From Mustelus asterias (Eukaryota): a stretch of DNA of 64,000 bases. The notes under the pieces are model-generated. The model ran no database searches. It was not told where the DNA came from and saw only the letters and a list, made by a program, of their open reading frames with translations. This document shows positions 1 through 64,000 of this stretch, piece by piece. Within the stretch, counting starts at the first letter, position 1. The number at the start of each line of letters is the position of its first letter. The stretch is from assembly GCF_964213995.1 (NCBI RefSeq), contig NW_027590284.1, positions 62,001 through 126,000 of the forward strand, written 5' to 3'. The translations under genes were made by a program, and so were the position numbers.

Positions 1-589
1 TAAATGTGAGGATAGGATGCTTCTGACGAGGAGAAATTCCACTGACAAATTAGGGATCTTTCATAGTAAAGCTAACTTTATTTAATATCACAGTTTAAAT
101 ATAATTCTAACAAATGAATCAGCTTAATCATTAACAGTTGAACAACATTTAAAAATGCAAAGAAACAATCTTAATTTCTAACTTATCACTATTTCAGTTC
201 CAAATAAGCAACATTACTCTTATAGTTGTAAGTGCCACTTTAAATATAGTTAGTAACCATAAATATAGTTGAGTGTAGATAGTCTTAAAGCTTTCAGAAA
301 GACAACAAGTCTCAGAGCAGCTTGTAGAAACCCTCTATCTTCAAACGATTAGAACTGCAAAAGCTTCTTCCTGCAAAGACCCACTATCACATGACCTGTC
401 AATCAAATCTAGAAATCCCAGAGGAATGTCTTGTTTAAACAAAAGCCCATCAGCTCTATCAAAGTAACTGATTCCCAGCTTTCACAACCCTTGAGAGACA
501 CAGACACACCAGATACCTGCAGAATAAAGCTGGATTTTTAAACATTCCCCCTCAGCAGAAAAACATACACCCACTGCAATACTATCATC

Positions 590-822
590 ACGCTTCTCAC
601 ACTTGAAGCAGATAAATGACCTCTCCCCAGTTTAAACCCACTGGTGTCTAACAAGCTGAGAAGACTGAATGATCCCTTGCCGTACTCAGAGCAGGTAAAG
701 GGCATTTCCCCAGTGTGCGTTTCCAGCTCTGACGGTTAATTGAATATCTCTTTATACTCTCCACATTTCCATGGTTTCTGCCAACTGTGACTGTGGTTAT
801 CAATGGTGCTGATTTCTTCCAT
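590..822 (-). pseudogene. Degenerate type-A C2H2 zinc-finger relic
   Basis: Minus strand reads ttgaacATGGAAGAAATCAGCACC...KPWKCGEY...HTGEMPFTCSEYGKG...GERSFICFKCEK with stops and indels. Confidence 0.75.
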
Positions 823-944
823 GTTCAAAACTTTCTACTTTTCAGGTTATGATAAATTCTGTGGCTACATCCAAGCCTGATCTGATGTTTTGTGAGAGTT
901 TCCTGGCCACAAATCCTCTAAGACTGACTATATTAACATTATCT

Positions 945-2830
945 CAGGATTACTACCAGTGCCATGTGCTATTCAGAGTCGAAACAGCAGGATATATTGG
1001 GTGAATACCTGGCTGAAAAGATGATGTGAGAGGCAGGGTTTCAGATTCCTGGGACATTGCGACTGGTTCTGGGGAAGGTGGGACCAGTACAAACTGGACA
1101 GGGCCAGGACTGATGTGCTTGGGGGGTTGGGGGTGTACTTGTTGAGTCATTGAGAAGGTTTAAACTAAAATGGCAGGGAGATGGAAACCTATGTAAGGAT
1201 TCAGAGCAGAGGGTACCAAGAACAAGAGAAAAAGACAGCAAGAAGAATAAGAAAAGTGATAGGCAGAGAATTGAGAGCCAGAATCAGATACGGACACAGT
1301 AAAAAATGGTAGGAACTGGACAACAAATGTTAAAAGGACTAGCCTGAAGGTTTTGTACATGAACGCTTGGAGCATTCAAAATAAAATGGATGAATTTGTT
1401 GCACAGTTAGATGTAAAGGGGTATAATACAGTTGGGACTACAGAGACATAGCTCCAAGGTGACCAAGGATGGGAACTAAACATTGAGGGCTATTCAGTGT
1501 TTAGGAAGGACAGACATAAACAAAAACATGGTGGAGTTGCATTGTTAATTAAGGATGATATGTGGAATATGTATGGGTCAAGTTAAGCCACACCAAGGGG
1601 CAAAAAACATTTGTGGGTGTGGTATACAGACCACCAAATTAATGGTAATGTTAGGAAAAGCATTAGACAGGAAATCAGAGATGCATGTGTTAAATAAATA
1701 TCTGTGATTATAGGTGACTTTAATCTGCATACAGATTGGGTGATCAAATTAATCACATTACAATAGAGGAGGAATTTTTGGAGTGGTCTTCTGGCCCAAT
1801 ACTTTTGAGGAGCTAAGGGAGCATGCCATCTTGAACTGGGTATTGTGCAATGAGAAAGGATTGACAATCTAGTTGTGAGAGAACCCTTGGGGATGAGCGA
1901 CCATAATATGATAGAATTCTTTGTCAAAGTGGATAATGATGTAGTTGATTCTGACACCAGAGTCCTGAATTTCAGTAAAGGTAACTATAATGGATTGAGG
2001 CATGAATTGGCTATGATGGACTGGGAAACATGACTGAAAGGAAGGACAGTGGACAGACAATGTTAAAGTTTATTAGTCACAAGTAAGGCTGACATTAACA
2101 CTGCAATGAAGTTACTGTGAAATTCCCCTCGTCGCCACAGTCCGGCGCCTGTTCGGGTCAATGCATCTAACAACACGTCTTTCAGAATTTGGGAGGAAAC
2201 CGGAGCACCCGGAGGAAACCCACGCGGACACGGGGAGAACATGCAAACTCCACAGAGACAGTGACCCAAGCCAGGAATCGAACCCGGCAGCATTGCGAAC
2301 CACTATGCCACTGTGCCACCCACGGTAGGCATTTAAGGAACAAGTAGGTGAACTTAAAGTTGTTTACTCCTATTTGGCACAAGAGTGGAAAAGGAACTGT
2401 AGCCAAACCATTGCTTCCAAGGGAAATTAGAGAGAGCATTAGATTCCAAGAAGAAGCATAAAAATTGGCAAGAAAAAGCAAAAGACCTGAGGATGGGGAG
2501 CAGTTTACAATACAGCAAAGGAGGACCAAGGAATTGATTCAGAAGGAGAAATTAGAATATGAAAGTAAGCTAGTGGGGAACATAAAAACTGAGTGTAAAA
2601 GGTTCTATAGGTATGTAAAGAGAAAAAGGTTGACAAAACGAATGTAGGCCCTTTACAGTCAGAAACAGGAGAATTCATAACGGGGAATAAAGAAGTGGCT
2701 GAGGAACTAAATTCGTACTTTGCTTCTGAATTCACAAAAGAATATCCCATGATTCAAAAAGGGAGGAAGCGAGAAAATGGGGAACTATAGACTACTGAGC
2801 CTAACGTAGGTAGTAGGGAAGTTGCTAGGG
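945..2830 (+). mobile_element. Decayed CR1-clade LINE (APE endonuclease region), interrupted by a SINE
   Basis: Broken frames give LKVLYMNAWSIQNK..GYSVFRKDR..GGVALLIK, GDFN and SDH motifs, and KRFYRYVKRKR (ORF 2465-2647). Confidence 0.8.
2063..2325 (-). mobile_element. HE1-like V-SINE with alternative 3' tail
   Basis: tRNA-like head GTGGCACAGTGG...GGTTCGATTCC and V-domain GTGGAGTTTGCATGTTCTCCCCGTGTCCGCGTGGGTTTCCTCCGGGTGCTCCGG; tail ends CTTGTGACTAATAAAC. Confidence 0.85.
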
Positions 2831-2834
2831 TCAG

Positions 2835-3378
2835 CATAACCAAAGTCTTATACAGCTGCAACATGTTTTCCCAATTCTTATACTCAGCGTCTCGACCGAT
2901 TTAAGACCAGCATGCGATTCGCCCTCTTGACCACTTTGTCCACCTGAGTTGCCACGTTCAGGGTACTGTGGATCTGCACACTTAAATCCCTCTGTGCGCC
3001 AACATTTCTAAGGACTCTAGCATTTACTGTATACTTTCCTTCTGCAGTAGACCTTCCAAATTACATCACCTCACGTTTGTCTGTGTTAAATTCCATCTAG
3101 TAAGAAGTCTCACAACACCAGGTTAAAGTCCAACAGGTTTATTTGGTAGCAAAAGCCATAAGCTTTCGGAGCACTGCTCCTCGAAGGATTTCAGGAAGGA
3201 AGTAGATTTGGCTCTTGGGGCTAAAGGTATCAAGGGATATGGATGAGGAGGGGTGGGGGAGAAGAGGCAGGATCAGGATATTGATTTTGATGATCAGCCA
3301 TGATAATAATGAATGGTGGAGCAGGCTTGAAGGGCCGAATGGCCTATTCCTGATTCTATTTTCTATGCATGTTTCTAT
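2835..3378. mobile_element. Mosaic: CR1 fragment (-), Penelope pLTR stub (3098-3183) and CR1 3' tail (+)
   Basis: CR1 RT C-terminal sequence reversed; AGAAGTCTCACAACACCAGGTTAAAGTCCAAC shared with the other Penelope ends; tail GGCCGAATGGCCTATTCCTG..TTCTATG. Confidence 0.7.
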
Positions 3379-3476
3379 GTAACAGAGCTGGGGTTATTTT
3401 TCAATTCAGCAGAAATAGACTCAAATGAATGTGGTTCAGTCTGAATATGAAAAACAGCAAAATCCAATCACAATAA

Positions 3477-4184
3477 TTACTTATGAATTCGCTGATGTGT
3501 CAGCAGAGTGGACGACTGACTGAATCCCTTCCCACACACACAGCAGATGAATGGCTTCTCTCCAGTGTGAATTCGTTGGTGTCTCAGCAGATTGGCTGAG
3601 TGAGTAAATCCCTTCCCACACTGGGAACAGACGAATGGCCTCTCCCCAGTGTGAACTCGCTGGTGTTTTGCTAGGTTGGATGACTCCTTGAATTTCTTCC
3701 CACACACAGAGCAGGTGAATGGTCTGGCCTCAGTGTGAATTCGCCGGTGTTTTGCTAGGTTGGCTGACTGACTGAATCTCTTCCCACACTGGGAGCAAGT
3801 GAACGGCCTCTCCCCAGTGTGAACTCGCTTGTGTAATGCTAGGTTGAATGACTGATTGAATCCCTTCCCGCACACACAGCAGCTGAATGGTCTCTCCTTA
3901 GTGTGAATCCTTTGGTGTATACGCAAGCTGGATGACTGAATGAATCCCCTCCCGCATCGGGAGCAGGTGAATGGCCTCTCCCCAGTGTGACGGCGTCGAT
4001 GAGTTTCCAGCTGCGATGGGTATTTGAATCCCTTCCCACAGTCCTCACATTGCCATGCCATCTCCTTGTTGTGACTGTAATTATGTTCCGAAAGGCTGGG
4101 TGATTGGTTGAAGTCTTGTCCACACACACAACACGTGTACAGTTTCTCTCCACTGTGGATGGCGCTGTTTTCTTCTAGATTCAA
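3477..4184 (-). CDS. Type-A C2H2 ZNF, 8 fingers; family ATG mutated, first in-frame ATG at 4061 (7 fingers)
   Basis: Open frame with eight CxxC..HxxxH repeats and TGERP linkers; the paralogous ttgaacATGgaag reads ttgaatCTAgaag here. Confidence 0.75.
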
Positions 4185-5129
4185 AACACAATGATATTCA
4201 GGTTACAATAACTTGGCCGACTCCATCAGGTTCTGATACCACGTTTGGTTTGCGTTTCCCCACTGCAAATCCTCCTCTTCTAAATCAAACTGATTTAAAA
4301 CAGCAAAAAGGGAGTGAGAGAGAACCCACAAAAACACAAAGGCAAGTTGTGAAATTGAGCTGAATGAATCTGGTATTTTGTGGGACCGGAGTGAGGAAAA
4401 GGTAAACATAAAAGCTGCTGAATTGTCATAAAAACCCAACTGAGTCACTAAGGTCCTTCAGGGAAGGGTATGTGCCACCTGGTCTGGGTCTACACAAGAA
4501 TCTGGGCACTGTGTGAGGTGACAGAGAGAAGTGGGAGAGGCAGTGGCGAAGAAGAGGGATTTCAAACATCTATAACTCGACGGGAACTTTGACAGAATCT
4601 CCCAAACTCTCAATCTCCATCACCTATAAGGACCAAGGTAGCAGGTAGATGTGAACACCATCACCTCCAAGTTCGCTTTTAACTCACACACCATCCTGAC
4701 TTGTCTGACATCCAGTACTAAAAGAACAGAAAATTCTTCCATATAAATACTGGGAAGACTGAACCCATTGAGTTCAGTTCCCACTACAAATTCCACTCTC
4801 TCACCACCAAATCTACCCCTCTTCCTAGCAACTGTCTTGGGGTGAAATATTTCACCCCAAGATGAGCTTCCAGCCACATATCATCATCATCAAGACTGCC
4901 TATTTGTGACATGAAACTCAGGAGAATGAGGATATAGAGGGAGAATGGAACTGACTGAATTGCTCTGCAGAGAGTTGCCATGGATTTGAGTTGCCAAATG
5001 GATTCCTTCTATGCTGTAATTTTGCATGACTGTAACACTACATACTCTACCTCTCCTTTCCTTTTCTATGTACAGTATGCTTTGCCTGTATAGCACGCAA
5101 AAAACAATACTTTTCATTATACACTAATC

Positions 5130-5298
5130 CAAGAATAGAATCCCTACAGTGCAGAAGGAGGCCATTCGGCCACCGAGTCTGTACCAACCACAATCCCACC
5201 CAGGCCCTATTCCCACAGCCCCACACATTTACCCTGCTAATCCCCCGACACTATGGTCAATTTATTATGGTCAATCAACCTAACCCACACATCTTTGG
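5130..5298 (-). mobile_element. HE1 V-SINE 3' portion
   Basis: Reverse complement of the HE1 tail GGCCTGGGTGGGATTGTGG...GAATGGCCTCCTTCTGCACTGTAGGGATTCTAT. Confidence 0.8.
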
Positions 5299-5855
5299 AA
5301 CCAAAAGAGAAAATGCTGGAAAATCTCGGCAGGTCTGGCAGCATCTGTAAGGAGAGAAAAGAGCTGACATTTCGAGCCCAGATGACACTTTGTCAAAGCT
5401 AAAAAGCATAGAAAGTGGGAGATATTTATACGCAGGGTGAGGGAATGAAAGATGAGTCATAGCCACAGAAACTCCTTTGCTTCCCCTTTCCCTAAATATT
5501 ACCTCTCTCCCACCCATTCTTCCCCCCCGTCCCCCCACATCTTCATCTGTCACAGCTTACCCTCTGATTTCAGCTTCTCTGCCATTAGGCCAGTCACACC
5601 CTTTATTCTCTCTATGGACTGCCATTAGCAGCCTTTTCCCCTGGTTTCTGTGGCTACGACTCATCTTTCAGTCCCTCACCCTGCAGCATAAATATCTCCC
5701 ACTTTCTATGCCTTTTAGCTTTGACAAAGGGTCATCTGGACTCGAACCGTCAGCTCTTTTCTCTCCTTACAGATGCTGCCAGACCTGTTGAGATGTTCCA
5801 GCATTTTCTCTTTTGGTTTCAGATTCCAGCATCTGCAGTAATTAGCTTTTATCCG
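5299..5855. mobile_element. Penelope-derived non-autonomous element with ~170 bp inverted arms and degenerate hammerhead motifs
   Basis: 5300-5472 is the reverse complement of 5644-5817; AGCT-TTGACAA-AGGGTC..GACTC-GAAC-CGTC-AGCT at ~5717-5755 is a mutated hammerhead core. Confidence 0.7.
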
Positions 5856-6159
5856 CACATTTTTGGACAAGGGATAATAATAAATCGAATCAAATAGGTA
5901 ACATTGACAAAGTGCTATATATTCCAAGACAAGAAATAGGGAATCATAAATAACATAGTATATAACATACAACTACGTTAAACATATCTCTGTCCCATAC
6001 TAATTTACTGTTCATTTAAATATTAGCCCTCTCCTGGGAAACTCCCCCTTTAATTGTGAACATTGGGTAAGAGGCTATCCTATTATCCAGATAAATAAAT
6101 CTGTCAAACTTAGGGAGTTAAAGGTTGTCTATGTCTTTGCGAGAGAAAGAAAAAGATAC

Positions 6160-6545
6160 CTGGGCCTAGTCCTGCTCCTAATTCCGGTGTCCGTCTGTAA
6201 CCCTTCCAGAGTGTGCAGCCTCCCTGGATTCACTTCATTCCCTTCAGTTGCTGCAAGTCCCCAATTTCCCCCAGAATGAGAAAAGAAATGGAAAGAGGGA
6301 AACATTGATTTCCTCCCAGATGTTGGCCCAGAGGAGGAAGTTTCCCTCTGAAGCTCGTTGGCCAACTTCCGCGTTGTGATGTCACAATGGAGCCCTGCCT
6401 GAAGCAGCCAATAGGAATCAATCTGCTCCACGGTGACGTCCTGATGTTCCAGTGCGCAGGCTCGGAAGCTGTCGCCTCTCCACCCCCTCCCCCCGGATAG
6501 GCATCAATTGATGCCCCTCCTCCGGGTTCTGGCCAATCGGGAAAA
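6160..6545 (-). promoter_or_regulatory. CpG-rich promoter and exon 1 of the 3477 ZNF (donor CCCAG/GTATCT at 6160)
   Basis: CCAAT boxes (6408, 6532), GTGACGTC, ETS-like CTTCCGC; near copy at 49731-50060. Confidence 0.65.
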
Positions 6546-6552
6546 AGATACC

Positions 6553-6673
6553 TTTTGGTTTCAGATTCCAGCATCTGCAGTAATTAGCTTTTATCCGCAC
6601 ATTTTTGGACAAGGGATAATAATAAATCGAATCAAATAGGTAACATTGACAAAGTGCTATATATTTCAAGACA
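6553..6673 (+). repeat. ~120 bp near-exact direct duplicate of 5811-5931
   Basis: TTTTGGTTTCAGATTCCAGCATCTGCAGTAATTAGC...GTGCTATATATT(C/T)CAAGACAA occurs at both sites. Confidence 0.9.
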
Positions 6674-7754
6674 ATTTATTGCAGTAAAAGTCTGAAATGA
6701 ATGAAACCTTATTCTTTGGTTTATTCCATTGGGATTGTCTGGGAATTGTTTATTTGAAGATTATCAGTCTCTACGGAGATCATAACAGAGGTATTTCTAG
6801 TTTTGTTATTGTACATGTTAGATATATTATTTTTGGTGCTGCAGTAAAGTACATTTATTTTTTATTTCTATTCTTGGAATATAGTAATATAGTTGTGTTA
6901 TATATTTCCAGTCAGTGAGACATTGCAGCACAAAAAGAGTCCATTTGGCAACTCGAGTCCATGTCAACTCTCCATAGAACAATCCAGTGGGTCCCATTCC
7001 CCCTCTGTATCACTGTCCTACAGGTTTATTTCTTTTGAATGACCAACATCATTTGAAATCATGGGTTCTCTTTCTCTCTGCTTCCACCATCCACATGTGG
7101 GGTGAATTCCAGTTTATGACCACTTGAAGTCCAAACAAACATTCAACACATATTCCCTACCTCTCTATAATAAAGTAATATAGCACTTTTACACAAATGA
7201 TAGTCCAGTTCTATATGAATATAAGGGATATATTGGTGAACAGCTTGCCTGAAGATTGTCAGGTCTTTGTGTCCTGGAGCATGACCCAGCAGCTTCAGCA
7301 GAATCGGGAGGGTGAAGATTCGGTGCAGAATGTGTGGGACAGAAATTTACAACTTTTCAGGAATAAAAGAATAGAAAATAGTTTAATTGAATCGAGAATT
7401 GTCCATCCTGAATTTTTTTCTATGTGCACGGTGTTGACTTTTGTAAACTTCTTTCACAGGATATTAGAAGGGGAGGATTTACAGGACAGAAATATCAAAA
7501 CAAAACATTACGTTCAGATCTGACAGTCACTCAATTAATCACAACGTGAATATCATTGGCCTTTGACTCGAGAAGGAGAATTGTTTGGGTTTGTTTCTGT
7601 CTGTGGGAAAAGATTGAACATTAGTGTGACTGGAAAAGCACTGAGAAGTACAAACCTGAGTGTGTGTTCAGGTTACACAGCCTGAAAAGCATTGCCCCAT
7701 TTACATTGAGAGGGAGTGTACATCTGTTCTCAGTGAGGACGAGGCTTCATCTGA

Positions 7755-8864
7755 TTGTCAAACCTGGAGGGACAGGCGGCCTCCCGCATCAGGGAGAAAC
7801 AGTGGAAATGTGGGGACTGCGGAAAAAGATTCAAAGCACCGTGTGAGCTGGAGATTCATCGACGCAGTCACACTGGGGAGAAGCCATTCACCTGCCCTGA
7901 TTGTGGGAAGGGATTCTCTCAGTTATCCAACCTGCTGACACATCAGAAAATTCACACTGGGGAGAGGGCATTCACCTGCTCTGAATGTGGGAAGGGTTTC
8001 GCTGATTCATCTCGTCTTCTGACACACGGACGCATTCACACGGGGGAGAGGCCTTTCACCTGCATTGAGTGTGGGAAGGGGTTCGGAGATTCATCCAGCC
8101 TCCGGAGACACAAGCGAGTTCACACTGGGGAGAGGTCATTCCCTTGCTCAGTGTGTGGGAAGGGATTCAGTGATTCCTCTGCTCTGCAGAAGCACCAGAG
8201 AGTTCACACCGGGCAGAGGCCATACACCTGCTCTGACTGTGGGAGGGGATTCACTCGGTCATCTCACCTGCTGATACATCAGCGAGTCCACACTGGGGAG
8301 AGGCCGTTCACCTGCACCGTGTGTGGGAAGGGATTCAGTGCATCATCTACCCTGCAGAACCACCAGGCAGTTCACACTGGGGAGAGGTCATTCACCTGCT
8401 CCGTGTGTGGGAAGGGATTCACTCAGTTATCAACCTTGCTGCGACATCAAGCAGTTCACACTGGAGAGAGGCCGTTTCCCTGCTCTGTGTGTGGGAAGGG
8501 ATTTACTAGGTCCACTAGTCTGCTGACATACCAGCGAATTCACTCTGGAGAGAGACCATTCAGTTGCACTGAGTGTGGGAAGGGATTCACTGATTCCTCC
8601 TGCCTCTGGAAACACCGGCGAGTTCACACCGGGGAGAGGCCATTCACCTGCTGTGTGTGTGGGAAAGGATTCACTGAGTCGTCCAGTCTGCACGCACACC
8701 GTCGAGTTCACACTGGGGAGAAGCCTTTCACCTGCTCTGAATGTGGGAAGGGATTTGCTGATCCTTCCAGCCTGTGGAAACACAAGCAAGTTCACACGGA
8801 GGAGAGAGGCTGTTCACCTGCTCTGAGTGTAGGAAAGGATTCACTGAGTCATCCAACCTGCTGA
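7755..8864 (+). CDS. Type-B C2H2 ZNF, 12 fingers, no ATG anywhere in the frame; acceptor near 7459
   Basis: 369-codon open frame with 12 finger repeats; the family start accATGgag reads atcAGGgag at 7791; a frameshifted 13th finger follows. Confidence 0.7.
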
Positions 8865-8924
8865 GACATTATGGCAGTCACACCGATTAGAGACCTTTTA
8901 AATACTCTGCCTGTGGGCGTTAAT

Positions 8925-9770
8925 TGTATAATTTGGGGTTAAATATATACAAGCAGTGGACATTGATTAGATGTTTACATGAGCACATATAGACACTTAC
9001 TGACAGAGCATGGAATGGTATTAGGAGTTATATACCAGTAATGTTTCACTCTGTGAATAAATCTATACCAAGTAAAGATTGGAACCAGTTTCCTCCTTCA
9101 CCATAAGACGGTCAGGATTATAACATGGTGACAGAGAATGTTTAAAAATACATGAAGTTTCCAATCTGAATGTTTTAGAAGGAATAATGATAGCTTTGAT
9201 AAAAATCAAAGGGAAAGATGCAAATTATCTTAAAACTACACAGACAATTTGTTCACACTTTTTGCCAAAGATTAAAAGTCCTGCTTCAAGATGCAGGAGC
9301 AGTTGATGAAGAGTATACGAGACTCATACAAGAGACTAGTGCAAAGTGTACAATGTATAAAAGTTATCGGAGGATGCCATCACATCCCAACAGTGAACCT
9401 TCCCTTGGCCCTTGGGGCTGGAGCTGTGGCACCAGCTCAGTTTCTGAATGATGAGTTTTGAGACGTGTGTGAAAACATGAACATTCTGGTCAGGAACACG
9501 GCAGCTGAAAGTCCTTTCAGTGCTGGACTCTGTGAAAGGAATCACTCGGTGATCGATGAAATGCTGCAGGAAATCTCAGCTGATCAGCCAAACTGCAAGT
9601 TGACAACTGCACCGGCCTGGATGATTCATGTAAAGAATTCACTTCAGGTGGTTGGAGAGTATAATCCCTGTTAATTGGTCTGCGGGAAAAATTCCAAATG
9701 ACCCTCTGTGCTGGGGATAGTCCTCCTGATTTAGAAGGGATGACAATTAGTACAATTTTTATTCATTTAT
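8925..9770 (+). mobile_element. Internally deleted LTR retrotransposon: LTR 8925-9125, PBS 9126-9143, integrase fragments (Copia/GalEa-like)
   Basis: TGTATAAT...ATTATAACA termini with an internal AATAAA; TGGTGACAGAGAATG resembles the tRNA-iMet PBS; peptides KLHRQFVH..C (zinc-binding) and TAAESPFSAGLCERNH..AW..KNSL (integrase core). Confidence 0.7.
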
Positions 9771-10484
9771 TGTCTGATTGTTTCACTGGTGCTCGAGCTA
9801 AGAAATTATTGTAGATCCTCGATGAGGGGTGTCTTATAGTGTAATACTTTGTACAAAATAAAGACCATCATGTTTTTATTTTTCAAATAGTTTTGAAATA
9901 TTGTGTGTTGTTATAATTCGGGTCGAGAACATTAACGTTCAATGAGAAATCCAAACACCCATCACAAGATTCCAGGTTTTTAAACAAAATCAAACTTTAC
10001 TGAATATAAACAGAATATTAAAAACCAGCTCGATGAATCATATTTTGTAAAGATTTATGCTGTAAACTCAGTTCTGACTCAAAACATGAACTCTGTTTTC
10101 ACTCTCTACAGATGCTGCCAGACCTGCTGAGATTTTGCAGCATTTTTCCTTTTTTGTACTTTTTAAACCCTTACTCCTGGACAAGAATGCCCTTATACTT
10201 AATATCTTGAATGTACATTCACTTCTGTTCCTGGGACAAATCCCAAAGGTATGTCAAAGCTCCCAGAATTAACTTTAATTCTCCTCAGTATTCCAGCTAT
10301 TCTCCAGGCTCCAAGATTTCATGAGGATCCTTCTATTAGCTTTCGGCTAAACAACTCTCCAACTTTCCTTTGTGATTTCAAAATTGACTCAAAACATGGA
10401 CTTCTCAATCCAAGCATGGGCTTTACTGCCTTCTTGCTGAGAGATTGATACAATAGGAACACCCATGGTTCCTAATGACCTCCT

Positions 10485-10637
10485 CGGCTCCCGGTCCCAC
10501 AGCTGGTTCACAGCTCCCGCTCCCACAGCTGGTTCACAGCTCCCGCTCCCACAGCTGGTTCACAGCTCCCGCTCCCACAGCTGGTTCACAGCTCCCGGTC
10601 CCACAGCTGGTTCACAGCTCCCGGTCCCACAGCTCCC
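10485..10637 (+). repeat. 26-bp minisatellite, ~6 copies (CAGCTCCCGCTCCCACAGCTGGTTCA)
   Basis: Unit starts at 10511, 10537, 10563 and onward. Confidence 0.95.
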
Positions 10638-12467
10638 AAGCTAACTGCAGACTGCCTGCTTTCTGTGAAAAACATCAAGAAATCCAACCCACACCATTCT
10701 GAATCACTTATCCTCATGGTACCAGACCAGGAGGGATGTCCAAAAGATGTTTAAATTAATTAACTTTTAGTTTCAGAACCAAACCTTTTTTCTTGAGGTC
10801 TGCGTGAAGAATTCCCCTCTCGAACAAAGACAGGAAAAACAGTTGTCAGACCCAATGTCTCCAGCTAAAAGAGCCCAGCTGCCGTGTTACACTTGTTCTT
10901 ACCCTTCGAGCTTTGACTTCTCAAACCAATATGGGCCACACCTTGTGACTGCAAATTCCCTCAGGGTGTTTTTATCAGATTCTGAAACCAGGTTTTCCAG
11001 TTGTTACATTTTTTTAAAAATCCAAAATTAATATTTCTGAAACACATGAATTATTAAACTAGATCTTCACAACATATTCCCAGGAAGAAATGAAAATGTA
11101 TCACTCTATAATATCCCAATTAGAATATTACAATGTAAAGCATACTGTATATCTTAACAACAGTCATGATCTAATCGAATTGTGGAGCCGGCTCAAAGGG
11201 CCAAATGGCCAACTCCTGTTCCTAAATCCACTGTTTTCCTCTGTTGATCTATCTTATAACCTGCAATAGACATAATAATCCCTCCATTGTCCACTTCACA
11301 TTCACAAGTCCAGCTTGGTAACAGCACACTGCTGGGTTCCATGTCCAGGAATCTCACTCCACTGAAGATGGAAAATATTATTGCTTGTAGTGTTTTCTGA
11401 AAGTTTTCTTCTTTCAATAATTATAGTAATTTTTACTAATTATAGTTTCTTCTGCAAGAGGACAGTCCTCATTGCTGTTCAGTTGTGGATTTCCAATTCT
11501 GAAAACAGTCTGTTCAGAGTTCACATTTTGAACTTCACTTTCTTCCATGTTTGTAGCTCCTCCATTGTTTAAATCCAGAGAGAATATTCCAGTCAATTCC
11601 ACATTGAAATGTCTTCTTCTTGCTCTGTTGTAGCTGCAGCTTCATTTTTAACTCCACTTCCCAGACTCAAACATTCTGGATTCTCTTTTGGAGAGAGCAA
11701 GTTCAAAATGGCTTCTTTCTGTTCCTTCATTGGACAAAATCTTCTTTAGCCACTTTAAGAATGTTGTTAAAATGCTTTTTATGTTAAGCAAAAAGGTCTG
11801 ATATTCTTGTTTGGAGCATTTTGGATCTTGGACTTCAGAAATCGGGGAATTGAGAACAGAAGCAGGGAATTTATTCTGATAGTTTCTAAAGCTCTGGTGA
11901 GGCCACAACAGAATACTGAGCCCAGTTCTGGTCACCACACTTTAGGAAGGATGTGAGGGTCCTTGAGAGAGTCGAGAGGAGATTTACCCCACAATGGTTC
12001 CAGAGATGAGGAAGATGACGCGAATGTGGAACTTGCTACCAGTGAGTGGTTGAGGTGAACAGCATGAATACATTGAAGGGGAAGCTAGATACATAAATGA
12101 GGGAGAAAGGAATAGAAGGATATGCTGAGGGGGGGAGATGAAGAGGGGGGTGGGTGGAGGCTCATGTGGAGCATAAATATTGACACAGACCAATTGAGCC
12201 GACTGGCCTGGCCCTGTGCTGTAGACTCACTGGAACAGAGACAAATGTATTTATTTTAGATTTACCTCGTGTTTGTGGATCATCACAGTAAAATGTGCAC
12301 TCCCAAATTCAAACAGCATCGACCCACTGGCAGCAAAGCCATGAGGTTGGTCAGTCCAGCAGAAAGAAACCCTCCGACCCTCTCACTTCAGCAACTGTCA
12401 GAATGAACATGGTTCAGTCCTGGATGTGATCAACAGCAGCAAGAACAGCAGAATCCAACTCCTGTAA

Positions 12468-13297
12468 TCACTTGTGAATTCGCTGGTGTCTTAGCAGGTG
12501 AGACGACCGTTTAAATCTATTCCCACAGTCAGAGCAGCTGAACGGCCTCTCCCCAGTGTGAACTCGCTGGTGTGTGAGCAGATTGGAGATCTGAGTAAAT
12601 CCCTTCCCGCACACAGAGCAGGTGAATGGCCTCTCCCCAGTGTGAACTCGCTGGTGTGCCAACAGGGTGGATGAATGACTGAAACCCTTCCCGCACACAG
12701 GGTGACTCCCCAGTGTGAACTCGCTGGTGTATTAGCAGTTGGGATGATGTTCTAAATCTCTTCACGCAGTAAGAGCAGCTGAACGGTCTGTCCTCAGTGT
12801 GAATGCGCTGGTGGCCCATCAGAGTCTGAGAGCTTTTGAAGCTACGCTCACAGTCAGAGCATTTAAACGGTCTCTCATTCGTGTGGGTGACACGGTGTGT
12901 CTGCAGGGTGGATGAATGACTGAATCCCTTCCCACACACACAGCAGGTGAACGGCCTCTCCCCAGAGTGAACTCGCTGGTGCCTCCACAGGGTGGAACGA
13001 TCACTGAATCCTTTCCCACAGTCTGAGCAGGCGAAAGGTCTCTCCCCGGTGTGAACTCGCTGGTGCGTCAGCAGGCTGGATAACTGAGTGAATCCTTTCT
13101 CACACACAGAGCAGGTGAACGGCCTCTCCCCAGAGTGAACTCGCTGGTGTCTCAGCAGGGTGGTTGATATACTGAATCCCTTCCTACACACGGAGCAGGT
13201 GAACGGCCTCTCCCCAGTATGAATTCGCCAGTGTGTCCAGTGCAGATGGGCACTGGAATCCCTTCCCACAGTCCCCACACTTCCATGGTGTCTCCAT
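12468..13297 (-). pseudogene. Type-B C2H2 ZNF, ~10 fingers, frameshifted in finger 1 and near 12700
   Basis: ATG GAG ACA CCA TGG AAG TGT at 13297; fingers are split between ORFs 12529-13350 and 12468-12698. Confidence 0.8.
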
Positions 13298-14169
13298 GGT
13301 GCCAGTGTCCTTTCGATAATCAGTCGATTCCACATCCAAGTACAGAACACGTGTACAGTTTCTCCTTGCTGTGAATGGGGTGACGTTTTTCAGGCTGTGT
13401 TACTGGTTGAAGCTCTTTCCACAGTCAGTTCACTGGAACACTCTCACTCAAGTGTGTGGGGTCTCCATTCTTGTCCAGTCACACTGATGTTTGAAATCTT
13501 TTCCCACAGACAGAACAAACAAACATTTCTTCTCATACATTCAAACGGCAATTATATTCAGGTCCTGATGAATCCAGTGACTTTGTAACATCTTGTTGTG
13601 ACGTTTGGTGTGAGATTTCAGTCTGTAAATTCTCTCCTTCTAATATCCTGTTTATAGAAGTTATCAGTGTAAGTATAGAACTGAAATTCAAAACAGACCA
13701 TTCTAGTTTCCATGGAATATTCTTTGCTTTCTCATTCCCTAAAGTTGTAAATCTCCATCCCACACACCCTCCCCCCATTGTCATACTGCTGTATCTCATA
13801 CACACCCTCCCAATTCTCCTGAAGGTGCTGATTCAGGCTGATTGACAGACCCATGCTCCTGTCCAGTACAAAGAGACCTGAAAATCTTCATGCAGGCGGC
13901 TACCCAATGTCCACATTACTAAACATATCATTGATCAGCAATAGAAAGGAGATGTGAGGACCAATTTTATTCACGAGTGGTCACGACCTGACCTCACTGC
14001 TTCTGTGCATGGTGGAATCAGAAATGATCAATGATTTGAAAAATAAATCAGATAGGTGTGAAGGAATTAAAAAGGGAACAGAGTTATGGAGGGGAAATGG
14101 GACTGAGTGGATTGATGTACAGAGAGTCAGCATGGACTTCTTCCAACTACCACTGGAATATATACAAAA

Positions 14170-15722
14170 TTTCAGGCAATGTAGTGGAAGACACGCCCTG
14201 TCTACATCAACGGTGACAAAGTGGAAATGGTTGAGAGCTCAAGTTTCTCGGTGTTCAGATCACAACAACCTGTCCTGGTCCCTCGAAACTGCTGCTTTAG
14301 TTAAGAAAGCCCACCAACGCCTCGACTTTCTCAGGAGGCTAAGGAAATTCGACATGCCAACATGTCAGCTACGACTCTCACCAATTTTTACAGGGACACC
14401 ACAAAAAGCATCCCATCCAGCTGTATCACAGCTTGGTATTGCTGCTGCTCTGACCAAGAGCGCAAGAAGCTACAAGGGGTGCGAATGTGGCCCAGTCCAT
14501 CACGCAAATCAGCCTCTTATCCATTGACACTGTCTACATTTCCTATTGCCTCAGAAAAGCAGCCAGCATAATCAAGGACCCCACGTATCCTGGACATTCT
14601 CTTTTCTCTCTTCTTCCGTCGGGAAAAAGATACAAAAGTCTGAGGTCACACACCAACTGACTCAAGAACAGGTTCTTCCCTGCTGCCACCAGACTTTTAC
14701 AAACAAAGAACAAAGAAAATTACAGCACAGGAACAGGCCCTTCGACCTTTCAAGCCTGCACCGACCATGCTGCCCAACTGAACTAAAACCCCCTACCCTT
14801 CCGGGAACCATATCCCTCCATTCCCATCCTATTCATGTATTTGTCAAGATGCCCCTTAAAAGTCACTGTCATATCTGCTTCCACTATCTCCCCCGGCAGC
14901 AAGTTCCAGGCACCCACCACCCTCTGTGTAAAAAACCTGCCTCATACATCTCCATTAAACCTTGCCCCTCACACATTAAACTTGTGTCCCCTAGTAAGTG
15001 ACTCTTCCATCCTGGGAAAAACTTTCTGATATCCACTCTGTCCATGCGGCATGGTAGCATAGTGGTTCGCACCACTGCTTCACAGCTCCAGGGACCCGGG
15101 TTCGATTCCCGGCTTTGGTTACTGTCTGTGTGGAGTTTGCACATTCTCCTCGTGTCTGCGTGGGTTTCCTCCCACAGTCCAAAGATGTGCAGGTTAGGTT
15201 GATTGGCCGTGCTAAAATTGCCCCTTAGTGTCCCAAGATGCGTAGGTTAGAGGGATTAATGGGTAAATATGTAGGGATGTGGGGGTAGGGCCTGGGTGGG
15301 ATTGTGGTTGATGCAGACTCGATGGGCCAAATGGCCTCTTTCTGCACTGTTGTGTTTCTATGATTCTGCGCCCCTCATAATCTTGTAGACTTCTGTCAGG
15401 TCGCCCCTCAACCTCCATCGTTCCAGTGAGAACAAACCAAGTTTCTCCAACCTCTCCTCATAACTAGTGCCCTCCATACCAGGCAACATCCTGGTAAATC
15501 TTTTCTGTACCCTCTCCAAAGCCTCCTCCTTTTGAATGGACCTACCTCATATTAAGCTGATCTTTCTCTTCACCCTTTCTGTAACTGTCACACTATATTC
15601 TGCACTCTCTCCTTTCCTACTCCCCTATGTACTCTATGAACAATATGCTTTGTCTGTATACCGCGCAAGAAACAATACTTTTCACTGTATCCCAATACAT
15701 GTGACAATAAATCAAATCAAAC
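14170..15722 (+). mobile_element. Rex1/Babar-like LINE 3' end with nested CR1 3' fragment (-, ~14700-15530) and HE1 SINE (+, 15045-15368)
   Basis: KKAHQRLDFLRRLRKF..TLTNFYR..CITAWY..RKKLQ; tail ACAATAAATCAAATCAAA; the host sequence resumes after the inserts (cagacttt / tttgaatggacct). Confidence 0.75.
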
Positions 15723-15769
15723 CCATTGCTGCATTTCCTTCCTGAAGCCACATTTGTCCAGTGGGGCCT

Positions 15770-16560
15770 GGCCCCGGGAGAAAGCGCTGCAGCTGCCGTT
15801 GTGTTGGGTGTTGAGGCGGTGCCGCTAGTTCCTTATTGGGGGTGTTGAAGCCTCCAATGGGTGTGTGGAGCCTCCCCTCCCACCCACTACCCCTAACGCT
15901 GCCTCCGCTTATCCGCCTCCTTCCCGCCTGAATATTTCTGCCCGGTTTTGAACTGGGAACTTTGCGCGTGTGAGGTGAACGTGATAACCACTACACTACA
16001 GAAACGGGTGACTCCTTCCCGCCTGACGATCAGACAAACAAGCGCCTGTACCTGGACATGAGCCGCACTGCGCATGCCCAACGTCACAATGCCCGGGGAC
16101 TGATTGACGGCGGCTCCGGGCCAATAGGGAAAGGGGGCGGGGCTGGAGGACTGAGCGGGAGAGGCTGGTCCTCCAACCAGAGTGAATAGGGGAGGGGTCT
16201 GAAGCATGCGCAGTGCGGGTAATGGCGGCGGACGGACGGTTTTAACTTGGAGCCGAGATCAGTTCAAGGTAGAGAACGGCGCGCAGGGAGCGATGAATGT
16301 GGCGGGTGGGTGGAGAGGCTTCGTAAACATGTTGTTCAAATCCAAACTTCGGAAAATAACTTCTCGGGCGTCCTGTTGGTACCAAATTGGAGGCAACTTG
16401 TCGTGTTGGGCCTGGGCTGACGGCCGCCAATCTGTCGTTGGCAATGTCCATCAGTGCGCATGTGCGGCCGGCATCTTTGTCAGGGGCGAAGTGTCGCAGC
16501 GGGCAGGCGCGGAAGCCATATTTGTAGGGGGCAGCAGGGCGCAGGAGCGGCGACCTTTGT
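15770..16560. promoter_or_regulatory. CpG island, probable bidirectional promoter between the 12468(-) and 20837(+) ZNFs
   Basis: High CpG density; NRF1-like TGCGCATGC (16069, 16204, 16455), CCAAT (16121), GC box (16133), GCGGAAG. Confidence 0.7.
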
Positions 16561-16855
16561 GACCTGAACCCCCTGCAGTACATGTGGTGTTGGTACATCC
16601 ACACTGCTGGTAGGGAGGGAATTCCAGCATTTTGTCCCAGCGACTGCGAAGGAATTGCGATGTATTTCCAAGTCAGGATGGTGAGTGACTTGGAGGGGAG
16701 TTTGCAGCTGGTGGTGTTCCCATGCCTCTGTTGCCTTTGTCCTTTTAGATGGAAGTGGTTGTGTGTTTGGAAGGTGCTGTCTAAGGACCTTTGGTGAATT
16801 CTTGCAGTGCGTCTTGTAGATAGTACACACGGCTGCCACTGAGCTTCGGTGAGAG
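16560..16855 (-). mobile_element. CR1/L2-group LINE C-terminal fragment
   Basis: AAVCTIYKTHC...SFAVAGTKCWNSLP, typical of a LINE ORF2 end; smaller copies at 4620-4705 and 49515-49600. Confidence 0.6.
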
Positions 16856-16879
16856 GAACTTGTTCCCCATTGTTCAGAA

Positions 16880-18970
16880 TGGAGACAACTTGTCCATCAA
16901 ACTGCATAAACCCTGTAAGGATGAAGAATAAGTATGGCAAGTTTTGGGACCCTTGGATAACAAGTGATATTGTGAGCTGAGTCAAAGAGAAAAAGGAAGC
17001 ATTTGTCAAGGCTAGGAGGCTGGGAACACACAAAGCAAGTGTGGAATATAAAGAAATTAGAAAGAAACTTAAGCAAGGAGTGAGGAGGGATAAAAGGGGT
17101 CATGAAAAATCATTGGCCAGCAGGATTAAGGAAAATTCCAAGGCTTTTTATACATATATAAAGAGCAAGAGGGTAGCCAGGGAGAGGGTTGGCCCACTCA
17201 AGGACAAGGGAGGGAATCTATGCATGGAGCCAGAGGAAATGGGCGAGGTATTAAATTAGTACTTTGCGTCAGTATTCACCAAAGAGAAGGACTTGGTGGG
17301 TGATGAATCCGGGAAAGGGTGTGTAGATAGTTTGAGTCATGTTGAGATCAAGAAGGAGGTGGTATTGGGACTCTTGAGAAACATTAAGGTCGACAAGTCC
17401 CCAGGGCCTGATGGGATATACCCCAAAATACTGAGAGAAGCAAGGGAGGAAATTGCTGGGACCTTGAGAGAAATCTTTGTATCCTCACTGGCTACAGGGG
17501 AGGTCCCAGCGGATTGGAGAATAGCCAATGTTGTTCCTTTGTTTAAGAAGGGTAGCAAGAATAATCCAGGTAATTACAGGCCGGTGAGCCTTACATCAGT
17601 GGTAGGGAAATTATTGGAGAGGATTCTTCAAGATAGGATTTACTCCCACTTGGAAATAAGTGGACTTATTAGCAAGAGGCAACCTGGTTTTGTGAAGGGG
17701 AGGTCAGGTCTCTCTAACTTGATCGGGTTTTTCGAGGAAGTGACGAAGATGATTAATGAGGGTAGGGCAGTGGATGTTGTCTACATGGAGTTCAGAAAGG
17801 CCTTTGACAAGGTCCCTCATGGCAGACTGGTGCAGAAAGTGAAGTCACATGGGATCAGAGTGAGCTGGCAAGGTGGATACAGAACTGGCTTGGTCATAGA
17901 TGACAGAGGGTAGCAGTGGAAGGGTGCATTTCTGAATGGAGGGCTGTGACAAGTAGCGTTCATCGGGGATCAGTGCTGGGACCTTTGCTGTTCATATATA
18001 TATATATATATATATGATTTAGAAGAAAATGTAACTGGTTTGATTAGTAAGTTTGCGGATGACACAAAGTTTGGTGGATTTGTGGATTGCGATGAGGACC
18101 ATCAGAGGAAACAGCAGAATATAGATCGGTCGGAGACTTGGGCGGACAGATGGCAGATGGAGTTTAATCCGGACAAATGTGAGGTAATGCATTTTGGAAA
18201 GTTTAATAAAGATAGGAAATGTACAGTAAATGGCAGAACCCTTAAGAGTATCGATAGGCAGAGGGATCTGGGTGTACAGGTACACAGGTCACTGAAAGTG
18301 GCAACGCATGTGGAGAAGGTAGTCAAGAAGACATGCGGCATGCGTATGTCTTCATCGACCGGGGCATTGAGTTTTAAAAATTGGCAAGTCATGTTGCAGC
18401 TTTATAGAACCTTAGTTAGGCAGCACTTGGAATCTAGTGTTCAATTCTGGTCGCCACACTACCCGAAGGGTGTGGAGGTTTTGGAGAGGGTACAGAAAAG
18501 ATTTACCAGGATGTTGCCTGGTGTGGAGGGCATTAGCTACGAGGAGAGGTTGGAGAAACTTGGTTTTGTTCTCAATGGAACGACAGAGGTTGAGGAGTGA
18601 CCTGATAGAAGTCGACAAGATTGAGGGGCATGGACAGAGTGGATAGTCAGAAGCTTTTTCTCAGGGTGGAAGAGTCAAATACTGGGGGGCACAGGTTGAA
18701 GGTGTGAGGGGCAAGGTTTAAAGGAGATGTACGATGCAAGGTTTTTACAGAGGGTGGTGGGTGCCTGGAACTTGCTGCCGGGGGAGGTAATGGAAGCAGA
18801 TACGATAGTGAGTTTTAAGGGGCATCTGGATAAATACATGAATAGGATGGGAATAGAGGGATATGATCCCCGGAAGGATAAGGGATTTTAGTTCAGTTGG
18901 GCAGCATGGTCGGTGCAGGCTTGGAGGGCCAAAGGGCCTGTTCCTGTGCAGTATTTTTCTTTGTTCTTTG
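16880..18970 (+). mobile_element. CR1/HER1-like LINE, 5'-truncated, RT domain frameshifted
   Basis: KSPGPDGIYP, NYRPVSLTS, KAFDKVPH, GSVLGPLLF, KFADDTK, WQMEFNPDKC; CR1 3' UTR GGGCCAAAGGGCCTGTTCCTGTGC; (TA)n at 17994-18015. Confidence 0.95.
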
Positions 18971-19326
18971 CTCTCTGAGTCCCACTGTCTTATTGATCAG
19001 ACAGAGCGGTGGCAGCGCAGGAAAGAAAAGGAAACAAATCCTGCTCTCCGAATCCCACTCCCTCATGGAACGTCCTAGCATCATAGAATTCCTACAGAGC
19101 AGAAGGAGGCCATTTGGCTATCGAGGCTGCATCAACTACAATCCCATCAAGGACCTATCCCCATAACCCCATACATTTACCCTGGCTAGTCCCCCTGACA
19201 GTAAGGGACAATTTAGCATGGCCAATCCACCTAATCCGGACATCTTTTTGGCTAAGTATTTATAGATCTGTGGGTTTGTTCAGTCACATGAAGAACCATG
19301 GTGAAACTCACGACCCTAAGTAGACG

Positions 19327-20325
19327 CGAGCATCACGGTGGCACAGTGGTTAGCACTTCTGCCTCACAGTGCCAGGGATCCAGTTTCCGTTCCTGGCTTG
19401 GGTGACTTAAGTTAATTTATTTATTAGTGTCACAAGTAAGCTTACTTTAACACTGCAAATTAATTACTGTGAAATTCTGTGGAGTTCATACGTTCTCCTC
19501 GCATCTGTGTGGGTTTCCTCCGGGTGCTCCAGTTTCCCCCCCACAGTCCGAAGATGTGCAGGTTAGGTGGATTGACCATGATAAATTTCCCCTTAGTTTC
19601 CCAAGATGTGGAGATAAGGGGACTTGGCTAAGATAAATCTGTGAGGCTACGGGGATAGCTCATAGAATCATAGAGGTTTACAGCATGGAAACAGGCCCTT
19701 CGGCCCAATTTGTCCATGCCGCCCTTTTTTTTAAAACCCCTAAGCCAGTCCCAATTGCCTGCATTTGGCCCATATCCCTCTATACCCATCTTACCCATGG
19801 AACTGTCTAAACGCTTTTTAAAAGACAAAATTGTACCCGCCTCTACTACTACCTCTGGCAGCTAGTTCCAGACACTCACCACCCTCTGCGTGAAAAAATT
19901 GCCCCTCTGGACCCTTTTGTATCTCTCCCCTCTCACCTTTAACCTATGCCCTCTCGTTTTAGATTCCCCTACCTTTGGGAAAAGATATTATCGATCTAGC
20001 TGATCTATGCCCCTCATTATTTTATAGACCTCTATAAGACCACCCTTCTGCTTCCTACGCTCCAGAGAAAAAAGTCCCAGTCTATCCAGCCTCTCCTTCT
20101 AACTCAAACCACCAAGTCCCGTTAGCATCCGAGTAAATCATTCTTCCTAGTTTAATAATATCCTTTCTATAATAGGGTGACCAGAACTGTACACAGTATT
20201 CCAAGTGTGGGCCTTACCAATGTCTTGAGTGGGCAAGAGGGCCTGGGTAAAGTACTCTGTCAGAGAGTCAGTGTCGACTCAATGGGTCGAATGGCCTCCT
20301 CCTGCACTGTAGGGATTCGATGATG
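19327..20325 (+). mobile_element. HE1 SINE split by a reversed CR1 3' fragment (19660-20226) and a reversed alternative SINE tail (~19410-19475)
   Basis: HE1 head at 19335; the body resumes at 20228 with GGGCCTGGG..GAATGGCCTCC..CACTGTAGGGATT. Confidence 0.75.
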
Positions 20326-20836
20326 ATAAATATCATCCTCAAATTGAGGGACTGTTGACAATGACGACAATCAAGGCGCAACAGGGAGTTAGTGTGGATA
20401 TCCTGGTCTTAGGAGAATCTGTTAAAATCCTGGTTTATTTGTACAAATATAAAATCCCTCTCCTCTGTTCTGCTCCCAAATCCTCTCTCACTTTCCTCCC
20501 CTCAAAGAGGACAGAGTCTTGTGAAGACCCAGACCGTGTGGCAGCTTCCCTTCCCTGAAGAACATCAGTGAGTCAGTTGTGTTTTATATGACAATCCAGC
20601 AGTTTTTATGGTCACTCTTTCCCAGTGCCGGCCCCACAAATTACTGCATTCATTCAGCTCCATTTCACAACCTGTTTTTGTGGGTTCTCTCTCACTCACT
20701 CTTTTCTGTTTTAAATCAGTTTTATAGGGTCTTCAAAGGGGAAGGTTTGTATTCGGGAGACGGGAAACCAAACATCACATCAGGATCTGACAAAGTTGCC
20801 CAAGTTATTGTAATTGAATATCATCGAGTATTGAAC

Positions 20837-21592
20837 ATGGAAGGAAAAAGCACCGTTCAGAGTGGGGAGAAACCGTACACCTGTTCTGTGTGTGGACGAG
20901 GCTTCAGTCGATCCTCAGGCTTGTCGCAACATAAATGTCTTCACACTTGGAAGGAGTCATTTTGTTCCCCATCTGAGCTGGAAATCCATCAACGCACTAA
21001 CGCTGAGAAACCTTTCACTTGCTCCGAGTGTGGGAAGGGATTCAGTGATTTATCCAGCCTGCTGAGACACCGGCGAGTTCACACTGGGGAGAGGCCATTC
21101 AGCTGTACTGTGTGTGGGAAAGGATTCAATGATTTATCCAACCTGTTGAAGCACCAGCGAGTTCACGCTTTGGAGAAACCATTCACCTGCCCCAAGTGTG
21201 GGAAAGGATTCACTGATTCATCCAACATGTTGAGACATCAGCGAGTTCACGCAGACAAGAGACCATTTAAATGTCAGGAGTGTGGGAAGGGCTTTAAAGG
21301 TTCTGAGGATCTGATGTGCCATCAGCGAGTTCACTCTGACGAGAGACCTTTCCAATGTCTGGACTGTGGGAAGTGTTATAAAAGACGCTGGGATCTGATT
21401 TGCCATCAGCGAGTTCACTCTGACGAGATACCGTTCAGGTGCTCCAGCTGTGGGGCTGGGTTCAGGCAGTCAACTGAACTCACTGTACACCAGCGCACTC
21501 ACACCAAGAAAAGACCATTCACCTGCTCCGAATGTGGAAAGGGATTCACTCGGTCATCCTACCTGCTGAGACACCAGCAACTTCATGTGTAA
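20837..21592 (+). CDS. Type-A C2H2 ZNF, 8 intact fingers plus one partly deleted finger
   Basis: ttgaacATGgaag start ([16 protein letters not shown]); acceptor tttatag/g near 20727; family 3' UTR follows. Confidence 0.85.
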
Positions 21593-21789
21593 CTACAGTG
21601 ACTGGATTTTGCTGTGAATCACATCCAGGACTGAACCGTGTTCATTGGGGTCTGTTTCTGCTCCTATTTCTAAACTCCAGCCCAGTTACAGGGGCTAATA
21701 TTTTTGCTTTGAAAAAATAGTTTGTGTAAAGTACACTGTGCTGAATCTTTTAAATAGCTGTTACAAGTTAGTTCCTGTTAAAATTCTCA

Positions 21790-23390
21790 CCCCCTCCCCT
21801 GTCTCCTACATCCTCACCTCCAACAACAAGTGTGAGGAGCTCAAAGAGCTTTTTGTCACTAAGATTGAGGCAATCTGATCAGCTGCCTCTGCTGCTTCCC
21901 TCTCACACTCGGCCAAACTGTCCTCCACTAAGTCTGGAACTCGCATCTTTTTCCAGTTTCCCTCCCATCTCTCCCTTATGTCCTGTCGGACTCAGCTTGT
22001 CCATGACATTCCCCCCCACCCCCCACTCTGTTCCATTGACCTTATTCCTACGAAGCTGTTGACCATTCACCTCCTCCATATTAATCAATACTCTTTACAG
22101 TTCTCATTCTCTTCTCGTCCGAGCCTTCTCACCTTTAAATCCATTGTCACCACACACTCTGAAAAAACAATCTTTGACCTCCTCTCCAACCTCCTTTTCC
22201 TCTCCAAAGCCCCTGAACTTTGTGTCCCCCGAGGATCTATCCTTGGCCCCTCCTATTTCCCATCTACAAGCTGCCACTAGGTGACATCATCCAAAAGCAC
22301 TGTGTTGGTTTTCACCTGTACACTGACAACACCCAACTCTACCTCACCCCCATCCCCCTCCATTCCTCCACTGTTACTAAATTAACAAACTGCTTATCCC
22401 ACGTACACTACTGGATGAGTAGAAATTCCTTCCAGTTAAAAATTGGGAAGATCAGTCACCACTACAATTCCCCAACTACTGAGTCCATCCCTCTCCCTGG
22501 GAACTGTCTGAGGCTGAACCACATTCTTCACAATCTCCGTGCTAGATTTGATGTCACGATGAGTTTCTGACCACATTTCCACCCCATCATTGATCCCAGA
22601 TATTTCAATCTCCATAATGTCGCCTGTCTCCACCCCACCTGCTGCTGAAACCCTCATCCATACCCGTGTTACCCTTAAACTGGATGATTCCAATCCATTC
22701 CTGACCAGCCTCTCTCACTCACCCCACCCTCACCTTAAACATGTCTTTTTTATTCATTTGTGGACCGTGGGCATCGCTGGCTGCCCAGCAATAATTCTCC
22801 ATCCCTAATTGGCCCTGGAGAGCAGTTGAGGGTCAGCCAACATTGCTGTGGGTCTGGAGTCACATGTAGGCCAGACCAGGTAAGGACAGCAGATTTCCTT
22901 CCCTGAAGGACGTTAGTGAACCAGATGGGTTTTTATAACAATCGACAATAATTTCATGATCATCAGTAGATTCTTAATTCCAGATATTTTTTATTGAATT
23001 CCAATTCCACCACCTGCCGTGGCAGGATTCGAACCCGGGTCCCCAGAACATTGACAATCGTCTAGCGACAATACCACCAGCCCATCGCCTCCCCACATTT
23101 GTGATTATCCAAAACTCTGCTGCCTGTGTGCTGTTCACCATCACATCCTGTGCTCACTGAACTACATCGGGTCCACATCAGGTAATGCATTGATTTTAAC
23201 ATTTGCATCCTTGTTTTCAAATCCCTCCACGGCCTGTCCTTCCCAATCTCTAATCTCCAATAACACACCCTCTGAGATATCTGTGCTCTTCTCATTCTGG
23301 CCACTTGAACATCTCTGATTTTAATTCTCCATCATTAATGTCTGTGTCCTGGTGTGAAGTTCTGAGATTCCCTCCCTAAACCTCTCTGTC
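21790..23390 (+). mobile_element. Decayed L2-clade LINE with a reversed SINE inserted (~22745-23092)
   Basis: [38 protein letters not shown] (YADD-like) and HITSVLTELH-type C-terminus. Confidence 0.75.
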
Positions 23391-23771
23391 CCTCCATTCC
23401 CTCCCTCCTGATTAAAGATTCTCATTAAAATCTCCCACTCCTATCAAGCTTTGGACAGTATGTGGGGTTGTCGAGCTCTCCTGAGCTGAGATTGGAGCTG
23501 ATTGAGCTGTTGGGCCTGTAGTGGACCTCGAAGAACCGCTGTCTGGAATCTTTCCTCTCAATTCACTGACTCCCAGTGTGACTCAGTATTTTGTTACAAA
23601 ATTCCTCTCAAGCACCTTGGGATGTTTTATTACATTAAACGTGTTCTATAAATACAAGTTGTTGTTGATCCCAGCAGTCAGTTTGTACACAGTAGGATTC
23701 CACAAACAGCAATCAGTCCAACTGATCAATCCATGGTGATGTTAGTTAAAACACAAATGTTGGTCTCACTG

Positions 23772-24083
23772 CACGGTGGCACAGTGGTTAGCACTGCTGC
23801 CTCGCAGCGCCAGGGACCCGGGTTCAATTCCGGCCTCAGGTCACTGTCTGTGTGGAGTTTGCACATTCTCCCTGTGTCTGTGTGGGTTTCCTCCTGGTGC
23901 TCCGGTTTCCTCCCAAAGTCCATAGATGTGTGGGTTAGGTTGATTGGCCATGGTAAATTGACCCTAGTGTCAGCGGATTTGCAGGGTGGGGTTAGGGGAT
24001 AGGGCCTGGGTGGGATTGTGGTCGGTGCAGACTCAATAGGCTGAATGGCCTCCTTCTGCACTGTAGGGATTCTACGATTCTAT
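23772..24083 (+). mobile_element. HE1 V-SINE, near full length
   Basis: GCACGGTGGCACAGTGGTTAGCACTGCTGCCTC..GGGTTCAATTCC, V-domain and GATTCTA tail. Confidence 0.9.
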
Positions 24084-24399
24084 ACAGCAGGGGAACTCCC
24101 CTGTGGACAGTGTGTGGAGTTGTTGAGCTCTCTTGAGCTGAGACTGGAGCTGATTGAACTGTTGGGCCTGTTGTGGACTTTGAAGAGCCGCTGTCTGGAA
24201 TCTTTCCTCTCAATTCACTGACTCCCAGCCGAAATTGTTCCTGATCAGTCAAATAATTAACTCTGAAATCAATCCCTATTTAATCTTTGAAGCAAAATCT
24301 ACAACCTTAAAACAGCTGTGAAAGAGAAATAAATTTCTTGTGAACTCTCAGAATATCCCAAAGTGATTCACAACGATAGATCTTGGAAGGAAGAATGAG

Positions 24400-25005
24400 G
24401 AGTGGCAGAATAAACTAAATGGGACAATTTTAAACAGAGTGCAGGAACACAATGACCAGGCAGTGGATGTAAACAAATCCTTGACTGTGACAGGACAAGT
24501 TGATCAAGCTGTTTAAAGATAAAGCTAATGGGGTCCTCGGATTATTAATGGAGACATGGATTACAAAAGTAAGGCAGTTATAGTGAATCTTTATAAATCA
24601 CAGATTAATCCTCAGCAGAAATTGTGTGTTCAATTCTGATCACTGCACTCTGGGAAAGATGTCAAGGCCTTGGAGAGGGTGCAGAGAAAATTTCCCAGAA
24701 TATCAGGGATGATGTCCTGTGGAGAGACTGGAGAAGCTGGGATTGTTCTCTTTAGAGCTGAGAAAGTTACAAAGTGATTTAATAGAGATGTGGACATTCC
24801 TGAGGCGTTTTCATCGACACGGAGAAATTGATTCAATTGGGGGAATGTTTGTAACTGCAGAACACAACTTTAAAATAATCAGCAAACAATCCAGGATGAA
24901 GATGAGGAGAGATTATTTTACTCAGTGAATGATAATGATCTGGAACACATTATCTGAATGACAGGTGGAAACAGATGCAATAGTAACTTTCAAAAGTGAT
25001 TTAGA
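24400..25005 (+). mobile_element. Old CR1 3' fragment
   Basis: ERLEKLGLFSLELRKLQSDLIE; paralogous copy at 63860-64000. Confidence 0.7.
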
Positions 25006-25910
25006 CTAATCGCACTGCTTGTGTTTGACACATTTACAAACTACTCGGTGGCCATGGCAACACACACTCCATTTGTTGGTTCAGGGAGTTGAGTGGAATT
25101 TCCATTTTAAAGTGTCATCATTCGTTGTACATCAGACCACATCTACAAACCTCTTTCTCACACTTCCAATGAAGAGGGACAAATGTGGATGGATGGATGG
25201 ATCACTTTGAGAAGTTCTTTACTGTCTAATGTGATTTTCCCTCTCAACAGACCATTTATAAACCTTATTTCTGGGATCTTACGTCAATCACTTATTCAAT
25301 TGTCCATTAGTCAGGGACATATTCCAGATAATCCGTCCTATTCCTATTGGATGTCCATGAAGTCATTTAGTGGCTCATCACTTGCTTGGACATCCTGTTC
25401 AATCTTTACTCAGACGGTTGGTTTACACGTGGGTCATGAGAACCCCACAACCCTATCAAATTCATCTTGTTTCAGGTTCTGTGCCAGTGACATGTCCTTG
25501 GCAGATATAACAGGCCGACACTGTCCTGTGTTTGTCAACCCAGGAAGCTTTCTTCATAAGTGAGAGAGATATTCCTATAATATTCAATACATTTCTAAAT
25601 ATTTTATCTCACAGTGATGCCTTACAGATCTCCGCACCTTGAGAAGGGAATAAAAGCAAAATACTGCAGAGGCTGGAATCTGAAACAAAAACAGAAAATG
25701 CTGGAAAATCTCAGTAAGTCTGACAGCATCTGTGGAGAGAGAATAGAGCCAACGTTTCGGGTCTGGATAACCCCCTGCCTTGAAACGTTGGCTCTATTCT
25801 CTCTCGGTGGTAGTCATGATGTGGAGATGCCGGCGTTGGACTGGGGTAAACACAGTAAGAGTTTTAACAACACCAGGTTAAAGTCCAACAGGTTTATTTG
25901 GTAGCAAATG

Positions 25911-25947
25911 CCATTAGCTTTCAGAGCGCTGCTCCTTCGTCAGATGG
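25911..25947 (-). ncRNA. Minimal type I hammerhead ribozyme motif
   Basis: CCAT-CTGACGA-AGGAGC-AGC-GCTCT-GAAA-GC-TA-ATGG: catalytic core, stem II and stem I (CCAT/ATGG). Confidence 0.8.
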
Positions 25948-26089
25948 AGTGGATATCTGCTCATAAACAAGGCGTTCAGAGACACAAACTCAAGTTACAG
26001 AATACTGATTAGAATGCGAATCTTTACAGCTAATCAACTCTTAAAGATACAGACAATGTGAGTGGTGAGAGCATTAGGTCACGGTACCT

Positions 26090-26418
26090 CCTCTTGCAAC
26101 TCGGCCAACATTGTCTACCTGATATGCTGCAGGAAAGGATGTCCTGAGGCATGGTACATTGGGGAAACCATGCAGACGCTACGACAACGGATGAATGAAC
26201 ACCGCTCGACAATCACCAGGCAAGACTGTTCTCTTCTTGTGGAGGAGCACTTCAGCGGTCACAGGCATTCGGCCTCTGATCTTCAGGTAAGTGTTCTCCA
26301 AGGCGGCCTTCACGACACACGACAGCGCAGAGTCGCTGAGCAGAAACTGATAGCCAAGTTCCGCACACATGAGGACGGCCTAAACCGGGATCTTGGGTTC
26401 ATGTCACACTATCAGTAA
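26090..26418 (+). mobile_element. Penelope GIY-YIG endonuclease C-terminal fragment
   Basis: CNSANIVYLICCRKGCPEAWYIGET..LRQRMNEHR..HF..E..LI..GLN. Confidence 0.9.
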
Positions 26419-26625
26419 CCCCCACAACTTGCCTGGCTTGCAAAATCTCACTGGCTGTCCTGTCTTGAGACTATACACATTTCTTTAACCTGTGCCTAAT
26501 GCTCTCTCCACTCACATTGTCTGTATCTTTAAGACCTGATTAGCTGTAAAGATTCGCATTCTAATCAGTATTCTGTAACTTGATTTTGTGTCTCTGTATG
26601 CCCTGTTTGTGAGCAGATTTCCACT

Positions 26626-26662
26626 CCATCTGACGAAGGAGCAGTGCTCCGAAAGCTAATGG
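26626..26662 (+). ncRNA. Minimal type I hammerhead ribozyme motif
   Basis: CCAT-CTGACGA-AGGAGC-AGT-GCTCC-GAAA-GC-TA-ATGG. Confidence 0.85.
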
Positions 26663-27739
26663 CATTTGCTACCAAATAAACCTGTTGGACTTTAACCTGG
26701 TGTTGTTAAAACTCTTACTCTATTCTCTCTCCACAGATGCTGTCAGACTTACTGGGATTTTCCAGCATTTTCTGTTTTTGAGAAGGGAATATCTTTACTG
26801 ACTTCTCACAACTAATTTCTGACCAACTTTACTATTTCTAAACTATGAGCTTGTTTTCCTCATTTTTTGACGACATACCATAGATAACAGCAAACTTACT
26901 CGAACAATCAGAATCAGCAACACAAACCCTCGAGCTGACAACAGGAATAAATATAAAAACCTTTCCAGTAAAATGTGATAACTATCGACTTAGATTCATC
27001 CTCCCCACCTGCAGATCATCTCACACAATTCTAAATTATTGACATATTGTAAATACATCTCGTTCAAGCAAAACTTCATGCACAGACTTTAAATATTCTC
27101 CAGCTCTCTGTTCACCTGCATCCAGCTTGTGGATGTTTTCTAACTGATTCTGGACATTCATCAACTTAATTTGTCCTTTCTGAACTGGTTCAGAAATCCT
27201 ATTGAGGAAATACTTGTAATCCCCGACACCCTCTTCTCCAATCCCCAGGATATCTCTCACCCCCGGTCTGTTTTCTCTGTCAGATTATCTATCAGTCATT
27301 CCCTGTAATGAGGCAGTGCCATTGTATAGTCCTGGCTCCACTTAGGAACTTCCCCATTCACATTTAACTGAGACTGTGATCCCACTCCGAACACCACTTG
27401 TAAGATTTAGGTCCACTAGTCACAGATTACCTGAAAAGGGGGGGTTGAGCTCAGAAGTGATTTTAAAGTATTTCATTGAGAAGCAACTGTTTAAATATAA
27501 TACAGAAACTAAATAAACAGGAAAAAACCCATAAACTGACAGGTGAGAATGATTTACCAGTCCCAAAGGACAAACAGGATGACACAGAGTGAGTGCTGGT
27601 CTCTGTAGCTGGTGGCTGCAATCTCCTCCGAATGGTTAACTGGTGTGAGCCAGAGTGTGGGTGTTGGGCTGAAGTCGGTACAGATCACTTCAAAATCTCT
27701 TCGCTCTCGAGAGCCTGTTTTAACCTTCACACAGGCAGT

Positions 27740-28400
27740 TGGTTTATGTACGGGTCATGAGATCCGATCGTATCAGGGTTAGAAATCTCTTGTTCAGGGT
27801 CGAGCGACATTGTCCTTGGCAGAGATAACAGGCCTGTCCTTTGTTTCAAAAACAGAAAATGCTGGAAAATTTCAGCTGGTCTGACAGCATCTGGAGGGAG
27901 AAAATAGAGCCAATGTTTCGAGTCTGGATGACCCTTCGTCAGAGCTGCGATGGAAACTTTCTTCATAAGACAGAGAGTGAGCTACTTCTATAATCCAGAA
28001 TATTCTGAAAATTTTATAAAGTTATTAGACAGCAATTTCTTACAGTCCGTTACTTGGATTGAACTTGTCTCCACTCCCAGGTTGAGGGGAATTCTGTACC
28101 AGACGGGAGGGGTAACATTTGGGAACTCTCGATTCTCCACCAATTTCCATTCCCCTTCTTTCTGGTGGATAATGGAGGTGTCACTGTGTGTAATGTGCAG
28201 ATCAGTAAGAATTGTCAACAAGGATTAATCAGCATTTTAATTGGAGATGTTAATCAGTGAAACCTCTCAGACACTGAATTGTAAAGTTTGTACCGAAGAT
28301 CAATTTGGGATTGAAGTAAGAAGTTCAGAATCCTGTTTGTAAATTAATTTCTGATGCGAGTTGCTGAATTATGGGGAAAGGTCGCAGACAGAGGTTCTTA
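27740..28400 (-). pseudogene. Second fragment homologous to the putative env relic (Cys-containing region)
   Basis: Shares CTTATGAAGAAAG(T/C)TTCC...GGCCTGTTAT(C/A)TCTGCCAAGGACA and CTCATGACCC with 25420-25625; reads DCKKLLSNN..LCLMKK..ACYLCQG. Confidence 0.4.
27908..27946 (-). ncRNA. Hammerhead motif of a second Penelope family, in a ~100 bp insert (27846-27948)
   Basis: AGCT-CTGACGA-AGGGTC-ATCCA-GACTC-GAAAC-ATT-GGCT; stem III carries one mismatch. Confidence 0.65.
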
Positions 28401-28554
28401 AAGGGACACTGCAGCCCCGGGAGCACAATCAGCTCTAGATCCAGAATATTAAACTCCAGCCCAGTTACTGAGTAAAAACAAACTCCAGCTGTCAGAATGA
28501 AAGGGCCCGGTTATCATTAACAGCAGCAATAACAGCAGAATCCAATCCCTGCCC

Positions 28555-29339
<785 letters not shown>

Positions 29340-29759
29340 GTTGATGATCAGTTGAAGCCTCGTCCACACACAACACGTGTACAGTTTCTCCTCACTGTGA
29401 ATGGTGATGTTTTTTCAGGCTGTGTAACTGTTTAAAGCTCTTTCCACAGTCAGTTCACTGGAACACTCTCACTCGGGTGTGCGTCTGTCTCGGTGATTTT
29501 CTAATCCCATTGATTTATGAAATCGTTTCCCACCGACAGAAGAGACAAACATTTTTCCTTCCACATTCAAAGGTCAATGATATTCAGCTCCTGATGAATC
29601 GAGTGACTCTCAGATTTTGACATGATGTTTGTTCTGACTTTCCTGTCTGGAACTCCTTTCCCGCTCACCCCCTGTAAAAGGAGTTTACAGAAGTTATCAG
29701 TATAAATAGAGGACAGAAATTCAGAGCAGACAATTCTAGTTTCTGTGGAAGCTTTCAAG

Positions 29760-31075
29760 GGAACATAGGAATTAGGACAGAAGAAGACAAATTCAGCTCT
29801 TCGAGCCTGCTCCGCCATTCAATCAGATCATGGCTGATCTCTCCCTGGTCTCAAATCCACCTCCCCACCTGTTTATACTCCAGATTCTTTACAATAAATA
29901 CCAACATCCCATTTGCCTTTTTTATTACATGCTGCACCTGCAGACCGACTTTCTGTGATTCATAAAAATAGACACCCAGATCCCTCTGCCTGGACACATA
30001 GTGAAGCTGCTTTCCATTTAGATAATTTGCCTTTCCATTTTTTTCTGTCAGTGGATAACCTCACACCGGTCCACACTAAACTCCATCTGCCAAACTTTCG
30101 CCCATTCTCCTAACCTATCCATCTGTAGAAGCTTTATATCCTCTTCACTGACTGCTTTCCCACCTATTTTAGTATCACCCGCAAATTTTGCTGTGTTACA
30201 CACTGTCCCTGCTTGCAGATCATTTATATAGATTGTAAAGAGTTGAGGTCCGAGGACTGATCCCTGCGGCACCCCCTTAGTTACGTTTCGCCAGCCAGAG
30301 AAGGACCCATTTATCCCGACCCTCTGCTTTCTGTCAGTGAGCCAATCCTCAATCCAATCCAGTTCTCCACCCTCAATCCCCTGCGATCACACTTTCTGGA
30401 TCAGTCTTTTATGCGGCACCTTGTCAAATGCTTTCTGGAAGTCTATATATACCACATCCACAGGTTTCCCCATGTCCACCTTGCTGGTTCTGTCCTCTAA
30501 GAATTGAAGCAAGTTTGTCAAACATGACTTACCCTGAATAAAACCATGCTGACAATGGTGGATTGAGCTTTGCCATTCCAAATGCTCATTCATCTCCTCC
30601 TTAACGATTGATTCCAGCAGCTTCCTCACTACACAGGTCAAGCGAGCTGGCCTTTGGTTTCCTATTTTTTGCCTCTCTCCCTTTTTGAATAAGGGCATCA
30701 CATTAGCCTGTTTCCAATCTAGTGGGACCTTATCAGAATCCAAGGAATTTTGAAATATCACAACTAATGCATCCACTATCTCTGCTGCCGCCTCCGTTAA
30801 TACCCTCGGGTGCAGGCCATCAGGCCCCAGAGACTTATCTGCCTTTAATCCACTTAGTTTATTCAATACCTCGCCGAAGTGATGATTATTGCACCAAGTT
30901 GCTCTGCATTAACAACAGTTTTTAGAAAATCTTCATTATTCTCTACTGTGAAGACAGAGGCAAAATATTGGATTAGTGTCTCTGCCATCTCTGTGTTCCC
31001 CATTAATACCTCACCAGTATTGTCCTCTAAAGGGCCAACATTTACTTTAGCTATTCTCTTCCACCATATATACTT
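29760..31075 (-). mobile_element. CR1 LINE RT fragment with 3' tail
   Basis: KSLGPDGLHPR, DFQKAFDKVPH, PQGSVLGPQLFTIYINDL, KFAGDTK. Confidence 0.9.
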
Positions 31076-31324
31076 CCCCAGATCTATAACTCTGTGTCCC
31101 ACACACTCCTCTCCCTCTCTGCTCATTGCTCCAGATTCAATCTCCAGTCTCCTCCAGATTCTTTTCTCCTCTCCAGATTCTCTCTCCTCCTGTCCTTAAA
31201 CTGGTGACTCAGGCTGTGGATCAATCCCACTCCGTCACTCTCATTCTCACAAATAATGCAGCTCACAACAACAAATCAACTTTAATGACTTTATTACTGA
31301 TTTTATATATCCAGAAATAATCAC

Positions 31325-31635
31325 CTTTCCCAATTGGGCCTTTGCCTCAGGTTATGATTCCTCAACAATGAAAAGAGAAGCTCCGCTTGGTGACTGGAGG
31401 ACCAAGAAGGAGCAGCTGGTCCTCCAAGCAATCGGAGTGAATGAGGGGCGAGTTGGGAGAACCGAGAAGGAGCAGCTGGTCCTCCAACCAGCGTGAATGA
31501 GGGGCGGGCCTGGAGGACCAAGCGGGAGCGGCTGGTCCTCCACCCAGAGTGAATGAGGGGCGGGGCCTCCAACCAATCGGAGTGAATGAGGAGCGGGGCT
31601 GGAGGACCGAGAAGGAGCGGAGTGCCCCCTCCAGT
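31325..31635 (-). promoter_or_regulatory. Promoter-like block of ~4 tandem 45-60 bp GC-box/CCAAT modules; probable exon-1 donor near 31325
   Basis: Repeated GGAGGACC..GGTCCTCC AACCAATC GGAGTGAATGA GGGGCGGG; the same module occurs once at 16133-16200. Confidence 0.6.
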
Positions 31636-31682
31636 CCTGCTCCAGAATCTGTGGAATCTTGTGCCTTTATTCACTTGTTAGA

Positions 31683-31987
31683 CTCATAGAATCCTAAGAG
31701 CAGGCCATTCAGCCCATCGAGTCTGCACAATCCCACCCAGGCTCTATCCCCATAACCCCATGCATTTACCCTAGCTAGTCCTCCTGACACTAAGGGGCAA
31801 TTTAGCATGTCCAATCCATCTAACCCGCACACCTTTAGGCTGTGGGAGGAAACCGGAGCACCCGGGGGAAACCCACACAGACACAGGGAGAATGTGCAGA
31901 CTCCACACAGACAGTCACCCAAGCCGGGAATCGAACTTGGGCCCCTGGTGCTGAGGCAGCAGTGCTGACCACTGTGCCACCGTGCCA
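31683..31987 (-). mobile_element. HE1 V-SINE
   Basis: Reverse-complement head, V-domain and tail. Confidence 0.9.
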
Positions 31988-32232
31988 CTTGTCAAGTGTC
32001 TTGAATCACAACCTTTATTTTAATCAAACTGTTTATTGTCCCTAACTGGATCTCCCCTCACATCCCGGGGTCTGGTCAAGGATCGTAACAATAAGGGGGT
32101 GAAAATTTATCGGGATAGGTGGGTATATGGAGTTGAGGTTACAATCAGATCAGACATCATCTTATTGAATGGTAGACCAGACTCAAGGGGCCAAGTGGCC
32201 GACTCCTCCTAATTCCTATATCTGCATGTATG

Positions 32233-32408
32233 TTCACTAATGTCCTTTAGGGAAGGAAATCTGCCATCCTTACCTGGTCTGGCCTACATGTGACACCAAA
32301 GCCACAGCAATGTGGTTGTTTCTTAAATGCCCACCAAGGGCAACTAGGGATGGGCAATAAATGCTGTCCAGCCAACAATGACCATGTTCCATAAATGAAT
32401 AAAAAAAT
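32233..32408 (+). mobile_element. SINE/LINE 3' tail repeat, family unassigned; other copies at 22745-23092(-), 34200-34540, 57455-57730 and 57960-58085
   Basis: GGGAAGGAAATCTGCCATCCTTACCTGGTCTGGCCTACATGTGAC...TAGGGATGGGCAATAAATGCTG..GAATAAAAAA recurs at least 5 times. Confidence 0.75.
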
Positions 32409-33564
32409 GTTGCAATGAGAGCCATGCACTTGATATCAATGTATTTATATTGCTTTTTTTCTTGTTGGTGGGGGGGGTGATGTTTAAAATTTCAGATTTA
32501 TTCTGTAGGCAGCCAGTGTGTCTGGAAAACATTTAGCTGTAAAAGCAAATTAGAACAAAAAGTCTCGTGATTAATTCAGAGCTTCCTTCTCCCTCGGTCT
32601 GTTCTAACAAACTGTGTCCATCTGAGTTACATTTATACAGATTCACTCACTCAGTAAGTGATCAGATTTCACTGAACTACAACAACAACTTATATTAATG
32701 TAGAACTTTTCACTGAATAAAATGTCCGAAGCAGTTTCACAGGAACAAAAGGACACATTGGGTCAGATGATCCAAAGAGATTGGTTATAAGGAGAGTCTT
32801 TAGGGAGGAAAGTGAAGTGGAAAGGTGGAGAGGTTTAGGGAGGAAATTCCAGAGCTTAGGGTCCAGGCAGCTGAAGGCACGGCCACCAATGGTGGGGTGA
32901 TTTAAATCAGGGGTGAAGGACATCCGGGACAGGACATCTGGGAATGGTGCTCCATGTGTGTGGCCCCATAGCCCAGGCTCAAGGCCCTAATCTGAACTTT
33001 GGGACAGTGTTTGACCGTCCCTGGTCTCAGAGAAAAACAATTCCCCCGATAAACATCTTGTAAGATCTGTGTTTATTGATACCATAAAAAGTTGGGACCA
33101 GTCCAGTCCTCCTGTGTACTGGATGGGGATTGATTTTAACAGATTTAAACTCCTCTGGATCTCAGTGCTACAACTTGAATATCTTTTGGTTAAAAATGAA
33201 AATAAATAAATATTGAAAAGTGAACAGAACAAAAATGGGGAAACAGACACAACCCCCTTCATGTTCACTGAACATTCCTTCACCCACTCATCCACCCAGT
33301 GGCTCCCAGCCGGATCGACAATCAGCGCAAACTCAGAGAGAGGGGAGCTGGTCCTCGGGATGTAACAATGGACAAGGGCTGGAAGTTTACAGTTTATGGT
33401 CATGACCTGCATGGAGGCAAGTCAGAGCCGTGCTTGAAGCTCCATGGAGGCAGCCACTTTCTCCATGATAGACAGTCTCTGGAACCTCCACCAGCCCCAC
33501 AACCCTCCGAGCTCCCTGCCCTCCTCCAATTAGGGAAGAAGGTGACTCAGTGGTAATGTCTTTG

Positions 33565-34215
33565 ATTGGATTTATTATTGTCACCTGTATTGGGATACTG
33601 TGAAAAGTATTGTTTCTTGCACAACATACAGACAAAAAACATACTGTTCATAGAGTACATCAGGGAGAAGGAAAGGAGACAGTGCAGAAAATAGTGTTAA
33701 AGTCATAGCTAGGGTGTAGAGAAAAGCTTAATGCAAGGTAGGTCCATTCAAGAGTCTGATAGCAGCAGAGAAGAAGGTGTTCTTGAGTCGGTTGGTCCGT
33801 GATCTCAGACTTGAGTGCTTTCTATGGTGCATCTGTAAAAGCTAATGAGAGTCGTAGCAGACATAGAACAAAGAACAATACAGCACAGGAACAGGCCCTT
33901 CGGCCCTCCAAGCCCGTGCTGCTCCCTGGTCCAAACTAGACCATTCTTTTGTATCCCTCCATTCCCACTCCGTTCATGTGGCTATCTAGATAAGTCTTAA
34001 ACGTTCCCAGTGTGTCCGCCTCTACCACCTTGCCTGGCAGCGCATTCCAGGCCCCCACCACCCTCTGTGTAAAATTCATGCCAAATTTTCTTAGCCTCCT
34101 GAGAAAGCAGAGGTGTTGGTGGCCTTTCTTAACTATAGTGTTGGCGTGGAGGGACCAGGACAGGTTGTTGGTGATCTGGACACCTCAAATCATGAAGCTC
34201 TCAACCATTTCCACT
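33565..34215 (-). mobile_element. Rex1/Babar-like 3' end with nested CR1 tail
   Basis: Reverse complement of the 15530-15720 tail; CR1 tail AGAACAAAGAACAATACAGCACAGGAACAGGCCC at 33865. Confidence 0.7.
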
Positions 34216-35101
34216 TCTGGAACAGACATCCAGAAGTCCAGCCCAATGCTCTGGGGACATGGGTTCAAATCCCCAATTCAATTAATGAATCTGGAATTCT
34301 AAAGCTAGTCTCAGTAATGATGTCCATGTTAGTTATCATCGATTGTTGTAAAACTTTACCAATGTCCTTTAGGGAAGGAAATCTGCCATCCTTATCTGGT
34401 CTGGCCTACGTGTGACTCTGGACTCACAGCAATGTGGTTGGGTCTCGGGCCGAGCAAGCCACTCAGTTCAGGGACAATAAGGGATGGGTAACAAGTTCTG
34501 GCCTTTCCAGTGATGCCCACATCCCAGGAGACAATAAAATAAAATGTTCTGACCCTCTTCAGCTCCCCCAACCGGCTTCACTCCACCTGTACTTTCACCT
34601 GCTGAGGTCCTAAAGGATGGAAATCCCTCACTAAACCTGCTCCTTACCTTTTCAACCCAGCTTCTTACCGTCTGTGAAGGGTCTCGGTACATTCTAACCT
34701 GTTACTGGGTAAATACCAATTGTTGTCACCGCTTTTCATCTGAAAACTCAGGAATGTCACAAAAACATTTGGAAACTTCAGATCAGAGACATTTTCAGAC
34801 TGGAATAGTCACTTGTGGTCAGGAACAGCTCGCAGTTTTATATCAATCTGATTTCAGAGCATGCTTTGTGAACAATCACTATCTAATAATCTTCATAAAA
34901 TGTAAAAATGTTCCTTGAAAATTAACAGAACAGCACTCTCTGTCCCTCCCTCTCTCCCTCTTATGAAGAAAGCTTCCACAGCAGCTTGCTGGGTGACAAA
35001 CCCAGAATGGACCTGTTTTCTCTCCCCAGATAAGGAGCTCTGATCCATGGAAGAGAGCGGCTGAACACATTTCTTACACACCTCAGGATTAACCCACACA
35101 T

Positions 35102-35912
35102 TCAGTCCTCAATGTGATTAACAGCAGCAAAAGCAGTTGAATCCAACCCCTGCAGACACTCATGAAATTGCTGGTGTCTGAGCATTTGCTGTAAGTCAGT
35201 GAATCCATTCCCACACTCGGAACAGGTGAACAGTCTCTCCCCAGTGTGAACTCGCTGGTGCATCACGAGACTTTTGCTGCTTTTGAAGCTCTGCTCACAG
35301 TCAAAACATTTAAAAGGTTTTACATTGATGTGAATTTGCTGGTGTTTCAGTAGGTGGTATGATTGAATGAAGTTCTTCCCACACACAGAGCAGCTGTATG
35401 GTCTCTCTCCAGTGTGAATTCGCTGGTGTACAGTGAGTTCAGATGATCGCCTGAACCCAGTCCCACAGTGAGAACATCTAAATGGTCTCTCGAGTGTGAA
35501 CACGTTGATGACACGTCACTTCACCGGAGGTTTTAAAGCACTTCCCACAGTCTGGACATTTAAAGGGTCTCTTGTCAGTGTGAACTCGCTGGTGTTTCTG
35601 CAGGTTGGATGTAGCAGTGAATCGCTTCCCACACAAGGGGCAGGTGAATGGCTTCTCCTCACTGTGAATGTGTTGGTGCCTCAGCAGATACTTTTTGCTT
35701 TTAAATGTTTTCTCACAGTCAGAACATTTGAAAGGTGTCTGATCAGTGTGAACATACTGGTGTGTCAGCAGGCTGGATGACTGAGTGAATCCCTTCCCAC
35801 AGGTGGAGCAGGTGAACGGCCTCTCTCCAGTGTGAGCACGTCGATGCATTTCCAGTTCAGAAGGGTAACTGTAACCCTTTCCACAATCCTCACATTTCCA
35901 CAGTTTCTCCAT
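35102..35912 (-). pseudogene. Type-B C2H2 ZNF, 9 fingers, single frameshift after finger 5 (could still give a 5-finger protein)
   Basis: MEKLWKCEDC from ~35912; CACACT-C-GAGAGA lacks 2 nt of the HTDERPF linker at ~35490; the remaining 4 fingers are in ORF 35102-35503. Confidence 0.8.
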
Positions 35913-36354
35913 GGTGCCGGTGTCCTTGTGTCTCTCCAGGTTGGACACTTAGTTGAATCCTCATCCACACACAGAACATGTGAACGGTTTCTCCTTACTA
36001 TGAATGGTGTGATATTTTTTCAGGCTGTGTAACTGGTTAAAGCTCTTTCCATAGTCAGTTCACAGAAATACTCTCTCAGGTATTTGTGTGTGTCTCAGTG
36101 CTTTTCCAGTCACACTGATGTTTGAAATCTTTTCCCACAGACAGAATAAACATTTCTCCTTCCACATTCAAAGGCCAATGATATTCAGACCCTGATGAAT
36201 CGAGTGACTCTGTCAGATCTCGTTGTGATATCTGTTTCTGTCTGTAATTCCTCCTTTCCAATATTCTGTAAAACAGTTTACAAAAGTCATCAGTTAGTCC
36301 AGGATAGAAATTTTGAACAATTTTAGTTTCTCTGGAACATTTTTTCCTCTCTTG

Positions 36355-36945
36355 CTTGCCTTCATTGGCCGGGGCATCAAGTATAAAAGTTGGCAAGATG
36401 TGTTACAGCTGTATGAAACTTTAGTTAGGCCACATTTGGAGTATTACATGCAGTTCTGGTTGCCACACTACCAGAAGGACGTGGATGCTTTGGAGACACT
36501 ATAAAGAAGGTTTACCAGATGTTGCCCAGTCTAGAGGGTTTAAGTTATGAAAAGAGGTTGGATAAACCTGGATTGTTTTCACTGGAAAGACGGAGGCTGA
36601 GGGGTGACCTGATAGAGATCTACAAAATTATAAGATGCATAGATAGGGTAGATAGTCAGAGGCTTTTTCCCAGGGCAGAAGGGTTGACTATGAGAGGGCA
36701 CAGGTTCAAGGTGAGGTGGGGAAAGTTTTTCACACAGAGGGTTGTGGGTGCCTGGACCATGCTGCCAATGGAGGTTGTGGAAGCAGGCACGTTAGCAACG
36801 TTCAAGGCGTATCTTGATAGACACACGAACGGGAGACAAACAGAGGGATAGAAACAGAGGGACAATAAGTAGTGGGTGTAAATTAGGAATCAGCGCAGGC
36901 TCGGTGGGCCAAAGGGCCTGTTCCTGTGCTGCATTGTTCTTTGTT
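36355..36945 (+). mobile_element. CR1 3' fragment in ZNF intron
   Basis: LYETLVRPHLEY..QFW..RLRGDLIEIYKI; CR1 3' UTR. Confidence 0.9.
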
Positions 36946-37067
36946 CTCCTAAATCTGTAAATCCCCTTCCCACACACTCTCCCTCCTCCCTGGGCTGAAG
37001 TCCAAACCCATCTCACCATCTCTTTCCTCCAGTTTTCTCCCTCCCTCTCCTCTGTCTGGGTTCAGTT

Positions 37068-37170
37068 AGAAGTCTCACAACACCAGGTTAAAGTCCAACA
37101 GGTTTTTTTGGTAGCAAATACCATAAGCTTTCGGAGCACTGCTCCTTCGTCAGATGGAGTGGAAATGGAG
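37068..37170 (-). mobile_element. Short Penelope pLTR insertion with 11-bp TSD
   Basis: TGGGTTCAGTT at 37057-37067 and 37171-37181. Confidence 0.85.
37121..37157 (-). ncRNA. Minimal hammerhead ribozyme motif, sense to the 35 kb ZNF transcript
   Basis: CCAT-CTGACGA-AGGAGC-AGT-GCTCC-GAAA-GC-TT-ATGG. Confidence 0.85.
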
Positions 37171-37249
37171 TGGGTTCAGTTCTCCAGCTCCTGTCTGCAG
37201 ACTGACAATAAAACCAATGGGTTTTATTGGGGGGTTTGGAACCTCCTGC

Positions 37250-37620
37250 ACTCACCCGCCTGAGTCCAGATTCACAGCCACACCGCGCATGCTCCAGCTC
37301 ACAATGGGCCGGGGAGTGATTGACGGGCAGTTCCGGACCAATAGGAAGAGGATCATCCGGGTCCCGGATTGAACCGGGCAACCGGCCACCATCTTGGGAG
37401 AGGAAGGCGTATCTTTTGTTCAGGGAGCGGAGCGCGGGGACGGCCATCTTGGTAAGGGAGGGGGGAGTGGGCGGGGCTGCTCCCTGTGGCCTGGGCCCGG
37501 GTTACCCGGGCAACCGGCGGGCGCCGCCATCTTGAGGTGGTGATTGTCCATCCGGGTGTTGAGTGAAGGGATGGACAATGAGCTGGAGCTGAGTTTGGAA
37601 AGTGTTCAGAGGAAGGTGTG
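37250..37620. promoter_or_regulatory. CpG island, bidirectional promoter between the 35 kb(-) and 39.5 kb(+) ZNFs
   Basis: Three YY1-like CCATCTT motifs (~37388, 37444, 37526), CCAAT (37338), GCGCATGC (37285), GC box; minus-strand donor GG/GTGAGT near 37255. Confidence 0.7.
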
Positions 37621-37882
37621 AAATCAGATTGACAGCCAGATCTGTGTAAGAACTAGAAACTCACATTCAGTATGTTTCTCAAAGCTCACCACAATGCTGC
37701 AAACACTCAGCTCATCAACAACAAGCCTCTGGCATTGCAAATGTTAACTCTGTTTCTCTCTCTCCACAGAAGCTGCCAAAACCTGCTGAGGATTTCCACA
37801 ACTTCCTGTTTTCATTTCCCATTTCCAGAACTTTCTGTTTTTTGTTTCCATTTCCAGCTTCTCCAGTCTTTCACTGCGATTA

Positions 37883-38487
37883 TTATAGAATTCCTACAGT
37901 GCAGAGGAGGCCATTTGGCCCATTGAGCCTGCACCGAACAACAATCCCACCCAGGCCCTATCACTGCAACCTCACCTATTTACCCTGTTAATCCCCCTGA
38001 GGGTACTAAGTAGGTCAATTTAGCATGGCCAATCCACCTAGCCTGCGCCTCTTTGGACTGTGGGAGGAAACCGGAGCATCCGGAGGAAACCCACGCAGAC
38101 ACGGGGAGAACGTGCAAACTCCACACAGATAGTGACCCAAGCCGGGAATCGAACCCGGATCCCTGGAGCTGTCAGGCAGCATTGATAACCACTGTGCCTT
38201 TTTTTGTTTTTAAAGTTAAAGTTTATTTATTAATGTCAAGTAAGGCTTATAGTAACACTGCAATGAAGTTACTGCGAAATTCCCCGAGTCGCCACACTCC
38301 GGCACCTGTTCGGGTCAATGCACCTAACCAGCACGTCTTTCAGACTGAGAGGGGAAACCGGAGCACACAGGAAACCCACACAGACATGGGGAGAACATGC
38401 AAACTCCACACAGACCCAAGGGCTGGAATTGAACCCAGGTCCCTGGCGCTGTGAGGCAGCAGTGCTAACCACTGTGCCACCATGTCG
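37883..38487 (-). mobile_element. Two adjacent HE1-type SINEs, one with each tail type
   Basis: 37883-38196 has the GAATTCTAT tail; 38215-38487 has the GACATTAATAAATAAAC tail. Confidence 0.85.
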
Positions 38488-39516
38488 TGTTTTTTTAAAG
38501 TTCAGAGTAAAATAATTGTCACAATTTAAATATACAAATCAGCGATATTTATTTGTTTAACTGAGACTGGGCTGTTCAGGAGCAATGTCAGGAATCACTT
38601 CACGGAAAATAGAAATCTGGAATTCTGATCAGATTCAGTCAACAGAAAATTTAAAAACTGAGATTGTGAGAAGGTTGTGAGATGAGAGTGTGAAGGATTC
38701 TGGAATCAAGGGAGTTGGATGGATTTAACAAACAGATCAGGCAAGTCATCCTCAAACCCAAGAGACTACCAATGAAATAGGAAGTCAGGGCAGATCGGGA
38801 AGGTGGGGCTCTTTTGGTGTCATGCCCAAGGTACTCAGGTGACCAGGTGCCACTTGAGGGAGGAAGCTGGCGAGTCTTGTCCAACCAACAGGGTACATGT
38901 GTGGCCGTGTTAGTGAAGGGGCATTGGGTTGGCGGGGCATCAGGGAGCAGTGACCAGGAGAGAAAATGATTGATTTTATTCTTATTCTGCAAACAGCAGC
39001 TGGAGGTCTGAACACAGCCAGAGAAATGGGGGAGGGAAAACTGGGAGTGAAGGAAAGACACTTCACTGGATTCTGCGCAGGGAGATTGTGTGGGATGGGG
39101 AACAAAAATGTTCCACAGAAACTGGAATTGTCTGTTCTGAATTTCTATCCTGGATTTACCGTGATGACATTTGTAAACTCCTTTTCCAGGATATTGGAAG
39201 GAGAGGAAACTCAAACCTAACATCACATCAAGATCTGACGGAGCTATTTGCGGCATCGGGATTATGAATGCGGAAGGAGAAAGGATTTCTGTTCTGTCTG
39301 TGGGAAAAGATTTCAGACATCAGTGTGATTGGGAAAGCACCGAGACACACACACCCGAGTGAAGGTGTTCCAGTGAACTGACTGGAAAGAGCTTTAACCA
39401 GTGACACAGCCTGAAAAAACATCACACCATTCACATTGGGGAGAAACTGTACACGTGTTGTGTGTGTGTGGACGAGCCTTCAACTGATCAACAACCTGGA
39501 GAGGCACATCAGCACC

Positions 39517-40269
39517 ATGGAGAAACCGTGGAAATGTGAGGACTGTGGGAAGGGATTCAAATGGCCGTCCCAGCTGGAAATTCATCAGCGCACTCACACT
39601 GGGGAGAGGCCATTCACCTGCTCCATGTGTGGGAAGGGATTCAGAGAGTCATCCAACCTGCTGCAACACCAGCGAGTTCACACTGACCTGAGACCTTTTA
39701 AATGTCCAGACTGCGGGAAGGGCTATAAAAGTTCTGGGGACCTGATGTCCCATCAACGTGTTCACACTGACCAGAGGCCATTCAGGTGCTCTCACTGCGG
39801 GTTCAGGAAATCATCTGAATTCACTGTACACCAGCGCACTCACACTGGGGAGAGGCCGTTCACCTGCTCCATGTGTGGGAAGGGGTTCATTAATTCATCC
39901 AACCTGTCGAGACACCAGCGCACTCACTCTGATGCAAGAACTTTTAAATGTCCTGACTGTGAGGAGAGCTTTAAAAACAGTGATAATCTGCTGAGACATC
40001 GACGCACTCACACTGGAGAGAGACCATTCACTTGCTCCGAGTGTGGGAAGGGATTCACTCGATCAGCCGCACTGCTGACACACCGGCGAGTTCACAGCGG
40101 AGAGAGGCCATTCACCTGCTCCGAGTGTGGGAAAAGATTTACTTGTTCATCTCATCTATTGAAACACCAGCGCACTCACACTGTGGAGAGACCATTCACC
40201 TGCTTCATGTGTGGGAAGGGATTCACTCAGTCTTCTAACCTGCTGACACACCAGCAAATTCACAAGTGA
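39517..40269 (+). CDS. Type-B C2H2 ZNF, 9 fingers
   Basis: accATGg Kozak start, [10 protein letters not shown]; intact to HK*; acceptor tttccag/GATATTGG at ~39189; finger 4 has a 2-aa deletion. Confidence 0.88.
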
Positions 40270-40569
40270 GTGCAGAGGTTGGAGTTCTCTGTTATTGCTG
40301 CTGTTGATCACATTGAGGATTAAATGTGTGGGTTAAACCTGAGGTGGGTATGAAATGTGTCCCAGCTGCTCTCTTCCATGGTTCAGAGCTCCGAGACATG
40401 GAACAGAGGCTCCTTTACAACTGTGTTTAGAGTCAGGAAGAACAACAGTGAATGCTGGAAACATGCTGTCAGATCAGAGATTGGTGTAAAACTGGGATCT
40501 GTTCCTGAGTGAGAGCGAAACAGCAGGTTTAAGTTTCCTGTCTGGAACTGATTGTGGTAATTATGGTAA

Positions 40570-40795
40570 TCATAGAATCCCTACAATGCAGAAGGAGGCC
40601 ATTTGGCCCATCGAGTCTGCACCGACTCTCTGTCAGAGCATCTTCCCCAGACACACCCCTCCCCGCCCTAGCCCCATAACCCCACGCATTTACCCCACTA
40701 ATCCCCCTAACCATAACATCTTGGGACATCTATGGGGCAATTTAGCATTGGTCAATCTGCCTAACCTGCACATCTTTGCACTGTGGGAGGCAACC
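40570..40795 (-). mobile_element. HE1 SINE 3' half
   Basis: CATAGAATCCCTACAATGCAGAAGGAGGCC.. is the reversed tail. Confidence 0.8.
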
Positions 40796-41494
40796 AGGGA
40801 GCATTTACATGGAGGTGGTGCTTCTACCCAGAGTGTAATGGTAATGCTGCTGCACTTTGATACGACTGCTCAGACATCAGACTGTGTCGGCTCTTATTGA
40901 TACTGAATAAAATCTAACCACTGTCACCAATAAGGGTTATCACTGGGAATCATTTCAGAGTTTGGGAAAAGAGAATAAAGGGTTAATGGACACCCCGAAT
41001 CCCAATTCTATAGATTAAAAGGATGTTCACAATGCTCTGGGCCCAAATGGTTTCTCTCCAGCTCCTCTGCACCTGTTACTGTGACTCCACACTTTGGGCA
41101 CATGGACTGAACCCCAGGGGTTCCGTCACCATCTGCCCCAATTGCCCGTCTCCTGCCCCGATTGGCTGGAGGCCCATTTCCCAGTCAGTCCTCCAGCACC
41201 TTCCTGTCTCTCTATCAGTGCGACGCCCAGGGCAGTTTCCCAACTGGGGCACAGGCCCCATTATTCTCAGCTAAATTCAGCTCTTAGCTCCATTGCCTGG
41301 CTGGCATTGACACGAGCAATAGAGACAGAAAGGTGCCCCAGGCTCAAGTGGGAACCTGAAACTTGTAGCTTTCAACAAACTCTTCAACATTTGTGCATTC
41401 AATACCTGTTTTTGTATGAGGTTGTTATTTTTACATTGAGGCACTGGAGGCGAAGAATAACTTTCCCTTTCTAACTTTGTATTGTCTGTTGTAT

Positions 41495-41937
41495 CAGCCA
41501 CGGCACAGTGGATCACACTCTTCCACAAGAAACTACCAAGGGTCATGAACAAAGCCCAGTCCATCACACAAACCAGCCTCCCATCCATTGACTCTGTCTA
41601 CATTTCCCGCTGCCTTGGAAAAGCAGCCAGCATAATTAAGGACCCCACACAACCTGGACATTTGCTCTTCCACCTTCTTCTGTTGGTAAAAAGATACAAA
41701 AGTCTGAGGTCACGTACCAACTGACTCAAGAACAGCTTCTTCCCTGCTGCCGTCAGACTTTTGAATGGACTTAACCTGCATTAAGTTGATCTTTCTCCAC
41801 ATCCTAGCTATGACTGTAACACTACATTCTGCACTCTCTCGTTTCCTTCTCTATGAACGGTATGCTTTGTCTGTATAGTGTGCAAGAAACAATACTTTTC
41901 ACTGTATACTAATACATGTGACGATAATAAATCAAAT
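41495..41937 (+). mobile_element. Rex1/Babar-like LINE 3' end
   Basis: Homologous to 14460-14700 plus 15530-15720; ends AATAAATCAAATC. Confidence 0.8.
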
Positions 41938-43097
41938 CTTCACTCTGAATCAGAAGATTGTTCTTTCCAATCCCAGTCCATTGACCTGAGGCCAACATTC
42001 AAAATGCCAGCACTGAGGGAGTGCTGCATTATTAGAGCTGCTGCCTTTAGGATGAGATGCCAACCCAAGTACCCCATCTGCCCCTTTTATCCCCAAAGTG
42101 ACCATTACCTGACATCAGAGTTGGGCTGATTGTGACATGACACTTGGTCAATTTGGTGACCAGATTAATTTAACCGGATCCCCAATTACTGACACCACCT
42201 TCTCTCATTATCTTAGACAGGAATACAATTGCACAGTTTCACACTAACCCTTTATCTGATTCTATACAATCAGGTGTTCAGACAATTTCAAATTTTGAGA
42301 CAAATCAGAGCTTGAAGGTCTCTCTTGAAAGTACATTTATCATCATTGCACATTCTTTACATACACAGCAATTCAGATTATAATTTTTATAGCAAATAAA
42401 ACTCAGTTTTTACTATAAGCTGACGTGACACTAATAGATAAACTTAAACATAGTGACTGATTCTTGATTGATTTATTAATTATAACTCAATTAAATCTCA
42501 CTACTTCTCCAATCATCTATTGCTGACTGCTAGCTAATTAATACAGTAATCTTCAAATAATAAACTTGGTTACTACAAGATAGACTAGTTCAAAAAGACA
42601 CTTTGTAGAAAGACAACAGCTTTCTTCCTTACTAATCCTGACCAGACTGAACAATGAACCTTATTCTTCAGCTGGACTTTGGAAGAATATGATATCCTGT
42701 AGCTTATCAAAATTAGAAAATAATTTCTTCCTTTAAACAATTTCTGCCGGCTCTGCGGTTTCTGGAAACATTTCAGGTTATTCAGTGTTAATATTTTAAA
42801 ATAAAGATCTAGCCTTTACGATATAGTTGTCTATTACCCTGAGTCACCAACGATATCTTAATCAAGGTTCATTACTGAATAATCATATGTTTCATGACTG
42901 GCTGTTAATATAAAATCAATTTATAGCGAATAACGCCAACTGACAGAAGGTGAATAGACTGTTAGAAGCCACATGTTTTGAGTTTAAAATGGTTTCCTTG
43001 ACCTTGTTACTTATAGCAATGAATATGGTATAAAAATGATTGAATTTTAAAACTAAATTTGATTACCCAGGTCTGCAGTTTCCTCCATTTTACAACA

Positions 43098-43445
43098 GTC
43101 ACCACAAACTGGGCGCAGTATTCCAAATGCGGCCGAACCAATGTTCTATACAACTGCAACATCAGACCCCAACTGTTATACTCTATGCCCCGTCCTATAA
43201 AGGCAAGCATGCCATATGCCTTCTTCACCACCTTCTCCACCTGTGACGTCACCTTCAAGGATCTGTGGACTTGCACACCCAGGTCCCTCTGCGTATCTAC
43301 ACCCTTTATGGTTCTGCCATTTATCGTATAGCTCCCCCCTACGTTAGTCCTACCAAAATGCATCACTTCGCATTTATCCGGATTGAACTCCATCTGCCAT
43401 TTCTTTGCCCAAATTTCCAGCCTATCTATATCCTTCTGCAGCCTC
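43098..43445 (-). mobile_element. Internal CR1 fragment inserted in the ZNF 3' UTR
   Basis: LQKDIDRLEIWAKKWQMEFNPDKC..RPHLEYCAQF. Confidence 0.9.
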
Positions 43446-43476
43446 TCACAATAACAGCAGAATCCAACCCCTGTCA

Positions 43477-44418
43477 TCACTTGTGAACTCGCTGGTGTCT
43501 CAGCAGTTGCGATGACTGAGTGAATCCTTTCCCACAGTCAGAGCAGGTAAACAGTCTCTCCCCAGTGTGAACTCGCTGGTGTGTCCTCAGGTTGGATGAA
43601 TTACTGAATCCTTTCTCACACTGAGAGCAGGTGAATGGTCTCTCTCCGGTGTGAACCCGCTGATGTGTCTGCAGGTGGGATGACTGAGTGAATGTTTTCC
43701 CACAATAGGAGCAGGTGAATGGTCTCTCCCCAGTGTGCAATCGTCGATGTTTCTGCAGATTTGATGCATAAGGGAAACGCTTCCCACACTCAGGGCAGAT
43801 GAACGGCCTCTCCCCAGTGTGAACTCGCTGATGTATCAGCAAATAGGATGAATCAGTGAATCCCTTCCCACACTCGGAGCAGCTGAACGGTCTCTCCCTG
43901 GTGTGAATTCGCTGGTGCCTCTGCAGGTTGGATGAATTACTGAATCCTTTCCCACACTCGGGGCAGATGAATGGCCTCTCCCCGGTGTGAACTCGCTCGT
44001 GTGTCTGCAGGTGGGATAACTGAGTGAATCCTTTCCCACACTCTGAACACGTGAACCATTTCTCCCCGGTGTGAACTCGCTGGTGCATCAGCAAGTTGGA
44101 TGATTCACTGAATCCCTTCCCACAATCGGAGCAGGTGAATGGCTTCTCCCCGCTGTGAACTCGCTTGTGTGTCTGCAGGTGGGATGAACTTGTGAATCCT
44201 TTCCCGCACTCGGGGCAGGTGAATGGCCACTCCCCTGTGTGAACTCGTTTGTGTGTCTGCAGGGAGGATGAATGAGCAAATCCCTTCCCACACTCCAAGC
44301 AAATGAACGGCCTCTCCCCAGTGTGATTACATCGATGAGTTTCCAGTTGGTGTGAGAAATTGAATCCTTTACCACAGTCTCCACATTTCCACGGCTTCTC
44401 CATGGTGCTGGTGTCCAT
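43477..44418 (-). CDS. Type-B C2H2 ZNF, 11 intact fingers
   Basis: [12 protein letters not shown].. uninterrupted to HK*; acceptor ttacag/GATATCAG at 44754. Confidence 0.92.
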
Positions 44419-45234
44419 GTGTCTCTCCCAGTTTGACAGTCAGCTGAAGCCTCATCCACAACAAAACACCCGAACGGTCTCACCCCAATGTGACTGGTGC
44501 TGTCTTTTCAAGATGTATTGGAGTTTTTTTCCACAGTCAGTTCACTGGAATGCTTTCACTCCGATCTATGTGCGTCCATGCTTTTCCAATCACATTTATG
44601 GTTGAAATCTCTTGAAGCAGAAGAACAGACAAATATTTATCTTTGTAGATTCCAAAGGCTGATGTTGCCCAGGTCCCGATGAATGGAGTTAATCTGTCAG
44701 ATCACCATGAGTATTTGTTTTGAGATTTCTGTCTGGAAATCCTCTTCTGATATCCTGTAACACGAATTTCCAAAATTCATCACTGTCAGTGCAACTTAGA
44801 AATTCAGAAAAGACAATCCCAGTTTTTATAGAAAATTCTTTACTTTTCCCCATTATTCTTACCCTGCTGTATCCCACTATACACCCTCCCAATTCTCCTA
44901 AAGGTGCCAATTCATGTTGGTTAATGAATCCATGCTCATCACTTCCTGTTCAAATGTGTGTAATGTGCAGCACTCATTACTTGGTTGGAGATATAGTGGG
45001 TTCAGCGAGTGATCATGATCTGGAACTGGGTGTCCACGGATCTGGTGGCAGTGAAAGCAATTAAAGATTTCAAACTGAAATTGGAGGCACACTTGAAGGA
45101 AATAATCTTGCAGGAGAATGAGTATATGGAGGGGCAATGGGTCTGACTGGATTGCTCCACAGAGAGTTGACATCGACTCCTTCTCTATCGGAATAACGAT
45201 GCCTGGAAATATATTAACATAGTTACAATGTTCT

Positions 45235-45762
45235 CATAGAAAGCCTACAGTGCAGAAAGAGGCCATTCAGCCCATCAAGTCTGCACCGACCACAATCCCA
45301 CCCAGGCCCTAACCCCATATCCCTACATATTTACCCACTGATCCCTCTAACCTACACATCTCAGGACACTAAGGGGCAATTTTAGCACGGCCAATCAACC
45401 TAACCCGCACATCTTTGGACTGTGGGAGGAAACCGGAGCACCCGGAGGAAATCCATGCAGACACAGGGAGAATGTGCAAACTCAACACACACACTGACCC
45501 AAGGCCAGAATTGAACCCAGGTCCCTGGAGCTGTGAAGCAGCAGTGCTAACCACTGTGCTACCGTGCCGCCCCATTCTATTACAAGACTAGAATTATAGA
45601 ATCCCTACAGTGCAGAAGGAGGCAATTCAGCCCATCCAGTCTGCACTGACCACAATCCCACCCAGGCCCGATTCCGTAACCCCACTTAATGACCCTGCTA
45701 TTCCCATAGTCACCAGGGTCAATTTTACCACGGCCAATCAACCTAACCCGCACATCATTGGA
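45235..45762 (-). mobile_element. Full-length HE1 SINE (45235-45573) plus a 3' fragment (45593-45762)
   Basis: GGGCGGCACGGTAGCACAGTGGTTAGC head on the minus strand. Confidence 0.9.
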
Positions 45763-45764
45763 CG

Positions 45765-45897
45765 AACCTGTGTTAGAGATATTAAAAAGGCACAGCACCA
45801 TGTGTTTGACACAAAGCCAATTTATTTGACTATTATCCACAATATTAACACCTATAAATGGACTGTTGTTTATTAACAGCAATGGAAACAGACCCAT
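45765..45897 (-). pseudogene. Orphan ZNF-family 3' UTR with poly(A) signal
   Basis: Matches 62540-62660 and 21650-21770: GGGTCTGTTTC..GTTAATAAAC..GTTAATATT..GATAA..GTCAAATAAA. Confidence 0.7.
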
Positions 45898-45899
45898 TC

Positions 45900-47960
45900 G
45901 AACATAATAATTAGGAACAGGGGGAGGCCACTCGGCCCCTCGAGCCTGTTCCGCCATTCAATAAGATCATGGCTGATCTGATTGTAACCTCAACCCAACA
46001 TTCCTGCCCACTACCCTCACCAATAATCTTCCATCTCCTTGTTAATCAGGAGACTATCTTGCTCTGTCTTCAAAATATTCCAAGATTCTGCTTCCTCTGC
46101 CTTTTGAGGAAGAGTTCCAAAGATCCATGATCCTCTGAGAGAAAACACTTCTCCCCACCTCTGTCTTAAACACATTTTTAAACAGTGTCTCCTTGTTCAA
46201 AATTCTCCTGCAAGAAAAAAAAAATCATCCTTTCCACATCAACCCAGTCAATAGCCCTCAGAAACTTAAAAGGTTTCAATCAAGGCCCCTCTTACTCTTC
46301 TAAACTCCAGTGGATACAAGCCTAGACTCTCCAATCTTTCCTCATAAGACAACCTGCCTATTTCTGGTATTAGTCTGGTAGACATTCTCTGAACTGCTTC
46401 CAATGCATTTACATCTTTCCTTAAATGAGGAGTTCAATACTTTAACAACACTCCAGATGTGGTCTCACCAGTGTCCTGTATGACTGAAACATAAACTCAC
46501 TTCTTTTGTAACCAATTTCCTCACAATAAACAATGACATTCTATTAACTTTCCTCATTACTTGCTGTACCTGCATTCCAGCCTTTTGTGATTCATGCACT
46601 AGGACACCTCTGAATCTCAGAGCTCTGCAACCTCTCACCATTTAATGTTTTTTAAAAATTTGGCAGGAATTCCTGCCAAAATTGATAATTCCACATTTGC
46701 CCACGTTATACTCCATTTGCCAAATCTTTGCCCACTAGCTGAACTTATCTACATCCCTTTGTGGCCTCCTTACATCCTCTTCACACTTACTTTTCTACCT
46801 TTGTGTCCTCAGCAAATTTAGCGACCATGCTTGCATCCAAGTCATTTATATAAGTTGTTAAAAGTAGAGGTCCCAGTTCTGATCGCTTTGGCACATCACT
46901 CGTCACATCCTGTCAACCAGATAAAGATCCATGTGTGCCAACTCTGTTTCCCGTTAGCTTGCCAATCTTCTTTCCATGCCATATTACCCCCACACAGAGA
47001 TTCTATTTTCCACATTAAGCTTTGATGTGGCAGCTTATCAAATGCATTTTGGAAATCTAAGTACAGTACATTCACCTTTGCTGCCCCATTATCCAATATA
47101 TAAAGTCACCATCTCCCAGATGTCCCCTTGAGAGGGAGAGCTGACTGGTGGTCACTTAACCTGAGGATCATAAATTCATAAGATATAGGAGCAGAATTAG
47201 ACCATTCGGCCAATCGAGTCTGTTCCACCATTCGATCATGGCTGATAACCTCCTCATCCCCATTTTCCTGCCTTCTCCCCATAATCCTTCAACCCCATTA
47301 CCAATTAAAAATCTGTCCAACTCCTCCTTAAATTTGCTCACTGTCCCAGCATCCACCACCCTTTGGGACAGCGAATTCCACAGATTCACAACTCTTTGGG
47401 AGAAGCAGTTTCTCCTCAACTCTGTTTTAACTTTGCTGCCCCTTATCCTAAGGCTATGACCTCTCATCTTAGAATGCCCCAGAAGAGGAAGCATCCGTTC
47501 CACGTCTACTTTATCCACACCTTTCATCATCTTGGATCATCACACCTCAGGTGAGGGGCAAGATTGAGGAGACGGCACCTTCATGAATAACCTTGGTTGG
47601 CACGAGAATTGAAACTGTGCTGTTGGTGTCGCTGTGCATCACAAACCAGCCACCCGGCCAACTGAGCTAACCGACCCCCTTTATCCAAAGTATATGTGAC
47701 TCCTTCAAAGAACTCCAATAAATAGGTTGAATATGAATTCCCTTTCTCAAACCGTGCTGACTCTCTGGTTGTCTGAATTTTTCTCATTCTCATGATATCT
47801 TTAATAAAGTTTTAATATTTTCCCTACATCAGGTTTTATATTAAGTGGTCTTTAGTTTCCTTTTTGCCTCCCTCCTTTTTTTGAATAAAGGAGTTACATT
47901 TGCTACTTTGCAATCTACTGGAATCTTCCTCAAATCTCGCGACTTTTAGATAATTAAAAT
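45900..47960 (-). mobile_element. Stack of decayed CR1 fragments
   Basis: LYLDFQNAFDKLPH, LLEFFEGVT, FSQRVVNLWNSL; CR1 tails at 45900 and 47175. Confidence 0.8.
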
Positions 47961-48085
47961 GGTGCTATTTCCTTCCATGTTCAAAATTCTCTGCCGTTCA
48001 GGTTACAATACATTGTGCAATTCCATCCAATCCTGATCTGATGTTTTGTGCAAGTTTCCTGACCCCAAATCCTCCCCTTCTAAGA
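47960..48085 (-). pseudogene. 5' stub of a type-A ZNF exon fused behind the 3' UTR of the 48201 gene
   Basis: TTAGAAGGGGAGGATTT..TTGAACATGGAAGGAAATAGCACCATT, then cut by CR1; paralogue of 800-925. Confidence 0.7.
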
Positions 48086-48200
48086 CCAATTATATCAACA
48101 CCTATAACAGAGCTGGAGTCACTTTTCAATTCAGCAGAAACAGACCCAAAGGTACATGATTCAGTCTGAACATGAAAACAACAAAATCCAATCACAATAG

Positions 48201-49070
48201 TTACTTGTGAACTCGCTGGTGTCTCAGCAGATTGGATGACTGACTGAATCCCTTTCCACACTTGGAACAAGTGAACGGCTTCTCCCCGGTGTGAATTCGC
48301 TGGTGTGTCAGCAGAGTGGATGAGTGAGCAAATCCATTCCCACACTGGGAGCAGGTGAAGGGTCTCTCCCCAGTGTGAGTGCGCTGGTGTACAGTGAGTT
48401 GAGATGATTGCTTGAACCCAGTCCCACAGTGAGAGCACCTGAATGGTTTCTCATCAGTGTGAACACGTTGATGGTAGTGCAGATTTACAGAATTTTTAAA
48501 GCATTTCCCACAGTCTGGACATTTAAAAGGTCTCTCATCAGTGTGAATCCGCTGGTGTGTGAAGAGGGTGGCTGACTGAGCAAATCTCTTCCCACACTGG
48601 GAGCAAGTGAATGGCCTCTCCCCAGTGTGAATTCGCTGGTGTAATGCGAGGTTGGAAGACTGAGCGAATCCCTTCCCACACTGGGAGCAGGTGAACGGCC
48701 TTTCCCCAGTGTGGATTCGCCGATGTTTCAGCAGATGGGATGAGTCAGTGAATCCTTTCCCACACTGGGAGCAGTTGAATGGTCTCTCGTCAGTGTGAGT
48801 TCTCTGGTGTATGTGTAAGCTGTTTGACTGAGTGAATCCCCTCCCACACTGGGAGCAGGTGAATGGTCTCTCCCCACTGTGACTGCGCCGATGAATCTCC
48901 AGCTGGGAAGGGTAATCGAATCCCTTCCCACAGTCCCCACATTTCCACAGCTTCTCCCTGTTGCGACTGCAATTATGTTCCGAAAGGCTGGATGATTGGT
49001 TAAAGTCTTGTCCACACACAGAACACGTGTACAGTTTCTCTTCACTGTGAACGGTGCTATTTCCTTCCAT
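48201..49070 (-). CDS. Type-A C2H2 ZNF, 9 canonical fingers plus 1 degenerate finger
   Basis: [16 protein letters not shown].. intact to HK*; acceptor tttcacag/GGTTTTAG at ~49179. Confidence 0.92.
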
Positions 49071-49730
49071 GTTCAAAACACAATGATATTCAGGTTACAA
49101 TAAATTGGCTAACTCCATCAGGTTTTGATATAATATTTGGTTTCAGTTTCCCAACTGCAAATCCTCTTCTTCTAAAACCCTGTGAAATTGATTTAAAACA
49201 GAAAAAAGGAAGTGAGAGAGAACCCACAAAAACACAAAGGCAGTTTGTGAAATTGAGCTGAATGAATCTGGTCATTTGTGGGGCTGGCACTCGGAAAAAG
49301 TGATCATGAAAACTGCTGGATTGTCATAAAAACCCAGCGGGTTCACTGATATCCTTCAGGGCAGGAAATCTGCCACACGGTCTGGACACAAGACTCTGGA
49401 CACTGAGAGAAGACAGAGAGAAGTAGGAGAAGTCGGGGTGAAGGAGAGGGATTTTGTACATTGACAACTCAATGAGAACTTTGACAGAAAGTTTCCCAAA
49501 CCCTCAACCTCCACCCACCTAGAAGGACCAGGGTAGCAAATAGATGGGAACACCATCACCTTCAAGTTCCTCTCCAACTCACACACCATCCTGACTTATC
49601 TGACATCCAGTACTAAAAGAACAGAAATTTCTTTCATATAAACACTGGGAAGACTGAACCCATTGTCTTCAGTGTCAAAGTGAGGGAGCTAAAGGATGTC
49701 AATGTCTTTGAGCGAGAAAGAAAAAGATAC

Positions 49731-50420
49731 CTGGGCCTCGTCTTGCTCCTAATTCCGATGTTGTCTGTTTCCTTTCCAGAGTCTACAGCCTCCCTGGATT
49801 CACTTCCTTTCCCTTCAGTTGTTGCAAGTCCCCAATTTCCCCCAGAATGAGAAAAGAAATGGAAAGGATGAAACATTGATTTCCTCCCAGATGTTGTCCA
49901 GAGGCGGAAGTTTCACTCTGAACATCGTTGGCCAACTTCCGCATTGAGACGTCACAAAGGAACCGAGCCTGAATTAGCCAATAGGAATAAGTCTGTACCG
50001 ATGTGACGTCCTGGAGTTCCAGTGCGCAGGCCCGGGCGCGCAGACATGGGAGCCCCGCCCCCTCCCATTGATTCCCCCGCCCCCTGCCATCTCCTCGAGC
50101 CAAGGTTTCCAGGCAACCGGCTGGCGGTTCCGGCCAGAGCGAGAAGCCGCGCGGTGATCTCCCCCTCCCCCCTCTCTCGACGGCAGCGGTTGCTCCAAAA
50201 AGAGATCGAGAGCGACCGCTGGCGGCAGCCGCACTGCGCCTGCTCCGGACAGCTCGGCTCAGCAGCGCTCTCTGCGCCTGCTCCGGACAACTCGGCTCAG
50301 CAGCGCTCTCTGCGCCTGCTCCGGACAGCTCGGCTCAGCAGCGCTCTCTGCGCCTGCGCGCTGGGCTGCCAGCTGAGGGAGTGGGGGAGGGGACTTTGCA
50401 AAATCTCTTCCCATCATTTT
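49731..50420. promoter_or_regulatory. CpG island, bidirectional promoter and exon 1 of the 48201 gene (donor at 49731)
   Basis: GGCGGAAGT, GACGTCAC, CCAAT (49978), GTGACGTC, GC boxes and NRF1-like repeats. Confidence 0.75.
50235..50360 (+). repeat. 38-bp tandem repeat x3.3 within the promoter
   Basis: TGCGCCTGCTCCGGACAGCTCGGCTCAGCAGCGCTCTC at 50235, 50273, 50311 and (partial) 50349. Confidence 0.95.
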
Positions 50421-50469
50421 CTTCCACGTCCCGCAGTTTGATTTGAAACAGAACAGCTTCTGTTTGTAG

Positions 50470-51097
50470 CTTCACCACAGACTCAAACTTCACACACAGA
50501 CTCCAACTTCACACACAGACTCAAACTTCACCAGACTCAAACTTCACACACAGACTCAAACCTCACACACAGACTCAAACTTCACCACAGACTCCAACTT
50601 CACACACAGACTCCAACTTCACACACAGACTCCAACTTCACCACAGACTCAAACTTCACACACAGACTGAAACTTCACCACAGACTCAAACTTCACCACA
50701 GACTCAAACTTCACCACAGACTCAAACTTCACCACAGACTCAAACTTCACCACAGACTCAAACTTCACCACAGACTCAAACTTCACACACAGACTCAAAC
50801 TTCACACACAGACTCAAACTTCACCACAGACTCCAACTTCACCACAGACTCCAACTTCACCACAGACTCCAACTTCACCACAGACTCAAACTTCACCACA
50901 GACTCAAACTTCACCACAGACTCAAACTTCACCACAGACTCAAACTTCACCACAGACTCCAACTTCACCACAGACTCCAACTTCACACACAGACTCAAAC
51001 TTCACACACAGACTCAAACTTCACCACAGACTCAAACTTCACACACAGACTCAAACTTCACCACAGACTCAAACTTCACACACAGACTCAAACTTCA
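50470..51097 (+). repeat. 18/19-bp minisatellite, ~34 copies
   Basis: CTTCAC(C/AC)ACAGACTC(A/C)AA units. Confidence 0.97.
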
Positions 51098-51549
51098 TCC
51101 TCTGGACAACATCTGTGAGGAAAACACTTTCTTTCTCCCCCTGGGAAATACAGAGACAGAGAAATTCTCTGGAACTGGAATTAGAGCCAAAGATACTGAG
51201 GGAGAAATGTTTGTGATTTTGTGGAACCTGTTTTAATTGTCTGAGCTTTTTAAAGTGTAATTTATCTTGTCTATTCAAATACTGTTTCTTAATGCATGAT
51301 TCAGTGATGTTAATTTTAGATTAATTTTTAAAGTAAAATTTTTTTTAAATGAAACATTGTCTTTGTTTATTCGATTGGGATTTGTGGGAATTTGTTCATT
51401 ATAAGGTGACCATGAGGATCGTAACAACATTGATATGTCTGGTGTTGTTATATGGTGTGGAGATGCTGGCGTTGGACTGGGGTAAACACAGTAAGAAGTT
51501 TAACAACACCTGGTTAAAGTCCAACAGGTTTATTTGGTAGCAAAAGCCA

Positions 51550-51586
51550 CACAAGCTTTCGGAGCTCTAAGCCCCTTCTTCAGGTG
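51550..51586 (-). ncRNA. Minimal hammerhead ribozyme motif
   Basis: CAC-CTGAAGA-AGGGGC-TTAGA-GCTCC-GAAA-GC-TT-GTG. Confidence 0.8.
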
Positions 51587-52073
51587 AGTGGGAATTCTGT
51601 TCACAAACAGAGCATATAAAGACACAAACTCAATTTACATGAATAATGGTTGGAATGCGAATACTTACAACTAATCAAGTCTTTAAGAAACAAAACAATG
51701 TGAGTGGAGAGAGCATCAAGACAGGCTAAAAAGATGTGTATTGTCTCCAGACAAGACAGCCAGTGAAACTCTGCAGGTCCACGCAACTGTGGGAATTACA
51801 AATAGTGTGACATGAACCCAATATCCCGGTTGAGGCCGTCCTCGTGTGTGCGGAACTTGGCTATCAGTTTCTGCTCAGCGACTCTGCGCCGTCGTGTGTC
51901 GCGAAGGCCGCCTTGGAGAACGCTTACCCGAATATCAGAGGCCGAATGCCCGTGACCGCTGAAGTGCTCCCCAACAGGAAGAGAACAGTCTCGACAATCA
52001 CCAGTCTCACAACACCTGGTTAAAGTCCAATGGGTTTATTTGGAATCACGAGCTTTCAGAGCACTGCTCCTTC

Positions 52074-52110
52074 TCACCTGATGAAGGGGCAGTGCTCTGA
52101 AAGCTTGTGA
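52074..52110 (+). ncRNA. Minimal hammerhead ribozyme motif
   Basis: TCAC-CTGATGA-AGGGGC-AGT-GCTCT-GAAA-GC-TT-GTGA. Confidence 0.8.
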
Positions 52111-52850
52111 TTCCAAATAAACCTGTTGGACTTTAACCTGGTGTTGTCAGACTTCTTACTACATGGTGCATAATGGGTGTGTTATTTATGGATTTGTATT
52201 ACAGTTGATTTTGTTTAATTCCAGAATAGTATTGTAACTACACTGTATATTTTCCAGTCAAAGAGTCATCAGAGCACAAGATAAATCAGTTCAGCAGCTT
52301 GAGTCCGTGCCCAGTCTCTGTCGGGGAATCCACTCAGTGCCATTTTTCCTCGATATCCCTGTTCCCCAGTACGTTTCATTCCTTCAAGTGCCCGACCAAT
52401 TTTATTTTGAAATCACTGGTCGTCTCCACTTCCACCACTCTCATCGTCAGTGAGTTCCAGAACATGATTGCTTGCTCCCTAAGTCACGTTCTTCCGCACC
52501 CATCTGTATCTCTAATCATGTAATAGAGTTCTGAATATTGCATACATTTTTAGTCCACTAAATATGCAAATTTTTTATATGCTTAGACACAAGCCTGTGT
52601 GAAGATTTCGGGAATATGTGTCCTGTACATGAAACAGTCAGCACAGATCTGTCGATTAGGATGAATCAGCACCCTCAGGACAATGTCTATTTCAGGTCCA
52701 GCAAAGTGAGAATGGAGGGAGAGTGTTTGGGATGGAGATTTACAAATTTTCAAGAATGAGAGGAAAGAATGTTCCACAGAAACTAGGATTGACTGTTCTG
52801 AGTTTTTATCCTGTACTGACAGCAATGATTTTTGTGAATTTCTTTCACAG

Positions 52851-53130
52851 GCTATTAGAAGGGGAGAATTTACAGACACAAATCTCAACAAACATGACAT
52901 TAGGATCTGACAGTCACCCAATTATTTAGGATCTGAATACCATCGGCATTTGAAACTAGAATGGAAAATGTTTGTCTGTTCCTTCAAACTGTTTAAACAT
53001 CAGTGTGACCGGAAAATCACTGAGACACATACACTCGAGTGAGAGTATTCCAGTGAACTGACTGTGGAAAGAGCTTTAACCAGTTACACAGCCTGGAAAA
53101 GATCGAAGGATTCACAGTGAGGAGAGTGGC
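52851..53130 (+). pseudogene. Type-B ZNF exon truncated within the fossil-finger leader
   Basis: Acceptor tttcacag/GCTATTAGAAGG, then FQ*TDCGKSFNQLHSL; ends against the 3' UTR of the opposing gene. Confidence 0.75.
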
Positions 53131-53393
53131 CATGTATGTGTTACCTGTTATTATGTTTGAGATATTAAAAAGAGTCAACACAGTGTGTGAGTTTGACGCA
53201 AAGCTGATTTATTTGACTTTTAGTGATAATATTAGCCCCTAAAGTGGCTGGGGTTTATTACCAGTGTAAACGGACCCTAATGAAGATGGTTCAATCCTGA
53301 ATGTGAGGAACAGCAACATCCAATCACTGTGGTTACTTGTGAACTCACTGGAGTCTCAGCAGGTGGGATGAAGTCGTACATTCCTCCCCACAC

Positions 53394-54449
53394 TCAGAGC
53401 AGGTGAATGGTCTCTCCCCAGTGTGAATTCGTTGGTGTACAGAGAGTTGAGAAGATCGCACAAGATCGCACCAGTCCCACAGTGAGAGCACCTGAATCAG
53501 TGTGAACACGTTGATGTCGCGTCAGTTCCCCAGAACGTTTATAGCACTTCTCACAGTCTGGGCATTTAAAAGGTCTCTCGTCAGTGTGAACTCGCTGGTG
53601 TGCAGTTAGTTGAGTTGATTGTCTGAACCCAGTCCCACAGTGAGAGCATCTGAAAGGTCTCTCGTCAGTGTGAACACGTTGATGGGACATCAGTTTCTCA
53701 GAGGTTTTGTAGCATTTCTCACAGTTTGGACATTTAAAAGGTTTCTTGTCTGTGTGAACTCGCTGGTGTGTCAGCAGGATAGATGAGGTAGTGAATCCCT
53801 TCCCACATTCAGAGCAGATAAATGGCCTCTCCCCAGTGTGAACTCGCTGGTGTTTCAGCAGGTCAGATGACTGAATGAATCCCTTCCCACACACGGAGCA
53901 GGTGAACGGTCTCTCCCCAGAGTGAACTCGCTGGTGAACAGTGAGGTCAGACGATCGTCTGAACCCAGTCCCACAGTGAGAGCACCGGAACGGCCTCTCC
54001 TCAGTGTGAACACGTTGATGGCGCATCAGCTCCCCAGAACTTTTATAGCACTTCCCACAGTCTGGACACCTGAAAGGTCTCTCGTCAGTGTGAACTCGCT
54101 GGTGACTCAGCAGGTGGGCTGAAATAGTGAATCCCTTCCCACACTCAGAGCAGGTGAATGGTCTCTCGCTGGAGTGAACTCGCTGGTGTGTGAACAGAGA
54201 GGATGACTGAGTGAATCCCTTCCCACATGTGGAGCAGGTAAATGGCCTCTCCCCAGTGTGACTGCGCCAATGCATTTCCAGCTTGGATGGGGAAATGAAT
54301 CCCTTCCCACAGTCCCCACATTTCCACAGTTTCTCCTCAGTGTGACTGCGATTGTGTCTCCACAGGTCAGATGATTGTCTGAAGCCGTGTCCACACACAC
54401 AACACGTGTACGGATTCTTCCCACTGTGAAATGTGCTTTTTCCTTCCAT
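53394..54449 (-). CDS. Type-A C2H2 ZNF, 11 intact fingers; last two fingers lost by a frameshift near 53495
   Basis: [16 protein letters not shown]..; the ancestral HK* stop remains at ~53333. Confidence 0.82.
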
Positions 54450-54511
54450 GTTCCAAATCTGATGATATCAAAGTTACGATAAATTGAGCCACTCCGTCAG
54501 CTTCCCAACGG

Positions 54512-54705
54512 CAAACTCTCCACTTCTGATACCCTGTAAAACTGATTTAAAACAGGAGACACGGAGTGAGAGAGAGAGAGCCCACAGAAACACACAGGCA
54601 GCTTGTCAAACTCTCCCCTTCTAACACCCTGTAAAACTGATTTAAAACAGGAGACACGGAGTGAGAGAGAGAGAGCCCACAGAAACACACAGGCAGCTTG
54701 TCAAA
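54512..54705 (-). repeat. 95-bp tandem duplication of the splice-acceptor region
   Basis: CCCTGTAAAACTGATTTAAAACAGGAGACACGGAG.. at 54532 and 54627. Confidence 0.92.
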
Positions 54706-54849
54706 TTAATCTGAATCAATCTGGGAATTTGTGGGGTCGGCGCTGAGAAACATTGACCATGAAAACTGCCAGATTGTCACAAAAACCCAACTGGCCTCTC
54801 TGGGAGGAGAGAGAAAGAGGTGAAGGAGAGGGATTTTGTATTTCTACAA

Positions 54850-55525
54850 GACATATTAAGAGAGTAATTAGCAAAGCAAATTTGACCCCGAGCTTCATAA
54901 AGTGTGATATTGGTCTATAAACAGGGAAGTTATTCTGAATATTTATAAAGCTCTGGTCACCGCTCTTCAGGAAGGGTATAAAGATCCTTGAGAAGATGCA
55001 GAGGAGATTTACCAGAATGGTTCCAGTAAAGGAAGTTGAGGGGAGATTTGATTCAGGTACACAAGATTCTGACAGGTTTCGATCAGGTGGATAAAGAAAA
55101 TCTGATTCCATTTGCTGATCGTACAAGGACCAGGGGGACAGATTTAAGGTTTTGGGTAAAACCTTGATTGAACCATATAAGATCCTGAGGGGACTTGACA
55201 GGGTGGATGTGGAAAGGACATTTCCTCTTGTGGGAGAATTTTAAACTCGGCACCACAAAGTAAGGGGTCACCCGTCTAAATTAGAGATGAGGATTTTTTT
55301 CTCAAAGGATTGTGAGACTTTGGAACATTCTTCCTGCAAAGGTGGTTGAGGCAGAGTCCTTGAATATCTTACAGCAGAGCTGGATAGGTTCTTGATAAGC
55401 AAGGAGGTGGAAGGTTATCGGGAGTAGGCAGGAACGTGAAGTTGAGATTAAAATTAGATCAGCCACAATCTTACTGAATGGGAGAGCGGGGCCGAGTGGC
55501 AGACTGCTGCTCCTAATTTGTATGT
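54850..55525 (+). mobile_element. Decayed CR1 3' fragments
   Basis: LEKMQRRFTRM..; 3' UTR GGCCGAGTGG..CTGCTCCTAATTTGTATGT. Confidence 0.7.
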
Positions 55526-55533
55526 AAACAGTT

Positions 55534-55600
55534 GCTTCTGTCGTGTTATCATGTTCGCTTCACACACGAAAGGTACCTGGTTCGAAATCGGGCCGAAACA
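55534..55600 (+). pseudogene. tRNA-Val(CAC) pseudogene
   Basis: GCTTCTGTCGTG-TTATCATGTTCGCTT-CAC-ACACGAAAGGTACCTGGTTCGAAATCGGGCCGAAACA aligns to vertebrate tRNA-Val, with ~6 nt of the D-arm/A-box deleted and several CpG-type transitions. Confidence 0.85.
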
Positions 55601-55689
55601 TTGTTGGATCTTTCTCATTAAACGTGAGCAAAGTCTACATGATTGCTCAACATTTTGCGAATCTCAATGTTACATCAACTCAAATGCTT

Positions 55690-56440
55690 CTATACAGTAA
55701 ATGGCAGAACCCTTAAGAGTATTGATAGGCAGAGGGATCTGGGTGTACAGGCACACAGGTCACTGAAAGTGGCAACGCAGGTGGAGAAGGTAGTCAAGAA
55801 GGCATACGGCATGCTTGTCTTCATTGGCTGGGGCATTGAGATTAAAAATTGGCAAGTAATATTGCAGCTATGTAGAACCTTAGTTAGGCCACACTTGGAA
55901 TATAGTGTTCAATTCTCGTCACCACACTACCAGAAGGATGTGGAGGCTTTGGAGAGGGTACAGAAAAGATTTACCAGGATGTTGCCTGGTATGGAGGGCA
56001 TTAGCTATAAGGAGAGGTTGGAGAAACTTGGCTTATTCTCACTGGAACGACGGAGACCTGATACAAGTCAACAAGATTATGAGGGGCATGGATACAGTGG
56101 ATAATCAGAAGCTTTTTCCCAAGGTAGAAGAGTCAATTATTAGGGGCACAGGTTTAAGGTGCGACGGGCAAATTTTAAAGGAGATGTACGAGGCAAGTGT
56201 TTTTACACAGAGGGTGGTGGGTGCTTGGAACTCTGCTGGGTGAGGTAGTGGAAGCAGATACGATAGTGACTTTTAAGGGGCATCTTGACAAATACATGAA
56301 TAGGATGGGAATAGAGGGATATGGTCCTTGGAAGGGTAGGGGGTTTTAATTCAGTCAGGCAGCAAGGTGGTGCAGGCTTGGAGGGCCAAAGGGTCTGTTC
56401 CTGTGCTGTAATTTTCTTTGTTCTTTGTTTTGTTCTTTAG
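55690..56440 (+). mobile_element. CR1/HER1 3' fragment, same subfamily as 18220-18970
   Basis: TVNGRTLKSIDRQRDLGVQ..RPHLEYSVQF; near-identical 3' UTR. Confidence 0.92.
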
Positions 56441-56809
56441 TACAGGAGATGTGAGGAAGAGTGTTTTTAGACAGTGAGGGCTAATGACCCAAAACTTGCT
56501 GCCCATGATTGGGGTTGAAATGGACATGATGAATAATTTCAAAAAGAAATAAGATAGACATTGGAGGAAAAGAAATCTGCAAAGATATGAGGATGGAATG
56601 GGACTGGATTGCCCTAGACAGATGGCATGGACTCAATGGGCCAAATGGCCTCCTCTGTGCTAAAACAACTTCCTGTAATCTCACATTGTAATATTACCTG
56701 TGGAGTTCAAATATCACTCAGGTAAATCTGTGCCACACTCCCTCCAAGGCCATTCTGTCCTTTCTAAGGTATGTTGCTCAGAACCAAGCACAGTTCTCCA
56801 GGATTTGTG

Positions 56810-57065
56810 AATCTCAGGACTTTTCCAGTCACACTGAGACCTGAAATCTTATCTCACACACAGAATCGACAAACCTGTTACCTTCCACATTCAGAAGCTG
56901 CTGATATTCAGGTCCTGATTTTTTTCAAGTGACTCCATCAGATCACGATGTGATGTTTGATTTGTGTTCCCTGTCTGTCAATTCTCCATTTCCAGCACCC
57001 TGTAAATTTACAGAAACCATCACTGTCTGTCCAGGATAGAAATTCACAACATTCTCTACTCCATA
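56810..57065 (-). pseudogene. Type-B ZNF acceptor/leader relic with no finger array
   Basis: Homologous to 36100-36330 and 13470-13710 (GAATTTCTATCCTGGAC..tttacag/GGTGCTGG..GGACCTGAATATCA..GAATGTGGAAGG). Confidence 0.7.
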
Positions 57066-57758
57066 ATCGCCAACTGTGATTCAATGTATTCCTGGAGGTT
57101 TTATCACATCTTTTATGTTGCCCCCATCCTCCAACCTCATTCCACACTGCCTTCCTCGGCCAATTGGAAAGCAAAAAGACTCATCACGTTACAGGACGAT
57201 TGATGGTCAACCAAACAACTTTTATCTATTGTCAATATTTTAATATCCAGTGTAGAGAAATATTCAAAACAAATTACAAAAAAGTATATTTTATAATGTC
57301 CAGACAATTTTCCAGAGATCCAGGTTTGAATCCCACAGTCCAAAGATGTGTCGGTTAGGTGGATTAGCCATGCTAAATGTACAGGGTTACAGGGATAGGG
57401 CTGGGTGATGGGCCAAATGGCTTCCTTCTGCACTGCGGGGATTGTATGATCCTATGGTATGGTGAATTTTGAATATAATTAAAATCTGGAACTAAAAGCC
57501 TACTGATGACCATGAAATCATTGTTCATTGTTGTAAAAACCCATCTAGTTCACTAATGTCATTGAGGGAAGGAAATCTGCTCTCCTTACCTGGTCTGGCC
57601 TATATGTGACTCCAGATCCACAGCAATGTGGTTGACTCTTAAAATGTCCTCTGAAACTTAGTTCAAGGACAAATAGGAATGGGTGATGAATGCTGGCCCA
57701 GCCAGGGACACCCACAGTGTGAATGAATTAGGAAAAATATCTGCCATCCTTACCCGGT

Positions 57759-57943
57759 CAAAGATGTGCGGGTTAGGTTGATTGGCCAGGTTAAAAATTG
57801 CCCCTTAGAGTCCTGAGATGCGTAGGTTAGTGGGATTAGCGGGTAAATATGTGGGGGTAGGGCCTGGGTGGGATTGTGGTCGGTGCAGACTCGATGGGCC
57901 GAATGGCCTCCTTCTGCACTGTAGGGTTTCTATGATTTCTATG
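57759..57943 (+). mobile_element. HE1 SINE 3' half
   Basis: CAAAGATGTGCGGGTTAGG..GAATGGCCTCCTTCTGCACTGTAGGGTTTCTATGATTTCTATGA. Confidence 0.85.
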
Positions 57944-58104
57944 AACTATATATCAAGAGCAATGTGGTTGACTCTTAAAATGCCCTGAGATGGCCAAGCA
58001 AACCACTCAGTTCAAGGACAATTAGGGATGGACAATAAATGCTGGCTCAGCCAGCAATTCCCACATTCCCTGGACGAATAAAAAATTCCTGGAGACTTCA
58101 GTCC

Positions 58105-58480
58105 AATCCGGGAGAGTTGGTAACTGGTCCAGGCTCATAACGCATGCGCCCTGCTGCACATTGTTCCTATAAAGATGGCGGCCGCTAACCCGGGCCTGGA
58201 GCCGCTCAGCTCCGACTCTGTTCTGTACCGATTGAAGCGATACCGGGAACATGTTATCTGAATTGGGGCATCCACTAGGTATTTATGAAGCCTCCCAGCC
58301 CACTCCGCTGCTTCTATCCCTCCCCGGTCACCCAGCGGCTCCATTACTGAACCTCACTCCATTGTTTCTTTCCGACTCCTCGCAGCTCCAGTCACAGCCC
58401 GGCCTGCGCATGCTCCGGTCAGAGTCAGACACTGCGCATGTTCCGGTCAGAGCCAGGTACTGCGCGTGCGCAAGAATTGC
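58105..58480. promoter_or_regulatory. CpG island, probable bidirectional promoter between the 53-57 kb(-) and 61.5 kb(+) ZNFs
   Basis: YY1 AAGATGGCGGC (58172); NRF1-like CGCATGCGC (58141), TGCGCATG (58405, 58433) and TGCGCGTGCGCA (58461). Confidence 0.7.
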
Positions 58481-59119
58481 AGTAATGTGGATAGGACACA
58501 GTCTCACCCGCAGAGAATGTTGGGTAACCACCTCGCCATTCAAACCCATATTGTTCAATAGAAAATACGATTTGCGATCTGATTATGATTGGTACCATTG
58601 GGCCAAGGTTCAAATGTGTTACTTCAATTCATTTGGCAACTAAGCAGCATAGGCCTTCCAGCACATTTTTGTCCTGGGTGTGATTGACAACATAACAATC
58701 ACCTGCATTTAGATGTGAACTCGCTGGGGTGAACAAGTGATTTGTGCCCTCTTGGACAGAACAGTTAAACTATCCGTCACCAATAAGAGGGGTAGTTAAA
58801 ATGCTTTGAGCTTTTAAAGTTATAGATTGTTAACCACTGAGGAAATCCCTTTGCGAACGTTAAGTGTTTGAGTGGTCTTCCTCTGGTGTAATTCTGCTGT
58901 TCTATCGGTAAATGGGATGACTGAGTGAATCAATTTTCACATTCAGCTGGGAAATAATTTGTTGATGGTGGGATTTAATCCAAAGGTTTACAGCTCAGAC
59001 GGGAATCTCAAAAATTGGGCAAAAAATGCTGGCCTTGCCAGCAATGCCCACACCCCACGAATTATTATTATTTTTAAATAGTTCCTTTTGAAGTGCTCTC
59101 CATCTCCCTGTCTCCTTCC

Positions 59120-60060
59120 TCAAAGCATCAAACTTAAGGGAAAAGCATATAGCTACACAGAGGTGAGTGGCAGGTCAGATGATTGGCTGGAATATAAAGA
59201 ACAGTAGAGAATTACTAAAAGGTTAATTGGAAGAAAAACATTAGAGTATGAGAGGAAGTTAGCTGTTAATGTAAAAATGAATAGCAAGAGTTTCTATAGG
59301 TATTCGAAAAGGAAAAGAGGAATAAGGTGAGTGTTGGCTCTCAAGAGAATGAGAATGGGGAGTAATAGTAGATAATAAATGGCCAATGAAATAAACAAAT
59401 CTTTGCTTCTGTCTTCACTGTAGAAAATACAAAACCAGCCAGTCCTAGCTGTAAATCAGGAGGTGGAAGGGAGAGTGAACTAGGAGAAATTACAATGACG
59501 TGGGAAGCTGTACTGAGCTGCAGCTGACAAGTCTCTGGGTCACGATGGAATTCATCCTAGCATCTTAAGAAGGTGGTTAATGAGATAGTGACAGTAGATT
59601 TGTTGGTGTTAATTTTCCAAAGTTCCCTAGATTCTGGAGAGGTTCCATCAGACTGGAAAGTAGCAAATATAAGCCCTCTAATTCAAGAATGGATGGTGGC
59701 ATGAGACAGGAAATTTAGGCCAGTTAGATAGACATCTGTTGTGGGGAAGATGTTAGAATCAATCATTAAAGAGGTTATAGCTGGCCACTTTGGAAAAACT
59801 CAAGGTAATCAGGAAGAGTTAGCATGGTTTAATGAAAGGGAAATTGTGTTTAACCAATTGGAGTTCTTTGAAGAAGTAACGTGTGGATAGAAGGGAACCT
59901 GTGGATCTTCTGAATTGAATTCCAGAAAACATGTGATAAGGTTCCACATCAAAGGTTATCATGGAAAACGAAATCTAGTAGTGCAGGGGGTAACATATTA
60001 CCCCCTGCACTGCTTCTGATAGAAGATTGGCTGTCAGAAAGTAGAGAGAATGCATATTTA
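59120..60060 (+). mobile_element. Old CR1 RT fragment
   Basis: DKSLGHDGIHP, VPSDWKVANI and FQKTCDKVPHQRL remnants. Confidence 0.75.
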
Positions 60061-61533
60061 TTGTTTAAAATGGGAATGGAGGTGAATGTAATGCTGAGAC
60101 CGGTAGCAATCTGTGTGGTTGTTCTTGATGCTGTCAGGGTGAGTTCACCCTCACAGGAAGGAAGACTGTTCATGGTGATAACATCAAACTGACGCCGGCT
60201 GTTTCATTCTCAGGTAACACAACTTCCTGTTTCTCTGCTGCCGGTTCCAAACCTCACATCTCACTTCTGAGCAGAAAATAAATCCAGGGACCACAATCTG
60301 GTGAGAACATCTGTCAATGCGGCCTATATCTGTCCACAGAGTCAGGGCAGAGTCACACAGATCACATTGCGGTGACATTTACAAATGAGCCTATTATTTC
60401 TGTTCAGAGTTTCCATTCCCAGATATAACTGGCTGTGTTTGTGGATCAGTCAGAGTTCGCTCTGATCCCCATAGCCGGGAACTGATAGCCTGCTCCCTTA
60501 TATTTTATATCATTGTGTGTTGCTTGTTTCCTGTTTCTCAGCTTTTATCTTTGACAACCTCATCTTTCTGCTTTTTAAAATCTCTCTCAATTTTTCTCTC
60601 AGTCTTTCTGTCTCTCCTCTGTATCTTTCTCAGGCTCTGTGTGTTCCTATTTCATCGAGATGTTCAAAATCATGAAGGGTTTCTGATTGATTATAGAAGG
60701 AAAATCGGGGAGAAAAACAGAAAACCTCGGCAGGTCCTGCAGCATCTGTTCAGAGAGAAACAGTTAACATTTTGAGTCCATATGATTCTTCAGGACAGGA
60801 AAAACGTGGGTTTTTAGATCAGGGAATATGATGGGGAGATTTAATAGAGATGTTTAAAATGACAAATGATTTATGATAGTGTCAATGGAGAGGAACTGTT
60901 TCCCAGGAGCAGGAGGATCTGTCGATGGAGAGAATCTATTTCCCAGGAGCAGGAGGGTCTGTAAGCAGAGGACAAAGAGATTTAACATAATTGACAGCCT
61001 AACTGGAGGGCATGATAAGGAGATTGTTTTACACAATAATTTGATGTGATCTGAAATGCACAAACTGACAGCTGCTAGAAGCAGGTTTAATAGTAACTTT
61101 CAAAGGGAATGGGATAAATACTTGCAGACGGTAAATTGGCAGAGTTATGGTGAATGGGATTAATTGGACAGTTAACTCGTCTTTGTGACATTCTGAATAT
61201 TCTATTTGACTTAAAGTGACTTTGTGTGGAATTTGCACATTCTCTCCATGTCCACATGGAGAAGCAATTGGGTTTTTATGACAATCCAGCAGCTTCATGG
61301 TGACTTTTTCCTCCTGCTGGCCCCAGAAATTACCAGATTCATTCAGCTCACTTTGACAACCTGCCTTTGTGTTGTTGTGGGTTCTCTCTCACTCCCTTTT
61401 TTCTGTTTTAAATCAATTTCACAGGGTTTTAGAAGGGGAGGATTTGTGGTCTGGAAACTCAAACAAAACATCACATCAGGATCTGACGGAGTCACTCTTA
61501 ATATCGTAGCCTGAATATCACTGGACTTTGAAC

Positions 61534-62484
61534 ATGGAAGGAGAAAGCATTCGTCACAGTGGGGAGAAACCATACACGTGTTCTGTGTGTGGACGAGGCT
61601 TCAACCAATCATCTGATCTGTCAAAGCACGAATGCAGTCACAGCGGGGGGATGACTTGGAAATGTGAGGAATGTGCAGCAGTATTCAGCTCCTCAGCTGA
61701 GCTGGAAACTCACCAGTGTGCTCACACTGGGGAAAGACCAATCAGCTGCTCTGAGTGTGGGAAAGGATTCAGTCACTTATCCCAGCTAATGATACACCAG
61801 CGAGTTCACACTGGGGAGAGACCATTCACCTGTTGAGTGTGGGAAGAAATTCACTCAGTCATCCAACTTACGGACACACCAGCGAGTTCACTCAGGGGAG
61901 AAACCATTTACCTGCTCCAGATGTGGAAAGAAATTCCCTCATTTGTCTCATCTGCTGGCTCACCAGCAAGTTCACACTGACCAGAAACCTTTTAAATGTT
62001 CAGACTGCGGGAAATGTTTTAAAAGTTCCAGGGAACTGTTGTCCCATCAATGTGTTCACACTGATGAGAAACATTCAGGTGCTCTCACTGTGGGACTGGG
62101 TTCAGACATTCATCTCATCTCACTGTACACCAGCGGGTTCACACTGGGGAGAGGCCGTTCACCTGCTCTGACTGTGGGAAGGGATTCACTCAGTTATCCA
62201 ACCTGCTGACACACCAGCGAGGCCACACTGAAGAGAAACCGTTTACCTGTTCCCAATGTGGGAAGGGATTCACTCGATCATCTGACCTCCTGACACATCA
62301 GCTTGTTCACACTGGGGAGAGACCGTTCACATGCTCCAAGTGTGGAAAGGGATTCACTACCTCATCGCACTTGCTGAGACACCAGCGAATTCACTCTGGC
62401 GAGAGGTGGTTCATCTGCTCCGAGTGTGGGAAGGGATTCACTCAGTCATCTGTCCTGCTGACCCACCAGCGAATTCATGAGTAA
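61534..62484 (+). pseudogene. Type-A C2H2 ZNF, ~11 fingers, frameshifted near 61835 and 62070
   Basis: [16 protein letters not shown]..; the frame breaks at TGT-TGA-GTGT; terminal HE* at 62484; acceptor at ~61424. Confidence 0.82.
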
Positions 62485-62874
62485 CTACAATGATTAGATT
62501 TTGTGGTTAATCAAGTCAGGAATGAACATTGCTGATCAGGGTCTATTTCTGCTGATGTTAATAAACTCCAGCCTACTTATAGATGTTAATATTCTCGATA
62601 AAAGTCAAATAAATCAGCTTTGTGTAAAATACCAATGTCTGAATCGTTTAACATCACAAACACAAGTTAGTTCCTTTTCAAAGGCTCCCTCAAGCTCGCC
62701 GCCCTCTCCAACACTCTCTCCTGGTTAAGGGTGATTGTTAAAATCTGCCTCTCCAATCAAGGTTTTGTCCATTTATCCGAATATTGTCCCATGTGACTCC
62801 GTGTCAGTTCTTTCTTTCTCAAACTCCTCTGAAGCATAGTGGAATGTTTTGTTACATTAAACATGTTCTATAAA

Positions 62875-63372
62875 GACATAAGAACTAGGAGCAGGTGTAG
62901 GCCATCTGGCCCCTCGAGCCTGCTCCGCCATTCAATAAGATCATTGATCTTTTTGTGGACTCCGCTCCACTTACCCGCCCACTGACCATAACCCTTAATT
63001 CATTTACTGTTCAAACTTATCTATCTGGCCTTAAAATCATTCAATGAGGTAGCCTCAACTGCTTCAGTTATTTTGAGGCCATGACCCCTAGTTCTAGTTT
63101 CACCTGCCAATGGAAACAACCTCCTTATTTCTATCTTATCCATTCCATTCATAATCTTATATGTTTCTATAAGATCTCCCCTCATTCTTCTGAATTCCAA
63201 TGAGTATAGTCCTAGTCTACTTAGTCTTTCCCCATAAGCCAACCCTCTCAATTCCAGAATCAACCTCATGAATTTCCTCTGCACCCCCTCCAGTGTCAGG
63301 ATATCCTTTCTCAAATAAGGAGACCAAAACTGTACATAGTACTCCAGGTGTGGCCTCACCAACACCTTATAC
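62875..63372 (-). mobile_element. CR1 3' fragment
   Basis: YKVLVRPHLEYYVQFWSPYLRKD..RMRGDLIETYKI. Confidence 0.88.
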
Positions 63373-64000
63373 ACGTTGTTACTGTTTCTCAAGTCAGTTT
63401 GTACACAGTAAGATTCCACGAACAGCAGTCAGACCGATTAACCCATGGTGGTGTTATTTAAGACAGGAATGTTGGTCCCGCTGCAGCAGGAGAACTCCCC
63501 TGTGGACAGTATGTGGAGTTGTTGAGCTCTCCTGAGCTGAGACTGGAGCTGATCGAGCTGTCAGGCCTGCAGTGGACCTTGAAGAACCGCTGTCTGGGAT
63601 CTTTCCTCTCAATTCACTGATTCAAATCTTTTTGGCCAACCAAATAAACTAACTTAAATTTCAATTCACTCACTCCCAGCTTAAGTTGTTCCTGATCAGT
63701 CACGTAATTAACTTTGAACATCAATCCCTATTTAACCTTTGGAGCAAAATCTACAAAATCAAAATCAGCTGTAAAAGAGAAAGAAAGTTATTGTGTTCAT
63801 TCAGAAACATTCACCCCCTCAGAGCATCCCAGAGTGATTCACAGTGAATGATAGATTTTGGAAGGAAGGATGAGGAGAGGCAGAATAAACTAAATGGGAC
63901 AATTTTAAACAGAGTGCAGGAATGCAGTGACTTGGGAATGGATGTACACAAATGCTTTACTGTGACAGGACAAGTTGATCAAGCTGTTTAACTATAAAAC

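Follow-up and report, generated by a model that had tools for sequence, protein, structure and literature searches.

We found that the tandem C2H2 zinc-finger (ZNF) genes clustered in a 64,000-nucleotide stretch of Mustelus asterias DNA (hereafter the window) belong to a family that, to judge from its sequences, is shark- and skate-wide, and whose predicted proteins consist of zinc fingers only, without a silencing domain. In the explanation that we tentatively prefer, at somewhat less than even chances, the coding region, which follows a conserved acceptor and a leader with stops, contains C2H2 fingers only; the variable fingers would likely read diverse DNA such as repeats (DNA binding being expected from the fold class), and the constant first finger would stand in for a fused KRAB or FiNZ domain by recruiting a single common partner. 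Without an effector the family proteins would need such a partner protein, possibly docked on the first finger.

The window scan detected 103 canonical C2H2 fingers in exactly 11 arrays from 3477 to 62484, with CxxC-x12-HxxxH fingers and TGE(K/R)P linkers in one exon and a match to Pfam zf-C2H2; 6 arrays are intact and 5 (those starting at 7809, 13197, 29294, 35894 and 61579) are broken. The relics number 4, or 5 if a duplicated acceptor near 54610 is included, in good agreement with an earlier note on this DNA that had counted 11 arrays and about five relics. Its estimate that about half of the copies are broken holds for the window (5 of 11) but not for our wider sample of 116 arrays, in which 30 (26%) are broken and 83 intact. 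The family leader is present in all 11 window genes, and the shared acceptor and leader, the MEGKS or MEKP start and a W..PSxLE first finger together identify an elasmobranch finger-only family.

The cluster begins with a relic gene on the minus strand (590..940) that carries the leader, the start motif and decayed fingers, followed by gene 4133 (3477..4290, minus strand), scored intact with 8 fingers in one frame; its first ATG is lost and its acceptor damaged, and an in-frame ATG at about 4061 would give 7 fingers. Between this gene and the head-to-head gene 7809 lies a promoter-like segment with a predicted non-coding exon 1 (6100..6500; exon-1 donor after 6160 on the minus strand), which is 87% like 49673-50035. 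The broken gene 7809 (7460..8890, plus strand) has 12 canonical fingers, a late frameshift, no in-frame ATG and a leader of three dead fingers, while the broken gene 13197 (12468..13647, minus strand) carries frameshifts in finger 1 and near 12705. A CpG island of a promoter type common to other family members (15751..16750), which includes a tRNA-Val(CAC) gene (15933-16005, minus strand), separates 13197 from the head-to-head intact gene 20882/20837 (20728..21592, plus strand; ATG 20837, 8 fingers). Within this interval a broken non-LTR reverse transcriptase (RT) remnant with Pfam RVT_1, which we take to be CR1/L2-like, occupies 16912..18978 on the plus strand, and similar pieces occur at about 29892-31060, 43098-43452, 45894-47533, 55690-56434 and 62862-63382. 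The broken gene 29294 (28555..29671, minus strand) has stops and a frameshift, and the promoter-like segment upstream of it (31350..31700) is common to up to 15 other sampled genes. The broken gene 35894 (35102..36265, minus strand; ATG 35912) has lost 2 bases downstream of finger 5, at about 35493, as seen against a 97% paralog, and is separated by a CpG island (37151..37650) from the head-to-head intact gene 39535/39517 (39190..40269, plus strand; ATG 39517), which has a dead-finger leader and 8 canonical fingers plus one shortened.

The second half of the cluster opens with an intact gene of 11 fingers with a dead-finger leader (43477..44754, minus strand; ATG 44418 or 44403) and a relic consisting of a leader and start motif without array (47958..48087, minus strand). 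Exon 2 of the intact 48201 gene (48201..49179, minus strand; acceptor 49180) has two in-frame stops ahead of ATG 49070 and encodes one degenerate and 9 canonical fingers; its predicted non-coding exon 1 lies with a CpG island at 49731..50550 (minus strand), the predicted splice running from a donor after 49731 across a 551-base intron. A dead-finger leader without array (52750..53125, plus strand) precedes gene 54404 (53394..54710, minus strand; ATG 54449), which is scored intact with 11 in-frame fingers and has a frameshifted tail and a tandemly duplicated acceptor region. A further leader without array (56806..57051, minus strand) and a CpG island (58051..58600) stand between this gene and the head-to-head broken gene 61579 (61425..62484, plus strand; ATG 61534). 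The frameshifts of the latter, near 61835 and 62073, are found also in 3 other loci at 99.4% identity and so are no one-off sequencing error; intact paralogs exist elsewhere.

The absence of a fused effector is indicated by the gene anatomy of 119 sampled arrays, 110 of which have a recognizable splice acceptor, with its phase split 50/31/29. In 108 of these 110 genes the stretch from the acceptor to the first finger contains an in-frame stop, 20837 being one of the only two that are open from the acceptor to the ATG. Among 100 sampled genes with a usable ATG, the distance from this codon to the first Cys is 6 codons in 59 and 15 codons in 24, and it does not exceed 15 in 88; the claim that coding starts within a few codons of the first finger was thus confirmed, with genes 7809 and 4133 as exceptions. 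The leader evolves neutrally, with pN/pS of 1.05-1.15 in all three frames (30 leaders). As the earlier note had supposed, no KRAB, SCAN or BTB domain was recognized, either among the best 25 Pfam families listed for 3 finger ORFs or, above the cut-off, in 143 of 234 upstream stop-free peptides (the other 91, covered by repeats, were left out). A genome-wide KRAB search gave 0 of 76 candidates, with the controls silent too. Upstream of 109 genes, sequence is shared family-wide only to about 250-500 bases 5' of the acceptor, apart from promoter types that occur in both orientations, and these genes have no upstream coding peptide in common, whether FiNZ-like (as judged without a FiNZ profile) or other. 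No N-terminal domain is common to the 10 compared of 13 linker-bearing representatives, and the linker query in a word-indexed protein search matched only itself.

We infer two-exon transcripts from shared CpG promoters, exon 1 being predicted as non-coding; their RNA support consists of contigs from relatives, presumed to be RNA only by guess. A coding exon 1 was rejected after comparison of 7 spliced models from 12 loci, in which the reading frames differ between near-identical copies. An open frame just 5' of the acceptor was likewise rejected as a hidden domain, being the end of the intron, interrupted by stops in 29 of 49 genes and lacking codon periodicity. Read-through or selenocysteine insertion at the TGA codons common to dead fingers was dropped because the last stop in 49 genes is TGA in 30, TAA in 8 and TAG in 1, and because leaders vary in length without regard to the frame (27/9/13). 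Cryptic splicing may occur in some genes, 25 of 96 having a YAG with at least 9 pyrimidines downstream of their final stop. An effector might also have been missed if some members were joined to a short motif or to a coding exon that is distant or spliced cryptically, the leader being perhaps a fossil spacer of such an ancestor that is still coding in skates. The majority leader is indeed in phase with the start codon and has one stop, two genes are open, and two skate gene models read through the leader in frame, downstream of an N-terminus that both have and that contains PxVVL, presumably an HP1-binding-like motif. The stops in nearly all genes and the neutral leader, however, speak against this possibility, the skate N-terminus (residues 1-34) is unmatched in the M. 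asterias genome (108 candidates), and other database N-termini are mutually unrelated, so that we assign it only a small probability. Gene anatomy, paralogs and database proteins altogether support the proposal of an elasmobranch expansion without a fused effector.

The first finger of the arrays is set apart from all others. Its signature W..PSxLE is present in 55 of 63 subfamily representatives, with W in 84%, P at +1 in 93% and E at +5 in 95%, the first two frequencies being partly circular because first fingers were selected by 'W or PS'; P at +1 occurs in 19 of 429 internal fingers. At +1 and +5 the pN/pS is 0.12 and 0.10 in the first finger, compared with 0.78 and 1.87 in finger 2 and 0.54 and 1.30 in the last finger, while positions -1/3/6 of the first finger vary (1.51). 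The signature was detected in 22 of 35 chondrichthyan-labelled proteins and in 1 of 103 others, this single match being a record that carries the family's leader. Since +1 and +5 are frozen while the base contacts vary, the first finger is, as far as sequence can tell, the best candidate for a built-in cofactor handle; position +5 we take to face away from DNA.

The same constancy could serve folding, stability or nuclear import, and Pro at +1 is also present in ordinary DNA-binding fingers of Zfp568. There might then be no dedicated partner, the finger-only proteins occupying repeat or promoter DNA and blocking other factors, with the first finger conserved for such roles or for anchoring the array. 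This explanation, which we consider unlikely, agrees with the lack of an effector exon, with the still variable contacts of the first finger, which therefore probably reads DNA, and with the missing signature in 8 of 63 representatives, some of them truncated; some intact genes also lack the first finger, including 20837, in which it is internally deleted. It does not account for residues frozen as in no other finger and kept from sharks to skates, nor for the last finger, also an array end, being without such a freeze. The constant first finger, which the earlier note had overlooked, favours a partner over pure steric blocking. The predicted homodimer of fingers 1-2 gave a score of zero (alignment not used), which speaks neither for nor against dimerisation.

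Selection on the remaining fingers is of two regimes, in which close copies conserve their contacts and one shuffling subfamily diversifies them. Zinc ligands were excluded from the evidence, as the pattern that defines a finger leaves them no room to change. The linkers are fixed as claimed, with pN/pS of 0.2-0.3 (0.27 among intact and 0.56 among broken pairs), and the wide variation claimed for helix residues is true of the internal fingers, with 301 fingerprints among 429, but not of the near-constant first finger. Diversification of contact residues, for which a dN/dS check had been suggested, is strong in one neighbouring finger-shuffling subfamily (2.1-2.7 by counting; 3.25 by codon model, p=6e-4) and mild at -1/3/6 between subfamilies (1.4-1.6), but the intact window genes give a contact omega of 1.44 (p=0.28), and in close colinear copies the trend is reversed, with contacts retained at 0.2-0.3. 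The high omega of the shuffling subfamily depends on the alignment of shuffled fingers and is inflated by recombination among them, the scaffold omega in the same tree test being 1.0. Its arrays, in which 5-22 near-identical fingers are fixed at the ends but reshuffled in the middle, resemble that of PRDM9 and would suit proteins whose main work is on RNA or in recombination and not the repression of transcription. To this we give a very small probability, as neither a SET domain nor any other catalytic part was seen and the canonical TGE(K/R)P linkers are retained as in DNA-binding arrays. An extended form of our preferred explanation strikes us as doubtful: a KRAB-like surveillance of several thousand shark and skate genes whose effector would itself be a zinc finger, the frozen first finger would dock a cofactor common to all members, and the fingers behind it, by shuffling and under positive selection, would yield new DNA specificities against transposons.

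The M. asterias assembly contains at least 2,265 family copies. On other contigs the window genes recur as 92-99% copies with their order preserved. Multi-gene blocks were duplicated together, with frameshifted and broken copies included, a point that the earlier note had missed; the birth-and-death turnover that it proposed is supported. As broken copies were multiplied too, hitch-hiking accounts for part of the copy number. The sampled blocks contained no histone motif. A whole 'zinc-finger chromosome' was rejected, fingers being present in only 4 of 20 pieces along contig C71 and clusters also on C12, C16 and C23, and so was an alternating orientation of neighbours (63 of 109, p=0.125). The description of the surroundings as retroelement-dense failed, and with it a special tie to local retroelement density: shared-repeat cover is 0.27 in the window and 0.29 (SD 0.15) in 20 background pieces, both underestimates because the repeat library was built from 200 kb of background only, and RT cover is 0.076 versus 0.074.

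These observations would fit a mostly unselected expansion without transposon conflict, in which segmental duplication in a recombination-prone region multiplies gene blocks and selection only keeps a subset foldable. The colinear copies, the duplicated frameshifts, the background repeat density, the 30 broken arrays and the 22 of 174 arrays that are sequence-identical (some representing one place sampled twice) all point that way. We nevertheless regard it as quite unlikely, because most arrays are intact, linkers are better conserved in intact than in broken pairs, and contacts are conserved among close copies and exceed 1 in the shuffling subfamily.

To our knowledge, no KRAB-ZNFs have been described in cartilaginous fish. 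Counts and clusters of shark ZNFs have been published before: 8 rows of Supplemental Data 1 of Wells et al. (PMC10547256) give 475 to 3,586 tandem ZNF ORFs in cartilaginous fish, and the part of that paper considered here reports that ZNF and retroelement counts correlate across animals independently of the accessory domain. A published description of the finger-only architecture was not found in the open literature, subscription journals and most supplements lying outside the search. The family offers a direct test of how arrays could act without an effector, by way of a single 30-residue finger that is constant from sharks to skates. A partner, if real, would define a third ZNF-based silencing route beside KRAB and FiNZ; if there is none, either steric action would be supported or huge ZNF expansions would prove to need no silencing role.

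KRAB-ZNFs also lie in clustered arrays, and their hallmark is the recruitment of TRIM28 for H3K9me3 silencing. The shark family has no KRAB, SCAN or BTB exon, the constant first finger being its sole shared non-generic protein feature. Both have tandem arrays that turn over fast, with linkers conserved and positions -1/2/3/6 variable, as described for KRAB-ZNFs of tetrapods and lobe-finned fish in a passage of PMC10380595. The cyprinid FiNZ-ZNFs, in the sections of Wells et al. 2023 (PMC10547256) considered here, likewise expanded within one lineage to hundreds of clustered tandem C2H2 genes, with one large finger exon, positive selection on fingers and no KRAB. FiNZ is, however, a 28-residue acidic domain on its own coding exon, whereas the upstream exon of the shark family is predicted to be non-coding and stops block the frame; transposon repression was demonstrated for FiNZ-ZNFs (PMC10547256, same sections) and is a putative role in the shark family. 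For actinopterygian KRAB-like ZNFs a passage of PMC11603059 proposes a TRIM28-free silencing route with TRIM33; these have an N-terminal KRAB-like domain, and none was found in the shark family when looked for without a dedicated profile. The catshark zinc-finger clusters on chromosomes 13 and 17 belong to the same family, the relevant passage noting recent duplicates without architecture or function (PMC11979771). Shark and skate models named 'zinc finger protein 850/271/239-like' are also members, as they have its start motifs, the remains of its leader and its first finger; these names were assigned automatically, and in many of the models adjacent genes and LINE pieces are joined. A precedent for a finger as interaction surface is set by C2H2 fingers that contact proteins, among them those of Ikaros and FOG and a Drosophila example; in the shark family it would be the first finger of thousands of variable arrays. 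In the Drosophila example, as given in an excerpt of PMC12774644, a single C2H2 finger makes the protein contact by dimerisation.

The six-frame scan of the window identified 11 arrays of 8 to 12 fingers each, with a total of 103 canonical C2H2 fingers, and between them 4 relics plus one duplicated acceptor. Six genes, designated by array start (4133, 20882, 39535, 44385, 48941 and 54404; 20882 and 48941 are hereafter the 20837 and 48201 genes), were scored as intact, with 4133 being intact by way of an internal ATG and 54404 being so scored despite a frameshifted tail. The remaining 5 of 11 are broken; both frameshifts of the 61579 gene are also present in three other loci, so that these lesions, at least, are genuine and arose before they were duplicated. 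The closest protein matches to the window genes are automatic gene models of sharks and skates. The description in the earlier note, 11 arrays with relics and about half of the copies broken, mostly holds, except for the retroelement-dense DNA in which it placed the cluster: repeat cover (0.27 vs 0.29 in the background) and RT cover (0.076 vs 0.074) are ordinary for this genome. A young, unclassified interspersed repeat family was noted at 25816-26780, 51450-52160, 3099-3181 and 37063-37166 (copies 85-95% identical).

Four head-to-head pairs in the window are centred on CpG-rich or promoter-like segments, and one such CpG island, separating two ZNF genes, carries a tRNA-Val(CAC) gene at 15933-16005 (-), tRNA genes numbering 7 in the 864 kb sampled. 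The shared promoters at 37380-37535 and 58170-58185 contain several GCCATCTT / AAGATGGC motifs, which we take to be YY1-like, together with CCAAT and GCATGCGC motifs.

Searching the assembly for an exact 23-base start pattern gave 2,265 occurrences, whereas the reversed control gave 0. This pattern tags 39 of the 119 arrays found in the 864-kb sample (the window, its flanks and blocks from six further contigs), and scaling gives roughly 6,900 arrays, which may be too high since unplaced contigs may hold haplotype duplicates. After removal of three block-edge arrays, 83 of the 116 were intact, 3 nearly intact and 30 broken. Copies of the window genes, 92-99% identical and with the order kept, are present on other contigs, so that multi-gene blocks duplicate together; the window is a mosaic of such segmental duplicates (3470-40280 vs G000:C87:1501000-1546000; 43470-62490 vs C145 blocks).

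All arrays have a related splice acceptor and leader upstream, the leader being the stretch between acceptor and start codon. One leader type is about 110 bases long, with a MEGKS start and then a degenerate finger; the commoner type, about 350 bases, contains three dead fingers with common stops and a MEKP start six codons before the first Cys. This three-dead-finger leader (35913-36265 (-), 39190-39516 (+), 44404-44754 (-) and relatives) has a majority identity of 80-90%, close to that of the coding fingers; in 41 of 49 genes it carries 2-5 upstream ATGs, and it may dampen translation. Most arrays have a shared LQGLDSAVIAAVNHIQD-like tail after their stop, for example at 35102-35160 (-); the 35102 frame reads through it, as do 3 Heterodontus models, but it is non-coding in most copies in this genome. 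For the 48201 gene we propose a first exon in the CpG island, with its end at 49731, followed by an intron of 551 bases; the ATG at 49070 comes after two in-frame stops. Four runs of other organisms supplied contigs, guessed to be RNA, that were aligned at 80% identity: one connects 49115 to 49774, two plus-strand records end at 49178 and 49182 with their remainders unaligned, and others continue into the intron; RNA support for the two-exon model is weak. A long short-unit tandem array (50470-51097) lies directly upstream of the promoter of this gene, and a GC-rich unit in three copies (about 50230-50350) lies near it.

The claim that no effector is fused to the fingers survived the test. Of the 116 arrays, 110 could be assigned an acceptor, and an in-frame stop lies between acceptor and first finger in 108 of these; one additional broken copy, whose first finger bears a stop, reads open when that finger is included. 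The acceptor phase is split 50/31/29, and the first 110 bases of the leader evolve neutrally in all frames (30 leaders). Upstream of 109 acceptors, no family-wide sharing was found beyond the intron end, excepting promoter types, which occur in both orientations. Pfam gave six weak matches, all below cut-off, for 143 upstream peptides, and a full HMMER search, run with an open leader, returned 13 representatives, of which the 10 compared have no N-terminal domain in common. The 20837 gene is open from within the intron through the leader (20525-20836 (+)) via compensating frameshifts, which looks accidental because its 98% paralog on C87 carries a stop. That an effector exon was missed is improbable in our estimation; possible residual doubt comes from cryptic acceptors, which could follow the last stop in 25 of 96 genes, and from the skate models P0034 and P0111, in which the leader is in frame behind a common N-terminus, possibly a coding upstream exon, containing PxVVLRRL. 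This motif resembles an HP1-binding motif, and no match to the N-terminus was found in this genome among 108 candidates.

Substitution counts were made for paralogs paired along minimum spanning trees, with 152 unique arrays and 62 intact pairs. Linkers are constrained (pN/pS 0.22-0.27), and the value of 1.2-1.6 at contact positions -1, 3 and 6 is a mixture of two regimes: 0.22-0.29 in the 34 colinear pairs and 2.1-2.7 in a shuffling subfamily (20 sampled genes). This subfamily, with 5 to 22 near-identical fingers, ends largely fixed and middles shuffled, and a leader ending in LSTQERGKDTCTMEKPWK, is absent from the window though present on the same contig; its sampled genes lie at G000:C252 ~138000-265000 and on C87, C71, C115 and C145, and they are the leading candidates for an arms race. 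The codon model for 70 of its fingers gave 3.25 at contacts (p=6e-4); the other helix positions reached 6.1 and the scaffold 1.0, indicating that recombination inflates these values. Contacts between 45 subfamily representatives gave 1.4-1.6, with intervals above 1. The excess at contact residues was strong in the shuffling subfamily and mild between subfamilies, reversed in colinear pairs, and not significant in the intact window genes (1.44, p=0.28, vs 0.70 on the scaffold; 41 internal fingers). It appears that new specificities emerge while diversifying pressure acts and are held later, a pattern that fits sequence-specific function and does not name the target. A duplication load, largely unselected, might accommodate the broken copies and block duplicates; set beside the constrained linkers and the two regimes, it seems rather unlikely.

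The first full finger follows W-K-C-x-D-C...P-S-x-L-E-x-H-R-R in 55 of 63 subfamily representatives, whereas in internal fingers the first position is F, 19 of 429 carry Pro at +1, and Glu at +5 is rare; since the first finger was picked by W or PS, the frequencies of those residues are partly circular. Its positions +1, +2 and +5 show pN/pS of 0.12, 0.12 and 0.10 while synonymous sites vary, a freeze seen neither in finger 2 nor in the last finger, and its base-contact positions vary (1.51). Position +5 would point away from DNA. Among chondrichthyan-labelled proteins, 22 of 35 carry the signature, those of Heterodontus, Pristiophorus, Scyliorhinus, Chiloscyllium and two skates among them, vs 1 of 103 others, and this lone carrier also bears the leader of the family. 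A docking site would look like this, with a surface conserved next to DNA contacts that vary. We tentatively favour, as the most likely reading, that the finger-only proteins would bind varied DNA, probably repeats, by the variable fingers and would recruit a common partner via the first finger. Against docking, Pro at +1 is also found in ordinary fingers and the first finger is lost in the intact 20837 gene; steric action with no partner, the foremost of the alternatives, is nevertheless unlikely in our judgement beside the frozen surface. Roles on RNA or in recombination are the least probable.

As to known systems, no published account of the finger-only architecture or the first finger was found, though one may exist in supplements or in papers behind subscription. 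Word searches of PMC10620051 and 10.1101/2025.06.08.657570 gave no mention of zinc fingers, and the parts seen of PMC12513265 and PMC11620358 added nothing on architecture. Both features thus appear undescribed in the literature searched, while shark and skate ZNF counts and clusters are already published: eight rows of Supplemental Data 1 of Wells et al. (PMC10547256) list 475 to 3,586 ZNF ORFs in cartilaginous fish, sharks being never mentioned in the main text by word search, and the catshark genome paper (PMC11979771), as far as consulted, describes zinc-finger clusters consisting of recent duplicates. A transposon link would be plausible only by analogy. In the portions consulted, KRAB-box families are described as lost in the whale shark (PMC8455134), and TRIM33 is proposed to act with KRAB-like proteins in bony fish (PMC11603059, PMC10380595).
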